This document shows, piece by piece, positions 1-41,943 of a stretch of 41,943 nt of DNA. Position 1 is the stretch's first letter. Each line of letters opens with the position of its first letter. Below the pieces are notes generated by a model. It saw only the letters and a list, made by a program, of their open reading frames with translations. It was not told where the DNA came from and ran no database searches. A program made the translations under genes and the position numbers. The stretch is from sequence record SRR22947725_3577; one strand, 5' to 3'.

Positions 1-29
1 CGGCGGTTCGATCCCGCCTAGCTCCACCA
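1..29 (+). tRNA. tRNA-Ala, 3' fragment truncated by window edge
   Basis: GCGGTTCGATCCCGCCTAGCTCCACCA matches the T-arm, acceptor 3' strand and CCA of gammaproteobacterial tRNA-Ala; anticodon lies outside the window. Confidence 0.8.
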
Positions 30-45
30 TAGCAAAAATGATTTT

Positions 46-120
46 GTCCGGTTCGTCTATCGGTTAGGACTCCAGGTTTTCATCCTGGCAAGAGGGGTTC
101 GATTCCCCTACCGGATGCCA
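46..120 (+). tRNA. tRNA-Glu(UUC), copy 1
   Basis: Acceptor GTCCGGT/ACCGGAT (G1-U72), anticodon arm CCAGG-TT TTC AT-CCTGG, T-arm AGGGG-TTCGATT-CCCCT, encoded CCA. Confidence 0.95.
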
Positions 121-132
121 TTTTTTTTGATT

Positions 133-156
133 AAGTAAGTTAAATTTAACTTACTT
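133..156. repeat. Perfect 24-bp palindrome between the two tRNA-Glu genes (weak terminator or operator)
   Basis: AAGTAAGTTAAA/TTTAACTTACTT followed by further T residues. Confidence 0.6.
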
Positions 157-187
157 TTTCAATTTAAAATCCTCTAAAATTTTTTAT

Positions 188-264
188 GTCCCGTTCGTCT
201 AGTGGCCTAGGACGCCAGGATTTCATCCTGGAAACAGGTAGTTCAAATCTCCTACGGGACGCCA
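188..264 (+). tRNA. tRNA-Glu(UUC), copy 2, with irregular T-stem
   Basis: Acceptor GTCCCGT/ACGGGAC, anticodon arm CCAGG-AT TTC AT-CCTGG, T-arm AGG(T)AG-TTCAAAT-CTCCT, GCCA end; 77 nt. Confidence 0.9.
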
Positions 265-313
265 CTTAAAGACAAATCTTTTGATATTCTTTTATTCATT
301 GCAGTTTCAGGAT

Positions 314-358
314 TGATTTGACCTAAATCACCTTTGATTATTACTCAATTTACTCAAT
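314..358 (+). promoter_or_regulatory. Candidate operator upstream of mcl: inverted repeat / FNR-CRP-like box plus direct repeat
   Basis: TGATTT-GACCT-AAATCA (314-330), overlapping TTGAC-N4-ATCAC (318-331), then TTACTCAAT x2 (341-358). Confidence 0.35.
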
Positions 359-407
359 GCAATTGTTGTTATAGTTTAATTATTGAAATATTCATTAAAG
401 GGGTTTT

Positions 408-1355
408 ATGAGTCATATTATCTATGAGCCAGTTAAACAAAGGCTTCAGCGAAGTGAATTGGCTGTTCCTGGATCTAGTCCAAAGATGTTTGAAAAGGCT
501 TTACAAAGTTCTGCTGATTATGTCTTTTTAGACCTAGAGGATGCAGTAGCTCCAGACGATAAAATACCCGCTCGACAAAATGTAATTGATGCCATTAATG
601 ATCTTGACTGGAAAGGCAGTGGCAAAACGATTTCAGTTCGAATTAATAGTATTGATACTCACTATATGTATCGGGATGTAGTTGAGGTTGTGGAGCAGGC
701 TGGGAGTAAGCTTGATACCATTTTACTTCCAAAAGCAGGAACAGCATCTGATGTGTATATGTTGTCAGCGATGCTTAATCAAATAGAGACAGCAAAAGGC
801 CTAAAAAATAGAATTGGAATTGAGATTCTGATTGAAACTACATTAGGTATGGCTAATGTGATGGAGATTGCAAAGCAAGGGCGAGATGAAAGACTTGAGG
901 CTATGCATTTTGGCGTAGCTGATTATGCCGCAAGCTGCAGAGCCAGAACAACTGTTATCGGTGGTTTGAATCAAGATTATCCTGGTGATCAATGGCATGC
1001 TGGATTGTCCCAGATGTTAGTTGCGTGCCGTGCTTATGGACTGCGTGCAATTGATGGGCCATTTGGAGATTTTAATGATCCGGAGTCTTACAAAGATGCA
1101 GCACGAAGGGGCGCAGCTCTTGGGTTTGAGGGAAAATGGGCCATCCACCCATCTCAGATTGAGCTTGCTAATGAGGTTTATACGCCACCTAATGAAGAAG
1201 TTTCTCATGCAAAGCAAATTCTGATTGCTCTTGATGAGGCGGCAAAAGCTGGAAGAGGGGCGGCCCAACTTAATGGACGTATGATCGATGCAGCATCCGC
1301 TAAGATGGCTGAAAATATTGTGAATACAGATAACGCAATTCATGGAAAGGTCTAG
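408..1355 (+). CDS. mcl: L-malyl-CoA/beta-methylmalyl-CoA lyase
   Basis: [53 protein letters not shown] as in methylotroph Mcl; adjacent to mtkAB. Confidence 0.9.
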
Positions 1356-1363
1356 GTGTAGTT

Positions 1364-2533
1364 ATGAATATTCATGAATATCAAGCCAAAAAACTCCTTG
1401 CTAAGTATGGGGTTCCAATTCCTAAGGGAGGTATTGCACACTCAGCAACAGAGGCAATTTATCAGGCTAATGAATTGGGTGGAAATTCATGGATAGTTAA
1501 AGCACAACTGCACTCTGGTGCAAGAGGAAAAGCGGGTGGAGTTAAATTATGTAAAAGTCATAGCGAAATTTCTGAATTTTGTGACAAGCTACTCGGAAAT
1601 AACCTAGTCACCAATCAGACAGGCCCTCAAGGAAAGATGGTTTCCAGTATCTATGTTGAAGAGGCTAGTGAAATCAGTAAAGAGCTTTACTTTAGTATTG
1701 TTCTTGACCGTGCTACTCAGAAAGTTACTCTCATTGCCTCAACTGAGGGTGGTATGGATATTGAGAAAGTGGCTGAGGAGACACCTGAAAAAATTGCAAA
1801 AATTGTTATTGATCCTGCAGTTGGCATGCAACCCTTTCAATCTAGGCAATTGGCCTTTACGCTTGATCTGCCAAATCAGGCGGTTGGAGTTGCAAGCAGA
1901 GCAGTAATGAAATGTTATCGTGCCTTTCGAGATACTGACGCCAATTTATTGGAAATTAACCCATTGGTTTTAACATCAGATAATCAAATATTAGCTATTG
2001 ATGCAAAGATGACATTTGATGCTAATGCCCTATACCGTAGACCAGAGATTTTTGAATTCCGCGATAAGACTCAAGAGGATCCTAGAGAAACCAATGCTGC
2101 AGAGCATGATCTAAGCTATATTGGATTGGAAGGAAACATAGGCTGTATTATTAATGGTGCAGGATTGGCAATGGCCACCATGGATATGATTCAGCATGCT
2201 GGAGGAGAGCCTGCTAATTTCCTTGATATTGGCGGCGGCGCATCACCTGAAAGAGTAGCAACATCGATTGAGTTAGTTCTTTCAGATCAAAATGTTGAAG
2301 CCATACTAATTAATATCTTCGCAGGAATAAATCGCTGCGATTGGGTAGCTCAGGGAATCGTCGATTTATTAAATAAACGTGATATTAACATTCCTTTAGT
2401 TGTTCGTTTGTCTGGAACAAATGTTGAAAAAGGACAAAAAATTTTAAAAGATAGCGGTAAGAAAGTTATTACAGCAAATACTCTAGCTGATGCAGCTCAT
2501 AAGGTTGTTGATGCCTGGAAGGATAATCATTAA
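1364..2533 (+). CDS. mtkA: Malate-CoA ligase (malate thiokinase) beta subunit
   Basis: SucC family ([16 protein letters not shown]-like, [11 protein letters not shown]) with the MtkA-type [13 protein letters not shown] motif; next to mcl. Confidence 0.85.
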
Positions 2534-2543
2534 AGGTTGAGAT

Positions 2544-3431
2544 ATGAGTATATTTATTGATGAAAAAACACCAGTATTAGTTCAAGGGATTACTGGGAGA
2601 ATTGGCTCTTTTCACGCCCAGGAAATGATTGATTATGGAACCAATGTGGTTGCTGGAGTAACACCTGGAAAAGGAGGTATGACCCATCTAGGTATCTCCG
2701 TATTTAATACTGTTGAGGAAGCTGTTAAGGCAACAGGTGCAGAGGCTAGTATTGTTTTTGTACCACCAGCTTATGCAGGTGATGGAATTATGGAGGCTGC
2801 TGAATCTGGGATTAAATATTGCGTTAGTATTACTGATGGCATACCAACGCATGATATGATCCGAGTAAAGCGATATATTAATAGTGCTCAGCCAGATGAG
2901 AGAATGATATTGACCGGTCCAAACTGTGCTGGAACTATTAGCCCAGGTAAAGCTATGATGGGAATCATGCCAGGGCACATCTATATGAAAGGCAAAGTTG
3001 GCTTAATTGGAAGATCTGGTACTTTAGGATATGAGGCAGCGTCTCAAATGAAAGAGTTAGGTATTGGTATAAGTACAGCTGTAGGTATTGGTGGAGACCC
3101 AATCAATGGAAGTTCTTTTGTAGAAATACTTAAGCATTTTGAAAAAGATGATGAGACTGAAGCTGTTTTGATTATTGGAGAAATTGGCGGCCCTCAGGAA
3201 GCTGAAGCTGCAGACTACTTTAAAAATAATATGAGTAAGCCAATGGCTGCCTATGTTGCCGGTTTAACTGCTCCACCTGGACGCCTTATGGGGCATGCAG
3301 GAGCGATTGTAAATTCCAGCGGAGAGAGTGCTGCAGAAAAAGTAATTATGCTTAAAGATGTAGGAATTCTGGTAGCACCAACACCTTCAGATATGGGTAT
3401 TACAATGGCAAAACTATTAAAAGCTAACTGA
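2544..3431 (+). CDS. mtkB: Malate-CoA ligase alpha subunit
   Basis: SucD family: VQGITG, GVTPGKGG, GPNCAG, RSGTLGYE, GIGGDP, MGHAGA (phospho-His). Confidence 0.85.
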   Translation: MSIFIDEKTPVLVQGITGRIGSFHAQEMIDYGTNVVAGVTPGKGGMTHLGISVFNTVEEAVKATGAEASIVFVPPAYAGDGIMEAAESGIKYCVSITDGIPTHDMIRVKRYINSAQPDERMILTGPNCAGTISPGKAMMGIMPGHIYMKGKVGLIGRSGTLGYEAASQMKELGIGISTAVGIGGDPINGSSFVEILKHFEKDDETEAVLIIGEIGGPQEAEAADYFKNNMSKPMAAYVAGLTAPPGRLMGHAGAIVNSSGESAAEKVIMLKDVGILVAPTPSDMGITMAKLLKAN

Positions 3432-3439
3432 GATAATAG

Positions 3440-5371
3440 TCATTCTGAAGAAATAGATTTAATCTCTATTTCAGGCTCAGTAGACATTCTTAATTTGTTA
3501 GCTAAAAACCAAACTACTCCAACACCTAATGCCCACCAAATAATTTGCCATGCCCAGATGGATGGCATTCCAAGCATCCAATCCTCATAACCATTGTTTG
3601 GCTTTCCAAAAACAAAGTTACCAAATATAGATCCAGGCCCTATAGCAAAGAACATCCAAACCATTAATAGAAGACCTCCAACAGGTTTAGACCAGCGGTC
3701 ATTATTTTTCCTAATACTATGCTCTCGAATAAAAGAATGGAATTTCTCTCTGTGCTCCCTATCTGGATCATTATTAGTCAAAAATGACATAATTAAACAA
3801 ATGGAAATATTAAAGAACATTCCCCATACAGCTGAATGAATTGTCCAGGGCCATACCCCCCATGGAAGTCTTCCACCAGTTAATTTTTGTCCTAATGTAT
3901 CAGTAAAAACAACAACAATTAGCCCGATAATTAATCCAGCAATTGCTGCATTTTTCGTTATCCATGGAAACCAAGTAATACTTAATAATGATGGCCAGAG
4001 TTGAAATGAAAAAGCAATCGCTAAACCACCAAGTAGAAGTGTGGCTTCCATAGAAAAAGAAGCAAGCAACATTCCACATAAAAAAACTAAAGCAGTAAAA
4101 ATTTTTGCAGACTTAATTTGAAGTCTGTAATCTGCATCTTTGTTAAAGTATTGAACATAAATATCTCGACATAGAATATTTCCTGTCGTAAACATAAACG
4201 CAGCAGCAGTAACTTGTAAAGCAGCAACTGCACAAATTGTAAGAAAGCCAAACATCCATGGCGAAGAATTGCCTATAAGCTTTATATAATGTATGACTAA
4301 TTCTGTATATTGCTCTTTAGATAGCTCGGGTAAGTAATTAGCTACTGCAAATCCAGCTTTATTTACAGCACTACTTGCCCCAAGTAAATTTGCACTGACT
4401 CCTTGTAGTGTAGAAAATAAAAGCATAATAATGCCGACACAAGCTGCAGCTCCCCATATTTGATGAATTGAGAACCCTTTAGGAGATTTGCTCGTAAATC
4501 CCAACATTGTGAAAGTAGGTGAAGATTGGATTCCCATAACTGACATCATAAATGTAAGAGTCATAATTGCTGTCCAAGGACCACCTTTTGGAGTTTCTAC
4601 TCCAATACCGTCAGTAAATTGAATAACACCAGGAATTGAAAAATATCCAGGGAAGTTTCCACCGCCCATTCCTTTTGTTTTTCCAAGATGACTAGTTAGG
4701 CTTTTAGCCATATTTGCTAAACCTTCATTTAAATTGTCAAAACCACCAACAAGATTAAGAGCAATAACCCCCAGTAATATCATTCCAAGAAAAAATAATA
4801 TAGTCTGAACAACTGAAATTTTTGCAATAGCCTGCATTCCCCCCATAATTGAATACAAAAGTACAAATCCAGATAATGACCACATAGCTACATTTCGGGA
4901 AAAAATACCGTTAGTTAGTTCACTTATCAAAAATCCTGAAGAGCCAAAAAGAAGTGCTGCAAAGGGTATGCCAAAAAGCAGAGCTATCCCTACAGAAATG
5001 ATTCTTAAAGTGTCATCTTTAAAGTATGCTGCTAACATTTCACCAGCTGTAGTATAGCCAAATCGTCTTCCAAGCATCCATTGCCTTTTAAGTAGGACAA
5101 CACCTGAGATTGCAACAGCTATTGCAAAAAATGAGGTGTTTGCAAATTGAAAGCCATCCCTAAAAATAAGCCCTGGATGAGCAATAAAAGTCCATCCAGC
5201 AAAAGAAATACCGGTTGCTGCTATAGCAAATACCCATGGTGAAAGATTTCGCCCAGATAAAAAATAATCATCCCCAGTTGCTATTTGTTTTGAGGCTCTA
5301 ACCCCCCAAAAAAAACAGTAGGACCAGTAAAGGACCAAAAATATAAATATCCATGTTATTGCTTCAATCAT
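3440..5371 (-). CDS. Sodium:solute symporter (SSS) family transporter
   Basis: DDYFLSGRNL, GISFAGWTFIAHPG, GYTTAGEML, YSIMGGMQA; many TM helices. Confidence 0.85.
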   Translation of the reverse strand: MIEAITWIFIFLVLYWSYCFFWGVRASKQIATGDDYFLSGRNLSPWVFAIAATGISFAGWTFIAHPGLIFRDGFQFANTSFFAIAVAISGVVLLKRQWMLGRRFGYTTAGEMLAAYFKDDTLRIISVGIALLFGIPFAALLFGSSGFLISELTNGIFSRNVAMWSLSGFVLLYSIMGGMQAIAKISVVQTILFFLGMILLGVIALNLVGGFDNLNEGLANMAKSLTSHLGKTKGMGGGNFPGYFSIPGVIQFTDGIGVETPKGGPWTAIMTLTFMMSVMGIQSSPTFTMLGFTSKSPKGFSIHQIWGAAACVGIIMLLFSTLQGVSANLLGASSAVNKAGFAVANYLPELSKEQYTELVIHYIKLIGNSSPWMFGFLTICAVAALQVTAAAFMFTTGNILCRDIYVQYFNKDADYRLQIKSAKIFTALVFLCGMLLASFSMEATLLLGGLAIAFSFQLWPSLLSITWFPWITKNAAIAGLIIGLIVVVFTDTLGQKLTGGRLPWGVWPWTIHSAVWGMFFNISICLIMSFLTNNDPDREHREKFHSFIREHSIRKNNDRWSKPVGGLLLMVWMFFAIGPGSIFGNFVFGKPNNGYEDWMLGMPSIWAWQIIWWALGVGVVWFLANKLRMSTEPEIEIKSISSE

Positions 5372-5421
5372 TATATTTATATTCCTGAGTTAAGTAATTA
5401 GATATCATTATGAATTCAATA

Positions 5422-6855
5422 TTAAATTTGTGTTCTGATGTGTGGGGATCTTGCATATAAAGCTACCATTGGCAGTATTAGAAGACCAAAAACAAACTGT
5501 TGCCCTTCATAGCTCAATCCAATACCAACTAAAAATGATGAAAGGACTTGCAATACAAGAACACCAATTACTGTAAAGCCATACCCTCCTTTCCCTCCAA
5601 GAAGAGAAGTACCTCCAACAACAACAGCTGCTATTGTTTGAAAAAGATAAGGACCACCAACACCTACAAACCCACCACCACTCCAGCCTAATAGTAAAAT
5701 ACCAGTAAGCGCGGAGACAAAACCACCAATTGCAAATGCTCCAATCCAGTATGCTCTTTCTGAAATAGATAATCTTGCTGCTGCAGTTCGATTTCCACCG
5801 ACTGCATATAGACTTCTGCCCCAAGTTGTATTCGATAGGGCAATAATCATAATGATCGATGCCACAACCCAGATCACGACTACAGGAGGGATACTAACCC
5901 CAAGAAAAGTTCCATTTGTAGCAGCAATATTTGATAACCATTTTGGAACTACGCCAAAAACACTACCTCCAAAGTCTGAACCAATAGTCGTTAGTGCTTG
6001 AACAGCTCCAGTCACAACAAAACCAACACCAAGAGTTAGAATAAGTGCTTGCCCTTGAAGTCGAAAACTTAATAAACCATTAACTAGTCCAACTCCTAAA
6101 CCCATGAGGAGTACTGCAATAATACAAATCCAAGGGGGTATGCCGAGTGTAATTAAGTACATCAAACCAATATTTGCAGCTCCAATTACAAAGCTTACTG
6201 ATAAATCTAAGCCTCCAAGAAGTACAACTAGAGTTTGTCCAATGCATGCAAGCCCAAGAAAAGAGGCAAAAAGAAGCATAGACTTAAGATTTAAAGTTGA
6301 TATAAAGCCATCTACAATAAGAGAGCCCATAATAAAAAGTCCAATTAGGACTGCTAAGCCCATAAGTGCACTTTTATTATTTTTTGCTACTGAATTAGTG
6401 ATTATCAATACTAGGAGTGTTAGAAAAAATACTACTAATGAGAGGATATTTTGCCATTGGAAAAAATCATCCATAGCAAAAGCAAGTGCAACAAATGCAA
6501 TAATCATTGCTAGTATTCCAATTATTGCTCCTCTATTACTTTTGATAAGAAAACTAAAATAACTATCTGTCTGATCTGAGTCTTCAACTTCCTGGATCTT
6601 TTGATCTAAATTATTTTCGTTGAGTGTTTCATCAGCATCATAGAAAGTTTCATTATATGTCCACCTTACAGATAGATGATGCCAGCCCCATAGTATTGAA
6701 CCAAAGATTGCAACTGTATATAGCATAACAAGTTGCGAAGGAGTATCATCAAAAAATCCTAAAACAGCACTTATAGCTGAAACTATTACGGCAATAATGA
6801 ATCCTAGCCATTTATAAAACGAAAAAGCGGCTTTTCCCATTCTATTTACACGCAT
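5422..6855 (-). CDS. Sugar-type (RbsC/BPD_transp_2) ABC permease with N-terminal extension
   Basis: GQTLVVLLGGLDLSV, GRSLYAVGGNRTAARLS (EAA-like), IAAVVVGGTSLLGGKG. Confidence 0.85.
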   Translation of the reverse strand: MRVNRMGKAAFSFYKWLGFIIAVIVSAISAVLGFFDDTPSQLVMLYTVAIFGSILWGWHHLSVRWTYNETFYDADETLNENNLDQKIQEVEDSDQTDSYFSFLIKSNRGAIIGILAMIIAFVALAFAMDDFFQWQNILSLVVFFLTLLVLIITNSVAKNNKSALMGLAVLIGLFIMGSLIVDGFISTLNLKSMLLFASFLGLACIGQTLVVLLGGLDLSVSFVIGAANIGLMYLITLGIPPWICIIAVLLMGLGVGLVNGLLSFRLQGQALILTLGVGFVVTGAVQALTTIGSDFGGSVFGVVPKWLSNIAATNGTFLGVSIPPVVVIWVVASIIMIIALSNTTWGRSLYAVGGNRTAAARLSISERAYWIGAFAIGGFVSALTGILLLGWSGGGFVGVGGPYLFQTIAAVVVGGTSLLGGKGGYGFTVIGVLVLQVLSSFLVGIGLSYEGQQFVFGLLILPMVALYARSPHIRTQI

Positions 6856-6889
6856 TTCTATTCCAGTATGTAAAAGATATTTTCATGAT

Positions 6890-9034
6890 TTATCCCTCCC
6901 ACTTACTTATAGCATCATCTTTATGATCACCGATAATGTAAGTACTAATAATGTGCATTACATTTGGAGCAGAAATAACTGTAATAGCAATAATGACAAT
7001 GAGTTTCCATATAGGTACACCTATTGCAAAAAATAAGCCACTCCAGGCTAAAGTAGCAAAAATAGGAATATACCAATATTTCCAAAAGCTTTTGAAGCTC
7101 GTCTCTTCCATAGCAATACGTAAAAATATTTGTAGCAATACGATAATAATTGCTATATAAGCTATCTCAGTAACTACTGCCATACCAGCTGATTCAATAT
7201 TGACCCTTATTGGAGTGGAATATTCAATTAATTGAGCTGGCACACTTTCTAAGCCAGTAGGAATAATAGGGTTTGAATAGTTGGTTATTGAGCTCAATGA
7301 AGGGTCAATAGCAACTGCGCTATTACCAACAAAGAAATACATAATAATTAACGTAACTATAGAAATACCACCAATAAATAGATTATTTATATTTTTAATT
7401 TCTGTATGAACTAAAGGTATTGTAATTGTAAAGAGGAGAGCTGAAACAAGGAGAATTGCATAAATCTCACCAGAAAAACTGCTCATTAAATAACCCTTGT
7501 CAGCATCTTGAAAAAATACAGCTCCAACTGCAATAACAGGTATTAATGAGATAAATAAAATCATTGCTATACGCTTAATATTCTTTTTAATTCCTGGCAG
7601 CATAGTAAGAATTATCAATGATGATAATAAAACTACCCCAATAAAACCAATGAATAGTGAAGTTGATTTACTTAATGATTCTGATGAGAGAGAGACTTGC
7701 TCTAAGCCAAATATACTCATTGAGTAATATTCCAATCCAATTGTGGCTGGTGTGAATACAGCATCTGTTGCCTCTGGATTAAATATTAGACCAAAAGCAG
7801 TAATGATTAAGATAATCAATAATCCAATCATTGGGGCACTGATATGTTTAAAAACCATCTTAATAATATAAGCACCCACTACTACTCCAATTATCATAAA
7901 GAACATAATTGTCCCTGCTGACAAGGTTTCCTGTTCAACTGCTGCAACAAAGGCCTTATATCTCTTTACTCCAAAGGATTTATCCATTGCTACGCTTACC
8001 ATAACTCCTGCTGAAATAATCCCCATTACTAAAAATACTAATCCTGGAGAGAGTCCGCGAGCTCGTTTTTGAAGAAATGGAATTGCAATACTGATTAATA
8101 ATGAAACAACTAACATAAGTCCATAGGACATATCAGTAATAAAGCTTTGCATTTTTCCAAAGTTAAAGGTCGAAAGTGCAAAAGTAATCAAAAATATATT
8201 TAGTGAGCCAAGAAGAGCTCCAAAAGCACTTCCACGACCACCTGCTAAATTGGCTCCACCAAGCACAAGTGCAGTAACGGCCATCAATGTATAGGTTGTT
8301 CCTTGGCTTGGATCACCAGAGCTAATTAATGAAGTAAAAGTTATTGCAGCAAGTCCTGCGTAAATACCTCCTACGACGTGAGCTCCTATTCGTACCATGT
8401 TGACATTAACACCACTTGTATAAGTTGCACGCTCATCTGAACCCATCATTTTTAGATTTCCCCAGAATGCCGTTTGAGCTAAGAGGTACCAGCCTGCTGT
8501 TGCAACGATTAATATTACGAGAACAGGAGAAAAAATAGAGGTTCCAGCACCCCAACTGTACATCCAATCTGGCGCTAATCCTGATGGTCTAGGCATAATT
8601 ATAAGATTCAAGCCCACAAGTGACAGATAGCCACTTAAGGAAACAATAATTGGCTGGACACGAACAAAAACAATGATTAAGGCCATCAAAATTTGATACG
8701 CTATACCAACGCCAATCGCATACAAGAAGATTGCAATCGGTGACTCTATGAAGCCTATGCCAATCAGTTGAATCATTCCGACATTTATAAATCCAATTAA
8801 TGGACCAATTGATAAGTCCACCCCGGCTCTTCCAGCCATAACGATTACCGTCAGTGCATAGGTCGCAAGAATTAATGGAGCAACTACAATTATTAAGCCA
8901 CCAAAACCAGTACTTGAGACTAGATAGGGTCCTCTAATTACTGCGAATATAAGCAATAAAAAGAAAATTACAATAGGCACTATAAGATAGGTACTAGCAC
9001 CTGAATTTGACTCTTGTTTTTTTGTTAATTCCAT
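6890..9034 (-). CDS. Sugar-type ABC permease with about 390-aa multi-TM C-terminal extension
   Basis: N-terminal ~325 aa: GVDLSIGP, GSDERATYTSGVN, TALVLGGANLAGGRGS; the remainder is hydrophobic and not recognised. Confidence 0.85.
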   Translation of the reverse strand: MELTKKQESNSGASTYLIVPIVIFFLLLIFAVIRGPYLVSSTGFGGLIIVVAPLILATYALTVIVMAGRAGVDLSIGPLIGFINVGMIQLIGIGFIESPIAIFLYAIGVGIAYQILMALIIVFVRVQPIIVSLSGYLSLVGLNLIIMPRPSGLAPDWMYSWGAGTSIFSPVLVILIVATAGWYLLAQTAFWGNLKMMGSDERATYTSGVNVNMVRIGAHVVGGIYAGLAAITFTSLISSGDPSQGTTYTLMAVTALVLGGANLAGGRGSAFGALLGSLNIFLITFALSTFNFGKMQSFITDMSYGLMLVVSLLISIAIPFLQKRARGLSPGLVFLVMGIISAGVMVSVAMDKSFGVKRYKAFVAAVEQETLSAGTIMFFMIIGVVVGAYIIKMVFKHISAPMIGLLIILIITAFGLIFNPEATDAVFTPATIGLEYYSMSIFGLEQVSLSSESLSKSTSLFIGFIGVVLLSSLIILTMLPGIKKNIKRIAMILFISLIPVIAVGAVFFQDADKGYLMSSFSGEIYAILLVSALLFTITIPLVHTEIKNINNLFIGGISIVTLIIMYFFVGNSAVAIDPSLSSITNYSNPIIPTGLESVPAQLIEYSTPIRVNIESAGMAVVTEIAYIAIIIVLLQIFLRIAMEETSFKSFWKYWYIPIFATLAWSGLFFAIGVPIWKLIVIIAITVISAPNVMHIISTYIIGDHKDDAISKWEG

Positions 9035-9060
9035 TTTAATATTTTTTCAATCAATAACTT

Positions 9061-11259
9061 TTAATCTTTTGAAGATTGGTCTTTAGTGATTAGTTTTTCA
9101 AATTTTTGGATATCTTGCTCACTATATTCATGAGTACTGGATGGATCTGATTTTGAATTACTAATAGCGGCATTATTACTTTGTTCTTTATCTATATTAT
9201 TAAATTCTTTTTTAGTTTCATTAGTGGCTTTATTGAAAAGCTCCTCATCAGATGCAGAATAAGCTTCCGTTTTTTTAATTTGTACTGATCTAGAACTGCG
9301 CTTACTGATGTTCAACTCCATTAACTGTTCAAATTGATTAGAATCATTCTGAGAATATTCAATGGAATCACTTAAATCATTAGTAGCCATTGGCTCAATC
9401 TTTTTGCTTTTTTTATTTTTAATTTCTGAAGAGTTTAATATTGAATTGAAATGCTCTTCATCAGTTAAGGAAAAATCTTGATTTTTAGTTTTAACTGAGT
9501 AAACTTTTTCATTGTCTTTTTTGAAATATTTGCTTACGTTGTATCTACTCACATCATTCTCCAATTTATTTTTTTTAGGATGTTCTGATTTATTTGATTG
9601 TTCATCTATTTTTGATTCAAAGCTATCCAATTTAAAACTTTCATCTTTATCTGAATTTTCATTTTGAATATGTCCAAACATAGATTCCAGAATTCCATCA
9701 GCATTTATTTGTTGGTCTACGAATGTTTCAAAGATACTTCCATTCCTGAATACAATTACACGTGAACAAAAACCTATAAATTCTTCAAGTTCACTCGACA
9801 TATATATAACTGAATTTCCATCATCAGCAAACTCTCTGAGTTGTTTATAGAGATCTCTTTTAGTTTGAAGGTCAATACCGCGAGCTGGGTCTAATAAAAC
9901 TAAAGTCTTTGGATGAGAGGCGAATGCACGACCAAGCATTACTTTTTGCTGATTCCCACCACTTAGTGAAGTAATTAAATTCTCTTTAGCGCCAGCCTTT
10001 ATAGCTAATCTTTCAACTTCCCAGTCATAAATATCATTTATTCCACTCCATTCGATTAATCTAACACCAGGGATGTTGGTATTTTGCTTGTACATAGATA
10101 TTGCTAAATTTTCAACAATACTCAGATTTGGTAAAATTCCCTCTCTCTTTCGATCACCTGAAACAAAAGCAATGCCATGTTTTTTTGCATCCTCTAGGTT
10201 ATTAATTGAATAGTAATCCTGTCCATGATTGATACTAACTTCAGTAACACCGTCATTAGCATTTGCAATGCCAGCTAATATGCGGACAAAATCATCTTGA
10301 CCATGACCATCGAGGCCAGTAATTCCAACTATTTCCCCCTTAAGTAGTTTGAAATTAGATTCTTTACTATCAGCCCAAACTCGCATTTTTTGGGTTCTTA
10401 AGGCAACTTGAGAGTGAGAGGTTTTATGAGCTTCTTGTTTAGCCACATCTTTACTTTGATCCTTGCCAGTCATTAACTGTAAAAGATTTTTTTCAGTAAT
10501 TTCACTTTTTTCTAATACCCCAACATCCTTTCCATCTCTCATTACGGTGCATCGATCACTTATTCTTACTAACTCGGCAATTCGATGTGTAACTATTATG
10601 ATTGCTGAACCCTTATCACGTAACTCTCGCATTTTATTAAAGAGACGTTCAGTTGAATCGAAATCTAAGGCAGCAGATGATTCGTCAAGTATAAGTAAAT
10701 CTGGTTCACTTAAGAGACCTCTAGCGATTGTAATCCATGCTTTAGTACTCAGTGGTAAATTCCCTGCAGGCATTAAAGGGTCTATATCTTCATCAGCTAG
10801 TTCACTTAATAAAGTTCTGGCTTTATCTTCTTTGTCTTTATCAGATAAAGTTTTGGAGAAAAAACCATCAATACCTATAAATAAGTTATCGACAATTGAT
10901 GCTTCATCAGCAACAAGAACTTCTTGGAATACCATTGAAACTCCTAAATCACGAGATTCTTTTGGAGTAGATGGGTGATGACCATTAATTGATACTTTTC
11001 CTGAGTCAATTGGTAAGACACCTGCTAAGACTTTAGCTAAAGTACTTTTGCCGCATCCATTGCCACCAATAATTGCATGAATTTCACCAAAATAACCTGT
11101 GAAAGAGACATTATCTAAGGCTTTTGTTACTCCAAATGACTTGTTGACATTCTTAACATGAAGCTCACCAGGAAATTTAGTAAGTGTTTCTGATGTGTTT
11201 GAAACATTATCTTGTAATGTGCTTTCAACTTGATCGATCACTGAAATAAGCCCCTGCAT
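9061..11259 (-). CDS. Sugar-type ABC ATP-binding protein (two NBDs) with about 200-aa low-complexity C-terminal tail
   Basis: GGNGCGKST, ILDESSAALD, VTHR, LSGGNQQKV; second Walker A/B degenerate (GLDGHGQD, LLDPARG). Confidence 0.9.
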   Translation of the reverse strand: MQGLISVIDQVESTLQDNVSNTSETLTKFPGELHVKNVNKSFGVTKALDNVSFTGYFGEIHAIIGGNGCGKSTLAKVLAGVLPIDSGKVSINGHHPSTPKESRDLGVSMVFQEVLVADEASIVDNLFIGIDGFFSKTLSDKDKEDKARTLLSELADEDIDPLMPAGNLPLSTKAWITIARGLLSEPDLLILDESSAALDFDSTERLFNKMRELRDKGSAIIIVTHRIAELVRISDRCTVMRDGKDVGVLEKSEITEKNLLQLMTGKDQSKDVAKQEAHKTSHSQVALRTQKMRVWADSKESNFKLLKGEIVGITGLDGHGQDDFVRILAGIANANDGVTEVSINHGQDYYSINNLEDAKKHGIAFVSGDRKREGILPNLSIVENLAISMYKQNTNIPGVRLIEWSGINDIYDWEVERLAIKAGAKENLITSLSGGNQQKVMLGRAFASHPKTLVLLDPARGIDLQTKRDLYKQLREFADDGNSVIYMSSELEEFIGFCSRVIVFRNGSIFETFVDQQINADGILESMFGHIQNENSDKDESFKLDSFESKIDEQSNKSEHPKKNKLENDVSRYNVSKYFKKDNEKVYSVKTKNQDFSLTDEEHFNSILNSSEIKNKKSKKIEPMATNDLSDSIEYSQNDSNQFEQLMELNISKRSSRSVQIKKTEAYSASDEELFNKATNETKKEFNNIDKEQSNNAAISNSKSDPSSTHEYSEQDIQKFEKLITKDQSSKD

Positions 11260-11354
11260 TGCAACAAATAAAATTACTCTAAGCTAATGGTTATTTATTA
11301 AGAAGGTTTATGTGACCATAAATTCTATCTATAACCATCCAAAAGTATAGGTCT

Positions 11355-11383
11355 AGTTTACTACTATGACATACCATAGTCAA
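11355..11383 (-). promoter_or_regulatory. Sigma70-type promoter for the ATPase-permease-permease-SSS unit
   Basis: Minus strand TTGACT-17 bp-TAAACT. Confidence 0.5.
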
Positions 11384-11390
11384 TAGTATG
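11375..11390. promoter_or_regulatory. Quasi-palindromic operator, copy 1
   Basis: Minus strand CATACTATTGACTATG; 13/16 identical to 18367-18382. Confidence 0.45.
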
Positions 11391-11501
11391 TATATATTTA
11401 TACTTTTATATAAGATTAGCGAGTATTGGTGTTACAATGTTTGATAGAAAAAGTAACATTATTTGTTAGTTAATCTAAGTCTCTTCAATAGTATAAAAAA
11501 T

Positions 11502-12518
11502 ATGATCACACGTTTTGTAAATTATTTTATAAGCATAAAACAATTTTTTATAATCTCGTTTATTAAGGCTGGAGTGCTTCCATGGTTTTTAGGGGTTGCA
11601 TTGTTAACATTCTCATTAACTAGCGATAATTTCTTAACTACTCAAAATATAATGGGAGTTGCTAGACATTCCACTGACCTTATTCTGGTAGCTATGGCAC
11701 AGATGATTGTAATGCTTACTGCCGGACTAGACTTTTCAGTTGGCGTTATTCTTGCGATGACTTCTGTTGTGGCATCAATGACTATGGTCGCATTATGGTC
11801 TGGGTATGGAACAGGCTGGGAGGCAATATTTATAGGATGTTTAGCTGGATTATTAATAGGGGCATGTATTGGTCTTGTTAATGGCCTTGGTGTTGCTTTC
11901 TTAAGGGTTCCTCCCTTCATTATGACTCTTGGGATGTCTTCAATTATTTTTGGTTTAGCGCTTACTATTACTGGTGGTATACCGATTTATGGTGCCCCTG
12001 AATCATTTACTAATACTTTTGGTTATGGCACTTTCCTAGGGATTTCACTATCAATATGGGTGACCTTATTTTTTATTGGAATAGTATATATTTTCTTGAA
12101 TTTGACTAAGATGGGAAGATACTTTTATGCAATAGGAGGAAATGTTAGGGCTGCTGAGTTATCAGGAATTAATATTCGAGTGTATATTGTAAGTGCATAT
12201 GTTTTTTCAGCAATTATAACAAGTATTGCAGCTTTGCTAATTACTGCAAGATTAGAGACTGGTGAACCTAATATTGGCGCTAGCTACCCACTGCTTTCTA
12301 TCGCTGCTTGTGCTATTGGAGGAGTAAGTCTTCTGGGGGGAGTAGGAAGAGTTCAAAATGTTGTTTTAGGAGCGTTCTTTATTATTTTAATACAAAATGG
12401 TATGAACCTTATGAGGGTTGGTTCGTATCTGCAAATGGTTGTGATTGGCGCATTACTAATTGTAGCTATTAGTGCTGAATATTTTCGTCAGCAGATGTTA
12501 ACAACGGTAAAAAATTAG
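11502..12518 (+). CDS. Sugar-type (RbsC-like) ABC permease of the TorT-associated transporter
   Basis: TAGLDFSVG, RVPPFIMTLG, GRYFYAIGGNVRAAELSG, IGGVSLLGGVG; ATG at 11502 preferred over TTG at 11463. Confidence 0.9.
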   Translation: MITRFVNYFISIKQFFIISFIKAGVLPWFLGVALLTFSLTSDNFLTTQNIMGVARHSTDLILVAMAQMIVMLTAGLDFSVGVILAMTSVVASMTMVALWSGYGTGWEAIFIGCLAGLLIGACIGLVNGLGVAFLRVPPFIMTLGMSSIIFGLALTITGGIPIYGAPESFTNTFGYGTFLGISLSIWVTLFFIGIVYIFLNLTKMGRYFYAIGGNVRAAELSGINIRVYIVSAYVFSAIITSIAALLITARLETGEPNIGASYPLLSIAACAIGGVSLLGGVGRVQNVVLGAFFIILIQNGMNLMRVGSYLQMVVIGALLIVAISAEYFRQQMLTTVKN

Positions 12519-12589
12519 TTGTTTTTGAGACTATGAGCTCCCTTAATGCCTTAAGTTACTTTTTTATGTTGTAAGGGCCTAAAAAAAAT

Positions 12590-14650
12590 ATGGGTAAAGC
12601 TCAAAAAAATCTTTTTAATAGACTATCTCTTAATCAAAAAATCTTAGTCTTAATCTTTATCGAAATTATTGGTTTTATTTCATTAATGTTTGTGTCTTTT
12701 GCCCAAATTGATACTGTATCTAGCGAAACAAAAAAAATGTCTTCTATTACTATTCCTTTGATTGAGTCTGTGCATTCTATTGATGAGAGCGTATACAAGC
12801 AAAGTTTAAGCGTAAATGAGTTATTTATAACAACAACCCAAATCGTTAATCAAGATTCAGATAAAACTTCTTTCTATGAAAAATACCTTCAATTATTAGA
12901 TAGTAATTTATTATATGATGCATTTTCACTATCTAGTCAAAAGTTAAAGGAATCCATTGGAGATACTGAGGCCTTTATTAGAAAAGTTAGAAGTGAGGAG
13001 ACTGATGAGAGCGGAATCATTGCCTCTAACCAAGAAAAGTTACTCATAGAGCTCTATGAGTTAAGAATAATAGCCCAGCAATATAATCAACTAGTAATGG
13101 GTAAATTATTTCCTGAAAAGAATTTAGATATTCTAAGTCTTAGAATTGAAGATCTTGATGAAATTTCTATTACTGAAAGCCTCCTTCTCAAGCAGTCTGA
13201 CGAGGTAAATGCCAAACTTCAAAATATCATTAATGCATCTAATGCTGAAATAACTTATGTTCAGCGAATTGCAATTAGTTATATTGTTTTAACTACAATA
13301 ATTTCTCTTATATTTGTTATCTCAATGGTTCTTCTCATTGTTAGGATGAATATTTCAAAGCCACTTCAACTTCTTACTGACTCAATTAATAGGTATACCC
13401 CTTTAAGGAGAGTTACGAAATTTGAAGATGAGCAGAATATATTAGAACGGGAAGATGAACTTGGGAGGATGGGACGAAGTTTTAATAGATTAAAGGAAGA
13501 TTTATGGGAGCAAGGTGTTGGACTCCAAAATGCTAAAGAGGACGCTGATAGGGCAAATAAAGCAAAATCAGTCTTTCTGGCATCAGCAAGTCATGATTTA
13601 CGTCAGCCATTAAATGCAATGCAAATGTATATTGCGGCTTTAAAATCTAAAGTTAAAGACAAAGATGCTCTCACCATTATTGAGGATATCAATTCTGTAT
13701 CTGCATCAACTGCTAGACTTTTAAATGCACTTTTAGATGTCTCAGAATTAGAAGTTGGAGCAATTAAGCCGAGACATGAAGAGTTTCCAATCAATGAAAT
13801 TTTTACCAGTATTTCTCAATCATTTGAGCCACTAGCCAAAGAAAAGAATCTAAGTTTTCGAATTGTTCCTTCTAGTATCTTTGTCAAAAGTGATCCTGAT
13901 TTGCTAGAGCGTATTATTGGAAACTATATGTCAAATGCTATTAGGTATACAGAAACAGGCTCTGTATTGATTGGTTGTCGAAGACGAGGTGATATGGCTT
14001 CTATTGAGGTATGGGATACGGGCTGTGGAATTTCTGAAAACCAAATGCAAAGTATTTTTGAAGACTTTTATCAGATTGAAAATAAAGAGCGTGATCGGAG
14101 TAAGGGCCTTGGCTTGGGATTAGCTCTAGCTAAGCGCTTATCAGTAAGTTTAAATCATAAAATTGAGAGTAAATCTCAGATTGGAAATGGGTCATGTTTT
14201 TCTGTTTTAGTTGAAATTACCAAAATAAGCCGTAGCAATCAAAAAAATGATTATCTTCCGAATGTTATGAACTTAAATGGAATTAAAATCCTCTTAATCG
14301 AAGATGATATTGATGTTTTAAAGTCTACTCAGCAGCTATTAGAGTCTTGGGGATGTATTGTTACTACTGGAAGTGATAAAAATGAGGTTATAGATATTAT
14401 TAAATCTAAAGGTTTTTTAAACCCAGATATTATCATTGCTGACAATCGCTTACCGGGGGATGCCTTTGGTGTTGATGTAGTAAGAACAGTTCAAAAAGAA
14501 CTAAAATCTAAAATTCCAAGTGTTATAGTAACTGGTGATGTTGAAAGAAGCCATGTACAAAGTATCACGGCACAGGGCTTTTCGGTCTTATTGAAACCTA
14601 TACAGCCAGCAAAATTTAGAGCTATAATTTCACACTTAGTCCGATCTTAG
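12590..14650 (+). CDS. Hybrid sensor histidine kinase (TM-periplasmic-TM-HAMP-HisKA-HATPase-REC)
   Basis: Two TM segments, HAMP (REDELGRMGRSFN), ASASHDLRQPL, NAIRYT, WDTGCGI, GLGLGL, C-terminal receiver (IEDD...IIIAD...LKP). Confidence 0.92.
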   Translation: MGKAQKNLFNRLSLNQKILVLIFIEIIGFISLMFVSFAQIDTVSSETKKMSSITIPLIESVHSIDESVYKQSLSVNELFITTTQIVNQDSDKTSFYEKYLQLLDSNLLYDAFSLSSQKLKESIGDTEAFIRKVRSEETDESGIIASNQEKLLIELYELRIIAQQYNQLVMGKLFPEKNLDILSLRIEDLDEISITESLLLKQSDEVNAKLQNIINASNAEITYVQRIAISYIVLTTIISLIFVISMVLLIVRMNISKPLQLLTDSINRYTPLRRVTKFEDEQNILEREDELGRMGRSFNRLKEDLWEQGVGLQNAKEDADRANKAKSVFLASASHDLRQPLNAMQMYIAALKSKVKDKDALTIIEDINSVSASTARLLNALLDVSELEVGAIKPRHEEFPINEIFTSISQSFEPLAKEKNLSFRIVPSSIFVKSDPDLLERIIGNYMSNAIRYTETGSVLIGCRRRGDMASIEVWDTGCGISENQMQSIFEDFYQIENKERDRSKGLGLGLALAKRLSVSLNHKIESKSQIGNGSCFSVLVEITKISRSNQKNDYLPNVMNLNGIKILLIEDDIDVLKSTQQLLESWGCIVTTGSDKNEVIDIIKSKGFLNPDIIIADNRLPGDAFGVDVVRTVQKELKSKIPSVIVTGDVERSHVQSITAQGFSVLLKPIQPAKFRAIISHLVRS

Positions 14651-14663
14651 ATAATCAGAATGA

Positions 14664-16208
14664 TTAGACATTAAGGGAGACTTGGGCTGACTTTAAGAAG
14701 TAATTTTGTATTACTTTTTCACTAGATTCATCTGAATTTATCTCATTACTTAATGTACCCTCATTAATAATATACACCCTCTGAGACAAGTTAACTAATT
14801 CTGTTAAATCAGAAGAAATAAGTAGAACAGCTCCCCCCGATTCACAAAAATCACTTATTAGTTTATATATTGATACTCGAGTGCCAATGTCAACACCAAT
14901 AGTTGGCTCATCAAGAATAAAAAGTTGAACATCTCGAGCAAAACTTTTTGCAAGCATTACTTTTTGTTGAGTTCCACCAGATAGTTGCTCTATTTTATTT
15001 TCAATACCATGATTATTGAAGTTCAGGCGTTGACCAATTTCTTCCACAATATCTTTTTCATTCTTTTTATTCACCATAAATCCAGTTGAAAATTTTGGAA
15101 GACCTAATGAAGGAAGTGAAATATTTTCTCTAATATTCTGTTCCATTATTAGGCCTTCAGCTCTTCTATCTGATGGCATATAAAGCATTCCCCTATCCAG
15201 CATTGCCCTTGGGGTGATATCGTTAATTTGTTGCTCTGAGTCAAAGATAACATCATCTAAATAAGTGATTTTTCCTGATTTAATTTTATTAATACCAAAG
15301 CATGCCCGACCAATGGCAGTTTTTCCAGAGCCAGCTAATCCGGCAAGACCGACAACTTCTCCTGCTCGGACATTGATAGAGACATCTTTTAAATTATTGT
15401 TGCTCACACATAAATTTTTTATATCTAAAAGTTTTCTACCAAATTGATGATTCATTTCAGGGTAAATTTTTTGAATTGCTCTCCCTGTTGCGAGTTCTAC
15501 TAATTTTTTTTCATTGATATTTGAAACTTTATCTGAATTTATGACTTTTCCATCCTGAAGAATAGTTATACGACTGCATATTTTATAAATCTCTTTCATT
15601 CGATGTGTGATATAAATTACACCTATTCCTTCAGATTTTAAAATCTCAATCATTGAGAAAAGATGGTTTGTTTCATTTTCAGCTAAAGAAGCGGTGGGTT
15701 CATCTAAAATCATTATGGATGGTCTTGTATGAAAAGCTTTGGCAATTTCAACCATTCTTTTTTCAGCATGAGATAAATTAATTATTTTTTCTTCTGGCTT
15801 AATTGAGAACTCAAGTTGCTCCATTGTTTCACAGGCCATTTCATGTAACTTTTTTTTGTTAAGAAATAAGCCTTTTGATTTATTTGAGCCTAAAAATAAG
15901 TTCTCTTCTACTGTGAGTTGAGGGACTAAAGAGAATTCTTGAAATACAGCGCTTATTCCAAGTTCTTTTGCATTATGGACTGAATGAATTTTTAATTCTT
16001 CATCATTCAGAATTATCTTTCCACTTGTTGGTTGAAGATCTCCTGTAATGATTTTAATTAGAGTAGATTTGCCGGCACCATTTTGTCCAAAGATTGCATG
16101 GGCTTCTCCAGGATATAAGTCAAAATTTACGCTATCAAGGACAGAAGATTCAAAAAATTTCTTTGAAATATTTTGAAGTTTTAATAAGGGCTTATCTTTT
16201 CTATCCAT
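14664..16208 (-). CDS. Sugar-type ABC ATP-binding protein (RbsA-like)
   Basis: GQNGAGKST, ILDEPTASL, ITHR, LSGGTQQKV, ILDEPTIGVD. Confidence 0.92.
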   Translation of the reverse strand: MDRKDKPLLKLQNISKKFFESSVLDSVNFDLYPGEAHAIFGQNGAGKSTLIKIITGDLQPTSGKIILNDEELKIHSVHNAKELGISAVFQEFSLVPQLTVEENLFLGSNKSKGLFLNKKKLHEMACETMEQLEFSIKPEEKIINLSHAEKRMVEIAKAFHTRPSIMILDEPTASLAENETNHLFSMIEILKSEGIGVIYITHRMKEIYKICSRITILQDGKVINSDKVSNINEKKLVELATGRAIQKIYPEMNHQFGRKLLDIKNLCVSNNNLKDVSINVRAGEVVGLAGLAGSGKTAIGRACFGINKIKSGKITYLDDVIFDSEQQINDITPRAMLDRGMLYMPSDRRAEGLIMEQNIRENISLPSLGLPKFSTGFMVNKKNEKDIVEEIGQRLNFNNHGIENKIEQLSGGTQQKVMLAKSFARDVQLFILDEPTIGVDIGTRVSIYKLISDFCESGGAVLLISSDLTELVNLSQRVYIINEGTLSNEINSDESSEKVIQNYFLKSAQVSLNV

Positions 16209-16235
16209 GGTTTATTTTGATGAATAACTTGTTTC

Positions 16236-17453
16236 TTAGTCGACTGAAAAAACTGGAGACCAGCCTTTGGGTGCAAGGGTGGTAGAGGTATCAAAATTAG
16301 CAGCATTTTTAGGAGTTACAATTAAGATTGGTTGCTGTATGTGTTCAGTTACACGTCCAGTGCTATTAAATTCAGGTCTTCCTCCAGTTGCCATTGTTAA
16401 TCCTTCTGCTAGTCTTACAGCTTGGTCAATTGCAATTTTTGCTTGTGAAATCATTTGATCTGATGGCGCCATTGAGATTAATCCTCTCTTGATAAACATA
16501 TCAATTCCTGGCGTATAGTAGGTTGAAACAAGTTTAATTTTACTTTGGAGTTTGTTTGCTCTAAGTGCACCAACAGCGGCTTCAATAGTTGTCCCTGTTC
16601 CTACTATATATTTAAATTCAGGTTCAGGACCTGAGGCTAAGTTCTGAAGTGCTTCCTGAACTAACTGTAATTGTATAGCTTTACCTGTATCACCCCAATG
16701 CGTTTCAAGTATGTTAATTTTTGTATCTTTTATAGCTTTGAGGCAGCCTATATTAGAGGCAATTGACCATCCCGCAGCGGGAGGTCCAGGAAACCATACA
16801 ATATTTGTTGATTGATCATTATTTCTTTCTTGGTCAGCAACCCATTTGCATGAGGTATACCCCATATCAATGAAGTTTTGTAAAGAGTTGGCATCAATTG
16901 GAGTATTGATACCAGTGACAAGAACAACTACAGGGATTCCTTTAGCCCTGATCATATCGATTTGCTTGGCATTTCCATTGCTCGAAATTGGCCCAATAAT
17001 CAAAGCATCACCGCCGTTAGTAAGGCAGTCATCTACTTGATTTAATTGTGTATCAAGGTTTGTATAGCCACCAGCTTCGAATAAGGTAATTTTTTGGCCA
17101 AGACGTCTACCTTCTCCAATAATTCCATAGGCTACGCCTACCCAATAAGAATCTTTAAGATGAGGAAATGAAACACATATATGATGTTTATATTTCACTT
17201 GTGATGGCTCTAAAGGTCTATACATCTCAAGTGGAAGAGTTTCTAGAGAGTTTCTTTGGTCAGTCCAACATTCTGCATCACCATCAGTACAAGAAAAATT
17301 AAACACATTCACTTCTTGAGACCAGTAATCCTCTTCAGAAGCATGCAATGTGGATATATTAATTAAGGTTAAAAGAATTAATAAGATAAATGAAGATACA
17401 TTGAAAGCTCTTAAGGTATGAAAAAAATTAAAAGTTTCGTTGACATTTTTCAT
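16236..17453 (-). CDS. torT: TorT-like periplasmic binding protein (TMAO-sensing family)
   Basis: ICVSFPHLKDSYW, FEAGGYTNL, FPGPPAAG, APSDQM, PILIVTPKN, LAPKGWSPVF all parallel E. coli TorT; start moved to ATG 17453 to avoid overlap, followed by a hydrophobic signal segment. Confidence 0.85.
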   Translation of the reverse strand: MKNVNETFNFFHTLRAFNVSSFILLILLTLINISTLHASEEDYWSQEVNVFNFSCTDGDAECWTDQRNSLETLPLEMYRPLEPSQVKYKHHICVSFPHLKDSYWVGVAYGIIGEGRRLGQKITLFEAGGYTNLDTQLNQVDDCLTNGGDALIIGPISSNGNAKQIDMIRAKGIPVVVLVTGINTPIDANSLQNFIDMGYTSCKWVADQERNNDQSTNIVWFPGPPAAGWSIASNIGCLKAIKDTKINILETHWGDTGKAIQLQLVQEALQNLASGPEPEFKYIVGTGTTIEAAVGALRANKLQSKIKLVSTYYTPGIDMFIKRGLISMAPSDQMISQAKIAIDQAVRLAEGLTMATGGRPEFNSTGRVTEHIQQPILIVTPKNAANFDTSTTLAPKGWSPVFSVD

Positions 17454-17469
17454 TGTATTGCAATGGAAA

Positions 17470-18162
17470 TTAGGAGATAAGTTCTGAGACTCTTTGCATG
17501 TCAGAATATTTAGCAACTGCTTCAGTTCTGTTTTTTACATCAAGTTTTTTAAATATTGCTGAGACATGCATTTTGATGGTTGGAATGGTTAAATTAAGTT
17601 CAGTTGCAATTGATTGATTTGATTTTCCAATCTTAATTAGGTTAAAAACTTCCTCCTGCCTTTTAGATAAAATCTTAGCTTTATTGAGAGTGTTTGATTG
17701 TTCAACAGATTGTTCTTTTGTAGTGTCAATTTTGGAATTTAAAACGTGAGGAGGTATATATACTCCACCTGCTAAAACAAGTTTTATGGCACTAATTGTT
17801 ACCTCTGGCAAAGAAGTTTTAGGAATATAGCCTGATGCGCCAGAAGAAATAGCCATATGAATAGAGTCAAAATCTTCTTTAACAGAGACAATAACTATGG
17901 GCACACCTGGATAATTTTTAGTGATGTTTTGAATACTTTTTTCACTATCCATGCCTGGCATCATTAAATCCAGCAGTAGAAGGTCGATTGAATTCTCATC
18001 TGAAAGAACTTTTAAAGTTTCATCAAAGCTATTTGTTTGAAATATATCTGAATTTGGAACTGCCATCTTTACAACCAACTCTAAACCACCACGAACTAGG
18101 GCGTGATCATCAGCTATAACAATTTGATAACGAATTGCATTGTCTTGATTTTGTTTTTCCAT
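17470..18162 (-). CDS. NarL/FixJ-family response regulator (REC + LuxR HTH)
   Basis: IADDHALVRGG, LLLDLMMPG, GASGYIPK, LSKRQEEV...GKSNQSIA...TIKMHVSAIFKKL. Confidence 0.93.
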   Translation of the reverse strand: MEKQNQDNAIRYQIVIADDHALVRGGLELVVKMAVPNSDIFQTNSFDETLKVLSDENSIDLLLLDLMMPGMDSEKSIQNITKNYPGVPIVIVSVKEDFDSIHMAISSGASGYIPKTSLPEVTISAIKLVLAGGVYIPPHVLNSKIDTTKEQSVEQSNTLNKAKILSKRQEEVFNLIKIGKSNQSIATELNLTIPTIKMHVSAIFKKLDVKNRTEAVAKYSDMQRVSELIS

Positions 18163-18334
18163 GTCTCAATTAAGTCTCTATAGTAATTAAATATGTAACG
18201 CTTAATCCTTGAGCTAAAAGGGCGTTTCGCATTGATTGTACATGATTTTTTTTATTAATAGGTGGGAGGGACTGCATACTTTATATATGTATACATACGA
18301 ATGGATCTAAATTAATATTAAATACATACTTTTG

Positions 18335-18362
18335 TTGACTATTGAATGCGATATGATATACT
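18335..18362 (+). promoter_or_regulatory. Sigma70-type promoter for the SBP-rhodopsin-flotillin-DMFase operon
   Basis: TTGACT-16 bp-TATACT with TGn extended -10; an alternative TTGCTT-17-TATAAA lies at 18388-18416. Confidence 0.45.
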
Positions 18363-18366
18363 CATA

Positions 18367-18382
18367 TATACTTTAGACTATG
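18367..18382. promoter_or_regulatory. Quasi-palindromic operator, copy 2
   Basis: TATACTTTAGACTATG; matches the minus strand of 11375-11390. Confidence 0.45.
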
Positions 18383-18477
18383 TAAAATTGCTTTAAAGGC
18401 TTTAATAGCTTATAAATCAAGGCATTTATAAAGTAATAAAAACAAGTAATCATACTTGTCAAAAAAAGGAGATAAAA

Positions 18478-19650
18478 ATGCAAAAAGTTATAAAACTTAC
18501 TCTAGCATGTATCTTATCGTTAGGATTTTCAACGATGACTCTTGCTGGGGTTGAAGAACTTCCAAAAAGTATTACTGATTCAGTATACAACATGGACTTA
18601 ATGGACTCAATGCAGCCATTAGATGACAGTGCTTTCAGGGAGTGGAAAAGTGATCGTTCGCCACCTTGGACTGTGGGTTATGCAAGTACTTACGCAGGCA
18701 ACACTTGGAGAAAAGGTGCTATGGGTCGTTTAATGAACGAACTTAAGCCAAAGTGGCAAGAGCTTGGCTTGCTTAATGATATTGTTGTTACACAATCAAA
18801 TCTTAAAGACTCACTTCAAATTCAACAAATTAGACAGTTAGTTGATCAAGGTGTGGATGCTATCATTATTTGTTGTTCAAATCCAACTGCACTTAATCAA
18901 GCAATCCAATATGCATTTGATAGAGGTGTGCCAGTGTTTTCATTCACTGGGTATACAACATCACCACTTTCAGTTAACTCATCAGTTAACTATCACCAGG
19001 CCGGATTTGATGTTGGCACATGGATGGCAGAAGAGATTGATGGTAAAGGAAATGTACTTGTAATTGAAGGTATTCCTGGATTTTCAGCTTCTGACTCACA
19101 GAACCGTGGTGTTTTAGATGGATTATCAAGATATCCAGATATTAAAGTTACGGGTCAAATTGCGCATATGTGGACATCACAAGTTGGTCAAGCTGAAACG
19201 CAAAAATGGTTAGCAACTCATCCTGGACAACTCGATGGAATGGCAGTTCAGTCATCTGGTGAAACAGGAGTATTGGCTGCTCTTCAGCAGTCTGGTCGTG
19301 AAATGGTTCCATTGTCAATCGGTGGTGAATTAGGTGCATTATGTTACTGGCGTAAAAATCCAGATTACATTAGTGCCGCCATTCAAACATGGCCTCCAGG
19401 CGATGATATTGAACTTGGTTGGAATATCATGATGCGTACTCTACAAGGACAAGGTCCTAAGATCCAATCTATCCTAGTCCCACCTCGCAAGATCACTTAT
19501 GCTGATGTTGAAGCGATGATGGGAGAAGATTGTGATAGAAACTCTACTGATTGGTATAACCCAGGTATCGATATTTGGGGTAGTTCAGACTACCTTGATA
19601 ATTTCTTCTTAAGGCCTGCGGATCCAGAAGCATATGATCCAAATTCATAA
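18478..19650 (+). CDS. Sugar-type (class I / Peripla_BP_4) ABC substrate-binding protein
   Basis: AGGAGA RBS, signal peptide, YAGNTWR, QIRQLVDQGVDAIII, GNVLVIEGIPG. Confidence 0.88.
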   Translation: MQKVIKLTLACILSLGFSTMTLAGVEELPKSITDSVYNMDLMDSMQPLDDSAFREWKSDRSPPWTVGYASTYAGNTWRKGAMGRLMNELKPKWQELGLLNDIVVTQSNLKDSLQIQQIRQLVDQGVDAIIICCSNPTALNQAIQYAFDRGVPVFSFTGYTTSPLSVNSSVNYHQAGFDVGTWMAEEIDGKGNVLVIEGIPGFSASDSQNRGVLDGLSRYPDIKVTGQIAHMWTSQVGQAETQKWLATHPGQLDGMAVQSSGETGVLAALQQSGREMVPLSIGGELGALCYWRKNPDYISAAIQTWPPGDDIELGWNIMMRTLQGQGPKIQSILVPPRKITYADVEAMMGEDCDRNSTDWYNPGIDIWGSSDYLDNFFLRPADPEAYDPNS

Positions 19651-19660
19651 GTAGATAACT

Positions 19661-19704
19661 TTTATAGAGCTTAAAAATGACTTTTTAGGCTCTATAAATT
19701 TTTT
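19661..19704 (+). terminator. 17-bp stem-loop with U-tract after the SBP gene (terminator or mRNA stabiliser)
   Basis: TTTATAGAGCTTAAAAA-TGAC-TTTTTAGGCTCTATAAA-TTTTTT, one G-U pair. Confidence 0.75.
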
Positions 19705-19800
19705 GTAATCGTTTAGGTTTTTAAAGTTATTAAAAATTTGTTTTTTAAATAATTTAGAAGTAATAGTAATAAAAATAGAATTTAAAACTAAGGATTTTTT

Positions 19801-20508
19801 ATGAACAGCACATTATTACCAACGGACATTGTAGGAGGAACTTTTTGGCTTCTATCTATGGCAATGATTGGTGCGTCAATTTTCTTTTTACTTGAGAGAA
19901 CAAAAGTTGCTAGCAGATGGCACACAACCATGACTTTACTTGGCGTAGTCATGCTAATTTCAGCAGTTTTCTACCATTATGTTAAGACTATGTGGGTTGA
20001 CACAGGTTCGGCTCCAATCATTCTCAGATATTTAGATTGGATACTCACACATACAATGCAAATTGTTTTGTTTTATATTATTTTGTCAGCAGTTACGAAA
20101 GTTTCGTCAGCATTATTTTGGCGTTTATTGATTGGATCTTTAGTGATGGTTATAGGTGAGTTTTTAGGTGCAGCAGGATATATGAGTGCAACACTGGGAT
20201 TCATCATAGGCGTAGTGGGGTGGCTCTATATTCTTGGAGAGCTTTATATGGGTGAAGCTGGACGAGCCAATATAGAAAGTGGAAATGAAGCCACTCATAT
20301 GGCTTTTAATGGACTGAGACTGATTTTGACTATAGGTTGGGCAATATACCCACTTGGTTATTTTATAAATAATCTTGGAGGGGGTATTGATGTTAATAGC
20401 TTAAATATTGTCTATAACTTAAGTGATTTTTTAAATAAAGTGATTTTTGGATTTGTAATTTATCGAGCTGCAATGAATGACACTCAGCTGATAAATGAGA
20501 GCAAGTAG
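19801..20508 (+). CDS. Proteorhodopsin-family rhodopsin, DTL motif, flotillin-associated (FArhodopsin type)
   Basis: 7 TM; RYLDWILTHTMQIVL (helix C), GWAIYPLGY (helix F), YNLSDFLNK (helix G, retinal Lys); directly upstream of flotillin. Confidence 0.92.
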   Translation: MNSTLLPTDIVGGTFWLLSMAMIGASIFFLLERTKVASRWHTTMTLLGVVMLISAVFYHYVKTMWVDTGSAPIILRYLDWILTHTMQIVLFYIILSAVTKVSSALFWRLLIGSLVMVIGEFLGAAGYMSATLGFIIGVVGWLYILGELYMGEAGRANIESGNEATHMAFNGLRLILTIGWAIYPLGYFINNLGGGIDVNSLNIVYNLSDFLNKVIFGFVIYRAAMNDTQLINESK

Positions 20509-20550
20509 TGTGAAAAATAATACATACAAATTTTATAAGGAGAAATAATT

Positions 20551-22548
20551 ATGACTGGTGCAGATATTATTGCAGCCATTATTCTTACAGCATTAGCAAT
20601 TGCAATTTTTGTTTATTTGTTGCATTGGTTATATCGCAGGTCATCTAAAGAAGTTTCTTTCGTTAGAACTGGACTTAGAGGTGAGAAGGTTATTCTGAGT
20701 GGTGGTGCTTTTGTGTTACCAATCATTCATAACATCACTACAGTTGGAATGCGTACGTTGAGGATTGAGGTTAAGCGAGGTGGTGATAAGTCATTTATTA
20801 CTCAAAACAGAATGCGTGTTGAGATTGTTGCTGAATTTTATGTTCGCGTAACACCATCAAAAGAAGCCGTGTCTATTGCAGCAGGAACATTAGGCAAGAG
20901 AACCATGGAGCCTGAAAGTTTAAGAGAATTAGTTCAAGGTCGATTTGTCGATGCACTAGGTATTGTGGCTGCTCAAATGACAATGGAAGAGATTCAAGAG
21001 AAGAGAGGCGAATATATTAAAGCGGTTAAAGTTATTGTTGCTGAGTCATTAGGCGCTACTGGACTTGAGCTTGAAGCTGTTTCTTTAACTAGTTTGGATC
21101 AGGCTGGATTGGAGGTATTTAACCCATCTAATGCATTTGACGCAGAAGGTTTAACCCAGCTAACAGAGCAAATAGAAGCTGGAAAGAAGAAGCGTAACGA
21201 TATTGAGCAAGATACAACAATAAGAATAAGAGCAAAAAATCTTGAGGCTGAGCAAAAGGCTCTTGAAATCGATCAACAAAGAGAGTTTTCAAGGTTATTG
21301 CAGGAGCGAGAGATTGCTAAGCAGCGTGACAAAGAGCGAACTGAAATGGCTATTGAAACTGCAACGCAGGAGCGTTTAGCGGAAGAAGCTAGAATTCAAT
21401 CTGTTGAGAACATTGAAAAAGCAAGAATACAGCAGCAAGATACTATCGAGGTTGAACGGTCATTAAGAGAGCATGAGTTAACCCTGCAGATAGAGGAGCG
21501 CAAAAGATTAAGGAATGAGGTTGAAAGAAAGACTGAAACTGATATAAAGCAAAAGAATCTTGAAGCTGAAATTAGAGCATTGGAAATTCAAAAAGAAAAT
21601 GAGTTTGCAAGACTAAAACAAGAAGAGGAAATTGCCTCTCAAAGAGCTAAGCAAAAAGCTGAGGTTCTTAAAGTAGAGTCGGAGCGTTATATAGAAGCAG
21701 AACAAGCACAAATTAGTGCCCAAGAGGAAGTTAAGAAATTACAGATTCAACAGCAAAGAGCTATAGAAATTTCAAGAATTGAAAATGATCAGTTGGCTCA
21801 AGCGTCTGAGATTCAAAAGAGAAAGAAGCTTGAAATAGAAGAGAAGGATCGTGAGCTTGAAATTATTGCTAAAACTGTAGAGGTACTTAATGCAGAAGAA
21901 ACTAAAGAGCATGCTAGAGCCCAAATGGTGGTTGCAGAGGAGCAAGTTCAATCTGCTCAGGATGTTGAGGTTGCTGAGCGAGATAAGAAGCTACAGTTGA
22001 TTAATGCTGAAAAGGAGGGTGAGAGTGAAGCTATACAAATTACAACCCTTGCAAGAGCTGAAAAAGAGGCTGCACAAGAGCGTGAACAGGCTGAAAAATA
22101 TGCCACACTTGCTAGCAAACTCCGTTATGAAGTAGATGCTTCAGGGCGATTACTGCTTAATGAAGCTGAGAATGCTCGCAGTGATGAAAATAGGCAAAGT
22201 GATCTTAAGATGGAGTTGGCAAGAAATCTTGATTCCATTATTCGTGAAGCAGTTAAGCCAATGGAAAATATTGATGATATCAAAATCTATGAGCTTAACG
22301 GAATGCCAGGATTTAATTCAAACAGCAATAATGCCAATTTTGAGGGGTCGGGGGGCAATGGTGATGGAAATTTACCTGACAACATTGTAAACGCTGCAAT
22401 GCGTTATAGAGCCCAAGTTCCATTCATTGACAATCTTTTAGATGAAATTGGAATGTCCTCTAAAGAAATAAGCAATATAAAGAATATTCTTGGAGATTAT
22501 AAAAAAGATGAAGACAATAGCCAAGATATAGATGCTGAGGAAGCTTAA
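20551..22548 (+). CDS. Flotillin / SPFH (YqiK-like) protein with extended coiled coil
   Basis: N-terminal TM, FVRTGLRGEKV, GGAFVLPIIH, FNPSNAFDAEG, E/A/Q/R-rich coiled coil, VKPMENIDDIKI; AGGAG RBS. Confidence 0.92.
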   Translation: MTGADIIAAIILTALAIAIFVYLLHWLYRRSSKEVSFVRTGLRGEKVILSGGAFVLPIIHNITTVGMRTLRIEVKRGGDKSFITQNRMRVEIVAEFYVRVTPSKEAVSIAAGTLGKRTMEPESLRELVQGRFVDALGIVAAQMTMEEIQEKRGEYIKAVKVIVAESLGATGLELEAVSLTSLDQAGLEVFNPSNAFDAEGLTQLTEQIEAGKKKRNDIEQDTTIRIRAKNLEAEQKALEIDQQREFSRLLQEREIAKQRDKERTEMAIETATQERLAEEARIQSVENIEKARIQQQDTIEVERSLREHELTLQIEERKRLRNEVERKTETDIKQKNLEAEIRALEIQKENEFARLKQEEEIASQRAKQKAEVLKVESERYIEAEQAQISAQEEVKKLQIQQQRAIEISRIENDQLAQASEIQKRKKLEIEEKDRELEIIAKTVEVLNAEETKEHARAQMVVAEEQVQSAQDVEVAERDKKLQLINAEKEGESEAIQITTLARAEKEAAQEREQAEKYATLASKLRYEVDASGRLLLNEAENARSDENRQSDLKMELARNLDSIIREAVKPMENIDDIKIYELNGMPGFNSNSNNANFEGSGGNGDGNLPDNIVNAAMRYRAQVPFIDNLLDEIGMSSKEISNIKNILGDYKKDEDNSQDIDAEEA

Positions 22549-22586
22549 AAAAATTAACTTTTAATTAAAAAAATTAAGGAAATATT

Positions 22587-24965
22587 ATGTTGAGAATTAC
22601 TGGTTATAGTGACAAATATTCAGTTTGTCCAGGGGATAACATACAATTTTATATTAACTCTGAAAATAATGAGGTTTATGAAACACAAATCGTTCGTTTG
22701 ATTCATGGCGATACCAATCCAGAGGGTCCTGGTTATAAGGAAGAGGAAATTCAAGCTGATTGCAATAAAAGTTATCCTGGAAGAAACCAGAGAATCCATG
22801 GGGGTTCGTATGTGATTGTGCCCCAAGATGAGAGATTGAATGTTGAGAGTTTTACGCTTCAGTGTTATATCTTTCCAACTACTCCCGTTGTTGGCCTTGG
22901 AACGCCTCAAAAAGGACGCCAGGGCGTTTTAACAAAATGGGTAGAGGAAAGTAAAAGCGGCTACGGATTGTTCATTGATGAACATAATTGTCTATCAGTT
23001 GAAATAGGTGATGGTAGTGGTCAGATTATGAAGCTTTCCAGTGATAAAAAACTTTTACGAAAGGTTTGGTATCTCGCGGCAGTTAGTTATGATGCTAGAA
23101 CTGGAAAGGTGACGTTATTTCAAGAGCCTGTTGTAACCTCTACAAATGGCGGTCTTGGCCAAGGTTTACTTAACCCTGCTGAAGATACTACAGCAGTTGT
23201 TGAGTCCATCAACAGTATTAAGCCTGGCATTAATGATGCACCATTTCTTATAGCAGCAAGTACAAAGCATGAGAGATCAGGCAGGCATATTAGTGGAGGG
23301 CATTTTAAGGAAGTTATTGAGCCCATTGAATTGCCTGAACAAATTCATACTTATAACGGAAAAATTGATCGCCCAAGACTTTCGAGAAGAGCTTTATCAA
23401 GGTCTGAAATAGAATCTTTGGCAAGAGGCTATCAAGGATGTAAGGCTGAATTACGAAGTGATGTGGTTGGAGCATGGGATTTTCATGCCAATATAACTAC
23501 AAATATTGCTTCCACTTGCATTATTGATACATCGCCTTCAATGCTTAATGGCTCAATTATAAATATGCCTGTAAGGGCAATGACCGGTTTTAATTGGACT
23601 GGTGATGAGATTATTTATCACCATAAGCCTGAAGAGTATGGTGCAATACACTTTCATGATGACGATATAGATGATGCTCGTTGGGATGTTGATTTTGAAT
23701 TAAAAATTCCAGAAGGCTTAAAGAGTGGAGTTTATGCTGCTCGTTTAAGAATTGGGGGAGAGGACTCTCCAGAAACAGAGGATTACATTCCTTTTGTTAT
23801 TCGGCCACCTAGAGGAAAAACTACATCAAAATTGGCTTTCATTCTTCCAACCAATTCATATATAGCATACTCAAATGATAATCTTTGTACAAACTGTGTT
23901 GTAGCAGAGCTGTTGGCTGGAAAAGTTCCTGTTATGACTGCTGCTGATCTATATTTAAATGAGCATAGAGAGTATGGTCTTTCGACATATTCACTCCATT
24001 CAGATGGAAGCGGTGTTTGTTATTCATCTAGGCTAAGACCCATATTGAATATGCGTCCTAAATATCGTCATTGGTTGTCTCCATCATTATGGCAGCTTAA
24101 TGGTGACCTGCATCTTGTTGACTGGCTTGAGGCGAAAAACTTTGATTTTGATATTCATACTGATGAAGATTTACATAGAGAGGGTGTTGGATTATTAAAT
24201 AAATATCAAACCGTACTTACTGGAAGTCATCCTGAATATACTTCAGAAAAAATGTTTTCTGCTTATGAAAAGTATCAACAGGATGGTGGGCGCTGGATTT
24301 ATTTAGGCGCAAATGGGTTTTACTGGTGTAGTGAATATCATCCAGATAATACAAATATTATTGAGGTTCGAAAAGGGGAAGCAGGGACAAGGGCTTGGAC
24401 TGCCAATCCAGGAGAATATAATAATGCATTTGACGGCAAATATGGAGGCATGTGGCGTGCACGTGGGAGAATCCCTAGTAAGTTATGCGGGTTAACCTTT
24501 ACTGCTTATGGTTTTGATGTTTCCTCTTACTACGTTAGAGATAAAGATAGTGAAAGACCAGAAACTGCTTGGATTATGGAAGGCGTAGGTAATGGTGAAA
24601 AGATTGGTGATTTTGGTCTTGTTGGAGGAGGCGCCGCTGGTTTAGAATTAGATCGATATGATGTTGAATTTGGAACACCACATGATTCATATTTATTAGC
24701 ACATTCTGTTGGTCATACCAATTTGATGCTTCAAGTTAACGAAGAAATTCACTTTTCTGTAAGAGGTTATCACGGCGGAGGAACTGAAAACCCAATGGTT
24801 CGTGCGGATATGATTTTCTATAAAACACCAAATGATGGCGGGGTTTTTGCGCCTGGCTCATTGTCTTGGTGTGGCAGTCTTTCTCACAATAACTACAATA
24901 ATAATGTCTCTCGTATTACTGAGAATGCAATTCGAGGCTTTTTAAAAGAAGGTCCATTGCCTTAA
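22587..24965 (+). CDS. N,N-dimethylformamidase-like large (beta) subunit
   Basis: GYSDKYSVCPG, RLIHGDTNPEGPG, LamG-like domain, HFHDDD, YIAYSN, GLSTY, GSHPEY, LGANGFYW, GLELDR; no signal peptide. Confidence 0.9.
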   Translation: MLRITGYSDKYSVCPGDNIQFYINSENNEVYETQIVRLIHGDTNPEGPGYKEEEIQADCNKSYPGRNQRIHGGSYVIVPQDERLNVESFTLQCYIFPTTPVVGLGTPQKGRQGVLTKWVEESKSGYGLFIDEHNCLSVEIGDGSGQIMKLSSDKKLLRKVWYLAAVSYDARTGKVTLFQEPVVTSTNGGLGQGLLNPAEDTTAVVESINSIKPGINDAPFLIAASTKHERSGRHISGGHFKEVIEPIELPEQIHTYNGKIDRPRLSRRALSRSEIESLARGYQGCKAELRSDVVGAWDFHANITTNIASTCIIDTSPSMLNGSIINMPVRAMTGFNWTGDEIIYHHKPEEYGAIHFHDDDIDDARWDVDFELKIPEGLKSGVYAARLRIGGEDSPETEDYIPFVIRPPRGKTTSKLAFILPTNSYIAYSNDNLCTNCVVAELLAGKVPVMTAADLYLNEHREYGLSTYSLHSDGSGVCYSSRLRPILNMRPKYRHWLSPSLWQLNGDLHLVDWLEAKNFDFDIHTDEDLHREGVGLLNKYQTVLTGSHPEYTSEKMFSAYEKYQQDGGRWIYLGANGFYWCSEYHPDNTNIIEVRKGEAGTRAWTANPGEYNNAFDGKYGGMWRARGRIPSKLCGLTFTAYGFDVSSYYVRDKDSERPETAWIMEGVGNGEKIGDFGLVGGGAAGLELDRYDVEFGTPHDSYLLAHSVGHTNLMLQVNEEIHFSVRGYHGGGTENPMVRADMIFYKTPNDGGVFAPGSLSWCGSLSHNNYNNNVSRITENAIRGFLKEGPLP

Positions 24966-24989
24966 TAAATTGATAAAGGAGAAATAAAT

Positions 24990-25358
24990 ATGACTTCAAA
25001 TAAGCATCCCGATATGATGGATCCACCTGTTGGTAAGTCAGTTGTTGGGACAAGTACTTTGCCTCTTAATGATTTAGAGAAGGATGTTATAAGTTCTTTG
25101 GATGAGGATAAAGTCAGTGATTTAGCAGAATGCTTATTCACTCTTAATAACAGGCATTATGGCCCAATTGCTGGAGCTTATGTTGCAGTTTGTACAATCG
25201 AAGGAAAGGAGTGGTGCGTGGGGCAATTAAATGCTGACCGTGCAAAGCCATTAATTCTCTTTGAGGATAAAGTATTTGGTTCGCCTGGAGAGGCTCAAGA
25301 TGAAGCCATTCGTTTGAAAGAAGAGCGAGGAGAATCAGTACCATGCAGAAACCATTAA
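24990..25358 (+). CDS. Divergent paralog of the dimethylformamidase small (alpha) subunit
   Basis: AAGGAG RBS; aligns without gaps over 30 aa with the next ORF (PIAGAYVAVC...G.....R..P vs PMAGKYVTIC...G.....R..P). Confidence 0.6.
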   Translation: MTSNKHPDMMDPPVGKSVVGTSTLPLNDLEKDVISSLDEDKVSDLAECLFTLNNRHYGPIAGAYVAVCTIEGKEWCVGQLNADRAKPLILFEDKVFGSPGEAQDEAIRLKEERGESVPCRNH

Positions 25359-25384
25359 AACTATTAATTAATGAGGATTAAAAG

Positions 25385-25792
25385 ATGTTAGATAAAGAAA
25401 AAGGAGTAATGGCAAATGAATCTCATACAGAGACAGATGACTATATAACTAGGACTTATGTGATGCCACTTTTATTCGATGATGAATCACGAAGAAAATT
25501 AATTGCAGAACATAGAAATAGTCCAGTAGGTAATGCTCCCTCCAATGGGAGATCAGCGATAGAACATAGCCATGATCTTAGAAAAATTCTTGACAAGATG
25601 AGAAGAGCTCCAATGGCTGGCAAATACGTCACCATTTGTGTTCGAATGTTTGAGCAGTATAAGATTGGCATCGTATCAGGAATTCGAGGCGTTCCAGTTG
25701 ACATTCAGGAAGAAGTTTACTCATCAGAAGAGGCTTGTGAGCATGCCATCTTTTTAAAAAGAATTGCTGATTTAATGAATCATTACGGCTAG
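25385..25792 (+). CDS. N,N-dimethylformamidase-like small (alpha) subunit
   Basis: LIAEHRNSPVG, MRRAPMAGKY, SSEEACEHAIFLKRIADL resemble the Paracoccus small subunit (EEEAMHAVFLRRI-like end, recalled from memory). Confidence 0.8.
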   Translation: MLDKEKGVMANESHTETDDYITRTYVMPLLFDDESRRKLIAEHRNSPVGNAPSNGRSAIEHSHDLRKILDKMRRAPMAGKYVTICVRMFEQYKIGIVSGIRGVPVDIQEEVYSSEEACEHAIFLKRIADLMNHYG

Positions 25793-25795
25793 TTT

Positions 25796-25902
25796 TGGCA
25801 ACTTGCAATCATCTCCTTAATATTAGGCCGTTATAATTACAGTGAACATTCACTAATGGCTGCTCTCTCTCGCTTAAATAATTATTTTGATTGCAAGTGC
25901 CA
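25796..25902. repeat. Inverted-repeat-bounded 107-bp structured element between convergent operons
   Basis: TGGCAACTTGCAATCA (25796-25811) pairs with TGATTGCAAGTGCCA (25888-25902) with one bulge; nested internal stems. Confidence 0.6.
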
Positions 25903-25928
25903 CCCTTTAGATTAAGAGGTTATGAAAG

Positions 25929-26783
25929 CTATAAAATCCAATCTCTTACTTTTTTAAATATTTGAGATTCTTTATTTGCCAGTCTTTCTAAGACTCCAAA
26001 GTGGTCAACCTCGGGCTCAGCAAAGTAATCAAGTGGCGCTCTGTGTTCTTTCCATTTATCTACAAAATGATCTGTCTGCCAATGAAACTCAGGGGTTTCT
26101 CCTCCGCCTAGAGTAACCAGAATTGGAGCCTCAGTTTGGGGCTTAAAGAAGTGAGGGCTTAGTTCTTTACTCTCTTCATCATCCAAACCCAGCGCATCTG
26201 CTATGGTTGTCTCTCTGATTGGATCTAATTGATAAAGCCCGCTGATCGGAATTCCAGTTTTAACAATATCAGAGGGGAGTTCTTCTGAAATTTCTTTCCA
26301 GTCAGTCGCTAGAATCATTCCTGTAATGTGTCCTCCTGCTGAGTGACCAGAGACGTTGATTCGATTCTTTGATATGGCGTAATCATCCGCATTGTCCCAG
26401 ATCCATATGACTGCTTCACGAATTTTATCAACGATATTCGTCATACTAGCACTCGGGCATAATTGATAACCAATAAGCGCTACATCGATGCCAGAGTTGA
26501 CAAAGGATTCAGCTACGAAGCTGTAAACTGACTTGTCTCCTCTTTGCCAATAGCCACCATGAACAAAGATGAATAATGGTGCATTAGGTTTGCCGCACCT
26601 AAAGATATCCAGTTTGTCTTTCTCTCCACTTCCATACTGACAGTCCAGGGAAGAGTCGACTGTCTGACTAAATTTTTCACTTCTGTTAGACCATTTTTCA
26701 ATGAGGCCATCGAAATCTTCAACTAGAAGTCTAACGTTGTAACCTTTCTCGAGTATTGGGTCAATCGGTATTGTTCTTGCCAT
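25929..26783 (-). CDS. Alpha/beta hydrolase, arylformamidase (kynurenine formamidase-like)
   Basis: FVHGGYWQ, GHSAGGH nucleophile elbow, ISGLYQL, DHF catalytic His. Confidence 0.8.
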   Translation of the reverse strand: MARTIPIDPILEKGYNVRLLVEDFDGLIEKWSNRSEKFSQTVDSSLDCQYGSGEKDKLDIFRCGKPNAPLFIFVHGGYWQRGDKSVYSFVAESFVNSGIDVALIGYQLCPSASMTNIVDKIREAVIWIWDNADDYAISKNRINVSGHSAGGHITGMILATDWKEISEELPSDIVKTGIPISGLYQLDPIRETTIADALGLDDEESKELSPHFFKPQTEAPILVTLGGGETPEFHWQTDHFVDKWKEHRAPLDYFAEPEVDHFGVLERLANKESQIFKKVRDWIL

Positions 26784-26799
26784 TTTTATTCCTTATTCA

Positions 26800-27207
26800 T
26801 TAACTGGTTCTATTTTTATAGTAAGTATCCTTATGAATGATTAGCCCGTCCCTAAACGTTAGAACATCGATACTCAAAAAATCTTGAACCTCACCTGACT
26901 TTAGTTTAGCAATGCGATGAAACTCACAGTAAGCTTTGTCACCTGATACCCTGGTATCAATTGGTTTCCATTGAACACTTTCGACATTATTAAAGAGACC
27001 TTGAAAGATGCCTCTGATTGTCTCTAGACCCTCAAAGCGAGTGCCATTGATATTAGGACCAGCTGCTTGATCAAAGACTGCGTCCTCAGCAAAGAAAGAC
27101 ATGACAGCATCGATATCATTCCTATTGTAAGCATTCATAATTGCATCCAAAAGATTAGGAGTTATTCCTGCATCCTCTTTGCTAGTTTGTGAGTTAAAGA
27201 TTGACAT
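26800..27207 (-). CDS. SnoaL/NTF2-like protein
   Basis: AYNRNDIDAVMSFFAEDAVF, DVLTFRDGLIIHKDTY. Confidence 0.85.
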   Translation of the reverse strand: MSIFNSQTSKEDAGITPNLLDAIMNAYNRNDIDAVMSFFAEDAVFDQAAGPNINGTRFEGLETIRGIFQGLFNNVESVQWKPIDTRVSGDKAYCEFHRIAKLKSGEVQDFLSIDVLTFRDGLIIHKDTYYKNRTS

Positions 27208-27219
27208 TTTATTTACCTA

Positions 27220-27891
27220 TTAGGATGTCTCCTCGCCTTTGGCTTGAAGGGCAAAGAATTCTGAGGGTGAGTTGCCAAAGGGCTGCATTGCATGTTCTCT
27301 GAAGGCTGGACGTTCTTTAAGCCTATCGTACCAGGCTTCAATGCCTGGAAGTGGGGGCCTTTTGATATCCAAAACAAAATATTTATGAATTAAAACGCCT
27401 AAGGGAATATCTCCAAAAGTGAACTGATCTCCGGCGATAAAGTTATTATGAATTAAATGCTCATTAAGTACTTTAAGAATATCACCACTTTGCTGAGCCA
27501 TTTCAGCAATCTTAGCATAGTCTCTGTCTTTCTCTTCAGTCCTTACAAGTTGCCAAAAAACAGGGAAAAATGTCCCCATAAAGCTATCTGTTGACCAGGT
27601 CATCCACTGGTCAGATATGGCTGCTTTTTGAGGGTCTTCAGGATACAAGCTCCCTAGACCATATTGCCTTGCAAGGTAACGAATGACTGCGTGAGACTCC
27701 CACATTACAAAGCCGTTATCTCGAATGGTGGGTATCTTAGAGTTTGGGTTTAGAGCTTTATATTCATTAGTTTCAAGATCTCCAGTCTCAGCGCCTATGG
27801 AGTGTCTCTTGAAGTTAACTCCAAGCTCAGAAAGCGTCCAAAGTACCTGAATTACTTGATTGGCATTTTTTCTACCCCAAAGTTCTAGCAT
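27220..27891 (-). CDS. Glutathione S-transferase (GstB-like)
   Basis: LWGRKNANQV, LNPNSKIPTI, WESHAVIRYL, FTFGDI. Confidence 0.88.
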   Translation of the reverse strand: MLELWGRKNANQVIQVLWTLSELGVNFKRHSIGAETGDLETNEYKALNPNSKIPTIRDNGFVMWESHAVIRYLARQYGLGSLYPEDPQKAAISDQWMTWSTDSFMGTFFPVFWQLVRTEEKDRDYAKIAEMAQQSGDILKVLNEHLIHNNFIAGDQFTFGDIPLGVLIHKYFVLDIKRPPLPGIEAWYDRLKERPAFREHAMQPFGNSPSEFFALQAKGEETS

Positions 27892-27910
27892 GTATTACCT
27901 CTCCTAATTC

Positions 27911-29071
27911 TTAAGCTCCATCTGGATCAAATCTAGGCATCACTCTTTCTGAGAAAAGAGTCATGCTCTTGAGTATCTTTTGATAATCAAAGCCCGGGAA
28001 TTGCTGCAGTAGCATAATGTGTTTAAGACCTATTGATTCATGATATTTTTGAATTTTTTCAGAGACATAGTCAGCATCTCCAACCCAGATAAGCTCATAT
28101 TTCATAAGAAAGTCAAACCACTCACCATTCAGGTCTTCATCCGTTGGGTTAGCATCATCATCAAGGTAGGCTTTTCGAGTCCAGCTTCCCTCTGGCCTTG
28201 AGCCGCTGAGATATTCATAGTAACCATTAATGGCAGCCCTTACATCTTTGTCAGCTTGCTCCATTGTCTCAGCAACATAAATAACAGTACATACTCCTAC
28301 ACCATCGCCTCTTTGATGATCTGTTCCATCATTTGACTCCGCGTTAGCATATGCATCCCAGCAGCTCACAAGTTTTCCAGGAGGGCTTGACATTCCTATG
28401 ACCTTAAAGCCTCTCTCAGATGCCAATTTATAGGTATGAGGAGAGTTTGACATTAACCATACTGGAGGGTGTGGATCCTGATAAGGTCTTGGATGAATAT
28501 ACATACCAGTATATCCCCCGTCTTCAGAGTGATACTCTTTCTCAAGAGGCATTAGAAAGCGGTTTGTTTCTTTCCAACCAGGCACAGGAAACTCATAAAA
28601 TTCTCCTTTATGTTTGAAAGGATCTTGCGTCCAAGCTTTTAAAATGACCTCAAGAGACTCCATAAAGAGTCTATAACTTTTCTCGTTATCTCTTCGATCA
28701 GCCTCTTTATTGAACTGAAGTGTGACTCTTTCATTAATCCCTTTAGCAACTCCAAAGTCAACCCTACCCTCTGTCATATTATCGAGAAGAGCTATATCCT
28801 CTGCTACCCTAAGTGGATGCCAGTCAGGAAGAACAATGGGCGCCTGACCAACTCGTATTTTTTTTGAGTGAGATGCTAAATCAAGTGACATCATTATAGG
28901 GTTTGGAGGGGCATTTAGATAGCCATTATGAGCAAAGTGATGTTCAGTAAGCCATACAGTTGTAAAGTCAGCTTGCTCAGCAAGATTTGTTTGCTCTCTC
29001 ATCATTTTGACGACACGATTCCATGGAATATTTTCACCAGGATTAAAGAATGGAACAAAGTCAAATCTCAT
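27911..29071 (-). CDS. Luciferase-like (LLM class) flavin-dependent monooxygenase
   Basis: VWLTEHHF, WHPLRVAEDIALLDNMTEGRVDFGVAKG, PRPYQDPHPPVW. Confidence 0.9.
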   Translation of the reverse strand: MRFDFVPFFNPGENIPWNRVVKMMREQTNLAEQADFTTVWLTEHHFAHNGYLNAPPNPIMMSLDLASHSKKIRVGQAPIVLPDWHPLRVAEDIALLDNMTEGRVDFGVAKGINERVTLQFNKEADRRDNEKSYRLFMESLEVILKAWTQDPFKHKGEFYEFPVPGWKETNRFLMPLEKEYHSEDGGYTGMYIHPRPYQDPHPPVWLMSNSPHTYKLASERGFKVIGMSSPPGKLVSCWDAYANAESNDGTDHQRGDGVGVCTVIYVAETMEQADKDVRAAINGYYEYLSGSRPEGSWTRKAYLDDDANPTDEDLNGEWFDFLMKYELIWVGDADYVSEKIQKYHESIGLKHIMLLQQFPGFDYQKILKSMTLFSERVMPRFDPDGA

Positions 29072-29140
29072 AATAATTCATACAAGAAAAACAAATTGGA
29101 ATGATAATTTAAAAAGCATTGAAGTTCAAGACAAAAAAAA

Positions 29141-30892
29141 TTAAGATTTAAGTTCTTCTATAAGGATTTTGAGGTTTGACTCGTATTTTTTCCAAGCTTC
29201 TGAGCTTCCTTGATACATTTTGCCTCTAACTTGATCTTTGCTTGCAGTCAATACCGATCGTTTATTATTATAGAAATGTAAACAGTTTTCATCCCAATTC
29301 AAATTACAGTAATCCAAGAGTTTCCTTGTCTCTAGCTCTTGGTTAGTGGTCAAGATTTCATATTGAAGATCATAAATTTTATTTGGAAATTTTTTATGCC
29401 AAAAAATCATCAGCTCTTCGTATAGCTTGTAGTAATTTGCTAAATCCTCTAGATTATTACTAAAACCAAGACCACTCTGGGAAAAATTAGTCTTGTAATT
29501 TGACCAACATATCGCCTTAGGGTCTCTTTTAAGGTGAATAATTTTTGCCTCAGGTAAGGCATCTAAGATATATCCAATATATTGAAAATTTAAGAGTGAT
29601 TTATCAGTAAAAATACTTTCAGAAAAATCTAGTTGTGAAACTGAATCAATATATTTTTGTCTTATGACCTCAAAGGATATTTTATCTTGATTGTCGGTAA
29701 TAACTGGGTTGAGAATTTTTCGTAATAAATCTAGTTCTCCAGCACCATAAATCTCTTTATGACTTGATAGGATTTGCTCTAAGAGAGTTGATCCACAGCG
29801 CGGCATTCCTACAATAAAAATTGGCCTATTTTTTATTGATAAACTATTTTTTGATTCTGAAAGAGGAGTACTCGATGAATTATAAAATCTTTTAATTGAG
29901 ATAAATTTTTTCTTATCATTATTAAATGAGTAACCTAATAGATTTTTTCTTAGTTTATTAGCTTTATTTAAAAACTCAAAAAATTTTTCATGTTCCTGCT
30001 CTTTTTCATATACGTTTGCTAAAGTATAGTTCAAAATAATTTGGTCATTTAGGCCAAGGGTATCATTTCTGAGAAGTGATTCTAAATTACTCAGTTTTTC
30101 AGAATCCAGAACATATTTAGTATCATTAGATAACTCATAGAGTGCGCTTACTAAAGTTGGGTCAATATTAAGTGCTTTTTCAAAGTTTTCAATAGATTTA
30201 ATTGGCTGGCCCTTATGTTTATATAAAATTCCAATAAAGACATAGGCTTCAGCAAATTTTGGATCAACTTCTAGTAATCTCTTATAACTTTGCATCGCTA
30301 AATTAAGTTTGCCTAGCTGATGGTATGTGTGGCCTAAATTAATTTGAGCCCTTTGGAAATATTGATTGAGTGATAATGCTTTCTTAAAACTATTGATTGC
30401 TTTATTAATCTCGTTGAGCTCTAGATAGGTTAAACCCAAATTATTAAACGCCTCAGCAAAATTTGGGTTAATCCTTACTGCATGGTTTAAGTGAATAATT
30501 CCCTCTTCGAATCTCTCAGTTTGAGTCAAAGCCAAACCTAAATTATTGTGAGCATCAAAATAATCAGGCTTTATTGAAATTGCTTCTTGATAGCTTTTAA
30601 TGGAGTCAATTTTTTTACCAGACTTATTCTGAACAACCCCTAAATTATAAAAGGCCTGAGTATAATTTGGAAAAATTGAAATTGCTTGTTTGAAGCTTTT
30701 AATTGAGTAATTTAACTGATTATTTGCTTCAAAACAAGCACCTTGAAGGTTGAAAAGAATTGCGTGATTAGGAAACTCATTAATCAACGCATTTACAGCT
30801 TCAAGGGCCTTATTTACTTTTCCAGTATTTAAAAAATTTACTACTATTTCGAGTTGTTCTCTACTAAATTCATTCGGATTTTGCTTTGACAT
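29141..30892 (-). CDS. TPR-repeat sulfotransferase-family protein
   Basis: TPRs (AHNNLG, AFYNLG) followed by PIFIVGMPRCGSTLLEQIL (PAPS loop), VLTASKDQVR. Confidence 0.9.
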   Translation of the reverse strand: MSKQNPNEFSREQLEIVVNFLNTGKVNKALEAVNALINEFPNHAILFNLQGACFEANNQLNYSIKSFKQAISIFPNYTQAFYNLGVVQNKSGKKIDSIKSYQEAISIKPDYFDAHNNLGLALTQTERFEEGIIHLNHAVRINPNFAEAFNNLGLTYLELNEINKAINSFKKALSLNQYFQRAQINLGHTYHQLGKLNLAMQSYKRLLEVDPKFAEAYVFIGILYKHKGQPIKSIENFEKALNIDPTLVSALYELSNDTKYVLDSEKLSNLESLLRNDTLGLNDQIILNYTLANVYEKEQEHEKFFEFLNKANKLRKNLLGYSFNNDKKKFISIKRFYNSSSTPLSESKNSLSIKNRPIFIVGMPRCGSTLLEQILSSHKEIYGAGELDLLRKILNPVITDNQDKISFEVIRQKYIDSVSQLDFSESIFTDKSLLNFQYIGYILDALPEAKIIHLKRDPKAICWSNYKTNFSQSGLGFSNNLEDLANYYKLYEELMIFWHKKFPNKIYDLQYEILTTNQELETRKLLDYCNLNWDENCLHFYNNKRSVLTASKDQVRGKMYQGSSEAWKKYESNLKILIEELKS

Positions 30893-31106
30893 AGTATTAT
30901 TGATTGCTCTTTTATCTTTTGCACTGGTTGATCCAATAAATTTTTTCAGATAGAATCAATAATGAAATAAAAATAAATCTCAAAAAAATCATAAGTGTTT
31001 AAATAGGTTTTTATCTAATATACTTATTGTAAATATATTAATTAAAATTAGCCAATAAAATGAAAAATTTATTTACTTTAATTTTACGTTAATAATCCTT
31101 TAAGAT

Positions 31107-33917
31107 TTGAAGTCAAAAGTGTCTAATAATAACATAGAATCCATTCTAACTCTTTTTTCTAAACAGCAGTTTAATGAAGCATTAGACGCCATTCAAGAGT
31201 TAATTGATAATGATCCGTATGACGCTCTTCTATTCAATATTCAGGGTGCTTGTTATGCGGGCTTAAATAAATTTATCCTTGCTAAGGAGAGCTATATAAA
31301 AGCTATAGTGCTTAATCCAGAATATGCAAAAGCTCACTATAATCTTGCAGGCGCACTGCATGAGCTTGATGAGTTTGATGCCTCTATACAGTCATATCAA
31401 AATGCCTTAGTGATTGAATCTGATTATGCTGAAGCACATAATAACCTTGGTAATATTTTTAAGGAAATAGGTCAATTAGATTTAGCAATAAAATCCTATG
31501 AAAAAGCAATTGCTATAAAACCTAATTATGTTGAGTCGCATTACAGCCTTGGGACTTCGTTCTATGAGTCGGAAAAACTTGAAGAAACAGTGAAATGTTA
31601 TGAGAGGGTGATCGAGCTTAGACCGAGCTTTACAGAAATGCATAATAATCTAGGAAATGTCTTAAAGGAGCTTGGAAGATCAGAAGAAGCTGTTTTATCT
31701 TATAACAAGGCGATTTCAATTGATCCAGATTTTGTTGAGGTATATTTTAATTTGGGGGCAACTTTTCAAGAGCTAAATCAATTAGAAAATTCAGTAAAAC
31801 AGTATAAAAAAGCAATTGATATTAAACCTGACTATCCTGAAGCGCATAATAATCTTGGTGCTGCTTTTAAAGAGTTAAAGGAATTTGAATCTTCAATTAA
31901 AGCTTATCAAATGGCAATAAATTTCAAGCCTGATTATGCAGAAGCTCACAATAATATCGGAATTGTATACAAGGAATTGGGGCAACTAGATGATGCAATT
32001 AAGAGTCATGAGTTGGCTCTCAATATATTTCCGGATTATGCTGAAGCCCATAATAATCTTGGGATAATACTAATGGAGGGTACGCAATTAAATGAAGCTA
32101 TAGAAAGATTTAAGAAAGCGATAGTATCAGATCCTAATTTTGTAGAGGCTTACAATAATCTTGGAAGTGTTCTTATGGAATTAAATGATTTTGATTTATC
32201 ATTAGAAAATTTTCAGAAGGCACTCTCAATTGACCCTAATTATGCTGAAGCTCATAATAATCTTGGTATTTTGTTTATGGATTTGGGTCAATTAGATGAA
32301 GCAGTTGAGTGTTTTCAAAAGGCAATTAAAACTAATTTGAACTATGCGTTCGCATTAAATAATTTAGGAATTACCTACAATCGACTCAATAACTTTGATG
32401 AATCAGAAGAATGTTTTAAAAAAGCTATAAATATTAATCCTGATTATTTTGATGCATATTGTAACTACGCGAACTTATTAAATGATTTAGGTAATTTAGA
32501 TAAAGCTCTTGCAAACTATGAGCGCGCCTATGAGCTTGATCCAAACGCTGATTATATGCTAGGAAACATATTGCATGCCAAAATGCATATTTGTGCTTGG
32601 GATAATTATTCTAATCAACTTCTTGACTTACAAAATAAAATTAATGATGGCAAAAGGATGATTAGTCCATTTGCCTTAATGGCATTAATTGATGACCCCA
32701 AACTCCAGAAAAAAACAAATCAAATTTATGTCCAAGATAAATATCCAAAGAGTCGTATTTTGCCGAAAATAGATAATTACACAAAACATAAAAAAATTCG
32801 ACTAGGCTATATTTCTGGAGATTTTAGAGAACATCCTGTATCTAGTCTAACAGCTGAGCTATATGAGGTTCATGATAGAAGTAAATTTGAGGTTTATGCT
32901 TTCTCATATGGTCCAAATACTCAAGATGAAATGAATCTTCGGATTAAAGCAGGTGTGGATCACTTTCATGATGTTCGGAAGATGTCCCATAAAGATACTG
33001 CAATGCTTGTAAGAAAGCTTGAAATTGATATTGTAATTGATCTGGGAGGCTTTACTGCTAATTCAAGGACTGGGATTTTTACCATGAGAGCTGCACCAAT
33101 TCAGATCAGCTATATAGGTTATCTTGGGACAATGGGCGCTAGCTATTATGATTATTTGATTGCTGACTATGAGCTAATACCGGAGGATAGTCAACAACAT
33201 TATGAAGAAAAAATTATTTATTTACCAAGTTACCAAGTTAATGACTCTAAAGCAACGTTACCAAAGAGAGTTTTTACACGAAAGGATTTAGGGCTTCCTG
33301 AAAAGAGTTTTGTATTCTGCTGTTTTAATAATGTCTATAAAATAACACCAAATGTATTTGATAGTTGGGCTAAGATACTTAAAAGTGTTGAGGACAGTGT
33401 ATTATTTATTTTTGTAGAGAATGAGTCTGCAAAGGCCAATTTAATAAAAGAAATTATGATAAGGGGTATAGATCCTAAAAGACTAATTTTTGCTGAAAGG
33501 TTATCAAGACTGGAGCATATAGCAAGATACCGACTTGTGGATCTATTCCTAGATACTCATCCATGTAATGCTGGAGCTACTGCAAGTGATGCTCTCAGGA
33601 TGGGTTTACCAATTTTGACACTAAAGGGTATGTCTTTTCCATCTAGGGTTGGATCGAGTTTACTTAATTCTATAAATTTGCCAGAATTAATTACAACTAC
33701 TTCTGAAGAGTATGTTTCTTTAGCAATTGAGCTGGCAACAAATCCAAAAAAACTGAAAGTTATTAAAGAAAAACTAATAAATAATTTATCTTCAACTCCA
33801 CTTTTTAATACACTTTTGTTTGCAAAAAACTTTGAATCGGCCTGCCAAATTATTTATAAGAACTATCATCTAGGACTTGATAATGATCATATTCAAATAG
33901 AAGAGATAAGTGAATAA
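31107..33917 (+). CDS. TPR-repeat O-GlcNAc transferase / SPINDLY-family (GT41) protein
   Basis: Many TPRs (PDYAEAHNNLG), RLGYISGDFREHPV, APIQISYIGYLGT, FCCFNNVYKI, DLFLDTHP; start may instead be GTG at 31119. Confidence 0.9.
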   Translation: MKSKVSNNNIESILTLFSKQQFNEALDAIQELIDNDPYDALLFNIQGACYAGLNKFILAKESYIKAIVLNPEYAKAHYNLAGALHELDEFDASIQSYQNALVIESDYAEAHNNLGNIFKEIGQLDLAIKSYEKAIAIKPNYVESHYSLGTSFYESEKLEETVKCYERVIELRPSFTEMHNNLGNVLKELGRSEEAVLSYNKAISIDPDFVEVYFNLGATFQELNQLENSVKQYKKAIDIKPDYPEAHNNLGAAFKELKEFESSIKAYQMAINFKPDYAEAHNNIGIVYKELGQLDDAIKSHELALNIFPDYAEAHNNLGIILMEGTQLNEAIERFKKAIVSDPNFVEAYNNLGSVLMELNDFDLSLENFQKALSIDPNYAEAHNNLGILFMDLGQLDEAVECFQKAIKTNLNYAFALNNLGITYNRLNNFDESEECFKKAININPDYFDAYCNYANLLNDLGNLDKALANYERAYELDPNADYMLGNILHAKMHICAWDNYSNQLLDLQNKINDGKRMISPFALMALIDDPKLQKKTNQIYVQDKYPKSRILPKIDNYTKHKKIRLGYISGDFREHPVSSLTAELYEVHDRSKFEVYAFSYGPNTQDEMNLRIKAGVDHFHDVRKMSHKDTAMLVRKLEIDIVIDLGGFTANSRTGIFTMRAAPIQISYIGYLGTMGASYYDYLIADYELIPEDSQQHYEEKIIYLPSYQVNDSKATLPKRVFTRKDLGLPEKSFVFCCFNNVYKITPNVFDSWAKILKSVEDSVLFIFVENESAKANLIKEIMIRGIDPKRLIFAERLSRLEHIARYRLVDLFLDTHPCNAGATASDALRMGLPILTLKGMSFPSRVGSSLLNSINLPELITTTSEEYVSLAIELATNPKKLKVIKEKLINNLSSTPLFNTLLFAKNFESACQIIYKNYHLGLDNDHIQIEEISE

Positions 33918-33977
33918 TGATATATATTTATTAAAAGTATATAAAAGGAATTTAGTCAATGAAAAAAGCTGTTATCC

Positions 33978-34925
33978 GTGAGTGATACAATTATTAAAGT
34001 AATCCTTCCTGAGAGGCTGAATGGAGAAAGAATTGATTCGTCTTTAGCTGAAATGCTCCCGCATTTCTCAAGATCTAAAATAACTTCATCGATTAAATCT
34101 GGCTTGGCTTTAATTAATGAAGCTCCATTTAAACCAAAAGATAAAGTTAGTGGAAATGAAGTTGTAAATATATCATTAATTCAAAAGGACCCGATAAGCT
34201 GGGCTTCTGAAAATATTCCCTTAGATATTGTTTTTGAGGATGATAACATTATAGTTATTAACAAGCCATTTGGATTGGTTACTCATCCTGGTGCTGGAAA
34301 TTGGAATGGTACATTGGCAAATGCACTATTAAATTATGATTCTAGTTTGTCAAAACTAGATAGAGCTGGAATTGTTCACCGTCTGGATAAAAATACATCT
34401 GGCTTGATGGTTATTTCAAAAAACGCAAAGTCACAAAAATTTCTTGTGGAGCAACTTCAATCCCACTTAGTGGAGAGAGAATATTCTGCCATTGTCTATG
34501 GGCATATGATCTCAGGTGGTTCTATCAATGAACCTATTGGAAGAGACCCTAAAGACAGAGTTAAACAGGCCATTTTGAAAAATGGAAAAGCTTCAAAAAC
34601 TCATTATAGAGTTATTGATCGATTCAAAAGCCATACTCACGTTAAAGCCATTTTAGAGACTGGTAGAACTCATCAAATCCGTGTTCACTTATCTCACATA
34701 GGATACCCTTTGATTGGAGATCCAATGTATGGTGGAAGAGTACGTTTTCCAAAAAAAGCCAATCAAGAATTGAAAAGTGCCATCATCAATTTTGATAGAC
34801 AGGCACTTCATTCGAAAAAATTAACTTTGAATCATCCAGTTACTGGTAAATCAATGAGTTGGAAGGTAGATCTTCCAAATGATATGCGAGAACTTTTGAA
34901 TACTTTTAGAAAATTTGATACTTAA
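33978..34925 (+). CDS. rluD: 23S rRNA pseudouridine synthase RluD
   Basis: S4 domain, INKPFGLVTHPGAG, GIVHRLDKNTSG, LETGRTHQIRVH; upstream of pgeF. Confidence 0.93.
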   Translation: MSDTIIKVILPERLNGERIDSSLAEMLPHFSRSKITSSIKSGLALINEAPFKPKDKVSGNEVVNISLIQKDPISWASENIPLDIVFEDDNIIVINKPFGLVTHPGAGNWNGTLANALLNYDSSLSKLDRAGIVHRLDKNTSGLMVISKNAKSQKFLVEQLQSHLVEREYSAIVYGHMISGGSINEPIGRDPKDRVKQAILKNGKASKTHYRVIDRFKSHTHVKAILETGRTHQIRVHLSHIGYPLIGDPMYGGRVRFPKKANQELKSAIINFDRQALHSKKLTLNHPVTGKSMSWKVDLPNDMRELLNTFRKFDT

Positions 34926-34949
34926 TTATTGATTTTGGTATAGATTGTT

Positions 34950-35666
34950 ATGAATTTTTTCCCTAAGAATGTTAACTTTATCTCAACTAAAAGAATTGCT
35001 AAGGGCGGTAATAGCACTCAAAATTATAAAAACTTTAACTTGGCCTTCCATGTGAATGATAGACGAGAGAATGTAATAGAAAATCGATCAATCCTTAAAA
35101 GTTATTATGATTTGCCATCGGAGCCGGTATGGATAAATCAAACACATTCATCCATATGTGTTGATGTTTCTTCAAAAGAAAAATTGATAGAAGCTGATGC
35201 AAGTTACACTATAAATTCAGGAGTTGTTTGCGCTGTCCTGACAGCGGACTGTCTTCCTGTCTTTGTAAGCAATAAAGAGGGCTCAATGGTTGGTATTGCG
35301 CATGCTGGATGGAAAGGGTTGGCTTTTGGGGTAATTGAAAGTCTCATTGAGTCTTTTCATTGTAATGGTGATAATTTAATTGTCCACTTAGGCCCTGCAA
35401 TTTCTGTCAAATATTTTGAAGTGGGCAAAGAGATTAAAGACTTGTATTTAACAAAAAATCAAAATTTCAATCGCTCTTTCTTGTTTCATAATAATAAGCA
35501 CTATCTTGACTTATATGATGCTGCAAAAGTAATACTAGAATCTTTCAATATAACATTAATTTCTGGAGGAGATAGGTGCACTTTTAAAGAGTATGGTGAT
35601 TATTTTTCTTATCGGCGCGATGGAGAAAATTCTGGAAGGATGGCACACCTTATTTGGAAGAAATAA
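34950..35666 (+). CDS. pgeF: PgeF/YfiH family protein
   Basis: NLAFHV, QTHS, LTADCLPV, HAGWKG, FSYRRDG; conserved rluD-pgeF synteny. Confidence 0.92.
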   Translation: MNFFPKNVNFISTKRIAKGGNSTQNYKNFNLAFHVNDRRENVIENRSILKSYYDLPSEPVWINQTHSSICVDVSSKEKLIEADASYTINSGVVCAVLTADCLPVFVSNKEGSMVGIAHAGWKGLAFGVIESLIESFHCNGDNLIVHLGPAISVKYFEVGKEIKDLYLTKNQNFNRSFLFHNNKHYLDLYDAAKVILESFNITLISGGDRCTFKEYGDYFSYRRDGENSGRMAHLIWKK

Positions 35667-35678
35667 TTTAATTTTCTA

Positions 35679-36074
35679 TTATTTTTCTTTGCCTTTTATT
35701 TGAAATTCTAATTCACCACTGATTTGATCAGGGAGATAATAATGAAGTGACTTTTGTTTACGCTGCTTTTGTTGAACAATACAGCCAAGAACTTCAAAAT
35801 TGGTATTTAATTCTATATCTTCATATTTTGAGTTGATACACCTAAGTAATTTCTTACCATTCTCTTCAAAATACTGTCGAAAATATAGATCATCTTTATA
35901 GCCAATAATGACAAAGGCCTTGTTATGAATTGGCATGGAAGGGTCAACAATAATAATACAATTTTCACTAAATTCAGGAGACATCATTTCTCCAATATTT
36001 TGGAGAGCGTATGGCTCAGAATTTGTATCACAAGTGCTTTGAAATAGAGTCCTAGAGTCTTCTAATTTTGACAT
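35679..36074 (-). CDS. Stand-alone peptidase S24-like (LexA/UmuD C-terminal) domain protein
   Basis: YALQNIGEMMSPEF...IIIVDP...LRCINSKYEDIEL...VLGCIV pattern; catalytic positions substituted. Confidence 0.65.
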   Translation of the reverse strand: MSKLEDSRTLFQSTCDTNSEPYALQNIGEMMSPEFSENCIIIVDPSMPIHNKAFVIIGYKDDLYFRQYFEENGKKLLRCINSKYEDIELNTNFEVLGCIVQQKQRKQKSLHYYLPDQISGELEFQIKGKEK

Positions 36075-36874
36075 TGAGGGCAGTAATAGGTTGAGCGTTG
36101 ATTTTGAATAATCCTTCTAATTTTACCACTACATCTAATGCATGGCTGATTTTCACGATCATAGACAGATAATACTTGTGAAAAATAACCAGGACTACCA
36201 TCAACATTTGAAAAATCATTTAGTGTTGTGCCCCCATTATTAATCGCATCTACTAAGATTTTTTTTATCGATTCTGTCAAGGTTTTGTATCGATTTTTTG
36301 AGGTCTTTCCTGATACTCTTCTAGGCGAAATACCAGCTAAAAATAAACTTTCTGAGGCATAAATATTCCCAACACCAACGACAACATTGCTATCCATAAT
36401 AAAAGCCTTAATATTTTTTGATTTACCAATAGATGAGTTATATAGGACGCTATTATTAAATTCATAGCTCAACGGCTCTGGACCAAGATTTTTTAATATT
36501 TTGAGTTGTGTTCCATTTTCTTGCCATAGGATTGATCCAAATCTTCGTGGATCATTAAATCGAATACTTGATGAATTATTTAACTTAAGCTCAAAATGCT
36601 GGTGCTTCTTTAATGGCTCATTAGTGGGAACTACACTGAGTGAGCCAGACATTCCTAGATGTATGACAAGCTGACCATCATTTAAATCTAACAAAAGATA
36701 CTTGGCGCGCCTTGAAATTTTATTAATAGTTTTATGCTTTAAAGTATCAACAAGGTGAGATGGAATCTTCCAACGAAGTTTGTTTTGGTAGATATGAATT
36801 GTTAAGATCTTTTTATCGACTATTAATGGCTCCAAGCCTCTTTTGGTAGTTTCAACTTCAGGAAGCTCGGGCAT
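36062..36874 (-). CDS. mutM: Formamidopyrimidine-DNA glycosylase
   Basis: MPELPEVET, RRAKYL, HLGMSG, DPRRFG, GVGNIYASE, C-terminal zinc finger. Confidence 0.97.
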   Translation of the reverse strand: MPELPEVETTKRGLEPLIVDKKILTIHIYQNKLRWKIPSHLVDTLKHKTINKISRRAKYLLLDLNDGQLVIHLGMSGSLSVVPTNEPLKKHQHFELKLNNSSSIRFNDPRRFGSILWQENGTQLKILKNLGPEPLSYEFNNSVLYNSSIGKSKNIKAFIMDSNVVVGVGNIYASESLFLAGISPRRVSGKTSKNRYKTLTESIKKILVDAINNGGTTLNDFSNVDGSPGYFSQVLSVYDRENQPCIRCSGKIRRIIQNQRSTYYCPQCQN

Positions 36875-36908
36875 TTTAATAAGAGTCTAAAAAAATAAGG
36901 TTACTTTA

Positions 36909-37769
36909 TCAGAGATGGTAATGTTTATATATGTTATTAGATTTAGAAATATCAATAACCATGTCTCTTACCATTTCCTCATAGGATGGTATTTTGTAGT
37001 CTAATAATTTTCTAGTATCAATAAAGCTTTTATTTATATTTTTCCCCTTAATTGGAATAATCGTAATATTTTTTTTTGTATACAATTTAATTAAATTAAT
37101 TAAATCATTTTTACTAATTTTGAGATTATTTGTTATATGATATAAGCCTACAATATCATTATTTATGGCCCATTTAATTGCTTTAGCTAGCTCTAAAGTT
37201 GTAACTCCAGACCAAATCATTTGTGTGTAGCCATTCACAATGTTAGTTTCACTCATAAACCAGTGAAATAAGCCAGTACCATTCTTTGTTAGCTCTGGTC
37301 CAATGATAGAAGTTCTCAATATTAGTGATTTAGGGCTTAGTTTCTCTCCAAGATTTTTGGTTAAACCGTACATATCAGTAGCATCTTTTAAATCATCTTC
37401 TATGTACGGTGATTTTTTTTTGCCAGAAAAAACACAATCAGTAGAAATATGAATTAATTTTGAATTATTTTGACCGGCTATTTCCTCTAATAGAAACGGA
37501 AGGTATGAATTTAAATAGATTGCTTTTTCTGGATTAATGATTGAATCCTTTATTAATAGTCCGATACAATTAATAATGAAATCTGGGTTAATTTTATTTA
37601 TTGAGTCAGTTAATTTTTTTTTATCTCGCGCATCAATTAAGACTGTGTCTGGGTTTAATTTTGTTGTAGCTGAAAAATTAAAAAGAATAAAATCACTATT
37701 TTTTTCTAAATAGTAATAGACTTTATGCCCTAGCATGCCTCCAGAGCCAAGAATCAAGACTTTATTCAT
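36909..37769 (-). CDS. dTDP-4-dehydrorhamnose reductase (RmlD)-like SDR
   Basis: ILGSGGMLG, HISTDCVFSG, YGLTK, RTSIIGPE. Confidence 0.85.
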   Translation of the reverse strand: MNKVLILGSGGMLGHKVYYYLEKNSDFILFNFSATTKLNPDTVLIDARDKKKLTDSINKINPDFIINCIGLLIKDSIINPEKAIYLNSYLPFLLEEIAGQNNSKLIHISTDCVFSGKKKSPYIEDDLKDATDMYGLTKNLGEKLSPKSLILRTSIIGPELTKNGTGLFHWFMSETNIVNGYTQMIWSGVTTLELAKAIKWAINNDIVGLYHITNNLKISKNDLINLIKLYTKKNITIIPIKGKNINKSFIDTRKLLDYKIPSYEEMVRDMVIDISKSNNIYKHYHL

Positions 37770-37778
37770 AAATCACAG

Positions 37779-39416
37779 CTATTCATCGACTTGGGCAATT
37801 TTCATTGTGGCGCCAAAGTCAGTCTTACCACTTCCTAGTTTCGGAATTTCTTTGACTTTAAGAACTCTAGAAGGAAAGTGCAGTGGGTTAAGCTGTGCAT
37901 CTGACAAAAGCTTTATTAGGCTTTTTTTATCCAAGTTGCTTGTTACAAGAAGAACAATTTTTTCACCTTTGCGCTGGTCTGGCAAGCAACAGGCTGCAAC
38001 TTCTAAATTTTTATCATTGCAAACATCAAGAATTTCTTCCTCGACAGTTGTGAGACTGATCATTTCACCACCGATCTTAGCAAATCTTGAATAGCGATCA
38101 ACAATTGTTAGAAATCCATCTTCATCCAAGTGCCCTTTATCACCAGTCCTGTACCACCTGTATCCATCAATAAGCTCAATCACTTCGGCTGTCTTTTCTG
38201 GCATCTTAAGGTAGCCTTTCATAATTTGGGGTCCACCGATTAAAATCAACCCATCTTCTCCAGTTTGTAGGGGCTCAATTGAATCTGGATCAACAATTTT
38301 AAATTCAGTCCCACTAAAAGCTTTCCCAACAGTTCCTGGACGATTTCTTAATTTGTAGGGTGACTCAATATCTGGCAAATTTACTGATGCTCCAGGTGAG
38401 GTTTCTGTAGTTCCATAACCCTCATATACAGGCATTTTAAACTTGGATTCAAAGCCATCCCTAACCTCTGATCTTAGCTTTTCAGCGCCAGCAACAACCA
38501 GTCTCATTGATTGCATTGATTCAGATGTAACTTTTTTACTAACAGTATACATTCTAAGAAAGGTAGGAGTACCAACCAGGATTGTTCCTGAGTACTTTTT
38601 TATTCCAGATGCTATCGTTGTAACATCTTTTGGATCTGCATGACAAACAATTGGAATACCTTCAGAAAGCGGCATAAGAGTTGTAATAGCAAACCCAAAG
38701 GCGTGAAAAGTTGGAAGTGTTGACATAATGACATCACTCTCGACAGCACCTAATTCAATTGCAGCTTGTTTAGCATTGGCAGCTATATTGCTATGTGAGA
38801 GCTCAACTCCTTTTGGTGATCCTTCACTTCCACTTGAAAATAAAATAGCTGCAGTATCATTCATTGATACATCTTTAAAGTAACTGTTTTGAATCATGTT
38901 AGCTGGGAGTAGGATTACTTTTAAAAGAGTTCCAATACGTGATAAAGTTGAAATTTCTTCCCTAATATCCTCGAGCATAAGAAGTTTTGAGTCAGGGAAG
39001 TATGACTCAAAGTCTATTCCTCTCTCAAGCATTTTATCTAAAAACTTTCTAGAGGTATAAATATGCTTTACTTCAGCTTGCTTTGCAGCAGATCTCAGAG
39101 CTTTTTTTCCAGCGGTAAAATTCAAATTGACAATTGTTTTTCCTAAAGAAAGGATAGCAATTGATGCAATCGCTCCACCTCCACTGCTCGGCAGCAAAAG
39201 TCCAACGTTTTGTTCTGGGCTATAAACTTCAATTTTTTGTGAAAATAATAGAACACCAGTTATAAACTTTTTGTGAGATATTTCTATTCCTTCTATATCT
39301 GCAACGGCAAAGGCGGTTTTAGATTTTTTTGCACTTTTAAGCCATGCCACATGAATTGGGTCAAGTGAAGATGGGTAGTTCTGCCATTCAGAAAAAGATG
39401 ATGGGTGGTTTGACAC
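37779..39416 (-). CDS. AMP-binding protein, acyl-ACP synthetase domain of Aas (no acyltransferase domain)
   Basis: ILFSSGSEGSPKGV, YEGYGTTE, WYRTGDKG, DRYSRFAKIGGEMISL, PKLGSGKTD; GTG start. Confidence 0.85.
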   Translation of the reverse strand: MSNHPSSFSEWQNYPSSLDPIHVAWLKSAKKSKTAFAVADIEGIEISHKKFITGVLLFSQKIEVYSPEQNVGLLLPSSGGGAIASIAILSLGKTIVNLNFTAGKKALRSAAKQAEVKHIYTSRKFLDKMLERGIDFESYFPDSKLLMLEDIREEISTLSRIGTLLKVILLPANMIQNSYFKDVSMNDTAAILFSSGSEGSPKGVELSHSNIAANAKQAAIELGAVESDVIMSTLPTFHAFGFAITTLMPLSEGIPIVCHADPKDVTTIASGIKKYSGTILVGTPTFLRMYTVSKKVTSESMQSMRLVVAGAEKLRSEVRDGFESKFKMPVYEGYGTTETSPGASVNLPDIESPYKLRNRPGTVGKAFSGTEFKIVDPDSIEPLQTGEDGLILIGGPQIMKGYLKMPEKTAEVIELIDGYRWYRTGDKGHLDEDGFLTIVDRYSRFAKIGGEMISLTTVEEEILDVCNDKNLEVAACCLPDQRKGEKIVLLVTSNLDKKSLIKLLSDAQLNPLHFPSRVLKVKEIPKLGSGKTDFGATMKIAQVDE

Positions 39417-39421
39417 GATAA

Positions 39422-39982
39422 TTAGCCTCCAAGCATCGCTTTTTTTAAGTTTTTTTGAATTGGATTATCTGAAAGAAATATCCCAAAGAATGCTTTTTTA
39501 AAGTCTATCCCTTTGATTAGCTCTACAAGTTCAGAATTTTTAAGAACATGAGTTCCCATTTTAGGTAAATAAATAAATTCATAATAGTCTCCATTACTCA
39601 CTGCAGTCTCAAAAGATGATGATAGTTGATTAATTTCTTTAATTATTGAATCAGTATTGTTTCCAGTTGATTTTTCAAGCCCTTCGCTCAAGGCTTTTTT
39701 CATTGCATCAGCTGTGACCATTTGAGACGTCACATCAATACGAACGGCCATTGGAGCGTCCAAATTAATAATATCTAAAGCATTTGAACTTGAAGTTTCA
39801 AGGTATAGGCTACCTTCATATACCTTCATAAAGAAAATAATTCGAGTGCCCTGACCATTTTTAGTCATAGTGCTCCCTTGATATTTTATTTGGTCAGGGG
39901 TGTCTGCCCCATAAATTGGCGAGGCTAATAAAACACCAAAAATTAGGATTATTTTAAAAAGCTTATTGAGGGTTGAGATCAT
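39422..39982 (-). CDS. Chalcone-isomerase-like (CHI-fold) exported protein
   Basis: Signal peptide, NGQGTR..FFMKVYEGSLYL, DFKKAFFGIFLSDNPIQKNLKKAMLG. Confidence 0.8.
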   Translation of the reverse strand: MISTLNKLFKIILIFGVLLASPIYGADTPDQIKYQGSTMTKNGQGTRIIFFMKVYEGSLYLETSSSNALDIINLDAPMAVRIDVTSQMVTADAMKKALSEGLEKSTGNNTDSIIKEINQLSSSFETAVSNGDYYEFIYLPKMGTHVLKNSELVELIKGIDFKKAFFGIFLSDNPIQKNLKKAMLGG

Positions 39983-40107
39983 TGTTATATTTTTTTTAGG
40001 TTAAGAATCGATTATAGTTATAAAACAAAAAATATAAATACAAAAATGCAATTACTCCAATTATGATTTATCTATAATATAACTTTTAATTAAATAACAA
40101 AAATATT

Positions 40108-40707
40108 ATGAATCCATTAACTTCTGTCAAAGGCACTATTATTAGTGGCTTTATTCTTGCTATTCTGGTTGCTCTGTATGTTTCGCCTGAAAATTCAATG
40201 TTTCAAACACGTAATTTTAGTATTTGGCTTCATGCCTTATTTGGAGTGACTTGGGTTGGTCTTTTGTACTACTTTAATTTTGTTCAGGTGCCTGCGATGG
40301 CTGACGCATTAGCAGATGAGGGTGGACCTGGACCGGCAGCAATTGGAAAGTATGTAGCTCCCAGAGCGCTTCTCTGGTTTCGTATGGCCGCGGCTGCTAC
40401 ATGGCTTACAGGGGCATGGGCCCTTTCTATCTCGCCTCAGTATGGCTTTATGCAAACTTTTCTTTTTCAGGCGCCTGCGGGTCCAATGATGAGCTTGGGC
40501 GCATGGATGGGAACTATCATGCTTTTTAATGTATGGGTATTGATTTGGCCAAACCAGAAAAAAGTTCTTGGACTAGTTGAGGCTAGTGCAGATGAAATTG
40601 CTAAAGCCAAGTTTACTGCAGCTATGGCCTCTAGAACTAATGTAGTCCTTTCTGTCCCAATGCTGCTTTGCATGGTTGGTGCAGGCCATGGTGGTTATTT
40701 ATTCTAG
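40108..40707 (+). CDS. PuuD-like (urate oxidase N-terminal, COG3748) membrane protein
   Basis: WLHALFGVTWVGLLYYFNFVQVP, LLWFRMAA, IMLFNVWVLIWPNQKK, SRTN. Confidence 0.8.
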   Translation: MNPLTSVKGTIISGFILAILVALYVSPENSMFQTRNFSIWLHALFGVTWVGLLYYFNFVQVPAMADALADEGGPGPAAIGKYVAPRALLWFRMAAAATWLTGAWALSISPQYGFMQTFLFQAPAGPMMSLGAWMGTIMLFNVWVLIWPNQKKVLGLVEASADEIAKAKFTAAMASRTNVVLSVPMLLCMVGAGHGGYLF

Positions 40708-40734
40708 TGTGTTATTTTTGATTGATTTAAAGAG

Positions 40735-40757
40735 ACCGGGCTTGTCCCGGTTTTTTT
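40735..40757 (+). terminator. Rho-independent terminator
   Basis: ACCGGG-CTTGT-CCCGGT followed by a T-tract. Confidence 0.85.
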
Positions 40758-40935
40758 AAAATCCAATAATTGAAAAAAAACAACAAATCATATAAACACT
40801 CAAAAATAATAAAAATATTAGAGAGAAGTAAGTTATTTATTTTGAATTTAAAGCCTTTGTTTCCCAGTGTTAATAACTAAATAGACACTTATGTTGAAAA
40901 AAAACAACTATTTGTATTATTTTTTCAAATATTTG

Positions 40936-40964
40936 TTGACATCAGTCTCAAAAATGATTATTAT
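40936..40964 (+). promoter_or_regulatory. Near-consensus sigma70 promoter of the porin gene
   Basis: TTGACA-17 bp-TATTAT. Confidence 0.75.
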
Positions 40965-41042
40965 GTCCGTATTGTTATTTGCAAAAGTAACATATAGGGT
41001 GTTGGGATAACCAACAATTAAATATTCTAAATGGAGAATAAA

Positions 41043-41867
41043 ATGAAAAAACTAATCGCACTATTCGCGGTATCATCAGTAGCTACTACGTCAGCTATTG
41101 CTGGTGTTGCATTAAGCGGAACGGCTTCAGTATCATATGATGATAATGGATCGGCTGCAGCATCATCAACTTCTTTTGATGCAGACCTTCTAATCACTGG
41201 TACTACAGGCGGTACAACTTTTACTGCTGGCTATGATATGGATGGAGATAATTTGGCTACAACTTCAGCTAATTTATCTACTACTATCGGTCCAGTAACT
41301 GTAACGGCTGATATGCACCAAACTAATGAAGATAATAATAACGATGGTGATGGAGACTACGTAGCAGATGTCGACGATACTGGTGTAAGCGTTACTCTTG
41401 ATGCGCCAATCGGTGATGCCACTCTTGCTCTTGACGACGACGGTGCTGTTACTGTATCTGGTACATGGTCAGGTGTTACTGTTTCTCACAATGTTAAGAC
41501 TAATGTAACTACTGGTTCAGCTGCAATTGCAGGAATGGACATGAGCGTTACTAATGATGATGGCTCTTCTACTTGGTCACTAGGTACAACTGTTTCAGGT
41601 GTTGCTGTTACTTTAGACAGTGATGCTGATGTTACTGCTGTATTCGGCCTAGCTGGAAACACTATGACAGTATCTCACGTTGGTGAGCGTGCTGAAGTAG
41701 CTGAATCAGCTGATACAACTCTAGCAGGAGCTAAGTACTCTACTGAGTCTGCAGCCGCCTATACTACAGTTGCTATCTCACGTGCGTTAACTTCTGGTGC
41801 TACATTAGCTGCTACATATAGCAGTTCTGATGAGTCACTTACTCTTAAAGCTTCAGTTGCATTCTAA
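41043..41867 (+). CDS. Outer-membrane porin-like beta-barrel protein
   Basis: GGAGA RBS before ATG 41043, MKKL signal peptide, T/S/G/V/D-rich alternating beta-strands, C-terminal LKASVAF. Confidence 0.75.
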   Translation: MKKLIALFAVSSVATTSAIAGVALSGTASVSYDDNGSAAASSTSFDADLLITGTTGGTTFTAGYDMDGDNLATTSANLSTTIGPVTVTADMHQTNEDNNNDGDGDYVADVDDTGVSVTLDAPIGDATLALDDDGAVTVSGTWSGVTVSHNVKTNVTTGSAAIAGMDMSVTNDDGSSTWSLGTTVSGVAVTLDSDADVTAVFGLAGNTMTVSHVGERAEVAESADTTLAGAKYSTESAAAYTTVAISRALTSGATLAATYSSSDESLTLKASVAF

Positions 41868-41912
41868 ACTTGTTTAGTCTTGTAATTTGACTTAGGAATA
41901 AGTTAATACATG

Positions 41913-41941
41913 AAAACCCAGAGCTTGCTCTGGGTTTTTTT
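41913..41941 (+). terminator. Rho-independent terminator, probably bidirectional
   Basis: AAAACCCAGAGC-TT-GCTCTGGGTTTTTTT. Confidence 0.9.
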
Positions 41942-41943
41942 AT

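Follow-up and report, generated by a model that had tools for sequence, protein, structure and literature searches.

INTRODUCTION

The genes for the flotillin-associated rhodopsin (FAR) and for flotillin were reported in 2023 to be co-transcribed in SAR11, and the available text of the same report describes a FAR cluster of Pseudothioglobus with a LuxR-type regulator and a hybrid kinase (PMC10308929). In the published view, FAR and flotillin form membrane microdomains that help the cell's proteorhodopsin to pump protons when light is low, for instance as a heterocomplex, and the transporter and enzyme genes next to them encode raft clients or bystanders. According to a preprint (10.1101/2025.04.29.651185), the solved PsFAR binds no retinal; its pocket is filled by the polar H84 and the flexible E120, with cavities around them, and the rhodopsin fold and the pentamer persist without the cofactor.

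The window, that is the whole stretch of 41,943 nucleotides analysed here, contains genes for FAR and flotillin among those for an ABC importer and a DMFase-type amidase. Comparison with many other genomes indicates that both are part of a regulated operon for nutrient import and amide cleavage, and not of a module that harvests light. We consider that the locus probably encodes one regulated uptake-and-hydrolysis system in which FAR and flotillin are light-independent parts of the transport machinery.

RESULTS

Two outward-facing units flank a regulatory module

The first-pass annotation had described two units split outward, and gene calls and profile matches bore out this gene content and orientation. 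The leftward unit encodes the elaborated importer and a symporter:

3440-5371, minus strand: sodium:solute symporter (SSS), 643 aa (PF00474, E 2.3e-22); closes the leftward unit and marks the island's left edge
5422-6855, minus strand: ABC permease perm477, 477 aa (BPD_transp_2, residues 191-461)
6890-9034, minus strand: ABC permease perm714, 714 aa (BPD_transp_2, residues 52-310)
9061-11259, minus strand: CUT2-type dual-ABC ATPase, 732 aa (NCBIfam xylose/ribose-type ATPases, residues 33-535)

These importer proteins are longer than normal, as had been noticed: the permease domain is confined to residues 17-324 in the 714-aa protein and to 160-470 in the 477-aa one, and the ABC core to residues 33-535 in the 732-aa ATPase. 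The extra N-terminal region of perm477 (about 160 aa, 3-4 hydrophobic segments by hydropathy) aligns across lineages, over residues 5-477. The extra C-terminal membrane domain of perm714 (residues ~325-714, about 8 hydrophobic segments) gave no Pfam match at E<=5 and nothing above 0.84 in the Atlas, and corresponds to no known family; in other lineages perm714 can be aligned over residues 9-714, this extension included, with 40-75% identity, and its counterpart in DMFase-free clusters is short, 468-485 aa in total. The ATPase tail (residues 535-732, DNA 9064-9657) contains four copies of Y-S-x-x-D-x-x-x-F-x-x-L, at residues 596, 635, 667 and 712, and the 11,211 aa of proteins encoded in the window contain no further copy. 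These repeats also occur in the ATPase tails of other loci (L005, L028, L030), and they form a separate ORF of ~205 aa after the ATPase in L039, L071, L085 and L094.

The module between the two units consists of a second, ordinary-sized ABC system and signalling genes:

11463-12518, plus strand: CUT2 permease of the TorT-linked ABC system, 351 aa (BPD_transp_2, E 1.1e-29)
12590-14650, plus strand: hybrid sensor kinase, HisKA-HATPase-REC (Pfam)
14664-16208, minus strand: CUT2 dual-ABC ATPase of ordinary size, 514 aa, AraG/XylG/RbsA-like (ABC_tran, E 2.9e-55)
16236-17516, minus strand: TorT-family periplasmic binding protein (NF008185, 285.9 bits, cut-off 200)
17470-18162, minus strand: NarL/ErdR-type response regulator, REC and GerE HTH (Pfam, NCBIfam)

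The 351-aa permease, the kinase, the 514-aa ATPase and the TorT-like protein travel together, in gammaproteobacterial loci only. The TorT-like protein matched 4YHS (E 7.7e-75) and TorT itself (3O1H, E 3.5e-35) in the PDB; its score against TIGR02955 was 219.6 bits, below the cut-off of 310, which counts against our preferred explanation. Its homologues align only from residues 31-46 on, and translation probably begins further downstream than the listed TTG. By hydropathy, the kinase has two hydrophobic segments with a sensor region between them that is about 180 aa long, and the protein scored 354.6 bits as NahK/ErcS-type and 206.8 bits as TorS, both under the NCBIfam cut-offs. A Pfam search found no HPt domain in the kinase, which, like the sub-threshold TorS score, counts against the same explanation.

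The rightward unit runs from the binding protein of the elaborated importer to the amidase:

18478-19650, plus strand: periplasmic substrate-binding protein (SBP) of the elaborated importer, 390 aa (Peripla_BP_4, E 7.4e-36)
19661-19698, plus strand: terminator-like hairpin 11 nt past the SBP stop codon, with a 17-pair stem and then a T-run
19801-20508, plus strand: FAR of the retinal-free type (PF01036, E 2.4e-32)
20551-22548, plus strand: flotillin, 665 aa (PF15975, E 5.7e-32; PF01145)
22587-24965, plus strand: DMFase-type iron amidase large subunit (DMFaseL), 792 aa (6LVB, E 4.8e-189)
24990-25358, plus strand: second DMFase small-subunit paralog, 122 aa (by paralogy to the 135-aa ORF)
25385-25792, plus strand: DMFase small subunit homologue, 135 aa (6lvb_B, E 1.1e-5); right edge of the island

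The solved relatives of the SBP are distant (4RS3/5HKO, E ~1e-21); the nearest bind sugars or polyols and so do not suggest a formamide. The flotillin has an N-terminal hydrophobic segment, an SPFH domain, a long E/A/K-rich coiled-coil region and a Flot domain. DMFaseL aligned over its full length to the Paracoccus DMFase, in which the roles of the Fe ligands and pocket residues are described (PMC7686228). All six of these (Y399, Y440, H519, E521, N547, F693) are conserved, as Y428, Y468, H548, E550, N576 and F723 of the window protein, and the iron site is intact. The earlier count of three DMFase-like subunits held, the 122-aa ORF being a weak paralog of the 135-aa one (31% over 59 aa, E 1e-6) with no PDB or Pfam match of its own.

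To the right of the unit lies a different set of genes:

25929-29071: HSL/BD-FAE-type alpha/beta hydrolase, SnoaL protein, GST and luciferase-like monooxygenase (profile matches)

The first-pass annotation had read these as a second formamidase operon and had drawn the right-hand boundary at 29071. Both proved wrong: the esterase/SnoaL/GST/luciferase-like unit directly adjoins a sucD-like gene at an empty site in G024 and is found in G020, a genome without the island, and it is therefore flank of the recipient chromosome. The accessory island itself covers about 22.5 kb (about 3432-25928).

A common motif abuts the promoter-like sites of both units

A 16-bp motif shared by the two units had also been claimed. 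It is present before both, but not as an exact repeat; the best pair (11381-11396, minus, and 18319-18334, plus) agrees at 14/16 positions around the exact 9-mer ATACATACT. The copies are:

11381-11396, minus strand: TATATACATACTATTG, upstream of the leftward unit, core ATACATACT at 11385-11393
18288-18303, plus strand: TGTATACATACGAATG, first copy upstream of the SBP gene
18319-18334, plus strand: TAAATACATACTTTTG, second copy upstream of the SBP gene

Both TATATACATACTATTG and TAAATACATACTTTTG abut a -35-like TTGACT. The leftward promoter-like site is TTGACT-17-TAAACT on the minus strand (first hexamer starting at 11383, second ending at 11355; 9/12), and the rightward one is TTGACT (18335)-16-TATACT (ending at 18362; 10/12, with TG). 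ATACATACT has exactly two exact copies in 41.9 kb, one in front of each of the two units and directed towards its genes; this count alone is weak, as 0.43 copies are expected by chance and at least two occurred in 8/100 shuffles. An exact copy of the 9-mer lies upstream of the ATPase in 9/9 split-type loci. With up to 3 changes the 16-mer lies upstream of SBP in 22/45 loci, namely 18/18 of the split type (window included), 4/6 of the Njordibacter type and 0/21 others. That a motif common to both split units adjoins a two-component system argues for their co-regulation.

FAR and its probable independence from light

The window FAR matched the retinal-free PsFAR (9R21) with E 1.1e-135 and the best proteorhodopsin with 1.9e-65, and it retains H84 and E120, the retinal-blocking residues; judged by these residues and matches, it belongs to the solved retinal-free type. 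Conceivably FAR plays an active part within the same operon, either as a sensor or gate that takes up the solute or a product as ligand in what was once the retinal pocket, or as a passive pore for the amine or acid product, and flotillin could then hold it beside the importer. The polar and flexible residues and the cavities of the PsFAR pocket, the fold and pentamer kept without cofactor, and the stronger conservation of FAR (75-84%, against 56-61% for ATPase/perm714 in L005 and L006) are consistent with such a role. However, position 84 varies among FARs (H/Q/F/I/R), as does position 120 (E/Q/G), D79 and K213 are lost in a divergent branch, and there is no associated transducer gene, so we regard an active FAR as unlikely.

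We give even less weight to the published role as helper of a proton pump. In its favour, the available text of PMC10308929 reports proteorhodopsin in every FAR-carrying SAG and a depth range in the lower photic zone, and the cluster is still listed among light-related genes (PMC12379486, in its available part). A second, proteorhodopsin-like gene, which is compatible with this idea, was present in 4/8 FAR genomes checked (G001, G124, G125, G492). Against it, no second rhodopsin (PF01036) was found in the other four, G123, G126, G429 (95% complete) and G155 (98%, single contig). The absence of retinal from PsFAR and the retention of H84 and E120 in the window protein speak against it as well. 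Moreover, the Schiff-base site (K213) shows K->R and K->L in the FAR-like genes of G155 and G492, which also have D79->G, and these lysine-less forms sit in the same SBP-ATPase-perm-perm-FAR-Flot-x-SSS frame. In most lineages the FAR gene has the permease gene on one side and the flotillin gene on the other, inside a solute-transport operon.

Linkage across genomes

The linkage of rhodopsin and flotillin to transporter and amidase genes, for which a synteny and co-occurrence check had been proposed, proved conserved in other lineages, over locus GC contents of 33 to 63%. In our sample of 80 metagenome FAR loci, not de-duplicated and with related loci not independent, flotillin followed FAR in 56/56 loci that extend 2.2 kb or more downstream, and DMFaseL was present in 29/29 that extend 7.5 kb or more. 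The upstream neighbour of FAR (58 loci) was perm477 in 35 and a same-strand SBP in 20. Fourteen loci were flanked by 9 kb or more of sequence on each side; SBP, ATPase, DMFaseL and both small subunits, the 122-aa ORF next to the large subunit, occurred in all 14, perm714 and SSS in 12 each and perm477 in 11. Other lineages, for example L005 and L006, have one co-directional operon, SBP-ATPase-perm714-perm477-FAR-Flot-SSS-DMFaseL-small-small. This is apparently the ancestral arrangement, and the split units of the window would be its two halves.

Among 122 family genomes, 11 contain full-length perm714, 9 contain flotillin and 11 contain DMFaseL (at least 90% identity); all three occurred together in 9/122, every match lay within one genus, and the three genes appear to be gained and lost as a unit. 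Two related clusters of FAR, flotillin and transporter genes (G155, G492) lack DMFase, so the amidase is exchangeable and cannot define the role of FAR and flotillin. Genes added elsewhere (oxoprolinase/hydantoinase, metallo-beta-lactamase-fold, alpha/beta-hydrolase, cupin, Fe-ADH) hint at a substrate more complex than DMF or NMF. The first-pass annotation had spoken of a streamlined genome, which is too narrow, as FAR clusters also occur in genomes of 3.0-5.4 Mb. Two cultured strains, Ca. Pseudothioglobus sp. Uisw_041 and Ca. Njordibacter sp. Uisw_039, carry the cluster.

RNA-library contigs (4 runs, 4 studies), which are not proof of transcription or of single transcripts, cover both units and bridge perm477-perm714-ATPase, SBP-FAR, FAR-Flot, Flot-DMFaseL and DMFaseL-small subunits. 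The hairpin and a promoter-like site between SBP and FAR suggest that FAR may not share the SBP promoter; the junction is spanned despite the hairpin.

That FAR-flotillin and transporter/amidase are independent modules sharing one mobile island is improbable: the island does behave as accessory (9-11/43 genomes of the genus, differing chromosomal sites, IS elements beside some versions, and a deletion scar in a close relative, the island-free G019, which keeps a 3' SSS remnant of residues 319-643 at 99% identity), but the order perm477-FAR-Flot is retained through numerous rearrangements and across deep divergence (FAR identity 27-100%), transporter-FAR-Flot-SSS stays constant while enzyme modules vary between lineages, and among 400 scored genomes of the class the FAR-like and flotillin genes adjoin the importer's permease type in 4/4 genomes having it.

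DISCUSSION

In the uptake-and-hydrolysis system that we favour, a small solute would be sensed by the TorT-family periplasmic protein and the hybrid kinase, and the signal would pass to the NarL/ErdR-type regulator. The regulator may act at the ATACATACT sites abutting the -35 of the two divergent promoters and thereby switch on both halves of an operon that is single elsewhere. These halves encode a CUT2-type ABC importer that depends on a binding protein, with extra membrane domains on its two permeases and a repeat-motif tail on its ATPase, and a sodium:solute symporter. A cytoplasmic DMFase-type iron amidase of one large and two small subunits would split a small N-substituted formamide-like amide into acid and amine; the conserved DMFase active site and the TorT-family sensor point to an N-formyl or methylated amine as a candidate substrate class. 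The retinal-free rhodopsin and flotillin most likely form a scaffold that would assemble or stabilise the transport machinery in a flotillin-bounded patch, and FAR or flotillin may contact the transporter. Of the first reading, the genes, the layout and a rhodopsin and flotillin embedded in a transporter/amidase operon are retained.

The window locus is the Pseudothioglobus form of the FAR gene cluster already published, as far as the available text of that report describes it (PMC10308929). New in comparison are the single-operon form, the linkage counts, the lysine-less FARs and the 4/8 genomes in which no second rhodopsin was found, together with the 9-mer at both -35s, the intact DMFase iron site, the ATPase-tail repeat and the two cultured carriers.

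Gene content and limits of the FAR island

The window was found to be near-identical to a single-cell genome record of Candidatus Pseudothioglobus singularis (L003), with 100% identity for the flotillin and 93-100% for the other genes. A listing of open reading frames, combined with Pfam and NCBIfam searches, bore out the gene map of the first-pass annotation, in which two outward-facing units are separated by a further module.

Genes of the island and of the unit adjoining it
3440-5371, minus strand: SSS transporter (643 aa)
5422-6855, minus strand: BPD_transp_2 permease (477 aa; perm477)
6890-9034, minus strand: BPD_transp_2 permease (714 aa; perm714)
9061-11259, minus strand: dual-ABC ATPase (732 aa)
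Between the two units: TorT-family binding protein, 514-aa ATPase and 351-aa permease (ordinary-sized CUT2), hybrid histidine kinase, NarL/ErdR-type regulator
18478-19650, plus strand: Peripla_BP_4 binding protein (390 aa; SBP)
19801-20508, plus strand: flotillin-associated rhodopsin (FAR)
20551-22548, plus strand: flotillin
22587-24965, plus strand: DMFase large subunit (DMFaseL)
24990-25358, plus strand: small ORF (122 aa; small122)
25385-25792, plus strand: small ORF (135 aa; small135)
25929-29071: HSL/BD-FAE-type alpha/beta hydrolase (BD-FAE/Abhydrolase_3, HSL-like NCBIfam), SnoaL_2 protein, GST and luciferase-like monooxygenase (Bac_luciferase)

The last of these units had been annotated as a second formamidase operon, and this assignment had to be abandoned, as the Pfam and NCBIfam searches detected no formamidase or amidase-family enzyme among its products. 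In one relative (G024) the hydrolase, SnoaL, GST and monooxygenase genes lie 33 nt from a sucD-like gene, forming an empty site, and the FAR island is located on another contig; in a second (G020) the monooxygenase is present and the island absent. Of the 14 FAR loci that are fully flanked (9 kb or more on each side of FAR), none contained the four genes. These three observations place the limits of the island at ~3432-25928, and the 25929-29071 unit belongs to the recipient chromosome and not to the island.

The island has the character of an accessory element. In G042, ~67 kb separate it from the sucD/RluD neighbourhood, which indicates that the insertion site differs between species. The complete genome of a close relative, G019, has no island; it shows 99.3% identity to window positions 2130-4418 (L089, G019:C1:1250000-1260000) with a break inside the SSS gene, of which only the part encoding residues 319-643 remains. 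Judged by the sequence, this break is the scar of a recent deletion of the FAR island. A deletion variant of the FAR cluster in Pseudothioglobus populations is described in the available part of PMC12379486.

The left flank (408-3431) carries an HpcH/HpaI-type aldolase/lyase gene followed by a sucC/sucD-like pair. A second sucD-like gene (~49-50% identity) was present in each genome checked, and the flanking pair may therefore encode a malate or other acyl-CoA ligase and not the housekeeping enzyme. An HpcH aldolase and a CoA-transferase also terminate the FAR-like cluster of G492. The right flank (29141-33917) consists of TPR-sulfotransferase and TPR-GT41 glycosyltransferase genes, which are multiplied and only 38-51% identical in G019, so that the island adjoins a hypervariable region.

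The rhodopsin and its flotillin

The rhodopsin-fold assignment of FAR was clear (PF01036, E 2.4e-32). FAR matched PsFAR (9R21) with an E of 1.1e-135 over residues 1-230 and the best proteorhodopsin (4JQ6) with 1.9e-65, and it is 45% identical to the genome's own proteorhodopsin-like gene; it thus falls within the FArhodopsin clade, closer to FARs than to the proton-pumping proteorhodopsins. In PsFAR, residues H84 and E120 block retinal binding, according to the available part of the structure paper (bioRxiv 10.1101/2025.04.29.651185). Both residues are kept in the window FAR when aligned to 9R21, and its retinal pocket is accordingly predicted to be blocked as well. The flotillin gene is co-directional and starts 42 nt downstream of FAR; both Flot and SPFH domains were found in its product.

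Co-occurrence of FAR, flotillin and the importer

We scanned metagenome contigs with a 21-sequence FAR alignment and obtained 80 loci with FAR proteins 59-100% identical; the loci were not de-duplicated, and related ones are not independent. Flotillin followed FAR directly in 56/56 loci with at least 2.2 kb downstream, and DMFaseL was present in 29/29 loci in which 7.5 kb or more lies downstream. On the upstream side of FAR, scored in 58 loci, the neighbour was perm477 in 35, a same-strand SBP in 20, and an opposite-strand SBP, perm351 (the 351-aa permease) or no gene in one each. All 14 fully flanked loci contained SBP, ATPase, flotillin, DMFaseL and both small subunits; perm714 and SSS were each found in 12 of them and perm477 in 11. 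The genes of the middle module were less frequent (TorT 5/14, the 514-aa ATPase 5/14, kinase 3/14, regulator 3/14, perm351 2/14). At least six gene orders were distinguished, at a locus GC of 33-63%. The two outward units of the window are joined into one co-directional operon both in L005, a gammaproteobacterial MAG of 3.3 Mb, and in L006, from Ca. Njordibacter sp. Uisw_039, with the order SBP-ATPase-perm714-perm477-FAR-Flot-SSS-DMFaseL-small122-small135.

Other lineages add genes to this set: a strongly conserved 129-aa ORF and Abhydrolase_1 after flotillin, a metallo-beta-lactamase-fold gene, PxpA/LamB, biotin carboxylase, cupin and Fe-ADH genes, and hydantoinase A/B in L039. None of them had a match in the window, so that the Pseudothioglobus form is a stripped core plus a regulatory module. 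The 129-aa ORF, for which Pfam has no family, comes after flotillin in most lineages (L062:12729-13118, L092:3177-3566 and a further 27 loci) and is missing from the window; its identity is 63% between clusters in which FAR shares only ~36% with the window FAR. It may correspond to the 'sterol-carrier-like' gene mentioned in the available text of PMC10308929. Transposase genes (rve; DDE_Tnp_1/DUF772) occur beside or inside some FAR clusters (L039:8662-9354; L092:17851-18492), and the hydantoinase-carrying L039 cluster is rearranged.

Among 122 genomes of the family, full-length perm714 was detected in 11, flotillin in 9 and DMFaseL (at least 90% identity) in 11. All three markers occurred together in 9/122 genomes, in 8 of these 9 on one contig; a contig end divides the DMFase gene of G030. 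Completeness of the four single-marker genomes is 54-82%. Marker matches were confined to one genus (43 genomes), and the other 79 family genomes gave only ordinary permease matches of ~25% identity. When a sample of 400 genomes of the class was scored, a perm714-type permease (E<=1e-40) was found in four (G001, G429, G155 and G492), and in all four FAR-like and flotillin genes lie beside it. Among strains in culture, Ca. Pseudothioglobus sp. Uisw_041 and Ca. Njordibacter sp. Uisw_039 carry the cluster, and both have closed genomes.

Two of these class genomes lack DMFase altogether: G155 (2.2 Mb, a single contig) and G492 (3.0 Mb). Their clusters have the order SBP-ATPase-permease-permease-FAR-like-flotillin-small ORF-SSS with a short first permease (468-485 aa). 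The cluster of G155 includes an IclR regulator, the 129-aa ORF, Abhydrolase_1, an MBL-fold gene and Fe-ADH, and that of G492 includes Abhydrolase_1, an HpcH-type aldolase and a family III CoA-transferase. The FAR-like proteins of both have lost the Schiff-base lysine (K->R, K->L) and carry D79->G. The clusters lacking DMFase indicate that the invariant unit consists of importer, FAR, flotillin and SSS, and that the enzymes are exchangeable.

We also searched eight cluster-bearing genomes with PF01036. A second rhodopsin was present in G001, G124, G125 and G492, and none beyond FAR was detected in G123, G126, G429 (95% complete) and G155 (98%, one contig), the last two being those of the four with a completeness figure. 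According to the available part of PMC10308929, every SAG with FAR also has a proteorhodopsin, from which the result for these four genomes differs. FAR homologues were also located on contigs of 3.8, 4.5 and 9.4 Mb. The retinal-synthesis marker beta-carotene dioxygenase (PF15461) was found in G124 only; since G125 has a proteorhodopsin-like gene and no PF15461 match, its absence elsewhere says little.

The importer and its extra domains

The importer encoded by the two units has a CUT2-type make-up, with a Peripla_BP_4 protein, a fused dual-ABC ATPase and BPD_transp_2 permeases; all equivalog scores were far under their cut-offs, so no substrate can be named for it. Canonical CUT2 sizes (permease ~330 aa, ATPase ~500 aa) are found in the neighbouring second CUT2 system (351 and 514 aa) and not in this one (714, 477 and 732 aa). 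Domain matches and hydropathy agreed with the earlier description of these permeases and the ATPase as longer than normal. The C-terminal domain of perm714 (~390 aa) has approximately eight hydrophobic segments and no family match, the N-terminal extra region of perm477 (~160 aa) has 3-4 hydrophobic segments, and both extensions align throughout the DMFase-type lineages. No credible Pfam match (E<=5) was obtained for the permease extensions, the ATPase tail, both small ORFs, or the 129-aa and 207-aa ORFs of other lineages, and a Protein Atlas search with the perm714 extension gave a best score of 0.84, to unnamed clusters. An AlphaFold2 model of perm714 (15-row alignment) was unusable (mean pLDDT 39.6, pTM 0.23), and a complex prediction of perm477 with FAR (22-row alignments) scored 0.00 against a mark of 0.32 and gave no evidence either way.

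The ATPase tail (residues 535-732; 9064-9657, minus strand) contains four spaced copies of Y-S-x-x-D-x-x-x-F-x-x-L. This pattern did not occur outside the tail in 11,211 aa of window proteins. The tail sequence itself is not conserved; the repeats are also present in the ATPase tails of three other loci (L005, L028, L030), and in four more (L039, L071, L085, L094) they form a separate ~205-aa ORF directly 3' of the ATPase gene. The tail may be a multivalent docking module.

The DMFase subunits

DMFaseL matched the Paracoccus DMFase 6LVB over its full length (E 4.8e-189). In the available part of Arya et al. 2020 (PMC7686228), Y399, Y440 and E521 are the Fe ligands and H519, N547 and F693 are catalytic or pocket residues; the corresponding window residues are Y428, Y468, E550, H548, N576 and F723. 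DMFase needs a small subunit to be active; the small135 protein matched that subunit, 6lvb_B (E 1.1e-5), and small122 is a weak paralog of small135, so that the description of three DMFase-like subunits held. A relative in the DMFase family, 8HUY, is an N-acetyl-beta-phenylalanine acylase, whose substrate is an N-acetyl amino acid. Away from any FAR cluster, a second paralog of the DMFase-like large subunit (41-42% identical) was located (G024:C10:10801-13065, G056:C93:153-2417, G429:C233:10917-13136); G056 has it, though no flotillin was found in that genome.

The sensing module and the promoter motif

The TorT-like protein scored 285.9 with NF008185 (cut-off 200) and 219.6 with TIGR02955 (cut-off 310), and is closer to the transport SBP 4YHS (E 7.7e-75) than to TorT 3O1H. 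Its ORF (16236-17516) is listed with a TTG start and a 47-nt overlap with the regulator gene (17470-18162); the homologues align only from residues 31-46, and the true start is thus probably downstream and the overlap an artefact. The kinase reached 206.8 and 132.4 bits with the TorS models (cut-offs 676.5 and 982), and Pfam detected HisKA, HATPase_c and Response_reg in it and no HPt domain.

The first-pass annotation reported a 16-bp motif upstream of both units. No exact 16-bp motif is common to them, the best pair agreeing at 14/16 positions. A core, ATACATACT, occurs exactly twice in the window (11385-11393, minus strand; 18322-18330, plus strand), each copy directed into its unit; the count is weak alone (0.43 expected; at least two copies in 8/100 shuffles). 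The exact core was found 5' of the ATPase in 9/9 split-type loci, i.e. those with two outward units. With up to three changes the 16-mer was present 5' of SBP in 22/45 loci: in 18/18 split-type loci (window counted; often two copies ~30 nt apart) and 4/6 of Njordibacter type, and in 0/5 of L028 type, 0/3 others (L005, L030, L039) and 0/13 of low-GC type C/D. The motif lies directly against a -35-like TTGACT in each of the two intergenic regions. The promoter-like sites are TTGACT-16-TATACT for the SBP unit (10/12, with TG; -10 element ending at 18362, plus strand) and TTGACT-17-TAAACT for the ATPase unit (9/12; -10 element ending at 11355, minus strand). We read the motif as a shared activator site, to which, most simply, the adjacent NarL/ErdR-type regulator would bind.

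A 17-pair hairpin with a T-run (19661-19698) lies 11 nt 3' of the SBP stop and is followed by a promoter-like site (19753-19781); the hairpin may act as an internal attenuator, giving higher levels of SBP than of the genes 3' of it. In the intergenic regions of the low-GC type C/D loci no perfect 7+7 palindrome was found under strict settings, apart from a perfect 14-bp one, TTCAGTATACTGAA, at L092:3032-3045, in the gap that separates the first gene of G155's DMFase-free, FAR-like cluster from the divergently oriented IclR gene. This palindrome is a candidate operator.

Expression

Both units are represented, gene junctions included, in contigs of four RNA libraries, which come from four studies; the contigs show presence in RNA libraries, not single transcripts or levels. 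One record (17) spans perm477, perm714, the ATPase and the intergenic region, and others span the junctions SBP-FAR (records 3, 21), FAR-flotillin (31), flotillin-DMFaseL (23) and DMFaseL-small subunits (8). Section 16 of PMC10308929 reports that the SAR11 cluster is transcribed and FAR and flotillin co-transcribed. In three runs (X8, X9, X11) the right unit appeared to have more depth than the left unit or the regulatory genes; we did not use this, because the runs had been picked with the right unit and genes cannot be ranked by contig depth. Gaps in the cover of X9 and X11 prove nothing. In run X8 only, adapter-bearing contigs end at 11327 and before 18400, 20-40 nt downstream of both predicted promoters, which is at best a very weak hint that they mark 5' ends.

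Proposed function of the island

The TorT-family binding protein and the hybrid kinase would sense a small solute and act via the NarL/ErdR-type regulator, which would use the ATACATACT sites to activate both promoters. Uptake of this solute or of related compounds would fall to the elaborated ABC importer and SSS, and the DMFase-type iron amidase, whose site residues are conserved, would cleave a small N-substituted formamide-like amide. Gene order and co-occurrence suggest that the retinal-free FAR and the flotillin are structural parts of the transport assembly. Taken as a whole, a regulated uptake-and-hydrolysis system is the general reading that we somewhat favour; any particular substrate is far less probable. 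The nearest solved relatives of SBP are sugar/polyol binders (E ~1e-21 only), which cautions against DMF as the natural substrate, and the presence of lactamase, hydantoinase and esterase genes in other lineages suggests a substrate more complex than DMF.

Comparative evidence supports well the earlier proposal that FAR and flotillin belong to a regulated transport and catabolic system and not to phototrophy; the proposed substrate, the induction and the scaffolding are hypotheses. We offer only tentatively a joint reading in which a retinal-free rhodopsin fold and its dedicated flotillin would be a structural subunit of a solute-uptake machine. It includes a conserved unit of SBP, ABC importer, FAR, flotillin and SSS; plug-in enzymes, with DMFase in most lineages and Fe-ADH, aldolase or CoA-transferase elsewhere; and docking elements, namely the extra permease domains and the multivalent ATPase-tail repeats. 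If true, a client complex of a bacterial flotillin would thereby be defined for the first time, and a microbial rhodopsin fold would gain its first role that is non-photic and linked to transport.

FArhodopsins are plentiful in certain marine bacteria that rank among the most common; the structure of one has been solved, and in the literature found they are still filed among light-related genes. The importer-operon context, the lysine-less versions, the hosts with no other rhodopsin, and the two-component system with its promoter motif provide a concrete hypothesis on the role of FAR. Since Uisw_041 and Uisw_039 are cultured and have closed genomes, induction, uptake and pull-down work is feasible now. 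Should the amidase accept small formamides, or amides related to these, as substrates, the island would also mark an unrecognised organic-nitrogen and C1 route in oligotrophic plankton.

Comparison with known systems

Relative to PsFAR (PDB 9R21, Kovalev et al., Pseudothioglobus), the window protein is from another strain and differs by a few dozen substitutions; the available part of the structure paper (bioRxiv 10.1101/2025.04.29.651185) proposes no function and found no obvious flotillin-binding adaptation. Like the bacterial flotillins FloT/FloA and YqiK, the window flotillin has an N-terminal membrane anchor, an SPFH domain, a coiled-coil region and a Flot domain. It is unlike FloT in reaching 27.5 bits with the FloT equivalog model (cut-off 700), and FAR-linked flotillins, unlike FloT/FloA/YqiK, are always paired with a rhodopsin-fold protein. 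The available sections of PMC10308929 place them in their own clade, and its section 18 gives scaffolding of transporters and signalling proteins as the proposed role of bacterial flotillin.

Paracoccus DMFase has one small subunit, whereas two small-subunit paralogs are present here, and the window gene is located in a transporter/flotillin operon of marine oligotrophs, Paracoccus being a solvent degrader. As in TorT-TorS TMAO sensing, the E. coli/Vibrio paradigm, the gene of a TorT-family periplasmic protein neighbours that of a hybrid kinase with a periplasmic sensor region. Unlike in that system, the TorT-like protein has its own ATPase and permease, the regulator is of NarL/ErdR type (TorR is an OmpR-type regulator), and there is no TMAO reductase.

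The OmrDE system (Nat Commun 2024, PMC11109279) also has a microbial rhodopsin gene beside ABC-transporter genes, and a heliorhodopsin is reported, in the available part of that paper, to act on the transporter. As described there, the heliorhodopsin is light-driven and retinal-binding, the ABC transporter is of exporter type, and no flotillin is involved. In contrast, FAR is retinal-free and stands beside a binding-protein-dependent importer.

The island is real and already published: Haro-Moreno et al. 2023 (PMC10308929) described the FAR cluster of SAR11, HIMB59 and Pseudothioglobus. Its available sections show the same rhodopsin paralog followed by a ~2-kb flotillin gene, together with an 'inner membrane translocator', a sodium symporter and N,N-dimethylformamidase, to which Pseudothioglobus adds a LuxR-type regulator and a hybrid kinase; the cluster is read there as a membrane-microdomain or dim-light helper of proteorhodopsin and the hosts are called streamlined. 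No paper in the literature searched assigns a function to FAR or ties it to an importer or amidase, and a paper on Arctic cultures never mentions flotillin, rhodopsin or formamidase. Placing FAR and flotillin in a transport system goes beyond the published interpretation. Compared with PMC10308929, the core here is an importer-FAR-flotillin-SSS operon with exchangeable enzymes, found also in genomes of 3-5.4 Mb and sometimes with no second rhodopsin; further additions are the promoter motif shared by both units, the borders of the island and the repeats in the ATPase tail.
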